Source: Mobula hypostoma (lineage: Eukaryota). From it: a stretch of 64,000 bases of DNA. Where the stretch lies: assembly GCF_963921235.1 (NCBI RefSeq), contig NC_086108.1, positions 10,044,001 through 10,108,000 on the forward strand. Reading direction: 5' to 3'. Shown here piece by piece: positions 1 to 64,000 of the stretch (position 1 is the stretch's first letter; the number at the start of each line of letters is the position of its first letter). Under the pieces are notes generated by a model. That model was not told where the DNA came from, searched no databases, and saw only the letters and a program-made list of their open reading frames with translations. A program made the position numbers and the translations under genes.

Positions 1-499
1 TCCCCAAAATCACACAGACTCCCTCCTCTATCTGTCCATCACCTCCTCCCTTCTTAAATCATCCCCATCCAATCTTCCATCACATCCATCCTCCCCAAAT
101 CACACAGATCCTCTCCTCCATCTCTCTATCACCTGCTCGCTCCCAAGTCTCCTGGATCCATTCCTGAATCGGTCCAACACCTGCTCCCTCCCCAATTAAA
201 TCTGATCCAATTCTCCATCTGTCCCTCACCTCCTCCACAAATCACCCAGATCCACTCCACCATCTCTCTGTCACCTCCTCCCTAGAAAATTACCCAGATC
301 CACTCCATCACCTCCTCCCTAGAAAATCACCCAGATCCACTCCATCACCTCCTACCTGGAAAATCACCCAGATCCACTCCATCACCTCCTTCCTGGAAAA
401 TCACCCAGATCCACTACTCCCTCTGTCTATCACCTCTTCCCCAAATCACACAGATTATCTCCTTCACCTCTCCATCATTTCCTTCCCTGGGATCAACTC
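1..499. repeat. C-rich degenerate tandem repeat/satellite (unit ~35-48 bp, CCCAAATCACCCAGATCCACTCCTCCATCTGTCCATCACCTCCT-like), left part
   Basis: Recurrent AAATCACCCAGATCCACTCC / CCATCACCTCCT motifs; the same array resumes at 1918. Confidence 0.85.
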
Positions 500-659
500 C
501 AGACATCCCACCTCTCCCGGAAGTTCCGGCAGTCTCCCGCATACCGGTAGTGGCTCCCTGATGCCTGGAAATTATATACAATATCCCGAAAATAGAGTTT
601 TTTTAAGCGGGAAAGGGAGAGGGAGAGCGAGCATCCTGATTGGTCTCTCTTCGTGCTAA

Positions 660-1382
660 GAGTGGTTCCCACCGACCGGGCCGCGAGGAAACAATATGAT
701 TTGGTGATATGAGTCAGCTGCACCTTTCCTCATTCCCTGTCACACTCTGTTGAATTTGAACGCACGCAAGTTCATCAGTGACCCAAGACGTGCAAAGGAA
801 TGGGTCCGTGACCCATTTGTGAATGTTTCCGGTGAATCTTCCATGTCAGCGCGGGAAAAAGATCAATTCCTCGAGCTTGCATATGATGGTGGGCTGAAAA
901 GTATGTTTGACATAACATCTCTGCCGGCATTCTGGATCAAAGTCAAGGCTGAATATCCTGAGATAGCCACGAAAGCACTGAAAACGTTGCTTCCATTTCC
1001 AACTTTTTTCTGCGAAGCGGAGTTTTCAGCAATGAATGCAACGAAAACTAAATTGCGGAATAGACTGGACATGAGGAACCCCCTTCGAGTATCGCTGTCT
1101 CCCATCACCCCTCGATAGGACCGTGTTGTTCCAGGAAAACAAGCCCAGGGCTCCCACTGATTCAGCGATATTGGTGTGTTGCAATGATTTTATATGTTCT
1201 TACGGGGAAAATATGCGCTGTGTGTTTGATATCCAAACATTACTTAAAATGTTATGATGCGATTGACTATATTCACCTATATTCCGGTTGTGATTAACAC
1301 CCCCCGCTCCCGGTCGGCCGGTCCGCAAGAATATTGTCAATATTAAACCGGTCTGCGGTGCAAAAACGATTGAGGACCCCTG
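660..1382 (+). mobile_element. Charlie/Buster-type hAT deletion derivative nested in the outer hAT
   Basis: Left end (G)AGTGGTTCCCACCGACCGGGCCGCG; right end CCGGTCTGCGGTGCAAAAACGATTGAGGACCCCTG; contains the transposase C-terminus. Confidence 0.8.
750..1118 (+). pseudogene. hAT transposase C-terminal dimerisation-domain fragment (Charlie/ZBED8-like)
   Basis: WVRDPF...FWIKVKAEYPEIATKALKTLLPFPT..CEAEFSAM..TKTKLRNRL. Confidence 0.85.
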
Positions 1383-1917
1383 CCAAGTAGACCTATCAGT
1401 TTTCTCTATGGGCGAGCTTTACAGTCGACCTCAAAAATAATGACAGTGTTGCTCGTTGCACTGTTTGCAACAGTGACTTTTCTATTGCCCATGGTGGGTT
1501 AAAATATAAAAGACACGTTGAGGTGAGTTTAACAGGTGTCACTCATTCATTAGCATAACTAATGTTATTTAAACTAGCTGGCTGCTAAAGAGCTACGCTA
1601 TTGATGCCCTACTTGATGAGGCCAAACTCCCTATAGACTTACTTAAAGTTGTAATAGAATAAACATGATAATGTAATATAATATAAGTACGTATTTTAAT
1701 GTCACATTTTCTGCATATACCCAACTTGGTTTACAGATTAGAAAAAATCACTAAACAAAGTATTACATACACCCTTGGAGGTCGACGGGGTGGGGGGGGG
1801 TGGAGTTGGGGGTGGGGGAGGGGATATGGGGTTGCGGGGGGGGGGGCGGGAGTGCTACCTTTCCTGAAATGGTGGTGCTACCTCCCTGAAATGAGTTTTT
1901 GCAGGGTGGGATGTCTG

Positions 1918-2512
1918 CAACTCCTCCATCTGTGCAACTCCTGCTTCCCAAATCATCCAGCTCCATTGCTTCTTCTATACAACATCTCCTTCCCAAATCA
2001 CTTGGATGCCCTTCCCCATCTGTCCATCTCCTCCTACCTCCCCAAATCACATGGATCCACTCCTTCATCTCTCCATCACCTCTTCCTGAAATCACCCTGA
2101 TTCACTTCTCTACCTGTTCATCACCTAATCCATCCTCAAATCACCCGGATCCACTCCTCCATCTCTCCATCACCTCCTGCCTCCCAAATCACCCGGATCC
2201 ACTCCTCCCTCCCAAATCACCCAGATCCACTGCTCCATCTCTCCATTAAAATCCTCCCTCCCCAAATCACAGTGATCCCTTCTCCACCTGTGCATTGCCT
2301 CCTCCCTAATTACCCAGATTCACTCAACCATCTTCCCATAACTTTCTCCCTCCCAAATCACACGGATTCACTCCTCTATCTTTCCATCATCTCTTGCCCC
2401 CCAAATCAGCTGGGTCCTCTCCTCCAACTGTCCATCACCCTCTCTTTCCCCAAATCTCATTGATCCCCCTTCTCCAAGTCATCCAGATCCACTTCTCTAT
2501 CTGTCCATCACC
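1918..2512. repeat. C-rich degenerate satellite, right part
   Basis: Same CCCAAATCAC...ATCC...CCATCACCTC units as 1-499. Confidence 0.85.
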
Positions 2513-2635
2513 TTGTTGGGTGAGAATTCTTCCTCTGTTGGTGGAACTACAGTGCAAAGCTTATGCTCTCTATATGTTGTTCTTCACCTCTGAAATAGAT
2601 TGTATTGGGAGCACAGGGGTAGTTTGCTGATATAT

Positions 2636-3252
2636 GATTATGAAGACACGTTGTCCTCTTTTATTGTCATTTAGTAACGCATGCATTGAGAGATGATACA
2701 TTATTTCCTCCGGTGTGATATCACAAAACACAGGACAAACCAAGACTGAAAAAACTGACAAAACCACATAATTATAACATATAATTACAAACAGTGCAAC
2801 AATACCATAACTTGATGAAGAAGTTCATGAGCACAGTAAAGTTCAATGTTTCTCAAATGTCCCACATCTCATGCAGACGGGAGAAGGAAGAAAAACTCTC
2901 CCTGCCATGCCGACCACAATCCGACTCTGAGTCATCTGAAAACTTCGAGCCCTGATCAGCTCTCCGACACTGAGTACTGAGCGCCGTCTCTGTCCGAACG
3001 ATTCAACCTCCTTCTCAGTCGCCAAAAGCAGGCAAGACGGGGGATTTTGAGGCCTACCCTCCGAAAGATTCCTGACCACACAGCAATGACAGCAGCGAAC
3101 GGGCATTTCAGAAATTTCTCCAGATGTTCCTCTGTGCTTTCACGTCCATTCTCCATCAAATCAGAATTGTCCATGGCCCCTATTTAACAGATACCATATC
3201 ATTTTTCACCGGAGAGCTGCGCACGTGCAGGCGCGCTGCCATCTTCTCCTCC
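2636..3252 (-). mobile_element. Non-autonomous ~620-bp retroelement, family X copy 1 (Rex1/Babar-like 3' end)
   Basis: Highly similar to 54811-55310 and 61806-62446; minus strand starts GGAGGAGAAGATGGC and ends AATGACAATAAAAGAGGAC. Confidence 0.8.
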
Positions 3253-3407
3253 TAGTAAGTATATTTGCCACTTCTGACGTGGGGTCAAATTTCCACTCTG
3301 ATCTCCTGGTCCTACGTCTTAGGACAGAAAACCATCCTCTCTCTTTCTTCTCAGTCATCAGTCCTTCTACTAAAATACCAGAGAGAAAGATGTCAGAAAG
3401 ATGTCAG

Positions 3408-3808
3408 AAAGATGGCAGGGCCCATTTCTGAGAGCAGGGAACGGCACGAGGTTTAAGTGTCGGGACAGACTGAAAAGGCCAGGGTGTTGGGACAGGAGGA
3501 GAGGGGCGGCCCAGTTCAGCTTGCTGCCTCGTGGGATTTCCTTGTCTCTGTGTTGAACTGAGGCTGTGGCCTACAACTGACTGGCTCCATGTCTGTGAAC
3601 TCACTTTTGTGAACTTCAGTTCTGAATGTTTTATGCTTGCTTTTATTGTTTGCATGATTTTTTTTTGTGCATAATGGGTGTTTGAGGGTCTTCTTTTTTT
3701 AATAGGTTCTACTGGGTTTCTTTGTTTACAAGCTGATAGTATGGAGACAAATCTCAAGGTAGTATATAGTGTACATACTTTGATAATAAATCTAATATGA
3801 ACTTCGAA
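3408..3808 (+). mobile_element. Non-coding element with AAGATGGC start and Rex1/Babar-type 3' tail
   Basis: 3' motif AATCTCAAGGTAGTATATAGTGTACATACTTTGATAATAAA, shared with many copies in the window. Confidence 0.55.
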
Positions 3809-3857
3809 TTCTGGAGAATTAATCTGTGCTGAACCATTTAAAATGTCTACTTCCATC

Positions 3858-4060
3858 AACGTGCACCAGGACCATGGCCCTCTCTACTATCCATGTACCT
3901 ATCCAAACTTCTCTTAAACATTGAAATCAAGCTCGCATGCACCACTTGTGCTGGCAGCTTGTTCCACATTTTCACTACCCTCTGAGTGAAGAAGATTCCT
4001 TTCATGCTCCCCTTAAACTTCTCACCTTTCACCCTTAACCCATGACCTCTAGCTGTAGTA
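3858..4060 (-). mobile_element. CR1 LINE 3' fragment
   Basis: TTARGHGLRVKGEKFKGSMKGIFFTQRVVKMWNKLP. Confidence 0.85.
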
Positions 4061-4061
4061 T

Positions 4062-4576
4062 CCAAGTTCCTGGGTATAAAACAACTCTGGGGATCTGTCC
4101 TGGGCCCAACATACTGATGTAGTTGCAAAGAAGACATAATGGCAGCTATATTTCATTGGGAGTTTGAGGAGATTTGGTACGTCACCAAAGACACACAAAT
4201 TTCTACAGAGGTACCGTGCAGAGTATTCTAACTGGTTGCATTACCATCTTGTATGGTGGGGGGTGGCAGGGGCCACTGCACAGGATTGAAATAAGGTTGC
4301 AGACAGTTGAAACCTTAGTCAGCTTCACCATGGGCGCTAGACTCCCCGGCATCCAGGACATCTTCAAAAGGTGATACCTTTAGAAGGCAGCATCCATCAT
4401 TAAGGACCACCATCACCCAGGACATGCCCTCTTCTCATTGCATCCATCAGGGAGGAGGTACAGGAACCTGAAGGCACACACTCAATGATTCAGGAACAGC
4501 TTCTCCCCCTCTGCCATCCAATCAGCAAACTTCACAACATGTCAGGAGATATTAAACCTGTTTCTGATTCTGATTC
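4062..4576 (+). mobile_element. Rex1/Babar LINE 3' fragment
   Basis: NFYRGTVQSILTGCITILYG; HHPGHALFSL..SGRRYRNL-type coding; ATTAAACCTG-TTCTGATTCTGATTC tail. Confidence 0.8.
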
Positions 4577-5024
4577 ACACAACTGACCAAATCAGTCTTG
4601 CCAAGAACTGTTTTGGGGCTCAGTGGTAATGATACAAAGTTACTCATCTGAAGGTGTCAGCCAATCCATGCTAGTATCTTTCCTGTAATACTATAGGCTC
4701 TTATCTTGTTTAGCAGCCTCATGGTGACACCGTAACAAAGACCTTCAAAATCCAAGCTCTCCTTTGCCTATGCTGCTTGTTATTTCCTCACAGAGTTCCA
4801 ACAGATTTGTCAGGCAAGATTTCCCTTTAAGGAACCTAAGCTAACTTTGGCCTATTTTATCACGTGCCTCCAGGTACCCCCAAACCTCATTCTTAATAGT
4901 GGACTTTAACATCTTATCAACAACTGACAACAGACTAACTGACCTATACTTTCCTGTCTTCTGTCTCTCTCCCTTCTTAAAGTATGGAGTGACAGTTTTG
5001 ATTGTCCGGTCCTCATCACTATGG

Positions 5025-5310
5025 TTGGCATGGTAACATCGTGGTTAGCACAACGCTTTATAGTACCAGTGACCCAGGTTCAATTCCCGCTACTGCCTGT
5101 AAAGAGTTTGTACGTTCTCCCCGTGATCGCATGGGTTTCCTCCAGGTGCTCTGGTTTTGTCCCACGGTCCAAAGACGTACCAGTTGGTAGGTTAACAGGT
5201 CATTGTAAAATTGTCTGGTGATTAGGCTAGGGTTAGATAGGGGTTGGCTGGACAGTGGGGCTTGAAGCTCTAGAAGGGCCTGTTCTGCACAGTAATTCAC
5301 TAAATAAATA
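5025..5310 (+). mobile_element. tRNA-derived V-SINE (HE1-like)
   Basis: A-box-like GTGGTTAGC, B-box GGTTCAATTCC, V-core GGGTTTCCTCCAGGTGCTCTGGTTT..CCCACGGTCCAAAGAC, CR1-like tail. Confidence 0.8.
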
Positions 5311-6186
5311 ACCATTCCACAATCTAATGATTCTTGAAAGATCATTACTAATGCCTTCACAATCTCTTTGTCTAGCTTGCTGAGAAACCTGGGGTGGAGT
5401 CCATCTCATCCAGGTGACTTATCTACCTTCAGAACTTTCAGCTTCCCAAGCACCTTCTCCTTAGTAACAGCAACTGCACTCACTTCTGCCCCCTGACGGT
5501 CTCAAATTTCTGGCATATTGCTAGTGTGTTCCGCAGGGAAGACTGACACATTTCTTCTTCATTTCATCTGCATTTGTTCCCCATTACTACCTCTCCAGTT
5601 ATTGTCCAGTGGTCCGATGCCAACTTCTGCCTCTCTTTTACTCCACTATTTGGTAATGTTTTTATATCAATATCTTTTCTCATATTATTTTCAGCTTACA
5701 TTCATAATTCATCGTTTCTTTCCTTATTGTGTTTTTGTTGCCTTCTGTTAGTTTTTAAAAGCTTCCCAGTCCTCTAACTTCTCACTAATTTCTGCTATAT
5801 TATATACTCTCTCTTTCACATTTTGCTGCTTTTTACTTTCCTTGTCAGCCATTGTTGCTTCATCCTCCCTTTAGAATACTTCTTCTTCTTTGGGATGTAT
5901 CTACCTTGTGCCTTCAAAATCGTCCCCAGAAACTCCAGCCATTGCTGATCTGCTGTCATCCCTTCCGGGATGCTAGTGTCCCCTTCCGATCAACTTTGGC
6001 CAGCTCCACTTTCATGGCTCTGTAATTTTCTTTACTCCACTCTAATAATGATATATCTAACTTTAGCTTCTAACTCTCAAATTGCAGAGTAAATTCTTTC
6101 ATATTATGATCGTTGTCTCCTTTACTATTGTAACATTGCCCTTACTATCTGCCTTAATAGTTCCCGTTGAAATTTATATCCTACAT

Positions 6187-7828
6187 GCTGTGGAAGTGAG
6201 CGAGGTCCTCAATGAATACTTCGCTTCGGTATTCACCAATGAGAGGGAACTTGATGACGGTGAGGACAATATGAGTGAGGTTGATGTTCTGGAGCATGTT
6301 GATATTAAGGCAGAGGAGGTGTTGGAGTTATTAAAATACATTAGGACGGATAAGTCCCCAGGGCCTGATGGAATATTCCCCAGGCTGCTCCACAGGGCGA
6401 GGGAAGAGATTGCTGAGCCTCTGGCTAGGATCTTTATGTCCTCGTTGTCTACGGGAATGGTACCGGAGGATTGGAGGGAAAGCTGTTGGAAAAGATTCTT
6501 AAAGATAGGATCTATGGGCATTTAGAGAATCATGGTCTGATCAGGGACAGTCAGCATGGCTTTGTGAAGGGCAGATCGTGTCTAACGAGCCTGATAGAGT
6601 TTTTTGAGGAGGTGACCAGGCATATAGATGAGGGTAGTGCAGTGGATATAATCTATATGGATTTTATAAGGCATTTGACAAGGTTCCACAAGGTAGGTTT
6701 ATTCAGAAATTCAGAAGGCATGGGATCCAGGGAAGTTTGGCCAGGTGGATTCAGAATTGGCTTGCCTACAGAAGGCAGAGGGTCATGGTGGAGGGAGTAC
6801 ATTCAGATTGGAGGGTTGTGACTAGTGGTGTCCCACAAGGATCGGTTTTGGGACCTCTACTTTTCGTGATTTTTATTAATGACCTGGATGTGGGGGTAGA
6901 AGGGTGGGTTGGCAAGTTTGCAGACAACACAAAGATTGGTGGTGTTGTAGATAGTGTAGAGGATTGTCGAAGATTACAGAAAGACATTGATAGGATGCAG
7001 AAGTGGGCTAAGAAGTGGCAGATGGAGTTCAACCTGGAGAAGTGGGAGGTGGTACACTTTGGAAGGACAAACTCCAAGACAGAGTACAAAGTAAATGGCA
7101 GGATACTTGGTAGTGTGGAGGAGCAGAGGGATCTGGAGGTACATGTCCACAGATCCCTGAAAGTTGCCCCACAGCTAGATAGCGTAGTTAAGAAAGCTTA
7201 TGGGGTGTTAGCTTTCATAAGTCGAGGGATAGAGTTTAAGAGTCGCGATGTAATGATGCAGCTCTATAAAACTCTGGTTAGGCCACACTTGGAGTACTGT
7301 GTCCAGTTCCGGTCGCCTCATTATAGGAAGGATGTGGAAGCATTGGAAAGGGTACAGAGGAGATTTACCAGGATGCTGTCTGGTTTAGAGAGTATGGATT
7401 ATGATCAGAGATTAAGGAAGCTAGGGCTTTACTCTTTGGCAAGAAGGAGGATGAGAGGAGACATGATAGAGGTGTACAAGATAATAAGAGGAATAGGTAG
7501 AGTGGATAGCCAGCGCCTCTTCCCCAGGGCACCACTGCTCAATACAAGGGGACATGGCTTTAAGGTAAGGGGTGGGAAGTTCAAGGGGGATATTAGAGGA
7601 AGGTTTTTTACTCAGAAAGTGGTTGGTCCGTGGAATGCACTGCCTGAGTCAGTGGTGGAGGCAGATACACTAGTGAAGTTTAAGAGACTACTAGACAGGT
7701 ATATGGAGGAATTCAAGGTGGGAGGTTATATGGGAGGCAGGGTTTGAGGGTTGGCACAACAATGTGGGCCAAAGGGCCTGTACTGTGCTGTGCTATTCTA
7801 TGTTCTATGTTCTATGTTCTATGTTCTA
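6187..7828 (+). mobile_element. Young 5'-truncated CR1 (HER1-like) LINE, RT region
   Basis: [44 protein letters not shown]; internal deletion at ~6478; (TTCTATG)n tail 7796-7828. Confidence 0.95.
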
Positions 7829-8177
7829 TTCTGGCTACTGTTTGGAGGTCTGTATATAATTCCCATAATTCCCATTTTTATCCTTGCAGTTTCTTAACTC
7901 TACCTACAAGGATTCTGCATCTTCCAAACTTATGTCACCTCTTTCTAAGGATTTGATTTCATTTTTTAACAACAGAGTCGCCTCACCCTCTCTGTCTACC
8001 TGCTTGCCTGTTACAGTTATTATTCATTAGGTTTGTTGAGTGTGCTCACAAGAAAATGAATCTCAGGGTTGTATATGGTGACATATATGTACTCTGATAA
8101 TAAACTTACTTTGAACTTTGAACTTTACAGTTAACTTCTTATCCCTTTCTAAACTTATTGGCTCATTCTTTATTCAT

Positions 8178-8930
8178 AGAGCACAGAACAGTACAGTACA
8201 GGAACAGGTAAGTCAGCCCACAATGTGGTGCCAAACCAGCTAATAAATAAATCAAAAAAACCCCAAAAAGCTAATCCCTCCTACCTACACAATGCCCATA
8301 TCCCTCCATCTTCCTTACATCCATGTGCCCTTCCAAACTTGTCTGAAAAGCCTCTAATGTATTTTCCTCCACCACCAGACCAGGCAGCACATTGCAGACA
8401 TCCACCATCTCTGAGTAAAATGCTTACCCCTCACATCCCCTTTGAATCTCCCCCTCTCACCTCCAACGCATGCCCTCTGGTATTAGAAATCTTAACCTGG
8501 GGAAACAGATACTCTCTGCCTACTCTCTCTATGGGGAAACAGATACTCTCTGTCTACTCTCTCTATGTCTCATCATCTTAGAAATCTCTGTCAGATCTCC
8601 CTTCAGACTTTGCCACTCCAGAGAAAACGACTCAAGTTTGTCCAACTTCTCATGATAGCACATGCCCTCTAAACCAGGCAGCAACCTGGTAAACCTCTTC
8701 TGCACCCTCTTCAAAGGCTCAATATCTTCTTTATGGGTGTGGAGGGTGGGGGAGAACTGTACACAGATGTGGTCTAACCAGATTTCTATAAAGTTGCAAC
8801 ATAATCTCTTGACTTTTGAACTCAATGCCTCGACTAATAAAAGCAAGTATTCCATAAGCCTTCTTAACCACCCTATCGACCTGTGTAGCCACTCTCTAGG
8901 AGATATGAACTTGGATCCCAAGACCTCCAT
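8178..8930 (-). mobile_element. CR1 LINE 3' fragment
   Basis: KRVQKRFTRLLPGLEGMCYHEKLDKLESFSLEWQSLKGDLTE. Confidence 0.8.
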
Positions 8931-9427
8931 AACCTCTCCTGCACTCCCCTTCCCTTTTAGTTTATCCAAGCTGTCGAATCCACTCCCTTTTTGATTTAAA
9001 AACCCAATTACATCGAACAGCACACTACATGTGGGGTTCATGGTTACTTGGATTTGAAATTGCTTCCACAATAGAAGATAGAGTACATGGTGGGGGGGGG
9101 GTGTTATTTTGTCCTGGGGGTCTGTAATCAGTGGTTTTCCCAAAGGAATCAGTATTGGTGCATCTGCTGATTGAGATATGCAATATATTCAAACTTCAAG
9201 ATTCAAGCTTGTCATTCTTCAGTGTAGAGGTGTAAAGGAAAATGAAATAATTGTTACTCCGGCTTTAAAGCAACACAAGAAAACACAATAAATGTAAATT
9301 TCAACAGGAACATACAAACTCTTTACAGAGAGCAGCAGGATTGAACCCCAATTTTACAGCTGGCTCTGTAAAGTGATTACATGAACTGCTAAGCTACAAT
9401 ACTATGCCACCTTCACGACATTCCTCC

Positions 9428-9663
9428 AGGTATGAAAATGACAATGCCCTGGAACGGAAAATCCTACAAAAAGTAGTGGATACGGCTCAGTCCATCATGG
9501 TTAAAGCACTCCCAATTATTGAGCGCATCACATGAAACGCTATCTCAGGAAAACAGCATCCGTCGTCAGGGCCCCCACCACCCCAGGTCATGCTCTCTGC
9601 TGACTGTTGCCATCAGGAAGAAGGTACAGGAGCCTCAGGACTCACTCCACCAGATTCAGGAAC
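9428..9663 (+). mobile_element. Rex1/Babar LINE, left half of an element split at 9663
   Basis: Collinear with the intact copy at ~51915-52149; MPSGRRYRSLRTHSTRFRN. Confidence 0.85.
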
Positions 9664-12600
9664 TATAACCAGAGCACCAATCGTGAGCTGGAGAGCTACC
9701 AGAGAGGAAGCGGTGCACAGGTCCGGGAGCGAAGTTTAAAAGGGATAGATTCACGGGAACTCGGCCATAACTGGAGCACCAATCATGTGTTGGAGAACAG
9801 GGAAGGTTCAGGCATAAAAGGAAGACACTGCCAAGCAGACTGGTAATCAGAGGTGAGGTCTGAGTCAGGGCAGTAGGGTTTTGGTTCATTCGGGCTTCGG
9901 CAAGGTAAGTGGGTAAGTTACCTTCATTTTTTTCCCTTGTATTTTTTGAGGAATAGAGAGCATGTCTGTAGGGTTAGTACTTTGCTCTGGGTGTCAGATG
10001 TGGGAATCCTGGGGATCTTCCAGTCTCCCAGATGGCCACATCTGCACTAGGTGCACCGAGATGCAGCTCCTGTGAGACCGTGTTAGGGATATGGAGCTGT
10101 GGCTTATAAGGGAAAGTGCGCAGGAGATAGATAGGAGCTACAAAGAGTTAGTCACCCCAAGGCTGCAGGAGTTAGACAAGTGGATGACTGTCAGAGAATG
10201 GCAGGGAAGAGCTCAGACAGTAGAGAGCACCCCGTGGCCATTCCCCTCAGTAATCGTTATCTCGTTTTGGATGCTGTTGAGGGGGATGACCAGACAGAGG
10301 ACAACCACGGCGATCGCGTCTCTGACACTGAGCCTGGTTCTGTGGTGCAGAAGGGAAAGAAGAAGATGAGAAATGCAATAGTCATGGGGGATTCCATAGT
10401 GAGGGGAAAAGACAGGAAGTTCTGTCTGCCTGATAGAGATACCCGCATGGTGTTGCCTCCCAGGTGCCAGGGTACGGGATGTCTCGGATCGAGTGCAGCG
10501 TATTCTAAATGAAAGGGTGAACAGCCAGACGTCTTGGTACACGTTGGTACCAATGACACAGGTTGAAAAAGAGAGTAGGTCCTGAAGAGAGAATTCAGGG
10601 AGTTGGGTAGGAAGCTGAAAGGCAGGACCTCCAGGATAGTAATCTCGGGATTGCTGCCTGTGCCATGAGCTAACAGGCGCAAGACTAGCATGATCAGGCA
10701 TATTAATGTGTGGCTGAGAGACTGGTGTAGGGGTCAGGGCTTCGGGTTCCTGGATCATTGGGGCATCTTCTAGGGGAGGTATGACCTGTACAAAATGGAC
10801 AGGTTACACCTGAACCCAAAGGGGTCCAATATCCTAGCATGCAGGCAGATTTGTTAGAGCTGTTAGGGAGGGTTTAAACTAATTTGACAGGGGGATGGGA
10901 ACCGGGGTGATAGGGCTGAGGAAGGTGAAAACAGAAATAAATCAAAGATAGTGTGCAACAGAGATGACAGAAAGGACAGGCAGGAGATGAGGCATAATCA
11001 CAGCCAGTGGGATGAGTTACAGGGCAGTAGAGTCGTGGTGCAGTTAAAACAGAAAGCAAATACTGGACTGAGAGTGTTATATTTGAATACACACAGCATG
11101 CGGAATAAAATGGAGGATCTTGAAATTCAGCTACAGATTGGCAAGTATGATGTTGTGGCCATTTCTGAAACTTGGCTAAAGGATGGCTGCCATTGGGAGC
11201 TGAATATCCAAGGATAGACAGCATATCAGAAAAATAGGTTAGTAGGCAGAGGGGTTGGTGTGGCCCTGTGTATAAATAATATTAAACCATTAGAAAGGGA
11301 TGACATAGGATCAGAAGGTGTAGAGTCTCTATGGGTTGAGTTAAGAAATGGCAAGGGTAAAATGGCAGTAGTATACAGGCCTCCAAACAGCAGCCGGGAT
11401 GTGGATTACAAATTACAGCAGGAGATAGAAAAGGCGTGTCAGAAGGGCAATGTCATGATAATCATTGGGGATTTTAACATGAAATTGGATGGGGAAAACC
11501 AGGCCAGTTCTGGACCTCAAGAGAGAATTTGTAGAATGTCTAATGGATTGCTTTTTAGAACAGCTTGTTGTTGAGCCCACTAGGGGATCAGCTGTGCTGG
11601 ATTGGGTGTTGTGCAATGATCTGAGGTGATAAGAGAGCTTAAGGGTAAGGATAAGATCGAGTTCACTTTGAAATTTGAGGAGAAACTAAATTCCAATGTG
11701 TCGGTATTTCAGTGGAATAAAGGGAATTACAATGGCATGAGAGGCGAACTGGCCAAGGTTGACTGGAAAGGGACCACGAGCAGGAAGGACAGCAGAGCAG
11801 CAATGGCTGGAGTTTCTGCGAAAAATGAGGGAAGTGCAAGACAGATATATTCCAAATAAGAAGAAATTTTTGAATGGAAGAAGGACATTACCGTGGCTGA
11901 CAAGTGAAGTCGGGGCCAAAGTAAAAGCAAAAGAGAGGGCATACAAGGAAGCCAGACCTAGTGGGAAGATAGAGGATTGGGAAGCTTTTAAGAACTTGCA
12001 GACGGAAACTAAGAAGATCATTAGGAAAGAAAAGATGAATTATGAAAGGAAGCTGGTGACTAATGTCAAAGAAGATACTGAAAGCTTTTTTAAATATATA
12101 AAGGGGAAAAGAGAGTTGAGGGTAAATACAGGACCAATACAAAATGACGCTCAAGATATTGTAGAGAGACGCAGAGATGGTAGAGGAACTGAATACATAT
12201 TTTGCATCAGTCTTTCCAGTGGAAGACATCTGCAGTATACTGGACATTCAAGAGTGTCAGGGAAGTGAAGTACGTGCAGTGAAAATTACGACTGAGAAGG
12301 TGCTCAGGAAGCTTAATGGTCTGAGGGTGGATAAATCTCCTGGACCAGATGGAATGCACCCTTGGATTCTGAAGGAAGTAGCTGGAGAGATTGCAGAGGC
12401 ATTAACGATGATCTTTCAAGAATTGATAGATTCTGGCATTGTACCGGATGACTGGCAAATTGAAAATGTTACTCCGCTATTTAAGAAGGGTGGGAGGCAG
12501 CAGAAAGACCTGTTCGCCTGACATCACTGGTTGGGAAGTTGTTGGAATCGATTGTTAGGGATGAGATTACGGAGTACCTGGAGGCACATGACAAGATAGG

Positions 12601-13890
12601 CCAAAGCCAGCATGGTTTCCTGAAAGGAAATTTCTGCTTGACTAACCTACTGCGATTTTTTGAGGAAATTACAAGCAAGGTAGACAAAAGAGATGCAGTA
12701 GATGTGCTGTACTTGGATTTTCAGAAGGCCTTTGACAAGGTGCCACACATGAAGCTGCTTAGTAAGATAAGAGCTCATGGAATTACAGGGAAGTTACCAG
12801 CATGGGTGGAGCACTGGCTGATCGGCAGAACACAGAGAGTGGGAATAAAGAGATCCTATTCTGGCTGGCTGCTGGTTACCAGTGGAGTTCCACAGGGGTC
12901 GGTGTTGGGACCGCTGCTTTTTATCATGTATGCCAATGATTTGGACTATGGGATTAATGAATTTGTGGCTAAATTTGCCGATGATACAAAGATAGGTGGA
13001 GGAGTGGGTAGTGTTGAGGAAACAGAGAGCCTGCAGAGAGACTTAGATAGTTTAGGGGAATGGGCAAAGAAATGGCAATGAAATACAATGTTGGAAAGTG
13101 TACGGTCTTGCACTTTGTTGCAAGAAATAAATGGGCAGACTATTACTTAGATGGGGAGAGAATTCAAAATGCAGAGATGCAAAGGGAATTGGGAGTTCTT
13201 GTGCAGGATACCCTAAAGGTTAACCTCCAGGTTGAATCGGTGGTGAAGAAGGTGAATGCAATGTTGGCATTTATTTCTAGAGGTATAAATATAAGAGCAG
13301 GAATGTGTTGTTGAGGCTCTATAAGGCACTCATGAGCCCACACTTGGAGTATTGTGTGGCGTTTTGGGTTCCTTCTTTTAGAAAGGATATACTGACATTG
13401 GAGAGGGTTCAGAGAAGACTTACGAGAGTGATTCCATGAATGAAAGGGTTATCGTATGAGGAACATCTGGCAGCTCTTGGGCTGTATTCCCTGGGGTTCA
13501 GGAGAATGAGGGGGGATCTCATAGAAGCATTCCGAATGCTAAATGGCCTGAACAGATTAGATATGGCAAAGTTATTTCCCATGATAGGGGAGTCTAAGAG
13601 GGCATGACTTTAGGATTGAAGGAAGTCCACTTAGAACAGAGATGCAGAGAAATTACTTTAGTCAGAGGGTGTTAAATCTGTGGAATTTGTTGCCACAGGC
13701 GGCTGTGGAGGCCAAGTCATTGGGTGCATTTAAGGCAGAAATAGATAGGTTCTTGATTAGCCAGGGCATCAAAGAGTATGGGAAAAGGCAGGGGGGTGGG
13801 GATGACTGGAAGAATTTGATCAGTCCATGATTGAATGGGGGAGCAGACTCGATGGGCTGAGTAGCGTACTTCTACTCCTATATCTTATGG
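9664..13890 (+). mobile_element. Near full-length degenerate CR1 LINE: 5'UTR, ORF1 (zinc finger + SGNH esterase), ORF2 (AP endonuclease + RT)
   Basis: ORF1 ATG ~9962 (VLCSGCQMWE...HICTRC), IVMGDSIVRG, VHVGTND; ORF2 YDVVAISETWL, VYRPP, IIGDFN, KSPGPDG, FADDTK; CR1 tail ending TCTTATGGTCTTA; several frameshifts and stops. Confidence 0.93.
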
Positions 13891-14029
13891 TCTTATATTC
13901 TAGTCCTCTTGAAATGAATGCTAACATTGCATTTGCCTTCCTCACCACAGACTCAACCTACAAATTAACTTTAGGGATCCTGCACGAGGACTCCGGAGTT
14001 TCCTTGCACCTCAGAATTTTGAATTTGTT

Positions 14030-14240
14030 CTCCCGTCAGACTCCTTTACTTCAGCCCTTTACCTCTTCCACCAGTCACCTCCCCTCTCACCTGGTCTCAC
14101 CTCTCACCTACCAGCTTGTATTCCTTCCCCTCACCTTATTCTGGCCTCTGCCCCCTTCCCTTCCAGTGCTAATGAGGGGTGTCTATTCCCTCTATTGATG
14201 TTGCCTGACTTAGAGTTTCTCCAGGTTTTGTGTGTGCTGG
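14030..14240 (+). mobile_element. Degenerate Penelope-like pseudo-LTR fragment
   Basis: Pyrimidine-rich body plus CCAGTGCTAATGAGGGG..GATGTTGCCTGAC..GAGTTTCTCCAG..GTGTGTG, homologous to 16010-16522. Confidence 0.65.
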
Positions 14241-14349
14241 CAATCATAAAACAGATTTCTTATTCAAATGAGATTTCTTATCCAACTGCATTTAAAAATG
14301 TGGTTTGATTTTTGTCTAGTCTCACAGAGGCAGATTACTGGGTTGCCAC

Positions 14350-14580
14350 AGGGCATCAGAGGTCAGAGTTCAATTCCGGAATTTTCTGTTAGTAAGACTG
14401 TATGTTCTCTCCGTGTGTACGTGGGTTTCCTCCCACAGTCTAAAGATGTACGGGTTAGTAGGCTAATTGGTCATTGTAAATTGTCCCGTGATTAGGCCAG
14501 GGTTAAATAGTGGGTTGCTGGGTGACGTGGTTCAGAGGGCTGGAAGGGCCTGTTCTACATTATACTTAAAATAAAAGAAA
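14350..14580 (+). mobile_element. V-SINE fragment
   Basis: GTTCAATTCC B-box; GGGTTTCCTCCCACAGTCTAAAGATGTACGGGTTAGTAGG. Confidence 0.75.
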
Positions 14581-14892
14581 ATTACTATTTCAAGGAGCCT
14601 ATGCCTCTGATCTTTGTTTCATTATCCCTTTGTCATTTCTAGTTTAACCTGGGCTGGAGTGGTAAAATTTAGCTCATAAAAAGGAATAGGGTGTCAGCGT
14701 GAATCAACCATTAATCCTGTACAATTTGATTCTCCCAACAGTCGGGTATCTTGGATTTCAAACACCACCCGACTGCTCCATCTTATACAGGGACACATCC
14801 ACCCTCCGCGTGGTGGTGTGCCCCCACTGTGAAACTGACAAAGCAGTAATCACCATGTGTCGTGTTACACAGTGAGATGTCCGCCCTCCTCT

Positions 14893-14997
14893 GAAGGCAG
14901 GGGGATGACTGGAAGAATTGGATCAGCCCTTGATTGAACGGCAAAGCAGACTTGATGGGCTGAATAACTTACTTCTGCTCCTATATCTTGTGGTCTT
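14893..14997 (+). mobile_element. Isolated CR1 3' tail, same subfamily as 13786-13890
   Basis: AAGGCAGGGGGATGACTGGAAGAATTGGATCAGCC...CCTATATCTTGTGGTCTT. Confidence 0.85.
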
Positions 14998-15340
14998 AAC
15001 AGTTATTACCCCTCAGTCATCAGGCTCTTGAACCAAAGGGGATAGTTTCACTCAACTTCACTCATCCCATTATTGAAATGTTCCCACAACCAGTGGACTC
15101 ACTTTCAAGGACTCTTCATCTCATGTTCTTGATGTCTAATGCTTATTTGTTTACTATTATTATTTCTTATTTTGCATTTACACAATTTGTTGTCTTCTGC
15201 AGTCTGGTTGAATGTCCTAGTTTAGCAGTCTTTTGTTGATACTGTTATGGTTATTATTCAATAGATTTATCGAAAATTAATCTCAGGGTTGTATATGGTG
15301 GCATATATGTAGTTTGATAATAAATTTAATTTGAACTTTG
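14998..15340 (+). mobile_element. Rex1/Babar LINE, right half (3' UTR) of the element split at 9663
   Basis: AACAGTTATTACCCCTCAGTCATCAGGCTCTTGAA, collinear with 52147-52460; GATAATAAA..TTGAACTTTG tail. Confidence 0.85.
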
Positions 15341-15611
15341 AGGTTTGTTGAAATCTATTTGTAAAGTGAAACCACTAATAGCTCTGCCTTTAGTACAGAT
15401 GTTCTGTTGCCAGCCAAGGCCTCTCACATTATTTTCCTCTTCCAACGTAAACGTGATCTGTGACTACAATTGCTAGTCATTAGACTGAACTTCATCATCT
15501 TAATAGCCTTATTTTTTGAATGCTTGAAAATTCCTTGAAAACTCTGAATATATCTCATCAAATCCTTCAACTCAATCACCCAAATCTTTTCAGGTAGCTG
15601 CTATTCTCAAA

Positions 15612-15895
15612 TGATAGTGGCGTGGTTAGTACAATGCTTTGTAGTATCGGTGACCTGGATTCAAATCCCACAGCTGCCTGCATGGAGTTTGTATGTTCTC
15701 CTCATGACTGTGTGGGTTTCCTCTGGGTGCTCTGGTTTCCTCCCACAGTACAAAGATGTACTGGTTGGTAGGTTAATGAGTCATTGTAGGTTGTCCTGTG
15801 ATTAGGCTAATATTAAATGGGGGGATTGCTGGGTGGTGAGGCTCAAAGGGCTGGAAGGGTCTGTTCTGTGCTGTATCCCAATAATTAAATAAAAT
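15612..15895 (+). mobile_element. V-SINE
   Basis: GTGGTTAG..GGATTCAAATCC; GGGTTTCCTCTGGGTGCTCTGGTTTCCTCCCACAGTACAAAGATG. Confidence 0.8.
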
Positions 15896-15994
15896 ACTTA
15901 GAATTGATCTACTCCTGTTGCTGCTGAGCGATATTGTGACAACCCATAATGCGACAGAAGATGTCTTTCTGATATTTCTGAGGAAAACTTTGTC

Positions 15995-16522
15995 GTGATG
16001 ACGCCACACTCAGGTTGGAGGAACAACACCTTAGATTCCGTCTGGGTAGCCTCCAACCTGATGGCATGAACATTGGTTTCTCTATCTTCTGTTAATGCCC
16101 CTCCTCCCCTTCTTACCCCATCCCTATTTATTTATTTATTTATTTCTCTCTTTCCCTCTCACAATAACTCCTTGCCTCTTTTCCATCTTCCTCTGGTGCT
16201 CACCTCCCCCTTTCTTTCTTCCAAGGCCTTCCGTCCCATGATACTCCCCCTTCTCCAGCCTTGTATCCCTTTTGCCAATCAACTGTCCAGATCTTGGCTT
16301 CATCCCTCCCCCTCCTGTCTTCTCCTATCATTTTGGGTCTCTCTCTCCCCCTCCCACTTTCAAAGCTCTTAATATCTCTTTTTTCCATTAGTCCTGACGA
16401 AGGGTCTCGACCTGAAACATCGACTGTACTTCTTCCCATAGAAGCTGCCTGGCCTGCTGCGTTCACCAGCATTTTGTGTGTGTTGCTTGAATGTCTAGCA
16501 TCTGCAGATTTTCTCATGTTTG
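15995..16522 (+). mobile_element. Penelope-like element 3' end: GIY-YIG C-terminal remnant plus pseudo-LTR
   Basis: TLRLEEQHLRFRLGSLQPDGMNI coding remnant, pyrimidine-rich UTR, hammerhead motif. Confidence 0.85.
16390..16425 (+). ncRNA. Minimal type I hammerhead ribozyme motif
   Basis: AGUC-CUGACGA-A-GGGU(CUCG)ACCU-GAAA-C-AUC-GACU: helix I AGUC/GACU, intact core, helix II, AUC triplet. Confidence 0.8.
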
Positions 16523-17084
16523 TGCCAGAAAATTCAGTGACAGCTGTTTGCCACCTGGGTAGAATATAGACTATGTGAGATAATAAAAGTGTGTACCACT
16601 CAAATTGATGACTGCTTTGCAATTTCTTCATCGCTCTGTCTCTTCACTGGAATCTGACTGAATTTCCCACTCCTAGTAAATTATGGTCCCCCCTTTCAAA
16701 GCCACTGTGGATTTTGAACTTAATAATATTTTAAAAAATTGTCAGATGTTTATTGAAATTGTTCTGATGGGAGTGGGGAGGGTCAAAAGAGATCAGCCGC
16801 AATGTGTGAACATGTTGCCAATGTTTTTGGCACCAGAGAATTTAAATGCAGCCCTGTCATCGAGGGTCAAAGGAAGGTGAATATTATTTGTTTGAAGGGT
16901 TTTAATGAGTATCCCCAGTCAGGTGGTTCCTGTAATCCCCCATTGAAAATGAGTGATTGACAGTGACGGCAGCTAATTCTGCAATGACTCCAGTTACCAG
17001 AGGCAAATTGCTCCCTTTTTTCATTCTCTTTTCTTTGAAAACTGAACCCAAGAAGAAAAAAACTCTCTAGGATTTAGGATCCCC

Positions 17085-17722
17085 AGAGTGAGGACTGATA
17101 TTTCCAATAGTGGGAGAAGCTAGGACATGAGGGCACAACCTCACAACAGAAGAAAGATGTCCCTTTGGAACAGAGATGAGGAGGAATTTCTTTAGCCAGA
17201 GGGTGATGAATAGAACATAGAACATAGAATAGTACAGCACAGTACAGGCCCTTCGGCCCACAAGGTTGTGCCGACCCTCAAACCCTGCCTCCCATATAAG
17301 CCCCCACCTTCGATTCCTCCATATACCTGTCTAGTAGTCTCTTAAACTTCATGTGGAATTCATTGTCACAGACATGTATGAATGCTTGATGCCTTTGGGC
17401 CCGTACTCGCTGGATTTTAGATGAATGGGAGGGGGGGTGGAATTGCATTGAAACTTATCGAATATTGAAAGGCCTAGACAGAGTGGGAGTGGAGAGGATG
17501 TTTCCTATAGTGGGAGAGTCTAAAACCAGAGCGCACAGCCTCACAATAGAGGGATGTCCATTTAGATTGGAGATGAGGAGGAATTTCTTTAGCCAGAGAG
17601 TCGCGAATCCGGAATTCATTGCTAGAGAGGGCTGTAGAGGCCAAGTCATTGGGTATACTTAAAGGGGAGGTTGGTAGGTTCCTGATTAATCCGGGCATCA
17701 AAGGTAACGGAGTGAAGGCAGC
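17085..17722 (+). mobile_element. Two CR1 3' fragments, the first interrupted by an antisense young CR1 tail
   Basis: MKGLDRVGVERMFPIVGESKTRAHSLTIEG...RRNFFSQRV. Confidence 0.8.
17210..17351 (-). mobile_element. Short 3' tail insertion of the young CR1 family (as 6187-7828)
   Basis: Close reverse complement of ~7673-7815, including the (TTCTATG)n tail. Confidence 0.9.
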
Positions 17723-18994
17723 AGTGAACAACGCTACCAAATTCTGATGGTCTCCTGATGGTCCATGAAACAATTTCTTTCACTTATATCATGTCTTTTT
17801 TTTCTTTGAAATGTGGTTCTGGTACTGCTGTAGCCTGCGATCTACAGTTTAACGATGTGTTTTTGGATCAGTTGAGTGATCTGGTGCTTTGTTATCTCTG
17901 AGGTGCTCATGGGGGTGGGAGGTGAATGGCCTTGAAGCCAAGAAGCTTTGAGACAGGGTGTGAGCCCACAATGGACTCCATTTCTCATGGGTCTTGTTTT
18001 TTTAAAGTGTTGAGGAAGGTTGAAACATCGAGGCGAGTGCAAAAGATGAGTGAGTGTTCAGTGCCATCACCCAGCCTCTCACTCGCTGCTCCTGAGGGAA
18101 GTCCCTGCATTCGAATAGTCTCTCCAACTACCTCGATGTGGTTGCAGGATGATATTAAAGTTCTGGGTCTGTGGTTTGTGGATTGGGCTAATGAACATGG
18201 AGCTGAACTGAATGTGGACTCTTTCGATTAGTGTTTTATTTTCTGAGTTTTCGCTCATTCCTTCTGGCTGCCATTTGCATGACTTTTTTGTGCTTGGTGG
18301 GTGAGGTTAATAATCTTGTTGCCGTTTGCAAAATTTGTTTTTTTTTGTGCTTGGGGGTGAGTGGGGTGATAGAGTGGGGTAGGTGAGTGGGGACAGAGGA
18401 GGGGAGGTGAGTGGGGGATGGAGAGTGGGGGACGGGGCATAGAGTGGGCGTGAGTGGGGGGTGAGTGGGGGGGATGAGTGGGGAATAGTTGGAAGATCAT
18501 TAGTGGAGAAATGATAAATGGAGGCAGAGAGAGGAAAAATAACAATAAGATAATAGCAGAGAAAGCTTGTGGGAAGGGAGCAAATGCATGTGTGTTCTTC
18601 TCTCTATCTGTACGCCTCCATGTATCATTCACCTTCCACAGTCCCGACTCTATCTCCCACACCTGGTGGAACCTGTCGATTATCCTGCTCCCCTCCTCAC
18701 TCCACCGATCACCTCTGAGCCCTGTCTTGCCTCACCCCTCGACTCCTTATTCCAGCCATCTCTTCTCTCCACTCCCGTCTTGAAGAACTGAAGTGTTGAC
18801 TGTTCCTTTCCTCCCGCAGATGCTGAGCTCCCTGCTGAGCTTTTTCCAGCAGATTGTGTGCTGCTGCAGGTTACGGGTTCCCATCCTGGGCTCCACGGAC
18901 CCCTCGGTTAATGGGAAGGCTCCGTCACATAAATAAGGTTGGGGACTCCTGCTCCAGGTCGTGGGCAATTGCCTGCTGACTCACTTACTCTGAG

Positions 18995-19975
18995 CACCGT
19001 AAGATACAGGAGCAGAATTTGGTCATTTGTCTTATCATAGTCCAGCTACCATTCAATCACGGCTGATTTATTATTCTTCTCAACCCCATTCTCTTGCCCT
19101 TTTCCCCCATGACCTTTGAACCTCTGCCTCAAATATGCCCAATGAATTGGACAATGAATTCCACAGATACTCCACCATCTGGCCAAAGAAATTCCTCCTC
19201 ATCTCTATTCTAAATAGAGGCCCTCTGTTTTGAAGCTGTGCTCTCGGGTCCTATACACCCTCACTATATGAAACATCTTCTCCGTGGATTGTCACCTTGT
19301 CACAGTGGAGAAGCTTGTGTGGTCCTGTGATCCCGAGAGCAATGTCATCTGGAGCTATGCTCCTGGTAGGGTCACCCATGGCAGTAAGGTCGAGGGTGAG
19401 GTCCCTGACAAAGAACAATCCAACTAAGACCTCTACGGTGGAACAGGCGGACGAAGTTACTTTGAACTCAACGGCTGTGAAGGCGGATGAAGGCTGCAAC
19501 AAATCCATCAGCTCCAATCATCGTGGTTTCCATGCCTTTGGAATCAGTTGGTTGATTTGTGAAGTATCGTGGAGTGCAACATCAAGTACACGTTAAACAA
19601 ATACACACACAGGCATCTTCACTCTGCGGGCCACTTCTTCAGAACGAAGACCATCATCCTCAACCTCGAGGGATAGCCACGACGATATGAAAATCCTCCC
19701 CATGCCCACTCTATCTCAGTCTTTCAATATTGAATAGGTTTCAATGAGATCCCCTCCTCATTCTTCTAAACTCCAGTGAGTACAGGTCCAGAGACATCAA
19801 ATGCTCCTCATACATTAACCCTTCTGTTCCTGGGATTATTCTCATAAACCTCCTTTGGCCCCTCTCCAATGCCAAGCACATCTTTTAGATAAGGGGCCCA
19901 AAACTTCTCTCAATACTTCAGCATTGCATCCTTGCTTTTATATTCTCGCCCTCTTGAAATGAATGCTAACTACTT
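18995..19975 (-). mobile_element. CR1 3' fragment interrupted by an RTE-derived element
   Basis: Antisense CR1 3' end and ORF2 C-terminal motifs. Confidence 0.75.
19281..19686 (+). mobile_element. RTE-clade (Expander/Rex3-like) 5'UTR-derived non-autonomous element
   Basis: CACCTTGTC..GTGGAG..CTCCTGGTAGGGTCACCCATGGCA..GGTCCCTGACAAAGA; imperfect TSD TATGAAACATCTTC / TATGAAAATCCTC. Confidence 0.65.
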
Positions 19976-20370
19976 ACTACTGACTAACGAAGGCAAATGC
20001 TATGTAAAGCAAAATCTTGTTTCAAAATAATTTGCAGATATTAAGCTAATGTTCAGTTTTCTCTCAGCTTAATAAACTAATATCCCTGGCAATTCTAAGC
20101 CTTCTGTGTTAACCCTTGTGTCCATGTGAATCTTTGATTTAAAGGTTTTCCTATCTCATCGAATAATCCAAATTTCTGAAGTTCAAAGTAAATTTATTAT
20201 CAAGGTAAGTGTACATCACTTTTCACAACCCTGAGATTCATTTTCTTTCAGTTATTCACAGTAGAACAAAGAAATGCAATAGAATTTATGAAAGACTACA
20301 CACATAGACTGAGAATTGCCAATTTGCAAAAGAAGACAAAGACAATAAAAAAGATAATAATAATAATAAT

Positions 20371-21912
20371 ACTCACCTTCTATACATAGATAATTTGAAA
20401 TTATCTGCTCCTTCATCAGTAAAGCTAAAGCAATTAATTCAAATAGTAAAACTATTTTTGAAAGATACAAACATGAACTTTGGACTAGATAAGTGCAGAA
20501 CATTAAACAGAAAGAAAGGTGCAATGGAGCTAATAGAATACAAAACAGAGCAGCAGGATACGACACAGCCAATGGATGAATATGAAACATAAATATCTGG
20601 GATATCAACAAGCAAAGAAAATAGATTGTAGTATGATAAAGGGAAAACTTTCATCAAAATTTACTTCCAGGCTTACAAAAAATCTGCCAAACAGCTCAAC
20701 AGTAAAAATATAACAAAGGCAATAAACACTTTCACTATACCCATATTAACGTAATCGTTTGGCTTAATATCATGGTCCGAAACCGATCTGGGTTATCTAC
20801 AAAGAAAAATAAGAACTGAAATGACAAATTTTAGAAAAGACTATGTATACTCAAATGTGCTGAGACTAACACTGCCTAGGACAGAAGGAGGAAGCATGAT
20901 AACAGACAAAACATTTACACAATAGTCAGATAAAACTTCACAGGATATACTTCCATCAATGAAAATAGGAATCAGCACTCCACACGAGCATATTCAATTC
21001 TGATAAAAAAGTACACATCACTGAACTTAAATGAAAGCAGAACCCAGAAAGATGAAGAAATTTTCACTATAGAAGAAAATGTTAACCATTGGAAGAGCAT
21101 AACCCTCCATAGAAGACATCCCATGATCTGAGCAGACTAGATGTCGACAAGGAAGTGTCGAATGCCTGGCTCAGAGTTGGAGACCTTTTCCCAGAAACAG
21201 AAGAGGTTCCTTGTGGCAACACAGGACGAGGTGGTTAACACAAAAAAACGATCAAAAGTACATAATAAAAGACCAACAAATTCAAGTTGATAGATACAGA
21301 AAATGCCAAGAGAAACCAGAAACAATCCGGCACATTCCAGGATCCTGCAGCAGTTTAACTCGATCTGATCACTTGCTCAGGCACAATCAAGTGGCAAACA
21401 TTGTCTTGTTTTAAAATACAAACTCATAAAAGACACCAAATAAGCCTGATCCAGTTTTAGAGCCAGAGTCCTACTAATTATATTATGACCGATCAATTAT
21501 TACAGATAGGAAAATCCATAATAACTGTCCCAATATAATATTAAGGATAAACAAGAACAATTTAATAGATATAACCATTCCAAGTATAACAAATTAAAAT
21601 GAATAAGTCAAAGATACCAGAAATATGCTGAACCAAAAGAGGAAATGGAAAGACAATGGAACGTGAACAGGGTATACATTGTCCCAATAGTAATATCTAC
21701 AGCTGCTATCATCCCAAAGTCACTGCACAATAACATAAACAATTAGAGCTATACACCAATGTCTATATAAATATTCAGAAAGCCACAATACTAAACACCA
21801 CTAGAACAGTCTGAAAGTTCCTAGCAATTGAGAAATGAGTGTGCTTGGCTATGCCTGTATCTCAGGTTTTACCAGCTTGAGTTGAGAAAAATATAATAAA
21901 AATAATAATAAG
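20371..21912 (+). mobile_element. 5'-truncated R4/Dong-clade non-LTR retrotransposon (RT + CCHC + restriction-like endonuclease), degenerate
   Basis: LYIDNLKL...MNFGLDKC; LPRTEGG; SNAWLRVGDLFPETE..ATQD; RKCQEKPETIRHIPGSC..RHNQVA; QKATILNT; TAA repeats at both junctions. Confidence 0.85.
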
Positions 21913-22176
21913 TAAAAATATAGATAGATAGATAGACAAACTAATAGACAGATAATAAATAAATAATACTGAGAACATGAGCTGTAGAGTCCACAAAAGT
22001 GAGTCCATAGTTTGTGAAATCAGTTCAGAGTTGAGGTGATAATGATGCAGAAGGAAGCTGTTCATTGCCCAGGTGTGTGACTCCATTCGGCCCATTCCCC
22101 TCTCTCATTCGCTTGTACCCTCTGTAACTTATCCTCTCTCACACTTGCCCATCAATCCCCTTTGACCATCGTTAAC

Positions 22177-23210
22177 TTGACTGGGGTACCGCAAGGCTCA
22201 GTGCTGGGACCCCAGTTGTTTACAATATATATTAATGACTTGGATAAGGGAATTAAATGCAGCATCTCCAAGTTTGCGGATGACACGAAGCTGGGTGGCA
22301 GTGCTAGCTGTGAGGAGGATGCTAAGAGGATGCAGGTGACTTGGATAGGTTGGGTGAGTGGGCAAATTCATGGCAGATGCAATTTAATGTGGATAAATAT
22401 GAAGTTATCCACTTTGGTGGCAAAAATAGGAAAACAGAATATTATCTGAATGGTGGCCGATTAGGAAAAGGGGAGGTGCAGCGAGACCTGGGTGTCATTA
22501 TACACCAGTCATTGAAAGTGGGCATGCAGGTACAGCAGGCGGTGAAAAAGGTGAATGGTATGCTGGCATTTATAGCGAGAGGATTCGAGTACAGGAGCAG
22601 GGAGGTACTACTGCAGTTGTACAAGGCCTTGGTGAGACCACACCTGGAGTATTGTGTGCAGTTTTGGTCCCCTAATCTGAGGAAAGACATCTTTGCCATA
22701 GAGCGAGTACAAAGAAGGTTCACCAGATTGATTCCTGGGATGGCAGGACTTTCATATGAAGAAAGACTGGATGAACTGGGCTTGTACTCGTTAGAATTTA
22801 GAAGATTGAGGGGGGGATCTGATTGAAACGTATAAAATCCTAAAGGGATTGGACAGGCTAGATGCAGGAAGATTGTTCTCGATGTTAGAGAAGTCCAGAA
22901 CAAGGGGTCACAGTTTGAGGATAAAGGGGAAGCCTTTTAGGACCGAGATTAGGAGAAACTTCTTCACACAGAGAGTGGTGAATCTGTGGAATTCTCTGCC
23001 ACAGGAAACAGTTGAGGCCAGTTCATTGGCTATATTTAAGAGGGAGTTAGATATGGCCCTTGTGGCTACGGGGGTCAGGGGGTATGGAGGGAAGGCTGGT
23101 GCAGGGTTCTGAGTTGGATGATCAGCCATGTTCATAATAAATGGCGGTGCAGGCTCGAAGGGCCGAATGGCCTACTCCTGCACCTATTTTCTATGTTTCT
23201 ATGTTTCTAT
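22177..23210 (+). mobile_element. Young 5'-truncated CR1 LINE
   Basis: [41 protein letters not shown]; (TTTCTATG)n tail. Confidence 0.95.
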
Positions 23211-23330
23211 ATGGGGAGAAGGCAGGAACTGGATACTGATTGTGGATGATCAGCCATGATCACAGTGAATGGCGGTGCTGGCTCGAAGGGCTGAATGGCC
23301 TACTCCTGCACCAATTGTCTATTGTCTATT
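23211..23330 (+). mobile_element. CR1 3' tail of a different subfamily, directly abutting the preceding CR1
   Basis: GATCAGCCATGATC..GAATGGCGGTGCTGGCTCGAAGGGCTGAATGGCCTACTCCTGC; (TTGTCTA)n tail. Confidence 0.85.
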
Positions 23331-23733
23331 GTTAACATAGATCTACACCCAGGGCTCATTTACGTGGGCAAGTAACCTACTGGCATGTGGAATGAATGTG
23401 GAGCACCTGGGGGAAGCCATGTTGTCACTAGGAGACTGAGCAAGTTTCTCACGGGTGGTGCTGGATGTTGAGATTGAACTGTATCTATGGCGCAGTAAGG
23501 AAGCAATGGTTGTCTTCATTATTTCCACATCTGTAAGCTTCACACCAGCATGGAATTCCACAGCACCCTAGTGTGCTAGTTGTCCGTCGTATCTGACAAT
23601 GACAGGACTCTTGTGCAGGCAAGTGTTTGAAGTGGGAAGGCCATTGTACTGGGGCAGTGCCACTCTCTCAGCCTTGGAAGCCTGGGTCCATGGTATGAAC
23701 AAGCGTCACAAACTACAGCCCTCCTTGGCTAAT

Positions 23734-24070
23734 TCCATCATGAAGGACCCCCATCACCCAGGCCATGCTCTCTTCTCATTGCTTCCATCAGGAGGGAGGT
23801 ACAGGAGCCTGAAGGCACACACTCAACAATTCAGGAACAGTTTCTTCCCTCCCAATCCGATTTCTGAATGAACATTGAACCAGTGAACACTACCTCACTA
23901 ACATCATATTTCTGTTTTTGATGACTTATTTACGGTAATTTAATTAATATGTAAATGCACTGTAATTTACAGTTTTTTTTCTCTATTATTATGTATTGCA
24001 TTGTACTGCTGCTGCAACATTAACAAGCTTCATGATGTATGTCAGTGATATTAAACCTGATTTGCATTCT
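23734..24070 (+). mobile_element. Rex1/Babar 3' fragment
   Basis: IMKDPHHPGHALFSLLPSGGRYRSLKAHTQQFRNSFFP; GATATTAAACCTGATT tail. Confidence 0.8.
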
Positions 24071-24599
24071 AGTTGTAATGAATGAGCATGACGTTTTCAG
24101 TGCCTTGTCGTGCCCTTCGCTTTCCACAGAGCGTTGCAATATCAGCTTCCTGGCTGTTGGATCTGACTGTAGATCTCAACCGCCCAGTCCGCTGGAGCTG
24201 ACTTTGCTTGCTAGGACCAGAGTATGAGGCCCACCGTCATCTGCTTGGCCCACCTGTCGAAGCGGTGTACTGGGGTGTGGCCGCTGTCGCATGCAGACAG
24301 CTACTTGGAGCCACAGGTGAGGGCTGAGTGTCTGGTGGGGACCAAAGGTGAGTGAGCTGCCCCAGAATGGACACGATAATCCCCTTCACTAGAGGGGCTA
24401 CCCCTCCCTGGACACACCAGACTACCCAATCTGCTGTATATGAAAATATAAACTTATCGGAAAACAAAGTGTTGTCTCTTTGAGCCTCGTTGACACTAGT
24501 TATTCAAATGCTGAGTGAATCAGACATAGAGTCTGAAATATTATTTTTACCTTCTTTGACCCTGTGAGAGAAACCTCAGTAGAATACTAACAATACACT

Positions 24600-24983
24600 C
24601 AGTGGTTGTCAGGGTGAAGATACATCTCCGCCAAAGGAGGTATAAGGCTCTCCTTCCCTCCGTTAGCCTGTGGGTCACCCTTAGGCAAGGTGTAGCACCT
24701 ACTTGGTCCCTCACACCTCACCACCTCCCCACCCCTCCCCACCGCTCAGGATCACGTGAAGCCATGGGATCTGGTGGTGGATGGTCGTATGAGAAACTGG
24801 TGCACATCACAAGTCCTGGTTATGTGACCACTGACGCCAGGCAGACAATCTCTGAAGAGTATTGAGAATGGCTGGGGTCAACCATCTTGCAAAGACACTG
24901 CCCAGAAAAGGGAGATGGCAAACCATGATCATGGAAAGACCATGATCGCCCACATCGTACGACATGGCACATGATGATGATGA
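24600..24983 (+). mobile_element. RTE-related SINE-like element with (GAT)n tail
   Basis: GACACTGCCCAGAA..ATGGCAAACCA motif and TGATGATGATGA tail; antisense copy at ~37690-37860 plus 39014-39080. Confidence 0.6.
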
Positions 24984-25479
24984 GGCTGAATACACTGTGA
25001 CCATGTTATTCAGTACGCCCTGTATCTAATAACATGGCCAATTCGTGGATGTTTGTGGTCTTCTGCTGTTGTTACCCATCCACTTCAAAGTTCAATGTTG
25101 TGTGTTCAGGGATGGTCTTCCATACACCACTGTCTCCTTCCTGTCAGCTTGAACCAGTCTGGCCATTCTCCTCTGTCCTCTCTCATCAATCCCTGAATAA
25201 AGAGTCAGTGGCAGGACTGGAAAGGAAGGGGGAAGAAGCCAGAAAAAGAGAGTGAGTAGGGCGAAGGGGAAGGAGTACAAGCTGGGAGGTGATAGGTGGA
25301 AATGGTAAAGGGCTGAAGAAAAACAATTTTGATAGGGTAGGAGAGTGGACCATTGGAGAAATGGGACCTCGTGCTATACTAAGGTAGTGATTAGGGTTCA
25401 AGAACTGAATGGCTGAAGGGAAATAGCCTTTTCTGAACTTGATGTGGTTGGACTTCAGGCTTCTGTACCATCGCAGTAA

Positions 25480-25770
25480 CACAAACAGAATGCTGGAGGA
25501 ACTCAGAAGGCTAGGCAGCATCTATGAAAAACAGTCATCATTTCAGGCTGAGACACTTCTGCAGGACTGAGGAGGAAAGGGGGAAGATGCCAGAATAAAA
25601 AGGTGGGGGGAGGGGAAGGAGGCTAGCTGGAAGGTTGTGGGTGAAGCCGGGTGGGTAGGAAAGCTAAAGGGCTGGAGAGTGGACCATAGGAGAAAGAGAA
25701 GGAGGAGAGGACCCAAAGGTATGTGATAGGCCGGTGAGAAGAAGTGAAAAGTCAGAATAGAGGAGGGGAG
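25480..25770 (-). mobile_element. Penelope-like pseudo-LTR with mutated hammerhead core (CUGCAGA)
   Basis: Reverse complement CAGTCCTGCAGAAGTGTCTCAGCCTGAAATGATGACTG. Confidence 0.75.
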
Positions 25771-26699
25771 GCCCATTCTCCCAATCTGTCTGTCTTTCTG
25801 CATAGTTTCTGCTTCCTCAGTACCACTTGTGTTTCCAACTATCTCCGTATCATTCGTGAACTTGGCCACAAAGCCAACAGTTCCATCATACAGATTATTG
25901 TCACATAACAAGTGGTTGCCACAGGGACACCTGGGGAACACCACTAGTCACAGGTAGCCAAGCAGAATAGGCCTCCTTTATTCCCATTCTTTTCCTCCTG
26001 CCAGTTATCCCATCTTCTATCCGTGTGGGTATCTTTCCTGTCATACCATGAGTTCGACATTGAGATGCTGCCACATGATTGGCTGATTAGATATTTGTAT
26101 TAATGAGCTGGTGTACAGGTGTACCTAATAAAGTGGCCACTGAGTGTGTGTGTTGCTTTGCGACAGCAGGATGGCGCAAGAAATCAAACTTACTAAAAGA
26201 CAAAACATAGAACTGTCCAGCACAGTACAGTCCTTTATTCAAAGTTAAAGAATTTCAGGACATATGCTGGTGATATTAAACTGATTCTCATTCAGTCTTC
26301 TTCAGGGATCAGACAGTTACCAAGGCCTTGCTGAAGTATTCCTGCTTTGATTGGTTTGTCTGACAGGGCAAGTTCAGGTCATTTAAAAGTTCAAAGTGAA
26401 TTTACTATCGAAGTACATGTACATTATACAACCTTGAGATTTGTCGCCTTACAAGTAGTCACACCACAGCTCTCAGTTTAGGTGGATGGGCCTCGATTCT
26501 GCCTCTCCTCCGCTCTACCTGCCTGGACTTTGCCTAGAATATGTCTCGACCTCACCCTAACCTCACCTCGCACCCTCACACTTGTCCCCCCGCCAACCCC
26601 CCCGACCCAGCCTTGCTTTTGCTCACCTCTTCATTATTTGTGGAACCATTGACCATAATTTTTTGCAGAAAAAGTTTTTTGCAGAGAAGTACTTAGTTG

Positions 26700-27180
26700 C
26701 AAACACGAGTAAGTCTGCAGATGTTGGAAATCCAGAGCAACACACACAAAATGCTGGAGGAACTCAGCAGGTCAGGCAGCTTCCATGAAAAAGAGTAGAC
26801 AGTCGACATTTCAGACCGAGACCTGTCTTCAGGACTGGAAAGGAAGGGGGAAGATGCCAGAATAAAAAGATGGGGTGAGGGTATGGAGGCTAACAAGAAG
26901 GTAACAGGTGAAGACAGGTGGGTGTGAAAGATAAAGGTCCGGAGAGGAAAGAGTCTGACTGGAGAGGAGAACGGACAATAAGAGAAACGGAAAAAGGAGG
27001 GGACCTGGGGGAAGTAATAAGCGAGTGGGAAGAAGTGAAATGTCTGAGTCGGGAATAGAGGTGGGGGGTGGAGGACGTTCGTTCACTGGATGAAGAAATG
27101 GATATTCGTGCCATTAAGTTGGAGGCTACCCAGATGGAATATAAGGTGTTGCTCCTCCACCCTGAGGGTGGCCTCATCTT
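26700..27180 (-). mobile_element. Penelope-like 3' end (GIY-YIG tail plus pseudo-LTR)
   Basis: Antisense GATGAGGCCACCCTCAGGGTGGAGGAGCAACACCTTATATTCC..GGGTAGCCTCCAAC. Confidence 0.85.
26800..26837 (-). ncRNA. Minimal type I hammerhead ribozyme motif
   Basis: CAGUC-CUGAAGA-C-AGGU(CUCG)GUCU-GAAA-U-GUC-GACUG. Confidence 0.78.
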
Positions 27181-27392
27181 GACAGAACTGCTTGTGGCAG
27201 ATGGTGCAGAGATGAACGACGAGGCAGTCCTGCCCAGTAATAGCTGACAATTTGGCATGTTACAGATGGTGGGAATATTTGCTGATGGGTTTTACCTTCT
27301 TTAGGCTATACCTCCTGTAGATATGACCAATAGTGGGGAGGGGTGCACACTTAGTGTGTTTACATGGGAATTTAAGCCAGCATTACTTATTC

Positions 27393-28010
27393 TTCAAAGT
27401 TCAAATTACATTGATTTCTTAAGTACACATATATTATACAACCTTGAGATTCATCTCCTTACAGACAGCCACAAAACAAGGAATGTAAAAGAACCCATAA
27501 AAAAAATCTGACAAACACCCAGTGCGCAGAGAGAGAAACAAAATGAATTGTGCCAACAATAAAAGTAAGCAAATAGTATTTAGATCGAGGTTAGCTCTCA
27601 GACACAGAGCCTGAAGCAGGCCCAAGGCCTTGGCCTTAGTTCGGCAGATAGCCGAGTAAACATCGTGGAATCCACCGACATGAAGCCTCAGCCTCAGCGC
27701 AGTGAAGAGCAGAGTAAACGTTGCAAGGCAGCGAGCAGGACCAGTCTGGCCCTTGCCTCTGGTCCCAACACCCTGTCTTTTCAATCCATCTGGCCTGGCA
27801 TTTAAATTGTCCAAACATCAGGTCATTCCTCACACTGGGACCTTGGCCCTGTCACAGCGATATGCTCTGGGCCTGGACCCCACTGCCACATGTCGGCTCA
27901 TACCCGTCCTCTCCAAAGCGGCCTGGCATTTGGATCGATGCGCCCTTGCTCTCGGTTTAAGTGGATGGCCTCCGAATCTACCTCTCCTCCTTTTCTCCAC
28001 TCCGCGCTCC
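27393..28010 (-). mobile_element. Rex1-tailed non-coding element, family Y (single-unit form)
   Basis: Collinear with 59553-61480; related fragment at 26385-26690. Confidence 0.75.
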
Positions 28011-28935
28011 TGGTGACCGCGACTCCTCGTCTGTGGATAGCGCCTGAACAGTTTGTCAGCAGGCTGAGCTGATGGGATGGTTAGTGACAAGATGGTGAAG
28101 AGGTACACTAGAGTTAGCTCAGGGTTAGCTGACTACAACTGACAGAGAGTAGGGGGTTGAAACAGAGCCAGGATAGACGAAATGTCAGACTATTTTAGAA
28201 TTATGTAGAGATTATCGCAAAGTGATTAATGTGAAGAGACAGTGGGTAGAACAATCAAGTAAGTATGACATTACACAGAAAAACACAGAGCAAGATGTTC
28301 AATACAGCAAGGCAGATAGCCACAGATAATAACCACAGCCCCTGGGATGTAAAACAATTGCACCCAAGATAACAATTGTGTGCGCGAAGGAGAGAGTTTA
28401 AATAAGAGATAGTCACTGTGATGGGTGATATGCGCTTGCAACAGCCTACAATCCTGCTGGTTCTGATTACAATGGGTCTTGGGCAGGAGAATGTATTGAG
28501 GGAGCTTCTGTGAGAGGTGAGATTAAAAAGTATTGCTGATTCACCTTGCAGGCTGGGAATCTCCTCTCCACCCATTCCTCCTCTCCCGGACAGAGGAAAG
28601 ACAACACTCCTCACTCTCTTTATGACCCTGTCTGCACACATAGAGAGCTTTTGGCACATTGGCCTTCATAAATCAAAGAACTGAGTGCAGACCCTGGAAT
28701 GCTGAAATTGTATAAGACGATTTCAGGAACAGATTCTTCCCCTCTGCTGTCCGATTTCTGAACGGACATTGATCCCATGAACACTACCTCACTAACCTTT
28801 TTGCACTACTTACTTAATTTAACGAGTTAATATATATACTTACTGCAATTCACAGTTTATTTTCCCTGTCACTGTGTATTGCGTTGTACTGCTGCCACAA
28901 GATCAACAAACTTCACAATATATGCCAACGATATT

Positions 28936-29105
28936 AAGCAACACACATCAAAGTTGCTGGTGAACGCAGCAGGCCTGACGGAGGGTCTCGGCCTGAAACG
29001 TCGACTGTACCTCTTCCTAGAGATGCTGCCTGGCCTGCTGCGTTCACCAGCAACTTTGATGTGTGTTGCTTGAATTTCCAGCATCTGCAGAATTCCTCAT
29101 GTTTC
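28936..29105 (+). mobile_element. Short Penelope-like insertion with an inverted 5' segment and a hammerhead motif
   Basis: Perfect 40-bp inverted repeat 28936-28975 / 29032-29071 around CTGACGGAGGGTCTCGGCCTGAAACGTCGACTG; interrupts a Rex1 3' tail. Confidence 0.85.
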
Positions 29106-29829
29106 CGATGATACTAAACTTGATTCTCACGTTGATAAGGCCTAGTTTGGAGTATTGTGTGCAATTCTGGTCAACTACCTACAGGAAATATATAAACATT
29201 ATTAAAAGAGTGCAGAGAAAATTTAAGACCATAAGACATACGGGAAAAATTAGGCCATTTGGCCCTTTGAGTCAGCTTCACCTTTCCATCATGATTGATT
29301 TATTATCCGTCTCAACCCCATTCTCCTGTTTTCTCCCTGTAACCTTTGCACCCTGATTAAGCAAGAACCTATCAATCTCTGACTTAAATATATAAACAAT
29401 GAACTGGTCTTCACAGCCACCTATGGCAATGAATTCTGCAGGTTTACCACCCTTGGGCTAAGGAAATGTTTCCTCATTTCTGTTCGAAGTGGACATCCCT
29501 CAATTCTGAGACCTCTGGTCCTAGACTCCCCTACCAAAGGAAGCATCTTCTCCTTGTCCACTCTATCGAGGCCTTTCAATATTCAATAGATTTCAATGAG
29601 ATCTCCCCCCTCTCCCCCTTATTCTTCTTAAACTCCAGTGAGTACAGGCTGGAGCCCTCAAACGCTCCTCATATGTTAACCCTTTCATTCCTGGGATCAT
29701 TCTTGTGAACTTCCTCTAGATGCTCTCCAATGCCAACACATTGTTCCTCAGATAATGGGCCCAAAACTGCTCACAATCCTCTATGTGTGGTCTGACCAAT
29801 GCCTTATAAAGCGTCGGCATTACATTTGC

Positions 29830-30390
29830 CAACAGTGGAACTTCCCGGTGGCCATGCATTTTAATTACAGCTCCTATTCCCTTTCCAACATGTTGATCCA
29901 TGGCCTCCTCTTGTGCCAAGATGAGGCCACGCTCAGGGTGGAGGAGCAACACCTTGTATTCCAACTGGGTAGCCTCCAACTTGATGGCATGAATATCGAT
30001 TTCGCCTTTGTGGTAATTATCTTCCCTCCCCTTCTCCTATTCCTCTATTCACCACTCTGGCCTTTTACCTCTTCTCATCTGCCCATACTTCCCCTGGGCC
30101 CCCTCCTCCTTCCTTTTCTCCCATAGTCCACTCCCCTCTCCTATCAGATTCCTTTCTCTCCGCCCCTTGACCTTTCCCATCCAGCTGGCTTCAGTTATCA
30201 CCTTCCAGCTAGCCTCCTCCCTCTCCCCCTCCCAGCTTTTCATTCTGTTGACTTTCTCCTTCCTTCTCAGTCCTGAAGAAGGGTACCGGCCTGAAATGTC
30301 GGCTGTTTATTCCTTTCTATGGATGCTGCCTGACTTGTTGAATTTTGTGTGTGTTGCCTAGGATTCCAGCATCTGCAGACTTTCTTGTGT
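29830..30390 (+). mobile_element. Penelope-like 3' end (GIY-YIG C-terminus plus pseudo-LTR)
   Basis: FPVAMHFN..SLSNMLIHGLLLCQDEATLRVEEQHLVFQLGSLQLDGMNIDF. Confidence 0.88.
30268..30305 (+). ncRNA. Minimal type I hammerhead ribozyme motif
   Basis: CAGUC-CUGAAGA-A-GGGU(ACCG)GCCU-GAAA-U-GUC-GGCUG. Confidence 0.78.
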
Positions 30391-32683
30391 ATATAATAAG
30401 CATTACATTCTTGCTTTTGTACTCTAGTTCTCTCGAAATGAATGCTAAACATTGCATTTGCTTTCTTCACCACTGAATGAGCCTGGAAGTTAACCTTTAG
30501 TGAATCCTGCACAAGGAGCCTTTGCACCTCTGATTTTTGAACTTTCTCCCTAATTAGAAAGTAGTCCATAGTTTATTCCATCCGCCAAAGTGCAAGTCCA
30601 TAACTTCCCTCCTCTGTATTCCATTTGCCACTTCTTTGCCTATTCCCTCAATCTGTCTAAGTCCTTCTGCAGACACCCTGCTATCTCAGTACTACCTGCC
30701 TCCCATCTATCTTTGTATCGTCTAAAAACCTGGCCACAAAGTAATCAATTCCTTCATCAAAATCATTGACATACAACGTGAAAAGAAGCCGTCCCATACC
30801 AGCCCCTCTGGAACACCACTAGTCACTGGTAGCCTACCAGAAAAGGCCTCCTATCAGTCAGCCAGTATTCTATCCATACTAGTACCTTTCCTGTAATACC
30901 ATGGGCTTTTATCTTGTTAAGCGGCCTTGTGTGTGGCATCTTGTCAAAGGCATTCTGAAAATCCAAATAAACAACATCCACTGACTCTCCTTTGTCTATT
31001 CTGCCTGTTATTTCCTCAAAAAATTCCAACAGATTTGTCAGGCAAGATTTCCCCATGCTTACTTTGGCTTATTTTGACATTTGCAATTTTCCAGCCCTCT
31101 GGAACCATGCCAGAATCTGTTGATTCTTGAAAGATCATTACTAATGCGTCAACAGTCTCTTAAACTACACCTTTCAGAACCCTGGGGTGCAGTCCATCAG
31201 GTCCAGGTGACATATCTAGCTTCAGACTTTTCAGTTTCCCAAGCATCTTCTTAATAATAGCAACTTCACTCACTCCTGCCCCTTGCCACTCTTGAACTTC
31301 CAGCATACTGCTAGTGTCTTTCACAGTGAAGACTGATGCAAAATACTTGTTCAGTTGGTCCGCCGTTTCCTTGTCCCCATTACTATCTCTCTAGGGTCAT
31401 TTTCCAGCAGTCTGACTTTCAACCTTGTCAGTCTGTTTACACTTTATGTACCTGAAAAAGGGTATCATTTATGATATTATTGGCTAGCTTACCCTCATAT
31501 TTCATCTTTTTCTCCTTTATTGTGTTTTTAGTTGCATTCTGTTGATTTTTAAAAATTTCCCTATTGTTGAACTTCTCACAGATTTTTGCTCTATCATATG
31601 GTTTATGGCCTATTTGCTTTAATGTTGGCTTTGACTTCTCTTGTCAGCCACAGTTGAATCAACCTGCCTTTAGATTACTTCCATTTTTAGGATATATCTA
31701 TCCTGCACCTTCTGAATTGTTGCCAGAAACTCCAGCCATTGCTGCTCTGTCGTCATCCCTGTGAGTGGCCCTTTCCAATAAACTTGGGCCAGCTCCTCTC
31801 TCATGCCTCTATAATTCCTTTTACTCCACTATAATATTAATGCATCTGACCTTAGCTTCCCCCTCTCAAACTGCAGGGTGAATTCTATCGTATTCTAACA
31901 CTGTTACTTAAGGGTTCTATTAACTTCAGCTCCTTAACCATATCCAGTTTATTATACAACACCCAGTCTGGAATTGCCTCGAGTGGGCTCAACCACAAGC
32001 TGCTCCAAAAAGCCATCTTGGAAGCATTCTACAAATTAGCTCTTTTGGGATCCAGCAACAATTTGATTTTTCCCATCTGCCAGCATATTGAAAGTTAGTC
32101 CCATGACTAATGCAACATTGCCTTTTTGACGTGCTTTTTCTACCTCCCATTGTAATTTGTAGCCCACATCCTGGCTACTGTCCAAAGGCCTGCCTATACC
32201 TCCCACCAGAGTCTTCCTACCCTTGCAGTTTCTTAACTCTACTTACAAGGATTCTACATCTTCTGATCCTATGTCACCTCCTTCTAAAGATTGGATTTCA
32301 ATTTTTACCAGCAGAGCCTCTGCCCAGCTGCCTGCCCTTTCAATAGATAGTGTACCCTTGGATATTGAGCTCCCAACTATAATCGTCTTTCAGCCATGAC
32401 TCTGTGATACCTGCCAATCTCCAACTGCGCTACAAGATCTTATTTCATACACTGAGTGCATTCAAATATAAGATCTTCATTCCTGTATTTGTCACCCTTT
32501 TAAATTTTGCCCTCCTTTTACACTGCAACCTATCCCACTGACTGTAATTTTGCCAACATCCCTATCCCCAGCCCTATCATTCTGGTTCCCATCCCCCTAC
32601 CAAATTACTTTAAATCCTCCTGAACAGCTCCAGAAAACCTGCTGGCAAGGATATTGATCAGCCTTAGGTTCAGGTGTAGACTG

Positions 32684-34274
32684 CAGGTTTCCCCTGCCAT
32701 CCGACGGTAGAGCATTCCTATGAAACGGTTCGTAAGCCGAAATGTCATAAAGCAAAGAAGCAATTACCATTTATTTATATGGGAAAATTTTGTGAGAGTT
32801 CGCAGACCCAAAAATAACTTACCAAATCATGCCAAATAACACATAAAACCTAAAATAACAGTAACATATAGTAAAAGCAGGAATGATATGATAAATACAC
32901 AGCCGATATAAAGTAGAAATACTTTTCGACAATCATTACTGAACTGTTCTCCGCAGCGAAAATCTCACGCAAGCGCCGTCGGCAGAAAATCTCATGCAAG
33001 CGCTGTTGGCAAAAACATGGCGCAAGCACTCTCCAGTAACTTTAAGCTATGAAGCTGCCAAATCATACCAGATAACACGTAAAAATACACAGCCGATAAA
33101 AAGTAGAAATAATGTATGTACAGTGTAGTATCACTTACGGGAATCAGGAAGACAGCGCCAAGCACACTGATGATGGGGTGCAGTGGCCCCCACTCTCCAG
33201 GTCGCCGACCCGATACATTGCCGCGAAGCACGCAGGAGTCCAGCGGTAGCCGGGAGGCACACAGCACATCTTTAAGAAAACATCCAAAAAAAACGTGCTA
33301 ATTAATTAGGTGCCACCCGGCACATAATTGTCAGTCCAGATCAGAGCCGATTTCCGATTGCGTCGTCTCTGATCTGGGCCGACAATTACGTGTCGGCGGC
33401 ACCTAATTAATTAGCATGTTTATTTCGGCTTTTTTCTTAAAGATGTGCTGTGTGCCTCCTGGCTACAGCTGCATTCTCCGCGAATCGGTATCTGTCTGTG
33501 GCCTGGGGGTTGGGGTGGTGGGATACTGGGGCGTCGGGTTGGTGGGACACTGGGGTGTCATCTCGTTGTCTGTTTCCATTAGAGCAGGCAGCTCATCTTC
33601 TCCTATCTCTGCCCGCCTCGATGTCGAAGGTCGAGGTTCGTCGACTGCTGTGGCTGATGTGGAAGGCTTGCTTGACTGCTGATCCTCGCGCATTTTTCTA
33701 TCATACAGTTCTTTGTAAGCACTCAAACCATCCTGCAAATATCCCCTAAACCTACGTACTCTTTCAAAATTAAAGTCGTACTTTATCATTACTCATTCGG
33801 TTTCGATTGTTATCCTTTCCTCTTCCAATTGCATCAGCTCTTCATCTGTCAGTTCTTGGTTATGGGATACCAAAACCTCTTCAACATCATGTTCGTCAGC
33901 TTCCACAAGCCAAACTCACTTTGTCCTTACTTAGTTCACCACGATCAAAGCGCTTAATTATGTCTAGTTTTATGCTAAATGTAACACCCCTACGAGCTCT
34001 TTTAGGCTTTTCCGATACCTTAGAACTCATCTTGCAAATGGCTGCTCACAGGTATGTGTTTGAGCAATGCCGGTGAGAATGCAGTTCCAAATCCGGGGGA
34101 GTGTGGCTGCTTGGGGCGCGCGCTGCCTTTTTTCGTGCGCTGATTTTTTTCCGCGCGCTGATTTTTTTCGTAACAGTGAAAGCACCTTCTGAAAGCGAAA
34201 ACAGGGTACTAATGTAAGTCTTTTGTAACAGTGAGGTTTCGTAAAGCGAACATTCGAAAAGCAGGGGACACCTG
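32684..34274 (-). mobile_element. Internally deleted Tigger/pogo (Tc1/mariner superfamily) DNA transposon
   Basis: TIRs CAGGTTTCCCCTGC / GCAGGGGACACCTG; TA on the right (TG on the left); minus-strand ATG 34030 MSSKVSEKPKRARRGVTFSIKLDIIKRFDRGE joined to C-terminal EADEHDVEEVLVSHNQELTDEELMQLEE..FNFERVRRF..AYKELY; DDE core missing. Confidence 0.88.
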
Positions 34275-34842
34275 TATCCCTTTTGATCAAGTCCTATCTT
34301 TCCCAGAGGAGATCTCAGTGATCCTAAAATCTGAAACCCTACCCCCTGCAACAGTTTCTCAAACATCCATTCATCTCCCAGATCATCCCATTTGTATCCT
34401 CACTGGCACGTGGGACAGGCAGCAATCCAGAGAATGTTATTCCGGAGATCCTGCTTTTCAACTTTCTGCCTAACTCTCTAAATTCTCTCTTTAGGATCGC
34501 CTCCCTTTTACTTCCTATTTCATTGGTACCAAAGTGTACCATGTCCCACTGCTCACCCTCCACCTTTAGAATGTCAGGGAGCCAATCTGAGATGTCCTTG
34601 ACCCTGGCACCTGGAGGCAGCATACCATCTGGGTCTCTCTATCGCATCCACCGACTTTCCTACCTACTCCTTTATGCAATCGCCTATCACCACCGCATTC
34701 CTCCTCTGTGCCCTTCCCTTCTGAGTTGCAGTGGCAGCACGATTGACATCCACAAAACAGAAAAAAAACCCAAAGAATGAATGACAGAAATTGTTAGATC
34801 TCTAAAGCCCTCCTTCCTCTCCGACAGACAAGTTGCAACAAG

Positions 34843-35420
34843 GCATCAACCCTCCCCTTCCCCTACCCCCTTGCTCCGACAAAGCATCAACCTTCCCCTA
34901 CCCCCTTGATCCGACAAAAGCATCAACCTTCTCCCTACCCCCTTGCTCCGACAAAGCATCAACCCTCCCCTACCCCCTTGCTCCGACAAAGCATCAACCC
35001 TCCCCTACCCCCTTGATCCGACAAAAGCATCAACCCTCCCCTACCCCCTTGATCCGACAAAGCATCAACCTTCTCCCTACCCCCTTGATCCGACAAAGCA
35101 TCAATCTTCTCCCTACCCCCTTGATCCGACAAAGCATCAACCTTCTCCCTACCCCCTTGATCCGACAAAAGCATCAACCCTCTCCTACCCCATTGATCCG
35201 ACAAAGCATCAACCTTCTCCCTACCCCCTTGATCTGACAAAGCATCAACCTTCTCCCTACCCCCTTGATCCGACAAAGCATCAACCTTCTCCCTACCCCC
35301 TTGATCCGACAAAAGCATCAACCCTCTCCTACCCCCTTGATCCGACAAAGCATCAACCTTCTCCCTACCCCCTTGATCCGACAAAAGTATCAACCCTCCC
35401 CTACCCCCTTGCTCCAGCAA
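34843..35420. repeat. Minisatellite, ~36-bp unit CAAAGCATCAACCTTCTCCCTACCCCCTTGATCCGA, ~16 copies
   Basis: Direct tandem units spaced 35-37 bp. Confidence 0.95.
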
Positions 35421-36279
35421 AACCTCCATCCAGCCACCATGTAAGCAACAGCAAACTCCCTAAAGAGACCATGATCTAGTCCATCAATAACTCCATAGCC
35501 CAATGCTCCAGTATCTCAGGCGGGCTCTCTCCCTCTAACTTTATGAGGGAGAGAGATATCACTCCTGCAACAAAGGAGAGTGGGAGTCTAGCAGCTCACT
35601 GTTTCAATGTTACAACCTACCACATTGCTTGTTGGGGTTCCCCGACTCGAGGACCAACAGACTCTCACTCACCATCAAGACAGAGAGAGAGATGGCTTGA
35701 GTGCAGGGGCCTTCTTCCATCAGGTAAATTCTCCAACATCACATCAGCATGCACAAAGCTGCTTCCATCACATCTAACCTTCAACATGACCCAGCTGAGT
35801 CGGCGATGAATGCTTCTAATAAATCTTGCAAGTCAATAGACCTCAATTTCAATCTGGATCTTTGCAATCTTAATCTTTGCAATTATAATAGGGCTGTCAA
35901 TGCAAGGGAGAAGGAAATGGATCCAAGAACGTTCTTGATTGGAGGGCGAAGACAAGCTGATCCAACTGCGAGGACGCTGAATGTCACAAATGAATCATCT
36001 TGTTGAATTCCAGGTATGGTCTGTTAACACTCAGTATTAATGACACTATACCTTCCTGTCTTGTCAAAAAAGAGACAGCAAGTGACATGTTTGGAAGCCG
36101 AGAACACTTCACATCATTCCAATCAATTGTTACAATTACAAGAAGTCATAAAAATCTGACTGCTTAAAGTTACATTGACAGTATTTACTTATCAAGGATT
36201 TCTTTGAGGGGGCTAACACCATGGCAAATATTTAAATAAAAATTAAACCTCTCTCATGTCCTGGCTACTATCATGTCCA

Positions 36280-36980
36280 TAAGACCACAACATATAGGAG
36301 CAGAATTACGCTATTTGACCCATCGAGTCTGCTCCACCATTTCATCTTGGTTGATCCACTTTCCCTTTCTGCCCTAAGCTGCTGCCTTTTCTCTGTGTCC
36401 CTTCGTGGCCTGACTAATCAAGAATCTATCAACCTCTGCTTTAAATATACCTGATGACTTGGACTCCACAGCTGCAATTAATTCCCAGATTCACCACTCT
36501 CTGAAAAGAAATTCCTCCTCATCTCCATTCAAAATAGGCATCCCTTTATTCTGAGGCTGTGTTATCTGGTTTTTGAACCCTCTTCAATGTCAACATATCC
36601 TTTCTTAGATAAGGGGCCCAAAACTGCTCACTATATTCCAAGTGAGGCCTCACCAGTGCCTTATAAAGCCTCAACATTACATCCTTGCTCACCACAGGAA
36701 ACATCCTCTCCACATTCTCTCTAACAGGATATTTCAACATTTTTAAAGGTTTCAATGAGGTCACCCTCATTCTCCTGAATTATAGTGAATAGAGGCCTAG
36801 AGCAAGTAAACACTCCTCATGTGACAAGCCTTTCAATGCTGGAATAATTTTGGTGAACCTCCTTTGAACCCTCTTCAATGTCAGCACATCCTTTCTTAGT
36901 TAGGGGGCCCAAAACTGCTCACTGTGCACCAAGTGAGGCCTCATCTGTGCCTTATAAAGCATCCTTGCTTTTATATTTTG
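36280..36980 (-). mobile_element. Rearranged CR1 3' fragments
   Basis: DVMLRLYKALVRPHLEYSEQFWAPYL appears twice in shuffled order. Confidence 0.75.
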
Positions 36981-37009
36981 GTCAATATCATAGTTTCTAT
37001 CACAGCAGT

Positions 37010-37384
37010 AGCCTCCCCAGCATTGAGAAATCTTTAAAAGGTGTTGCCTCAAAAAGCCAGCATCCACCATTAAAGGATCTCCATCAGCTAGTACATGCCC
37101 TCTCTTCATTGCTACCATCGGGAAGGAGGTACAGAAGCCTGAAAGCACACGCAATGATTCAGGAACAGCTTCTTCCCCTCTGCCATCTGATTTCTGAATG
37201 GACTTTGAACCAATCTATGAACACAACTTCTTTAATTTTTCTCTTTTTGCACTACTTACTTAATTTAATGTTTTAATATATTTATTGTAATTTATAGTTT
37301 GTGAAAATGTCTTGTATTGTACTGCTGCCACAGAATAACCAATTTCATGACACATGTCAGCGATATGAAAACTGATTCTGATTC
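37010..37384 (+). mobile_element. Rex1/Babar 3' fragment
   Basis: HALSSLLPSGRRYRSLKAH; CTGATTCTGATTC tail. Confidence 0.75.
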
Positions 37385-37863
37385 CCTCTCTACAGATGCT
37401 GCCTGACCTGCTGAGCACTGCAGCATTTTCAGTCTTTGGGTCTTGCAATAGTTTTGCTGCCTATCCGTCCAACACTTTTGGTGCATCAATTGGGACACGT
37501 GTTGTCACTTAAATCAGGATTTTCTGACATAGACCAATGGGAAATGGAATGAGCTTTTGGAACTTGCCGAGAGTTGATGTTCTTTGGCAGAAAAGCATAA
37601 AGTAAGTATGCAAATTCTCCTCCGTGCAGGTGCACTTATACATTTACATGGTAGTTAATGTTCACCATCAACGTTGTTACATGCTCTGTCATTGGCAAAT
37701 TTTTCTACAGAAGTGGTTTGCCATTACCTTCTTCTGGGCAGTGTCTTTACAGGACGGGTGACCCCAGCCATTATCAATACCTTTCAGATATTGTCTGCCT
37801 GGTGTCAGAGGTGGCATAACCAGCACTTGTGATCTGCACCGGCTGCCGGGGGTGGAGGATTAA

Positions 37864-39013
37864 CATTTGACAAGGTTCTACACAGTAGGCTTATTCAGAA
37901 AGTCAGAAGGCATGGGATCCAGGGAAGTTTGGCCAGGTGGATTCAGAGTTGGCTTGCCTGCAGAAGGCAGAGGGTGGTGGAGGAGGGAGTACGTTCAGAC
38001 TGGAGGGTTGTGACTAGTGGTGTCCCACAAGGATCTGTTCTGGGACCTCTACTTTTCGTGATTTTTATTAACGACCTGGATGTGGGGGTAGAAGGGTGGG
38101 TTGGCAAGTTGCAGACGACACAAAGATTGGTGGTGTTGTAGATAGTGCAGAGGATTGTCAAAGATTGCAGAGAGACATTGATAGGATGCAGAAGTGGGCT
38201 GAGAAGTGGCAGATGGAGTTCAACCCGGAGAAGTGTGAGGTGGTACACTTTGGAAGGACAAACTCCAAGGCAGAGTACAAAGTAAATGGCAGGATACTTG
38301 GTAGTGTGGAGGAGCAGTCGGATCTCGGGGCACATGTCCACAGATCCCTGAAAGTTGCCTCACAGGTGGATAGGGTAGTTAAGAAAGCTTATGGGGTGTT
38401 AGCTTTCATAAGTCGAGGGATAGGTTTTAAGAGTCGCGATGTAATGATGCAGCTGTATAAAACTCTGGTTAGGCCACACTTGGAGTACTGTGTCCAGTTC
38501 TGGTCACCTCACTATAGGAAGGATGTGGAAGCATTGGAAAGGGTACAGAGGAGATTTACCAGGATGCTGCCTGGTTTAGAAAGTATGCATTATGATCAGA
38601 GATTAAGGGAGCTAGGGCTTTACTCTTTGGAGAGAAGGAGGATGAGAGGAGACATGATAGAGGTGTACAAGATAATAAGAAGAATAGATAGAGTGGACAG
38701 CCAGTGCCTCTTTCCCACGGCATCACTGCTCAATACAAGAGGACATGGCTTTAAGGTAAGGGGTGGGAAGTTCAAGGGGGATATTAGAGGAAGGTTTTTT
38801 ACTCAGAGAGTGGTTGGTGCGTGGAATGCACTGCCTGAGTCAGTGGTGGAGGCAGATACACTAGTGAAGGTTAAGAGATTACTAGACAGGTATAAGGAGG
38901 AATTTAAGGTGGGGGCTTATATGGGAGGCAGGGTTTGAGGGTCGGCACAACATTGTGGGCCAAAGGGCCTGTACTGTGCTGTACTATTCTATTTTCTATT
39001 TTCTATTTTCTAT
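37864..39013 (+). mobile_element. Young 5'-truncated CR1, close paralogue of 6672-7828
   Basis: Near-identical translation; ATTAA on both sides (37859-37863, 39014-39018); (TATTTTC)n tail; splits an RTE-related element. Confidence 0.95.
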
Positions 39014-39334
39014 ATTAAGCAGGTGCTTCACCCTGCCCTAGGTGACCTGCAGGCTAGTGGAGGGAAGGAGCACCTTACAATCTGCTTTGGTCACTGATAG
39101 ACCCAAATAATGAGAGGGAAAGAAATCTCCCATCACCTACACATATTCCCAGTGCAGGTTCAGGTGTTCAGTGAGAGAGCTCTGTCCTCAGTCTGGATCA
39201 CAGTGCTTAGCCACACAGTGACTGCAACTTGTATTTACTTCCACAGATCTGCTCCAGAAAATCCCAACCTGATTATCACACATCTTGGGTGTGAACACAC
39301 ACACACAGCGATCACAGTCAAGCAGGTATTCAGG

Positions 39335-42250
39335 GATGACAGCAGAGCAGCAAGGGCTTGAGTTCCTGGAAAAAAATGAGGAAGGTGCAGGACAGATGTA
39401 TTCAAAAAACAAAGAAATACTCAAATGACAAAATAGTACAACTGTGGCTGACAAAGGAAGTCAAAGCTATTGTAAAAGCAAAAGAAAGGGCATACAACAA
39501 AACAAAAATTAGTGTGAAGATAGAGGATTTGGAAGCTTTTAAAAGCCTACAGAAAGCAATTAAAAGAATCATTTGGAGGTAAAAGATTAAATATGAAAGT
39601 AAGCTAGCAAATAATATCAAAGTGGATAGAAAAGCTTTTTCAAGTATATAAAAATAAAGAGAAACGAGAGTGGGACTGCTAGCAAATGAGGCTGGAGATA
39701 TAATAACAGGGGACAAGGAGATGGCAGATGAGCTAAATGAGTATTTTGCATCAGTCTTCACTGTGGCGGACACTAGCAGTGTGCCAGATGTTGAAGGGTG
39801 TGATGGAAGAGAAGTGACTACAGTTACTATTACAAGAGAGAAGGTGCTCAAAAAGCTGAAAGACCTGTGGTACTTAAGTCCCCTGGACCAGATGAACTGC
39901 ACCCTAGGGTTCTGAAAGAGATAGCAGTAGAGATTGTGGTGGAATTAGAAATGATCTTTGAAGAATCATTGGACTCTGGCATGGTTCTGGAGGATTGCAA
40001 AATTGCATATGTCACTCCACTCTTTAAGAAAGAAGGGAGGCAGCAGAAAGGACATCATAGACCAGTTAGGGTGACGTCAGTGGTTGGGAAGATGTTGGAG
40101 TCAATTGCAAAGGATGAGATTATGCAGTACTTGGCGACACAGGACAAGATATGACAAAGTCAGCATGGTTTCCTTAAGGGAAAATCTTGTCTGATGAAAC
40201 TGTTGGAATTCTTTGAGGAGATTACAAGTAGGATAGATAAAGGGGAAGTTGTATATTTGGATTTTCAGAAGACTTTTGACAAGGTGCCGCACATGAGGCT
40301 GTTTACCAAGTTAAGAGCCCATGATATTACAGGAAGGTTACTGGCATGGTCAGAGCATTGGCTGATTGGTAGGAGGCAGCAAGTGGGAATGAAAGGATCC
40401 CTTTCTGGTTGGCTGCCAGTGACTAGTGGTATTTTTTAGGGGTTGGTGTTGGGACCACTTCTTTTTATGCTGTATATCAATGAGTTAGATGATGGAATTG
40501 ATGGCTTTATTGCCAGGTTTCCAGATGATATGATTTGCGGAGGGGCAGGTAGTGTTGAGGAAGCAAGTAGGCTGCAGAAGAACTTAGACAGATTAGGAGA
40601 ATGAGCAAGAAAGTAGCAAATGAAATACAATGTCGGAAAATGCATAGTCATGCACTTTGAAGAAATGAATGTGCAGACTAAATGGGGAAATCCAAAAATC
40701 TGAGATGCAAAGGGACTTGGGTGTCCTTGTGCAGATCACTCTGAAGGTTAACTTGTGGGTAGAGTTGGTGGTGAGGAAGGCAAATGCAATGTTAGCATTC
40801 CTTTGAAGAGGTCAAGAATACCAAAGCAGAGATGTGAGGCTGAGGCTTTATAAGGCACTCACCCTGAGCACTGTGAACAATTTTGGGCTCCTCATCTAAG
40901 AAAAGATGTGCTGGTATTGGAGATGGTTCAGGGCTGGTTCACAAGGATGATTCTGGAAATGAAAGGGTTATACGAGGAACATTTGATAGCTCTGGGTCTG
41001 TACTCGCTGGAATTTAGAAGGATGAGGGGGAATCTCATTGAAACTTTTTGAATGTTGAAAGGCCTAGAGAGAGTGAATGTGGAAAGGATGTTTCCCATGG
41101 TGGGGGAGTCTAGGACAAGAGGGCACAACCTCACGATAGAGGGGTGTCCATTTAAAACAGAGATGCTGAGAAATTTCTTTAGCCAGAGGGTGGTGAATTT
41201 GTGGAATTTGTTACCACAGACAGCTGTGGAGGCCAGGTCATTGGGTGTACTTAAGGCGGAGATTGTTCGTTCTTTGATTCGTCCCGGCAGAGTCTTGTCA
41301 TCTTCAGAAGTTTTCGGATGACTCTGCCATAGTTGGATGCATCAGCAAGGGAGATGAGGCTGAGTACAGGCCTACGGTAGTCACATGGTGTGAGCAGAAT
41401 TATCTGCAGCTTAATGTGAAAAAGGCTAAGGAGCTGGTGGTAGACCTGAGGAGAGCTAAGGTACCGGTGACCCCTGTTTCCATCCAGGGGATCAGTGTGG
41501 ACATGGTGGAGGATTACAAATACCTGGGGATACGAGCTGACAATAAATTGGACTGGTCAAAGAACACTGAGGAGACTGAGGTCCTTTAACATCTGCTGGA
41601 CGATGCTGAGGACGTTCTACGAGTCTGTGACGGCCAGTGCTATCATGTTTGCTGTCGTGTGCTGGGGCAGCAGGCCGAGGGTAGCAGACACCAACAGAAT
41701 CAACAAACTCATTCGTAAGGCCAGTGATGCTGTGGGGATGGACAATCTCACGGTGGTGTCTGAAAAGAGGATGCTGTCCAAGTTGCATGCCATCTTGGTC
41801 AATATCTCCCATCCACTACATAATGTACTGGGTGGGCACAGGAGTACATTCAGCCAGAGACTCATTCCACCAAGATGCAACACAGAGCGTCATAGGAAGT
41901 CATTCCTGCCTGTGGCCATCAAACTTTACAACTCCTCCCTTGGAGGGTCAGACACCCTGAGCCAATAGGCTGGTCCTGGACTTATTTCATAATTTACTGG
42001 CATTATTTACATATTACTATTTAACTATTTATGGTTCTATTACTATTTATTATTTATGGTGTAACTGTAACGAAAACCAGTTTCCTCCAGGATCAATAAA
42101 GTATGGCTATGACTTTGACAAAGGTTAAGGGGAAAAGGCTGGGGAGTGGGGCTGAGGAGGTGAAGAAAAAGGATTCAGCACGATTGAATGGCAGAGCAGA
42201 TTCGATGGGCCAAATAACCTAATTCTGCTCCTATGTCTTATGGTCTTAAG
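39335..42250 (+). mobile_element. Degenerate CR1 ORF2 to 3' end, interrupted by Rex1
   Basis: ADELNEYFASVFT, KSPGPDELHPRVLKE, RNFFSQRVVNLWNLLP; 3' tail at 42120-42250. Confidence 0.88.
41285..42114 (+). mobile_element. Rex1 LINE, 5'-truncated RT region and 3' end
   Basis: ESCHLQKFSDDSAIVG, YLQLNVKKAKELVVDLRR, YKYLG, FYESVTASAIMFAVVCWG, TERHRKSFLPVAIKLYN; GGATCAATAAAGTAT end. Confidence 0.9.
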
Positions 42251-42430
42251 GTCTACAGATGTGCTTTAGAAAAGCTCAATCTGATAATCGCACATCTCAG
42301 GTATGAACACCCATAGTGAATCGCAGCAGGGGCTGGTGTACAGATTCTACAGGCACTCAGCCCCCTGGCTCACTGGGGTGGAGTGGGCGGCTGGGGGTGG
42401 GGGCGGGGGTAATAAATAAGAGGGTGGGTC

Positions 42431-42911
42431 TCACACACACAGATACATTTCATACAGAGACACAGACACAGTCACACAGTCATACACACACCCACAAACT
42501 CACACATACTGATACACACACAAACACACACACACGCAGGAGATACAGACACACATACACGCACACAGACACTCACACATAAACACACACACATACACAC
42601 ATAGACATACATAGACAAACACACACACACAAACACAGACACACTAATACAAACACAGAGACAGATAGACACACACACACACACACACACATACGCGCAC
42701 ACATACGCGCACACGGTCTCACACACACACATACACACTTGCACACAGACATAGACACACACACACATGAACACACACAGACACAATACACACACACACA
42801 AACCTACACAGACAAACACACACACACACACACACGCACACAGACATAGACACACACACATATGAGCACACACAGACACAATACACACACACACACACAA
42901 ACCTACACAGA

Positions 42912-42953
<42 letters not shown>

Positions 42954-45050
42954 CACACACACGCGCACACAGACATAGACACACACACATATGAGCACAC
43001 AGAGGCACACACACACACTAATAAACCCACACACTAACAGACACACTGATACACACACAGTCACACATAATGCATACACACACACAAACCCACATGCACA
43101 AACACACACACTGACACACACACAGACACATGCACTCACTCACTCACACTCACAGACACAAACACAGATACACAGAAATGTACACATATACAATCACAGA
43201 CACACACTGGCATACACACAGACACAAGCACACACACAGGCTCACATATATATGCACACAAACACACACTGACATACAAACACAGACAGACACACACTCA
43301 CTCACTCACACACTCACACACACACACATACACACATACATACATACACACACATAGAGAGTCAGACACACGCAAGCACACACAAACACACACACAGACA
43401 CACATATACACACAGAGACACATATACATACACAGACATATACACAGAGACACACACAAACACAGACACATGGAAATGCATACATACACACACAAACACA
43501 TACACACAGACACAAGCACACACAGACTTGCATACATATGCACACAAACACACACACTGACACACACAGAAACACACATATGCATATACACACACAACAC
43601 ACACAGACACTGACAGACACACACACTCATACACACGCATATGCACACATACAAACACTAGCACTCACACACGGACAGACACTCACACACACTCGCTGTC
43701 AAACACACACACACACAAGCACATGTACACACACTTACACATAGACACACAGAGAAAGACAGACAGACAGACACACACACACACACAGACACACAGAGAC
43801 AAACACAGACAGAGACAGACACGTGCACAAGCACAAATACACACACATATAGACACCACACACACACATACGCACATAAACACACAAATGCACACAGCTC
43901 TGGCAGATGCACACACTCAAAGACATTCACACACACTCCCACACATAGACACACAGACACTTGGATGCACACACAGACAGATGCGCACACACATACAGCA
44001 GACACTCACACGCACCCATAACCACAGACAGACTCACACACAAACACACACACAGACACCTACACACCCTTACACACAGACTCACACATAAACACACAGA
44101 CACACAGAGACAGACAGATGCACATGCACATACAGACAGACACACACACTCTCTCACACACACAGTTAGTGACAAACACATGCACTGACAAACACAGACA
44201 TATACACACACACACACACACATTTACACACAGACACACACACTACACACACAGACACTGACACACACACTCATACACATACATACACATGCATTTACAC
44301 ATGGACACACAAATACACATACACACACAGACATCACACACATAAACACTCACTAACACACTCTCAAACACATACACACAGACACAGATGCACATAAATA
44401 CACATACCCACACAGACAGCACACACACATGAACACACACTAACACCCTCTCACACACTAACACCCTCTCACACACATACACACACCAACATACACACTC
44501 ACACACATACACACATATGCACATACACCCACAGACACACAGAGACACACGTGCACACAGACACACACACATCCACTCACACACACAAATTCACAAACAC
44601 ACACACATACACAAACACACACACACACACTTGCCCACACACATACACGCATATTTACACACAGACACTCATACATAACCATGCACACAGACAGACACAC
44701 ACACAGACACTCGCACACACACACGTGCACATACTTACACACACACCCTCACACACAAACATACAGAGAGAGAGACACACATACAGACAGACAGACACAA
44801 ACACACACACAGGCACATATGCACATATACAGACATATGCACATATACAAATGCACATATACAGACACACGCACGCACACACACACGGACAGACACACAC
44901 TCAAACACACTAACACACTCACACACATTCACACATATGCACATACACAGGCACACACATTTACACAGAGCCACACACACACATACACAAACACACACAT
45001 TTACACACAGACACACACACACTTACAGACAGACGGACACACACACACAC
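42431..45050. repeat. 2.6-kb degenerate (CA)n-rich tract
   Basis: Continuous CA/ACAG/ATAC repeats. Confidence 0.97.
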
Positions 45051-45612
45051 CGCTTAAAGTCTACTCTGTAGGCTTTGCTGACTGATGAGTGTTGGCATGA
45101 TCATCTCCTGTGGGCCATGCTGGGCCTCGGAACAGCTCCAAAGGAGGACCTGCAGTCGTCCGTGGCTGAGTTGGTATATGGGCAGCTGTTACAAATGCCA
45201 GGTGATTTCATTCCTGATGCCACGAGAGCCTGGTTGACCTTCAAGAGCATTACACCCTCCTCAGTAAATTCAATTCCTTTGCACCTATTCCCACCTCCCA
45301 CCATGAAGTACAGCACTCTTGCGTTCCTGTTGACCTACATTCTGCCTTGTTGATTTTCGTCCGCCATGATACGCACCATTATCCCCTTGGACCACTTTAC
45401 GATGGCCTGTCCTGCATTTTGGAAGGTGGAGAAAAGACTTTTATCAGAGAACCTGAATGTATTTCAGTAGATCACCTTAAACCGGCCCACCAAGACTTGG
45501 AGGATTCCGTTATGATGCCCCTGTCACCGAGGCATGACCACGAGTGTGCCAATGTACGTCCGGATGAGCCAGAGGCACCTGCGGTTCCTCCACCCGTGGA
45601 ACATGGGACCTG
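45051..45612 (+). pseudogene. Gypsy (Ty3) integrase C-terminal remnant
   Basis: LKSTL..WHDHLLWAMLGLGTAPKEDLQSSVAELVYG..PGDF; FVRHD..PLGPLYDG (GPY/F-like); VDHLKPAH. Confidence 0.85.
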
Positions 45613-45691
45613 AGTTGGGCAGATCATCCGAGCTCTGGAGGGGCTCACAATGCCATTTTTAGTGAATTCTGGGGACAGGGTGGAGGGGCTG

Positions 45692-45904
45692 TGTAGGGTA
45701 ACATAATTGAGAGAGATACATAATTCACAACCACTGACATTGGTTTGAGGTTTCGCATAAAGAAGCCGGTCTGGCGTGAAGACATAATTACATAATGGGT
45801 TTCTGCAAGCCTTGAGTTCAGCTTTTTTTGGTGTTCAATAAGTAAGTTGCTGAAGCTTTTCTGACACATAAAATGCCTCCATCATTTTAGTTTCAAAACC
45901 TGCA
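45692..45904 (+). mobile_element. Probable Gypsy 3' LTR downstream of a polypurine tract
   Basis: PPT GGGGACAGGGTGGAGGGG (~45671-45688); ends TGTAGG...CCTGCA; follows the integrase. Confidence 0.6.
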
Positions 45905-45987
45905 TGCACTCAGTGAGCAGCACTAACCCAGGGGAAGCGATGACTGCGTGTAAGAATTGCTTCCTTGGTTTATGTCCTTTCATATAA

Positions 45988-46530
45988 AAGGTAAAGGGCT
46001 GAAGAAGAAGGAATCTGATGGGAGAGGAGAGAGGGAAGGAGGAAGGGCACCAGGTGGAGGTGATGGGCAGGCGAGGAGAAGAGAAGAGGTAAGGGGGTAA
46101 CCAGAATAAGGAATGGAAAGTGAAAGAAAGGGGGAGGATTGATAAATTACTGGAAGTTAAAATAATTGATGTTCATGCCTTCAGGTTGGAGGTGTTGCTT
46201 CTCCAGCTCCTGAGTTTGACCGAATCACGGCATTTGGGGAGGACACGGACCAACTTGTCAGAATGGGAACGGAAAGTCGAATTGAAATGGGTGGCGGGGA
46301 GTGTGAGTGTGCTCAGCAACGTGGTCCGCTGATCTATGCTGGGTCTCCTTTGGGGAGTACTGGCTACAGTAAGCAACCACAAAAGCCTTACGGATGATTT
46401 GTCACTTCACCCGGGAGGAGGTGAAGGGGCAGGTGTAGCACTTGTCCTGCTGGCAGGGAGACTTGCCAGGAGGGACACCAGTGGAGGTGGATGAATGGAC
46501 AAGGGAGTCACATGGAAAGTGATCAGCTGT
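45988..46530 (-). mobile_element. Penelope-like fragment including the Cys-rich linker before GIY-YIG
   Basis: DSLVHSS..PGKSPCQQDKCYTCPFTSS; LPATHFNSTFRSHSD. Confidence 0.75.
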
Positions 46531-47019
46531 GTGGTAAAGGTGCTGTTGAGGAGGGTGTTGACCCAGAGCCAGAGAAGGAACGGCAATATGTTTCCAAGTC
46601 AATACGTGCATGAAGTGGAGCGAAACCTGTGAGATGTGATGCCCCTCCATCTACTACCCTGGTCCTTGCAGGGAGGTTCTGTGCTTGCTGTCTGATGTAG
46701 ATGTATGATCAAATAATGGAAAACTGGAAAAGAGTCTCGGGGGCCCAACATTTTGAAGCAATTATGAAGGAGGCACCTCAGCGGCAATATTTCATTCAGA
46801 GTTTCAGGAGATTTAGTATGTCACTAACGCCTCTCGCAAATTTCTCACAGATGTACCATGGAGACCATTAGAACTGATTGCATCACTGTCTGGGATGGAG
46901 GATTGGAAAGAGCTGCAGAGGCTTGTAAATTTAGCGGTGCCATCATGGGCACTATCTACCCTCGCAGCCAGGACATCTTCAAGAGCTGATGCCTCAGAAA
47001 GCCGGCATCCATCAGTAAG

Positions 47020-49240
47020 ACCATAGGACTATAAGGATACAGGAGGAGGGTCAGTAGCAATCTCCTGCTTTCCCACCATACCTGCGCCCCCCTCCACGTA
47101 TCCCTTCGTGCCCTGACCAATCAAGAATTTATCAACCTCTGCCTTAAATATACATGAAGCCTTGGCCTCTATAGCTGCCTGTGGTAACGAATTCCACAGA
47201 TTCACCACTCACTGGCCTAAGAAATTCCTTCTCATCTCGGTTCTAAAAGGATGCCCTTTTATTCTGAGGCTGTGTCCTCTGGTGTTAGACTCTCCCGTCA
47301 TAGGAAACATCCTGTCTACATCCACTCTGTCAAATCCTGTCAGCATTCGATCAGTTTCATTTACGTCACCCCTCCATAATTCCAGTGAATATATGCTCTT
47401 CATATAACAAACCGCTTAATCCTGGAATCATTTTCGTGAACTTCCTTTGAACAGTCTCCAGTTTCAGCATATACTTTCTCAGATAAGGGGTCTAAAACTG
47501 CTCGCAATACTCCAAGTGAGGCCTCACCTGTGCTTTATAAAGTCTTAACATTACATCCTTGCTTTTATATTCTAGTCCTCATGAAACGAACGCTAACATT
47601 CCATCTGCCGCCTTTCCCCCCATTCTCCTAACCTGTCTACGTCCTTCTGCAGCCTCTCTACTTTCTCAAAACTACCTGCCCCTTCACCTATCTTTGTATC
47701 ATCTGCAAAATTTGCAATAAGGCCATCATCTAAATCATTGAAATGTAACTTAAAAAGAATCAGTCCCAGCACAAACCCCTGTGGAACACCACTAGTCACC
47801 GGCAGCCAACCAGAAAAGGGTCCCTTTATTCCCACTCTTTGCCTCCTGCCAATCAGCCACTGCACTTTGTCAAAACCCTTCTGAAAATCCAATTACACAA
47901 CATCAACTGATTCTCCTTTGTCTATCCAGCTTGTTATTTCTTCAAAGAATTCCAACAAATTCATCAGGCAAGATTTTCCCTTGAGGAAACCATGTTGACG
48001 ACAGCCTTCAAGTACCATGCCTTCCAGCCTGTCTTTCTGAAACAATGTGTATCCTTGGACGTTAAGCTCCCAGCTATAATCTTCTTTCAGCCATTATTCA
48101 ATGATGCCCATTACCTGCTAATCTGTAGCTGTGCTACAAGCTCATTTACCTAATTTCGTATACTGCATGCATTCAGCCCTTTTCAATTTTGACTGCCTTT
48201 TACATTGCAATTTATCCTGATGACTGCAATTTTGCCCTATCATCAGCTTCTCCTTGCTTGGAGTCTCACTACACACTGCCTTTGTTTGTAAACCAACCAC
48301 TTCATCCTCAGCACTATCACTCCAGTTCCCATTCCCCAACCAAACAATCCTAGCAAATCTACCTGCAAGGATACTGGTCCCTTTTGGGTTCAGGTGTAAC
48401 CCGTCCCTTTTGTATAGATCATACATTTCCCAGAAGGGGAAATCTGAATCCCTGCCCCCTGCACCAGCCCCTCAGTCACGCATTCACCCACCAAATCATT
48501 CTATTCTTACCCTCACTGGCACGTAGCACAGGCAGCAATCTAGAGATTACTACCCTGAGGTCCTGTTTCTCAGCTATCTTCCTAGCTCCCTAAAATTTCT
48601 CTTCAGGACCTCCTCACCTTGTCTCCCTATGTCATTGGTGCCTATATGCACCAAGACTTCTGGCTGCTCACCCTCACCCCTGAAAACGCCATGGACCCGA
48701 TCTGAGACATCCCTGATCTGGCACCAGGGAGGCAACTACCATCGGGATGTCTCTATGGCGCCTGTAGAACCTTGTCTCTGTTTCTCTGACTATGGAATCT
48801 CCTATCAACACTGCAGTGCTCCTCACCTCTCTGCTCTCCTGAGTCACAGAACCAGACTCAGTGCCAGAGACCCGGTCACTGCAGCTCCCACCAACTTATC
48901 CGTAGGATTGCCCCCTCAACAGTATTTACTGTTATATACTTATTACTGAGGGAAGTGGCCATGGGTGTACTCTGCACTGGCTGTGTATTTCCCTCCTTCT
49001 CCTGACAGTCACCCAGTTACCTGTCTCCTGCAATCTAGAGGTGACTGCCTTCCTGTAGCTCCTGTCTGTCTCCTCTTCATTCTCCCATAAGAGTCAAAAG
49101 TCATAAAGCTGCAGCTCCAGTTCCTTAATACATTTTGTCGGCGGCTGCAACTCAGTTCACCTGGTGTGTTTATCTGGGAGACTGGACTTCCCACATCCCT
49201 CACACAAAACAATGCTCTGGGAGTCATTCTCACTGAACTA
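47020..49240 (-). mobile_element. Internally deleted CR1 (3' end, RT fragment, ORF1)
   Basis: SGVPQGFVLG..FADDTK; DLYKRDGLHLNPKGT. Confidence 0.85.
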
Positions 49241-49261
49241 CTATGAGGAATGAACAAATAA

Positions 49262-49279
49262 GGGGTGGGGGGGGGTGGG

Positions 49280-49323
<44 letters not shown>

Positions 49324-49340
49324 TAGAGGTAGAGATAGAG
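49262..49340. repeat. G-run plus (GA)n microsatellite
   Basis: Direct observation. Confidence 0.9.
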
Positions 49341-49377
49341 ATCAATTTATCACATCCAAGTCTGATTTTACCTAAGC

Positions 49378-51162
49378 TACTTTTGCGTCAGTCTTCACTG
49401 TGGAAGACACTAGCAGTAAGGTAGATGTTCCAGGTGCCAAGGGTAATGAAGTGTGTGAAGTTAACATTACGAGAGAGAAGGTTCTTGGGAAATTGAAAAG
49501 TCTGAAGATGGGTAAATCACCTGGACCAGATGGTATCTGAACAAGGTGGTTGAAGAGATTGTGGAGGTATTAGTAATGATCTTTCAAAAATCATTAAATT
49601 CCAGAATAGTTCTGGAAGACTGGAAAATTACAACTGCCACTCCACTCCTCAAGAAGGGAGAGAAGAAAAGAAACTATAGGCCATTTAGTCTGACCTCAGT
49701 GGTTGGGAAGATGTTGGAGTTGATTATTAAGGATAAGGTCTCAGTGTACTTGGAGGTACATGACAAAATAGGCCATAGCCAGCAAGGGAAAATCTTGCTT
49801 GACAAAGCTGTTGGAATTTTTTGAAGAAATATCAAGCAGGATAGATAAAGGAGTATCAGTTGATGTTGTGTACTTGGATTTTAAAAAGGTCTCTGATAAA
49901 GTGTCACACACGTGGCAGCTTTACAAGCTACAAGCCCATAGTATTACAGGGAAGATTCAAGCATGGATAGAGCATTGACTGATTGGCAGGAGGCAGAGTG
50001 GAAATGAAGGAAACCTCTTCTGGTTGGCTGCCAATGACTAGTGGTGTGCCACAGGGGTCTGTGTTGGGACCAATTCTTTTTATGTTATATGGCAATGATT
50101 TGGATGATGGAATTGATGGCTTTGTTGCAAAGTTTGCGAATGATATGAAGATAGGTGGAGGGGCAGGTAGTTTTGTGGAAGTAGGGAGGCTACAGAAGGA
50201 CTTAGTTTTACTTATTTATTAATTAATTTTTGTTTAGTTTTGTTTTTTTCCTGTATTATGTATTGCATTGAACTGCTGCTGCTAACCTAACAAATTCACG
50301 TCACATACTGGTGATAATAAACCTGATTCTGATTTTGAATGGACAAAGAAATGGCAGATGGAATACAATGTTGGAAAGTGTATGGTCATGCACTGTTGTA
50401 GAAGAAATGAAAGGGTTGACAATTTCTAAATGGAGAGAAAATATAAAAAACTGAGGTGCAAAGAGACTTGGGAGTCCTTGTGCAGGATTCCCTAAAGGTT
50501 AATTTGCAGGTTGATTCTGTGGTGAGGAAGGCAAATGCAACGTTAGCATTCACTTCAAGAGGACGAGAATATAAAAGCAAGGATGTAATGTTGAGGCTTT
50601 ATAAGGCACTGGTGAGGCCTCATCTGGAGTATTTGATGGGCAGTTTTGGGCCAATCATCTTAGAAAGGATGTGCTGAAACTGGTGAGGGTTCAAAGGAAG
50701 TTCACGAGAATGATTCCAGGATTGAACAGCTTGTTACTTGAAGAGTGCTTTATGGCTCTGGACCTGTATTGACTGAAATTCAGAAGAATGATTGGTGACC
50801 TCATTGAAAATTATCAAATGGTGAAGGCCTTGATAGAGTGGATGTGGAGAGGATGTTTCCTATGATAGGAGACTAAGACCAGAGGACACAGCCTCAAAAT
50901 AGAGGGGTGTCCTTTTAGAACGGAGATGAGGAATTTCTTCAGCTAGAGATTGCTGAATCTGTGGAAGTGTTGCCACAGGCAGCTGTGGAAGCCAAGTCAT
51001 TGGGTATATTTAAGGCAGAGGTTGACAAGTTTTTGATTGGCCAGGGCATGAAGGAATATGGAGAGAAGGCAGGAGATTGGGGCTGAGAGAAAAATTGGAT
51101 CAGCCATGATGAAATAGCAGAGCAGATCGATGGGTCAAATGGCCTAATTCTGCTCCTGTATG
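49378..51162 (+). mobile_element. Degenerate CR1 ORF2 to 3' end, with a small Rex1 tail inserted (~50205-50337)
   Basis: [38 protein letters not shown]. Confidence 0.88.
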
Positions 51163-51654
51163 TTACGGCCTGGCATGGCCCAAACAATGGTGGCTCAAAG
51201 GACAACTCTCCGCTTGCACTTGAATTATTCCTATTGGCCTCTTCCAATGAGTTCCTCTTATTGATCGGTCGCTCATGAACTCAGAGAAATCGCTGCGAAA
51301 CTCGGACTTTAAAATCTCGCTCGCTGTCCTGATTAAAAAGTAACTCTTTTTATGCGCCCCTGATGTGGATTGTCCAACTCAGAGAAAACTGGCTCGAAGC
51401 TCTGCTTTTTAAGTAATGGCCCTCATCAGCCTGGACATGCCCTCTTGTCATTGCTACCATCCAGGAGGAGGTTCAGGAGCCTGAATACTCAATGTTTTAA
51501 GAACATCTTCCTACCCTCCACCATCAGATTTCTGAAAGGACAATGAACCCATGGACACCACCACAGTATCTTGCTCTCTTCTTGCGCTGCCTATTTAATT
51601 TTTAAAAATATAGTTGTAATCTATAGTATATTTTATGTATAGCTGATTATAGGC

Positions 51655-52462
51655 TTCAAGAGAGGGAAACCAGAGGTCCATGAGCCAGTTCTCACTGGAG
51701 GATCAGAGGTGGAGAGGGTTAGCAGCTTTAAATTCCTGGGTGTTTCTTTTTCACAGGACTTGTCCAGGGCCCAGCACTTGTGCAATTGTGAGGAAAACAC
51801 AGCAGCACCTCTACCTCCTCAGGACTCTGGATAGATTCAGCACAACATCGAGAATTTTGGCAAATTTCTGTAGATGTGTGGTTGGGAGTGCACTGACCAG
51901 TTGCATCCCAGCCTGGTATGGAAACACCAATACCTTAGAACAGAAAATCCTACAAAGAGTAGTGGATTCAGCTCTGTCCATCACGGGTAAAGCCGTCCCA
52001 ACCATTGAGCACATCTACATGAAATGATGTCATAGGAAAGCAGCATCCACCCAGCAGACACCCACCACCCAGGCCATGCTCTCTTCTGGCTGCTACCATC
52101 AGGTAGAAGGTACAAGAGCCTCAGGACTCTTACCACCAAGTTCAGGAACAGTTACTACCCCTCAACCATCAGGCTCTTGAAGAATAGGGGATAATTACAT
52201 TCACTTGCCCCATCATTGAGATGCTCCCACAACCAATGATCTCACTTTAAGGACTCTATCTCATGTTCTCAGTATTTATTGCTATTTATATATATTTGCA
52301 TTTGCACAATTTGTTGTCTTCTGCACTCTGGTTGATCTTTCATTGATCCTGTTGCAGTAACTATTCTATAGATTTATTGAGTATGGCTGCAGGAAAATGA
52401 TTCTCAGGATGGTATATGGTGACATATATGTACTTTGACAATAAGATTTACTTTGAAGTTTG
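51655..52462 (+). mobile_element. Rex1/Babar LINE 3' portion; uninterrupted reference for the split copy at 9428-15340
   Basis: KTQQHLYLLRTL..FCRCVVGSALTSCIPAWYGN..KILQRVV. Confidence 0.88.
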
Positions 52463-53049
52463 GTATTGCTGCTGCAAATCAACAAATTTCATGACGTATG
52501 AGCGTGATAAAGAACCTGATTTTGATTCGGAGGGAAGCCTCAGAAGGGAATATTTCCTGTAAAAGGATTGTATCTCTGTGCTGGGTGTGGGAATTCAGAT
52601 CTTTAAACTCCGACATGGTCGAGCAGACGGCAGAGTTTGCCATGCTTTGTGATCTGCAGTTACAGGACAGGAAAGGGCTTAAGGTGGTTTTTAATAAAGG
52701 CATGATCCTCATAATCAGACGAGAATAATTAGGTAGATATTGGATGCAAACTGTGCTCTCTTGCACAGTTTCAGTGGGTGACTGGGCTGACTTTTCCCAT
52801 CAGTGGTGGGGATTGTGGGGGGGGGGGGCGGTTGTCTCCGGGAGGTCCGGGTGACCTGGATAGAGCATTCCTGCTGTCCTCACCGAGCAGGGACCAGGCA
52901 TTTGAACTTTGATTCAGTGACACTGACCCAGTGACGGGGAGCTTTGGGGAGTGGAGGGTGTGGGGAGAGGGGGTACAGCTCCCCCTCTGTCAGCTTGACA
53001 CAGGGCCAGAGCTCAACACAATTCAAACTTCAGAATCAGGTTTATTATC

Positions 53050-53885
53050 TGCCATGTGTGACGCCAAGCAGAGTTACTGGCCGGATGATGCTAATGAGAG
53101 AGATAACGGAAGACAATGGAGAAACATTCAAAATGCTAATGAGAGAGAATAGAGGGATTAACGGGAAAGAAACACAATTCTGATATTGACAGACTGGTTG
53201 CTTTGAACCTGAACTGTTTGAAGTTTGATGGACAGGTGATACCCCGGCAGGGGGATGAAAGGAGCAGGTTTGCTAAGGCATGAGACATACCACGAGACCC
53301 TGGAAAGGGCAGTGTGCCCCCCACAGGTGGTGGGAGTTGGGAGGACTCGTTCGCGGGAACCGACCAGAGGCTCACAGGGTGTAAAGGTACGATCGGTGGG
53401 AACCTGGGGTGTGTATCTGCCCTTGCCTGGGTGCCGGGTTCACAGCGGAAGAACGATTGTATCTGGAACGGAGGGGTCACAGTCAGTGACCACAGCAGGA
53501 TTAGAAGATATCAGAAGGTCTGCCCGAAACCAACTGCGAAGACGTCAAAAGGTCTGCCTGAAACCAAATTGCATCTCTCTCTCGCTCTCTCCAACAGTAC
53601 GACAACAGCGATTACTGCGAACTGCATTAAACTGAACTGAATTCTGCTTCACTTGAGACTGATCATTTTACCCCTAGACTGCGATAGAGCTTGGTTGATT
53701 CCTATTACCCTCGTTCTGTGTATAGGTGTGTATTATCATTGCTAACCTGTTACATTTATATCCTTACGATTAGTGTACTGTATTACTTATTTCTTTAATA
53801 AAACTTTATTAGTTCCTAGTAATCCAGACTCCAACGAGTGTTCCATTTCTGCTGGTTTGGCAACCCAGTTATGGGGGACGTAACA
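53050..53885 (+). mobile_element. Solo LTR (836 bp) with 4-bp TSD
   Basis: TG...CA ends (TGCCATGT / ACGTAACA); TSD TATC at 53046-53049 and 53886-53889; AATAAA at ~53797; interrupts a Rex1 tail. Confidence 0.9.
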
Positions 53886-54144
53886 TATCACTCTTGTAAG
53901 TCATGAAATTTGTTGTTTTTTGGCAGCAAGACAAAAAAGAAAAGACTTTCAGTTACAATAAAAGAATGTGAAAAGAGGGATAAAGAGATGGTGTTCATGG
54001 ATTTATGGTCCATTCAGAAATCTGACACTGGAGAGGAAGAAGCTGTTCCTGAAACATTGAGTGGGTGTCTTCAGACTCCTGTACCTCCTCCCTGATGGTA
54101 GCAGTGAGTAGAGGACATGTCCTGGGTGAGGAGGGTTGTAAGGT

Positions 54145-55365
54145 CATAGAAAAATATAACAAAGAAACAGGCTCTTCAGCCCATCTAGTCCATGCTAAAA
54201 CATGTAAACTGCCTTCTCACATCGACCTGCACCGGGACCATTGCCTTCCATACCCCTACCATCCATGTACCTAGCCAAACTTCTCTTAAATGTGAAATCG
54301 AGCTCACATGTACCAGTTGTGCTAGCAGCTCGTTCCACACTCTCACCACCCTCTGAATGAAGAAGTTTCCCCTCATGTTCCCCTTAAACTTTTCACCTTT
54401 CTCTCTTAACCCATGACCTCTGGTTGTAGTCCCACCCAACCGCAGTGAAAAAAGCCTGCTTGCATTTACCCTATCTATACCCCTCATTATTCTGTATACC
54501 TCTCAAATCTCCTCTCGATCTTTTACATTCTAAGAAATGATGTCCTAACCTATTCAATCTTTCCTTATAACTCAGGTCCTCCAGACCTGGCAACATCCTT
54601 GTAAATTTTCTCTGTATTCTCTCAACCTTACTTACATCTTTCCAGTAGGTAAGTGACCTAAACTGAAACAATATTCCAAAATAAGCCTCAACAACATCTT
54701 ATGCAACTTTCATCCCATCTCCTGTACTCAATAGTTTGATTTATGAAGACCAATGTGCCAAAAGCTTTCTTTATGATCCTATCTACCTGTAAAACCACTT
54801 TTAATGAATTTAGATTAGATTAGATTAGATTATGAGGACACACAGTCCTCTTTTATTGTCATTTAGTAATGCATGCATTAAGAAATGATACAATATTCCT
54901 CTGGTGTGATATCACAGAAACACAGGACAGACCAAGACTGAAAAACTAACAAAAACCACATAATTATAACATATAGTTACAACAGTGCAACAATACCATA
55001 ACTTGATGAAGAACAGTCCATGGCACAGTAAAGAAGTTCAAAGTCTCTCGAAAGTCCCACATGTCATGCAGACGGGAGAAGGAAGAAAACTCTCCCTGCC
55101 ATGCCCGACCACAGTCCGACTCTGAGTCATCCGAAAACTTCGAGCCTCCGACCAGCCCTCTGACACCGAGCACCGAGCACCATCTCTATCCGAACACTTC
55201 GACCTCAGCCTTGGTCGTCAGCAACAGGCAAAGCCGGGGATTTTGGGGCCTTCCCTCCAGAGATTCTTGATCGCACAGTAACAACGGCAGCGAAACCAGG
55301 CATTTCAGAATGTATTCCCAGATCCCTTTGTTCTGCAGTACCTCTCAGTGCCCTGCCATTCACCA
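54145..55365 (-). mobile_element. CR1 3' fragment interrupted by family X copy 2
   Basis: RGHGLREKGEKFKGNMRGNFFIQRVVRVWNEL. Confidence 0.85.
54811..55310 (-). mobile_element. Family X copy 2 (5'-truncated) with (TCTAA)n tail
   Basis: Highly similar to ~2636-3110 and ~61806-62307. Confidence 0.85.
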
Positions 55366-55934
55366 TCACGATGAATAGCAGCTTTTGAAGATGTCCTCTA
55401 TGGTGGGAAGGGTTGAAGCTGGCTGAATCAATAACTCTCTGCAGCCTCTTGTAATCCTGTACATTGTCCCTACGTACCAGGCTGTGATGAACCAGCCGGA
55501 AAGTTCTCCACGGTGCCTCTGTAGAAATTCACAAGAGTGTTTGGTGTCAGACCAGATCTCCTCAAACTCCTAATGGGGCAGAGCTGCTGGTGTGCCCTTT
55601 TCACGTTTGTGTCGATGTGTTGAGCCCAGGATAGATCCTCTGAGACGTTGACTCCCAGGAACCGGAAGCTGCTCACCCTGACCTCCATTGACCCCCTCAA
55701 TGAGGGCCCTTCAATGGTGCGTCTTCTCCTGACTTCCCCTCACAGTTGGAGTCACACCAATTTTTGTTGACTCTGTGCCAGTCCAAGTTATGGACCCAGT
55801 CTTGTGGTTGCAGGAGGGAAGTGCAGGGAAGATGGTCACTCCAGTCCCTCGACCTTCTGCTCACAATGAGTTCCCATGTGTTCATATCGGCTCATTACGT
55901 GTACACCAGGAATCCACTCAGTCCCAAATGCAAA

Positions 55935-56305
55935 AAAATCTACAGATGCTTGAAATCCAGAGCAGCACACATACAAAACACTGGAGGAACTCAGCAGGTC
56001 AGGCAGTACATATGAAGAGGAATAAACAGTCGATGTTTCAGGCTGAGACCCTTCACCAGGACTGGAAAGGAAGGGGGAAGATGCCAGCATCAGTAGATGG
56101 GCGGAAGGGAATAGAATGCAAGTTGGAATTTGACAGGTGCAGCCAGATGGGTGGGGGAGGGAGAGAGGATGAAGTAAGAAGCTGGAAGGTGATAGGTTGA
56201 AGAGGTAAAGGGCTGGAGAAGAAGGAATCTGATAGGAGAGGAGAGTAGACCATGGGAGAAAGAGAAGGTGAAGGGGCAGCAGGAGGGGTGATAGGCAGGT
56301 GAGGA
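55935..56305 (-). mobile_element. Penelope-like pseudo-LTR; hammerhead motif at 56027-56064 with core substitution (CUGGUGA)
   Basis: Reverse complement CAGTCCTGGTGAAGGGTCTCAGCCTGAAACATCGACTG. Confidence 0.8.
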
Positions 56306-56419
56306 ACTGCCTCCCAACTCCTTCACCTGGGTCCAGCACCTACCTGCTCCCTCCAACTCACTGTCAGGCTGAGTCCTACACTGTCTACTGATGGGAACAC
56401 TCGTCTTCATCCTAGAAAC

Positions 56420-56421
56420 AC

Positions 56422-56486
<65 letters not shown>

Positions 56487-56501
56487 AAGAAAGAGAGAGA
56501 G
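56420..56501. repeat. (GA)n microsatellite
   Basis: Direct observation. Confidence 0.9.
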
Positions 56502-56594
56502 CATTCAATCTGTCACATTGGTGCTGCTAATCCTACCTCCTAGCTCCAGGTCTACAGTCCTGTAGGTCACACCTCCAGGTCCATAGCCCTGTAT

Positions 56595-57899
56595 TGTCAC
56601 ACTGGCGGAGGCTTTGGGAGCAAGGGTGGACCAAAAATGCAAGATACATCCTGTGAGCTTACTTAGATTTAGTTTATTGTTCGATACCAGGAGAGCAAGG
56701 CAGGAGCAGGAAATAGCAATCTGGACAAGGATTCAGGACAACGACTCGGCTGGGACTAAGGGTCTGGGCTTGGACTCGGAATTGGCTCCCAGAACTAGAG
56801 GAGACATGCAGAGGCTAGGGTATGGACTCCGAGCCAGAGACTGGGCAAGGACCCAGTACCTGGGTCTTGCCTCGGGCTCAGATCCCAGAACCAGGCAAGG
56901 ACATGGCATGGGCTAGGGAGAGGAGGAACATGGGAACACAGGGCCTCGGTCTCAGGAGAGCAGGTACATGGAACCATGGACACATACACAGAACACAGAG
57001 TCGGGACCCCTCCTTGGGTACAGGACATAGGGCCGGGATTCGCACACAGAACAGAGAGCCGGGACCCCTCCTTGGGTGCAGGACATAGGGCCGGGACTCA
57101 TGACCCTCCACGGGGCAACGGCAAGACGGCCTGACTTACCCAACGGAGGCAAGGACAGGACAAGACAAGACACGACTCCCCGCGAGGCAACAATAAGACG
57201 GCCAGACTTACCCCACGGAGGCGAGGACAAGACAAGACAAGACCAACACGAATGAACACCAGACAGTACCTATCTAGCTCCGGTGATGGAACTAGACCAA
57301 AGTGCAGGTGGGGGCTGCAGACGAGGGCTAGAGGCGAGAGGGGCAGAGAAGGGATTCAGACAAGGGGGTAGGACAGGAATCACAGACCGCCAGGGCCAGG
57401 ACTAGACTCGGAACTGGAAGCCGCCAGGGCCAGGACTTAACATGGTACTTGGATGCCGCCGGAGCCAGGACATGGTGCTTGGAAGCTCCAGGTAGTGCTG
57501 AGCTCTCGACTCGGCCCGGGAACAGTAGACAGCGGCTCCTGATTCTCTCCGGCGGGATAACTGACGGACCCACCTTGATGAGGAAACTTTGCAGGCTCGC
57601 TTCGGCAAGGTAACTGGACAGGGTTGCTCTGGTGAGGAAAGGCGAATTACCTGCACTCGCTTCGGGGGGAGACTAGGCCTGCTCTGGCCAGATGACATTG
57701 GCACGCCGTGACTTTGCAAACTTTGCAGACGCTCCCGCACTGAACGGCTGAAAGCCGGAGACTATAAACTACTGGTTCAGCCGAGTGTTAATTGCCTCTA
57801 ATCACCAAAGTCGAGGGACACGGGAAAACAGGGAATCAACGGTCCGGATCGTAACATAAACAAGGTAAATTTAAAGGGACCCCGATCCGGACCATGACA
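56595..57899 (-). mobile_element. Solo LTR-like element (1305 bp, Gypsy-like) with 5-bp TSD
   Basis: TGTCA...TGACA termini; TSD TGTAT at 56590-56594 and 57900-57904; minus-strand AATAAA at ~56671. Confidence 0.88.
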
Positions 57900-58144
57900 T
57901 GTATGTCACTGTGTGGTGGGTTTCTGCCTCTCCCACCCTATGGGGCAGGCACTTCCAGACCACCAGCAACCAGCAACTTCTGGATGAAATTAATGGTCCT
58001 TCTTCCAAATCTCTGCCCTGGGCTTTTGAGGGAAATCACTCCTTATACTCACTTTCTAGCCCTTGTGTGATTTTATGTCCAGGTTTCACCCCTCAGCACC
58101 CTCTGTGCCAAATGAAAACAATTCCAGTCTGCCTATACTCTTTT

Positions 58145-58670
58145 GAAGGCAAATGCAATGTTAGCATTCAGTGTGAGAGGACTAGAATGCTCAGGCTTTA
58201 TAAGGCACTGGTGAGGCCTCACTTGGGGTATTGTGCGCAGTTTTAGGCCTCTTATCTAAGAAAGGATGTGCTGGTATTTGAGAGGGTCCCGAGGAGGTTC
58301 ACAAGAATGATTCCAGGAATGAAAGGGTTAATGTATGAAGAGCGTTTGATGGCTCTGGGCCTGAACTCACTGGAGTTTAGAAGAATAAGGGAGGATCTCA
58401 TTGAAACCTATCAAATATTTAAAGGTAAACACAAGAGATTATGCAGATGCTGGAAAATCAAAACAATACACATAAAATGGTGGAGGACCTCAGCAGGTCA
58501 GGCAGTATCAGTGGAGAGGAATAAATATTGAAAGACCACGGGGCTCAGAATAGAGGGACATCCACTTGGAATAGATATGAGGAGGAATTTCTTTAGCCAG
58601 TGGGTGATGAATCTATGGAATTCATTGCCACATATGGCTGTGGAGGCCAAATCACTGGATTTATTTAAGG
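58145..58670 (+). mobile_element. CR1 3' fragment with a short antisense Penelope piece (~58427-58530)
   Basis: LRLYKALVRPHLGYCAQF; RRFTRMIPGMKG. Confidence 0.8.
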
Positions 58671-59144
58671 ATTTTTAGTGCACTTTTGTGTTTAGGTTTT
58701 GCAGTTCAATAAAATGTGTTACCGGTTTCATTAAACTAAAATATCTCATTTCATTGTATTTGTGAAAACCTACAACTCTTATCTATACCCCTCATTCAAT
58801 TCTCTCTTCATTCTCCTGCTTATTCAACCTTCCACTATAACTCAGATCATCAAGACCCGGCAACTTCCTTGTAAATTTTGCAAGTTTTCTATGCAGTCTT
58901 TGACCTTCTGAAGTAAACTTCAGATCAACCGATGTCTTCCTCCAATCCAGGTAAAGTCCTAGTGAACCTCCTCTGCACTCTCTCAAGCACTGCCACATCT
59001 TTCCTATGTTGGAAACCCCTGGTCTAGCCAGTGTTTTATGAAGTTGCATAACATATCGTTCCCAGTTCTTATGGACTATGGTGGGGCCTATGAAGCCAGG
59101 CATACTAACTGCCACACTCACCACTGTTATCCACTCACAGTATC

Positions 59145-59390
59145 TTTCTTCTTCGTCTTCTTAAGCCCATCACCCCTGCTGGGATGTAGGGTGCCGACAG
59201 CAGTTTTCCAGAGCCCTCTGTTCTGGGCCTGTCTTTCAAGTTGACCCCAAGTATAGCCCTTTGAAGATCCTTCATCTCCCAGGCTGAGGTCTTCGGAGTT
59301 TTTGTTGTCATTTCTGTAGCTCTGGGTTTTTTACGGAATGGGGTTACTAGCCCCATGCCCAAATCGTATCCTTTCGCAGCTGGGCTTGGG
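59145..59390 (-). mobile_element. Short bipartite RTE-derived element with (GAA)n tail
   Basis: RTE-like 5'UTR motif GGGCATGGGGCTAGTAACCCCATTCCGTAAAAAAC joined to a C-terminal AQNRGLWKTAV-like end. Confidence 0.6.
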
Positions 59391-59552
59391 GCAGTTAGTC
59401 ACATTTTCACTTTCAAGGAACTATAGACCTGAGGTCTCTCTGCTCATCAACACCCCTCAGATTCTGCAGCTTCACTATGTTCTACCTTGATGTGACTTCC
59501 CAAAGCACATCACGTAGCACCTCTTGGGACTTGCATTCAGGTTCAGTCAACC

Positions 59553-61480
59553 CAAAGTTCGGGGTACATTTATTATCAAAGTATGTATACATTTTACAAC
59601 CTTGAGATTTGCCACAATACAAAGACTCCCAAAAGAACCCATAAGCAAAGAAGCCTGTCAGGCACCCAATGTGCAGAGAGAGAAGAGAACAGATTGTGCA
59701 AACAATCAAAGAATGCAAATAGCATTCCAAACAAAAGTGAGTTGATAGACTCGAGCCTGGAGCAGTCCACAGCCTCAGCCTCAGTTCAGTGCAGAGCCCT
59801 CAGACACAGAGTCTGGAGCAGGCCAAGGCCTCGGCCTCAGTTCAGTGCAGAGCCCTCAGACACAGAGCCTGGAGCAGGCCACGGCCTCAGCCTCAGTTCA
59901 GTGCAGAGCCCTCAGACACAGAGTCTGGAGCAGGCCAAGGCCTCGGCCTCAGTTCAGTGCAGAGCCCTCAGACACAGAGTCTGGAGCAGGCCAAGGCCTC
60001 GGACTCAGTTCAGTGCAGAGCCCTCAGATACAGAGCCTGCAGCAGGCCACAGACTCAGCTTCAGTTCAGTGCAGAGCCCTCAGACACAGAGCCTGCAGCA
60101 GGCCTCAGCCTCAGTTCAGTGCAGAGCCCTCAGACAGAGAGCCTGGAGCAGGCCACGGCCTCAGCCTCAGTTCAGTGCAGAGCCCTCAGACACAGAGCCT
60201 GGAGCAGGCCTTGGCCTCAGTTCAGTGCAGAGCCCTCAGACACAGAGTCTGGAGCAGGCCAAGGCCTCGGACTCAGTTCAGTGCAGAGCCCTCAGACACA
60301 GAGCCTGCAGCAGGCCACAGACTCAGCTTCAGTTCAGTGCAGAGCCCTCAGACACAGAGCCTGCAGCAGACCACAGACTCAGCTTCAGTTCGGTGCAGAG
60401 CCCTCAGACACAGAGCCTGGAGCAGGCCTCGGCCTCAGTTCAGTGCAGAGCCCTCAGACACAGAGCCTGGAGCAGGCCACGGCCTCAGCCTCAGTTCAGT
60501 GCAGAACCCTCAGACACAGAGCGTGGAGCAGGCCTCGGCCTCAGTTCAGTGCAGAGCCCTCAGACACAGAGCCTGGAGCAGGCCTCGGCCTCAGTTCAGT
60601 GCAGAGCCCTCAGACACAGAGTCTGGAGCAGGCCAAGGCCTCGGACTCAGTTCAGTGCAGAGCCCTCAGACACAGAGCCTGCAGCAGACCACAGACTCAG
60701 CTTCAGTTCGGTGCAGAGCCCTCAGACACAGAGCCTGGAGCAGGCCTCGGCCTCAGTTCAGTGCAGAGCCCTCAGACACAGAGCCTGGAGCAGGCCACGG
60801 CCTCAGCCTCAGTTCAGTGCAGAGCCCTCAGACACAGAGCCTGGAGCAGGCCTCGGCCTCAGTTCAGTGCAGAGCCCTCAGACACAGAGCCTGGAGCAGG
60901 CCACAGACTCAGCTTCAGTTCAGTGCAGAGTGGAGTAAATATCATGGAACCCTCAGACACGAAGCTGGAGTAGTCAGGACAGGCCACAGTTGCAACCTCA
61001 GTTCAGAATATAGTGGAGCAAACGTAACGGAGTATCGAACAGAACCAGCCCGACCCTCGCCTCTGGTCCCGACACCCTGCCTTTTCAGTCCATCTGGCCC
61101 GGCATTTAAATCGTCCAAACACTGGATCACTCCTCGCACTAGGACTCAGTCCCTGTCGCATCGATACACTCTGGGTCTGGACCCTGCTGCCACGTTCTGG
61201 CCCGTATCCAACCTTTCCTGGCGCTTAGATCAATCAATCCTCACTCTCGGTTCAGGTGGACGGGCCTTGACTCTGCCTATCCTCCACTCTGCCTTTGCTC
61301 TGCTCCACTCACCCTGACTTTGCCTTGAATAGGCCTCAATCTTGCCCCAACCTTGCCTCGAACATTCCTCGACCTCACCTCGCACTCACATGCTTCGACC
61401 CTCGACTCAGCTTTGCTATCGCTTGCCTGTCCATTATTTGTAGTGATCGTTTACCAAAAATAAATGTAAACACCATAATC
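59553..61480 (-). mobile_element. Family Y element carrying an expanded internal minisatellite
   Basis: Flanks collinear with 27393-28010. Confidence 0.8.
59752..60930. repeat. Minisatellite, 50/56-bp units (GCAGAGCCCTCAGACACAGAGCCTGGAGCAGGCCACGGCCTCAGCCTCAGTTCAGT), ~21 copies
   Basis: Unit starts at 59791, 59847, 59903 ... 60869. Confidence 0.97.
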
Positions 61481-61805
61481 AGTGAGTTGTTTTTTTTTGT
61501 TGGTCTCCCCTCTCTCTGAGTGACACCTCTCAGCCCCTTTGTTGGGGAGAGAGGTATCCTATGGCTTGCTGAACTGTTGGGTGAACAATGGTTTTTGTTG
61601 GACTGCAGATCATGGTTTCTGTTGGGGGCTTTGCTATTGTTTCCTTGGTGGGTGGAAGGTGAAGATGCTTTTTGCTGAAGTAAGTGGTGGTGGGGAAGGA
61701 TTGATTTTCTGCTGCTGCTTGTGTGTGGGGGGGGGGAGTAGGGGGGCTTTGGAATTCTATGTTTTTACTGACCCACTCTTTTGGGTTCCCTTCTGTTTTT
61801 GTGGA

Positions 61806-62446
61806 TTAGATTAGATTAGATTAGATTATGAGGACACGCAGTCCTCTTTTATTGTCATTTAGTAATGCATGCATTAAGAAATGATACAATATTCCTCCGG
61901 TGTGATATCACAGAAACACAGGACAGACCAAGACTGAAAAACTGACAAAAACCACATAATTATAACATATAGTTACAACAGTGCAAGTAATACCATAACT
62001 TGATGAAGAACAGGCCATGGCACAGTAGAAAAATTCAAAGTCTCTCGAATGTCCCACATCTCACGCAGACGGGAGAAGGAAGAAAACTCTCCCTGCTATG
62101 CCCGGCCACAGTCCGACTCTGAGTCATCCGAAAACTTTGAGCCTCCGACCAGCCCTCCGACACCGAGTAGTGAGCACCATCTCTATCCGAACACTTCGAC
62201 CTCAGCCTCGGTCGCTCAGCAGCAGGCAAAGCCGGGGATTTTGGGGCCTTCCCTCCGGAGATTCTCGATCGCACAGTAGCAACAGCAGCGAACCGGGCAT
62301 TTCAGAAATTTCTCCAGATGTTCCTCTGTGCCTTCTCACGTCTGTCTCCATCAAATCAGAAATGTGCACGGCATCCTACTTACAAATACGATATCATTTC
62401 ACTGGAGAGCTGTGCACACTGCGTCACGCCACCATCTTCTCCTCCT
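61806..62446 (-). mobile_element. Family X copy 3 (full length) with (TCTAA)n tail
   Basis: Similar to 2636-3252; inserted within a plus-strand Rex1-type tail (GTGGA|TATCTGC). Confidence 0.85.
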
Positions 62447-62889
62447 ACCCCTATCTGCAAAGAACAAGAATTTCAGGTTGTATATTTTTTACATTCTTTG
62501 ATATTAAATGGAACCATTGAATGATTGAAATGTTACCAGAAAAAGTGTTATTAATAAAGTATTTACTACAATTGTACTCTTTGTTTTAGTTTGCTGCAAG
62601 TAAGTAGTCGCTGTGCTTCACAGTGCCATCTTAAGCCGAAATTCCATGGAAAATCCCACCTTTCCCTGGCATCAACGCAGTTATCTGCTGTTGCAAAGCT
62701 TTCAAGGCAAGGGTGTCCCCTGTGTGAGCAGGAGGCCAAGCTAATTTGTAGTGAAGTTTAAGCTTTGCACAAAGAGTGTATAATTCGTCACTCCAAAGTG
62801 AAGTCTCTTTGAGAGATGCCTATCCGAAGAAGTTTAAATCTTCTCTATGATGAGCGTTCAGTGAAACACTGTCTCACTGCTTCTCCTCT

Positions 62890-63072
62890 GAGCCAACTAG
62901 CCTCCATCCCCTCCCCACACCATTTTATTCTATCTTCCCCCTCTTCCTTTCCAGTCCTGAAGAAGGGTCTTGGCCCAAAACATTATTTCCTTAGGTACTG
63001 CCTGACTTGCTGAGTTCCTCCGGCATTGTGTGTGCGTGTTATTCTGGATTTCCAGCATCTGCAGAATCTCTC
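62890..63072 (+). mobile_element. Penelope-like pseudo-LTR with damaged hammerhead (GAAA changed to AAAA, helix I 3' strand lost)
   Basis: CCAGTCCTGAAGAAGGGTCTTGGCCCAAAACATT...CTGACTTGCTGAGTTCCTCC..CCAGCATCTGCAGAATCTCT. Confidence 0.75.
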
Positions 63073-64000
63073 ACACAGAGAAGTTAGTGTATCTCGGCCT
63101 GATCCATTGTTGTGGAAGATTTGGGATCTCCTCATCACAGGTGCCAGAGTTAAATAGCAGAGGGGCACGTGGCATGCCACACTCACTCAGAGTTGGCACT
63201 GTCGCAGCACTAACTGAGGAGTGATCGTGTCTATAACGATCACTTAGGACATTATTATCCTGACAGACACCCTGAGTCCATGACAGATAGTGAGGTTCGT
63301 GCCTGGTGACTCACCCATCACGAGTGCGAGGAGCAGATGGTGCAGACAGGATGTGAGAACAGAGAATTTTTTTCTGAGTCATGAGAACTGGGAGAGGTGG
63401 AGCTTGCACCTTCTCCCTGTGACCCACGTGGGCTTCCCACAGGTGTTCCACCCCCCACACATTCCAGAGACAAGTAGGTTTATCTGGGGGAGCTGATGGG
63501 AACATGGGGAGATTAACATAAGGTTAATGCAGGATTGGTGTAAATAATGGTCAGTTTGGATTTGATGGACCGAAGGGCCTGTTTTCTATTCTGTATCACA
63601 CTGAGAGGGATGATGAGGCCACGATGGACTGGCGGAGCAGACTCGATGGGATGAATGGCCTAAATGTGCTCCTCTGTCTTGTAGTCTTAAGGACCCAGCG
63701 AGAAACAGCAGAGGGCCTTTCAACTCCTTGTGCATGCTGTGGCATTCAGTGGGATCGTGTCTAACCATCTTCCTCTGCATTACCTTCCTGTACTAACCCC
63801 ATGTCTCAACGTTTCCTCAACTACCTCGAGGACTTTGAAAGGTCAGGGCAGAGTGGATGTGGAGAACATGTTTCCTATAGTGTGTGAGGCTTGGACCAGA
63901 CTTCCCCACTGTAGGAAACAACCATTTAGAACAGAGTTGAGGAGAAAGTTACTTAACCAGAGGCTGTGGAATCTGTGGGATCCATTGCCACAGACAGCTG

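Follow-up and report, generated by a model that had tools for sequence, protein, structure and literature searches.

Minimal hammerhead sequences in a Mobula hypostoma genomic window as probable decaying ends of an abundant Penelope-type retrotransposon

The hammerhead motifs in the window (the 64,000-nt stretch of Mobula hypostoma contig NC_086108.1 analyzed here, positions 10,044,001 to 10,108,000) are genuine minimal hammerhead sequences and, judged from the DNA alone, decaying end fragments of a highly abundant Penelope-type element. They are most likely carried along in 5'-truncated insertions of a Penelope-like retrotransposon that is autonomous and bears an endonuclease, and in which the ribozyme would be relevant, if at all, only in source transcripts. 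The pairing of hammerheads with Penelope-type elements is already described, and the preliminary description of this DNA had placed minimal type I hammerheads in Penelope-like pseudo-LTRs, a reading that the present analysis supports.

Hammerhead motifs and element remnants in the window

Inspection of the window sequence reveals that all nine hammerhead sites of the preliminary description bear the sequence described for them. A strict minimal-hammerhead descriptor recovers the three cores listed as intact, with exactly three matches (C3 at 16394 (+), 26832 (-) and 30273 (+)) versus 0.03 on average when the window was resampled 200 times under a Markov model. The core CUGANGA, GAAA and UH, closed by helices I and II, is present in these three copies and in full-length copies of the element, and is broken at the other six of the nine sites.

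The first intact motif (16389..16426, +; G10.1-U11.1; predicted cleavage at 16421/16422) lies in a 5'-truncated younger-family copy (15991..16522, +) comprising the GIY-YIG C-terminus (15991-16089; tblastn 85% over 33 aa), the 3' UTR, the hammerhead and the tail, which matches a full-length copy at 78% over 545 blastn columns. The other two, likewise identified by descriptor and sequence, lie in 5'-truncated older-family copies that also keep the GIY-YIG C-terminus. The motif at 26800..26837 (-; A10.1-U11.1; helix II with two G-U pairs; predicted cleavage at 26805/26804) belongs to the copy at 26699..27187 (-; C-terminus 27095-27187, tblastn 74% over 31 aa), and that at 30268..30305 (+; G10.1-U11.1; helix I with one G-U; predicted cleavage at 30300/30301) belongs to the copy at 29830..30393 (+; C-terminus 29830-30006, tblastn 68% over 59 aa, E 5e-21). 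Helix III had been described as an ACGU-like palindrome, which is lost in all three intact cores (ACAU, AUGU and AUGU, respectively). The only window copy with ACGU is that at 28975, in which A9 is changed to G and helix I is broken; it forms part of a young-family head-to-head insertion (28936..29107; 93% to a full-length copy) that consists of an inverted 42-nt tail piece (28936-28977, -) and a copy truncated at the 5' edge of the hammerhead (28970-29107, +).

The remaining copies are more eroded. Sequence, blastn and nhmmer comparisons identify older-family copies at 25441..25756 (-), with A6, U16.1 and C17 changed in the hammerhead at 25532-25569, and at 55925..56303 (-), with A6 changed to G and helix III ACAU in the hammerhead at 56027-56064. 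At 62800..63079 (+), a frame-start fragment (62800-62890) is fused to an older pseudo-LTR whose hammerhead (62952-62984) carries G12 to A and has lost the 3' strand of helix I (sequence, tblastn, nhmmer). Old remnants at 14050..14240 (+; nhmmer E 8.5e-18, alignment) and 18730..18870 (+; nhmmer E 5.8e-9) retain, respectively, a hammerhead relic at about 14160-14185 with its 3' half deleted and a motif with helix II deleted, and a remnant at 25212..25298 (-; nhmmer E 0.0032, blastn) ends just inside the first core bases of the hammerhead. Additionally, tail-only remnants that had been overlooked are present at 37378..37430 (+; nhmmer E 6.4e-8) and 58428..58522 (-; nhmmer E 2.7e-19), and a decayed linker/GIY-YIG remnant lies at 46150..46509 (-; tblastn 34%, E 3e-10), with no hammerhead detected alongside. 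The repeat-end profile used with nhmmer gives 13 matches in the window, 12 of them with E<1e-3; six of the 13 had been in the profile seed, and a shuffled-window control gave a match at E<1e-3 in 1 of 10 cases.

The proposed Rfam check returns no hammerhead match at gathering level in the window and none at E<=10 on a young copy, which is expected because the motif lacks helix III and is thus not evidence against it. The set of motifs had been called dense; the genome-wide count of 59,093 intact family motifs predicts 1.1 per 64 kb, and by inspection no window copy fits the descriptor behind that count, so that the density of the window is ordinary. Sequence flanking 30 further loci (91 kb in all) holds 37 more remnants, an overestimate to which linked inverted partners and two overlapping loci contribute. 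Within the window the copies stand alone: two intact cores share a strand, 13.9 kb apart, and the window holds no hammerhead-bearing tandem array. These hammerhead copies are old and probably inactive.

The parent element and the ends of its copies

A complete element spans 3,514 nt. Its single frame encodes RT, zinc linker and GIY-YIG and is preceded by a partial repeat of the element's 3' end, so that a hammerhead lies on both sides of the frame. The full-length copies L062, L063 and L064 are about 98-99% alike and carry hammerheads in both repeats, and the 5' repeats of these partial-tandem pseudo-LTRs measure 376, 451 and 1,189 nt, respectively; L061 and L065 are without a 5' repeat. RT and GIY-YIG frames of 1,038-1,054 codons are present in all five loci retrieved (1,043 codons for the full-length copies); counted from the first ATG that they share, the frame has about 1,016 codons, with a long N-terminal extension. 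Pfam matches on the frame (RVT_1, E 3e-5; GIY-YIG, E 4e-4) are both under the curated cut-off. DKG, RT and CX2-5CxxC motifs are present, the last, at residues 910-918 of the L064 frame, being the zinc linker that separates RT from endonuclease, a feature common to Neptune and Nematis. The start codon (ATG at +139) comes after the hammerhead and after both clusters of 3' ends described below. Truncated 5' ends and adjacent inverted copies are seen at several loci, including L061 and window positions 28936-29107. The parent is in all likelihood an autonomous EN+ Penelope-like retrotransposon, probably of the Neptune type, its zinc linker fitting Nematis as well; only Neptune and Poseidon are reported among vertebrates in the available text of bioRxiv 2026.07.22.740005. 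The source element is probably still mobile.

The genome contains at least 59,093 intact family motifs, equally distributed on both strands, which bears out the earlier statement that the family is very high-copy; this and the other genome-wide numbers are exact-pattern counts and lower bounds. The family is very homogeneous, with 33,195 identical 35-mers. The further claim of a mostly non-autonomous family is contradicted by the intact autonomous copies and by the 5' ends, which are variable in 30 loci and reach into the RT/GIY-YIG frame. Copy 3' ends avoid the cleavage site and, in 66 of 69 alignments, fall 57-114 nt beyond it, in two clusters at +57 to +75 (35 alignments) and +101 to +114 (31 alignments), and the spacing of the clusters corresponds to the optional 30-40-bp tail of EN+ Penelope-like elements. 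Since the insertions terminate beyond the cleavage site and their 5' ends vary, a single hammerhead is carried by most copies that extend that far.

Cleavage in vivo could leave a sharp pile-up of 5' ends at the cleavage site, but none is found. Copies beginning there number 343 of 79,063 (about 1.4% after correction for pattern sensitivity), versus 100 at one control site; the corrected numbers of 5' ends are about 1,084 and 474. By eye, microhomology inversions or deletions account for 48 of the first 100 listed at the cleavage site versus 38 of 100 at the control. The excess is about twofold both before and after their removal, and a single control position is too few to interpret what remains, although an excess of this size leaves room for some cleavage in vivo. 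Among 100 listed copies, nine head-to-head pairs lie less than 120 nt apart, versus 0.3 expected in any orientation. The head-to-head insertions are joined at the hammerhead.

Constraint on the ribozyme and alternative explanations

In the explanation that we favor, reverse transcription would use RNA left uncut at the cleavage site and would begin in its tail. The ribozyme of the source element would cleave weakly, either as a dimer via ACGU or with the help of the element's protein, and its core would be retained by selection in source elements; once inserted, the motif decays like neutral DNA, with CpG sites fastest. Dimer cleavage has reportedly been described by Lunse et al. The dimer-permitting ACGU palindrome (15.2-16.2) is present in source elements.

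Catalytic positions in copies decay at about the neutral rate. The core decays at 0.59% per site versus about 0.47% neutral, the neutral rates being taken from a different, ORF-selected set of 41 alignments, and G8A reaches 4.3% versus CpG rates of 3.5-4.0%. In old copies, differences occur at 29 of 204 core versus 32 of 203 non-core cells, where one non-core test position sits at a junction hotspot and may inflate the non-core excess. Between the subfamily consensuses, 34 of 38 hammerhead positions are shared, including every core position, versus 53 of 117 upstream. The expectation that the core be better conserved than its flanks therefore holds on the upstream side; it fails for the downstream tail, which is nearly as conserved as the hammerhead (80 of 97 positions). 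At one CpG, the tolerated change C11.1U is found in 35,544 copies versus 1,395 for the core change G12A, and at another C7U is found in 2,349 versus 1,424 for G8A, whereas in other parts of the element the decay of CpGs is symmetrical (56:61). These variant counts suggest selection on the core in source elements.

Helix II pairing had been described as kept across different sequences. Over 34 distinct copies of this one family, two-sided covariation in helices I and II is found in 0 of 9 pairs, and pairing (91.4%) does not exceed that of shuffled copies (91.9%); the pairing described is thus not covariation. The G10.1-C11.1 pair, called highly conserved in a passage of PMC4209133, is lost in all three intact window cores (G-U in two, A-U in the third) and retained by 6,044 copies belonging to an older subfamily. 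In the youngest subfamily its counterpart is G10.1-U11.1, and the literature yielded no passage on how active a hammerhead with this pair is. The loss of the pair from the youngest and most amplified subfamily fits a ribozyme under weak constraint. It is conceivable, though unlikely, that the latest successful lineage spread after its ribozyme was weakened, by the change from G10.1-C11.1 to G-U and a stabler competing hairpin, and that the hammerhead inverted repeats now mainly join oppositely primed cDNAs, which would produce the short head-to-head insertions.

A decidedly less probable alternative is that source elements retain the motif chiefly as a component of the structured RNA or promoter region recognized by the RT, and that it has ceased to function as a ribozyme in the active lineage. 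The occurrence of U11.1 in the youngest subfamily and the conservation of the tail alongside the hammerhead agree with this, as does the prediction that, in context, the hammerhead fold would be a minor conformer, lying a median 8.4 kcal/mol (U11.1 copies, n=21) or 7.1 kcal/mol (C11.1 copies, n=23) above the ensemble, although these energies leave out tertiary contacts, dimers and protein help. Catalytic mutants of the anole element still insert in vitro according to the part of PMC11167929 available, and Naiads without a hammerhead are said in PMC8557442, as far as its available text goes, to proliferate well. However, the subfamilies agree at every catalytic position while their upstream UTRs are 45% alike, and tolerated variants have been amplified where core-destroying ones have not.

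The preliminary description had also proposed that dispersed copies cut any transcript crossing them or yield small or circular RNAs; neither proposal finds support here. That they cut host transcripts and shape RNA processing is very improbable: the genome-wide number of intact motifs, their equal strand distribution and the catalytic bases kept in three window copies would permit it, but copy-level constraint on catalytic positions is absent, the intact window copies are solitary and have lost the dimer palindrome, monomers gave no cleavage in the available passages of PMC4209133, and only 3 of 99 neighboring young copies have a same-strand neighbor within 4 kb. Additionally, 196 frames outside the masked 69% of the window give only transposon-type or sub-threshold Pfam matches and no host exon, a search that could miss short exons. 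That the copies form a non-autonomous family of retrozymes or SINE-like elements spreading via small circular RNAs from two hammerheads is hardly credible and already largely refuted for this window. Many copies are indeed short stubs, and vertebrates, including one chondrichthyan, are reported to have retrozymes that stem from Penelope pseudo-LTRs (bioRxiv 2026.07.22.740005, available text), but the copies form no hammerhead-bearing tandem array in the window, have no fixed 5' end, extend into coding sequence, end away from the cleavage site and, in three window cases, keep GIY-YIG coding remnants that non-coding retrozymes would not have.

Relation to known systems and significance

Minimal hammerheads in the pseudo-LTRs of metazoan Penelope-like elements were described by Cervera and de la Pena in 2014 (PMC4209133), and the available passages of that paper match the present family in the type I core without helix III, the extra base between 9 and 10.1, the palindrome at 15.2-16.2, and the prevalence of solitary motifs from truncated elements, with a few in both repeats of full elements, about 3 kb apart. 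The family differs from those described there in its number of intact motifs (59,093 of one family versus about 9,000 in Xenopus and 4,000 in coelacanth), its homogeneity, its 4-bp helix II and the G10.1-U11.1 pair of its youngest subfamily. No shark or ray is named in these passages, and no literature on shark or ray Penelope hammerheads surfaced; Lunse et al., PMC4209133 or the preprint supplements may already list the family.

As in the Neptune-clade EN+ elements of PMC8557442 (available text), the order of domains is RT, CX2-5CxxC linker, GIY-YIG endonuclease, and partial tandems, inverted 5'-truncated copies and an optional 30-40-bp tail occur, whereas the long frame with its N-terminal extension departs from that description. 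The two clusters of copy ends downstream of the hammerhead, rather than at the cleavage site, resemble those of PAc, a Poseidon element of the green anole, for which the accessible part of Frangieh et al. 2024 (PMC11167929) gives two RT start sites downstream of the hammerhead, plus a tail; the cut site of PAc lies inside the frame, whereas the hammerhead here is upstream of the start codon, and the clades differ. Animal non-LTR retrozymes are likewise high-copy repeats that contain a type I hammerhead and are related to Penelope pseudo-LTRs, but in the available text of PMC7229834 and bioRxiv 2026.07.22.740005 they are non-coding tandem units of typically a few hundred bases, whereas the copies here are dispersed and variably truncated, with coding remnants. 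The 120,000 retrozymes reported for axolotl in PMC7229834 (available text) exceed the present count.

As found in the window, the motifs are of little importance, being the decaying ends of a known retroelement class. The family as a whole is useful, since it combines young, intact coding copies with a number of intact minimal hammerheads that exceeds the counts for Penelope-like elements in earlier work (PMC4209133, available passages). This scale permits counting tests of ribozyme selection in source elements, template cleavage and host purging of active intronic motifs. If the latest lineage did spread after its ribozyme was weakened, the tens of thousands of near-identical copies would constitute a natural mutational scan of a Penelope hammerhead in vivo.

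Hammerhead motifs and other repeats in the window

A re-reading of the window finds, at all nine sites of the preliminary description, the sequence reported there. The family motif opens with helix I and CUGANGA; a single additional base and helix II (4 bp, 4-nt loop) follow, then GAAA, CG, UC and the 3′ strand of helix I. This arrangement is what Cervera and de la Pena (PMC4209133) define as the minimal type I hammerhead. Three cores had been called intact (C3 at 16394 (+), 26832 (-) and 30273 (+)); their catalytic bases are present, but the helix III palindrome and G10.1-C11.1 are absent from all three. The other four named copies are mutated as described, with A6, A9 or G12 lost. A strict descriptor recovers these three cores and nothing else in the window, where 200 resampled windows gave 0.03 hits on average, and an Rfam search of the window and one young copy returned no matching model. 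A repeat-end profile finds 13 remnants; among them are three that the preliminary description does not list as sites (25212-25298, 37378-37430 and 58428-58522) and an inverted piece at 28936-28977.

The helix III palindromes of the three cores read ACAU, AUGU and AUGU, which are both CpG-decay products of ACGU. The strands at 16417-16420 (ACAU) and 30296-30299 (AUGU) are mutually complementary; because the two intact cores on the same (+) strand are separated by 13.9 kb, this complementarity is probably chance CpG decay. Helix II pairing, thought to be kept across different sequences, shows no covariation: of the nine helix pairs compared, none changes on both sides among 34 distinct copies, in which the pairing level equals that of a shuffled control. 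Nor is the set "dense", as the motif density is ordinary for the host genome (3.48 Gb).

By self-comparison, repeats make up 69% of the window. The window also holds a 56-bp tandem array (59753-60930, ~22 copies) in which three frames are open for 410-522 codons, a 36-bp array (34856-35415, 15.6 copies) and a degenerate (AC)n tract of 2.6 kb (42460-45050). Many LINE reverse transcriptase fragments, which we take to be CR1-like, are present (6638-7747, 12485-13081, 22081-23112 and 38072-38938), some of them open for 290-370 codons. A Pfam CENP-B_N match at 33899-34045 (-) suggests a remnant of a Tigger/pogo-type DNA transposon, and an ALKBH8_N match at 51653-52024 (+) is, we assume, probably the C-terminus of a LINE.

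The element carrying the motif

Thirty motif-selected loci have their 3′ region in common, and their upstream reach varies from 3 to ~1,240 nt, entering RT-thumb and GIY-YIG coding sequence. A protein search of the genome yields 63,995 candidates, with several open frames of more than 1,000 codons among the 150 scored. All five fetched loci (L061-L065) carry such frames and are ~98-99% alike; the hammerhead lies in a direct repeat on both sides of the frame in three of them, and one has a long inverted partner. The full-length insertion in L062 is flanked by an apparent target-site duplication of ~9-11 bp (oriented 2224-6113). In L065, an open frame of 394 codons that resembles an integrase precedes the element (oriented 1-1185) and probably comes from an LTR retrotransposon. 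The element protein combines RT motifs and a GIY-YIG domain with a CX2-5CxxC linker, an architecture that PMC8557442 assigns to Neptune and Nematis. Among the protein matches listed, the two closest by identity (72% and 68%) are both named as bamboo shark, which makes a cartilaginous fish the probable host.

The end of the frame is still present in the window copies at 15991, 27187 and 29830 (85%, 74% and 68% amino-acid identity). These remnants, together with the intact frames elsewhere, contradict the description of a mostly non-autonomous family: the window set therefore consists of truncated remains of two or more autonomous families, with no separate non-autonomous one. The copies at 16390 and 28975 belong to the younger family and the remaining named copies to the older.

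By exact pattern matching, with reversed-pattern controls of 0 throughout, one 35-mer occurs 33,195 times in the genome, the pattern with C or U at position 7 fits 35,544 copies, and 59,093 fit a descriptor demanding the core, both strands of helices I and II and the palindrome. U occupies position 11.1 in the youngest subfamily, which has intact frames (35,544 copies, versus 6,044 of the C11.1 form).

Every feature tested for EN+ Penelope-like elements is found. The core of a min-HHR is likewise present, with G10.1-C11.1 lost in the youngest subfamily. The copies do not qualify as retrozymes on the features compared.

Template continuity and selection

Were new copies usually templated by cut RNA, starts at the cut should be frequent. 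Such starts number 343 of 79,063 (~1.4% after correction), roughly twice those at one control position, and about half of those listed resemble, by manual count, microhomology joins via helix I or short deletions. Because so few copies start there, the template appears to be mostly continuous across the cleavage site, whether uncut or re-ligated. Among 69 alignments, which include a few duplicated loci, 35 copies end 57-75 nt past the cleavage site, 31 end at 101-114 nt and three continue into the frame. The two clusters match the two initiation sites and tail of the anole element, whose catalytic mutants still insert and for which no RNA-seq reads end at the cut, according to PMC11167929.

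The younger and older consensus sequences agree at 34 of 38 hammerhead positions, including all core bases, compared with 53/117 in the upstream UTR and 80/97 in the tail, the "older" bin (n=24) being mixed in that a duplicated locus and a few young, short copies are among its members. Positions follow the established hammerhead numbering, in which G8 and G12 have their recognized roles. Among inserted copies, variant rates give no sign of constraint on the hammerhead: per-site variation is 0.59% at ten non-CpG core positions versus a neutral ~0.47% taken from 41 alignments of young copies, G8A stands at 4.3% versus CpG rates of 3.5-4.0%, and in old copies the differing cells amount to 14% in the core and 16% outside it. 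Ten non-core positions, one of which coincides with a junction hotspot, vary at 1.06% per site, with tolerated variants in excess. The tolerated C7U is found in 2,349 copies versus 1,424 for G8A, and C11.1U in 35,544 versus 1,395 for G12A at the same CpG; CpGs elsewhere in the element decay symmetrically. We read these patterns, drawn from copy sets of unequal ages, as selection on the source elements (full-length autonomous copies), whose inserted copies would then decay neutrally.

Folding, neighbouring copies and function

Monomer cleavage is absent and dimer cleavage weak for such motifs in PMC4209133. Predictions that take in the flanks make the hammerhead fold a minor state in source-type copies and in two of the three window cores, the exception being the core at 16394 (1.5 kcal/mol); in the youngest subfamily (U11.1), the predicted fold is ~1.2 kcal/mol less favourable than in C11.1 copies. 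The first 100 young copies listed for one contig give 20 neighbour pairs within 4 kb; 16 of these pairs are oriented head to head, nine of them less than 120 nt apart, and only three share a strand. Short palindromic insertions of this head-to-head kind, joined in or beside the hammerhead, are common (9 pairs among 100 listed copies); they are seen in the first 3.9 Mb of one host contig (G000:C1), in the window at 28936-29107 and at four further loci (L006, L018, L023 and L033). An RNA spanning such a pair would be expected to fold on itself rather than to make a hammerhead dimer. No host exons were detected in the scanned frames of the window.

A literature search, with one key paper and some supplements beyond its reach, found no paper describing the family. 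It adds a new and very large member to the already described association between hammerheads and Penelope-like elements. That the motif works as a hammerhead is unlikely for the window copies; in the source elements it may plausibly do so.
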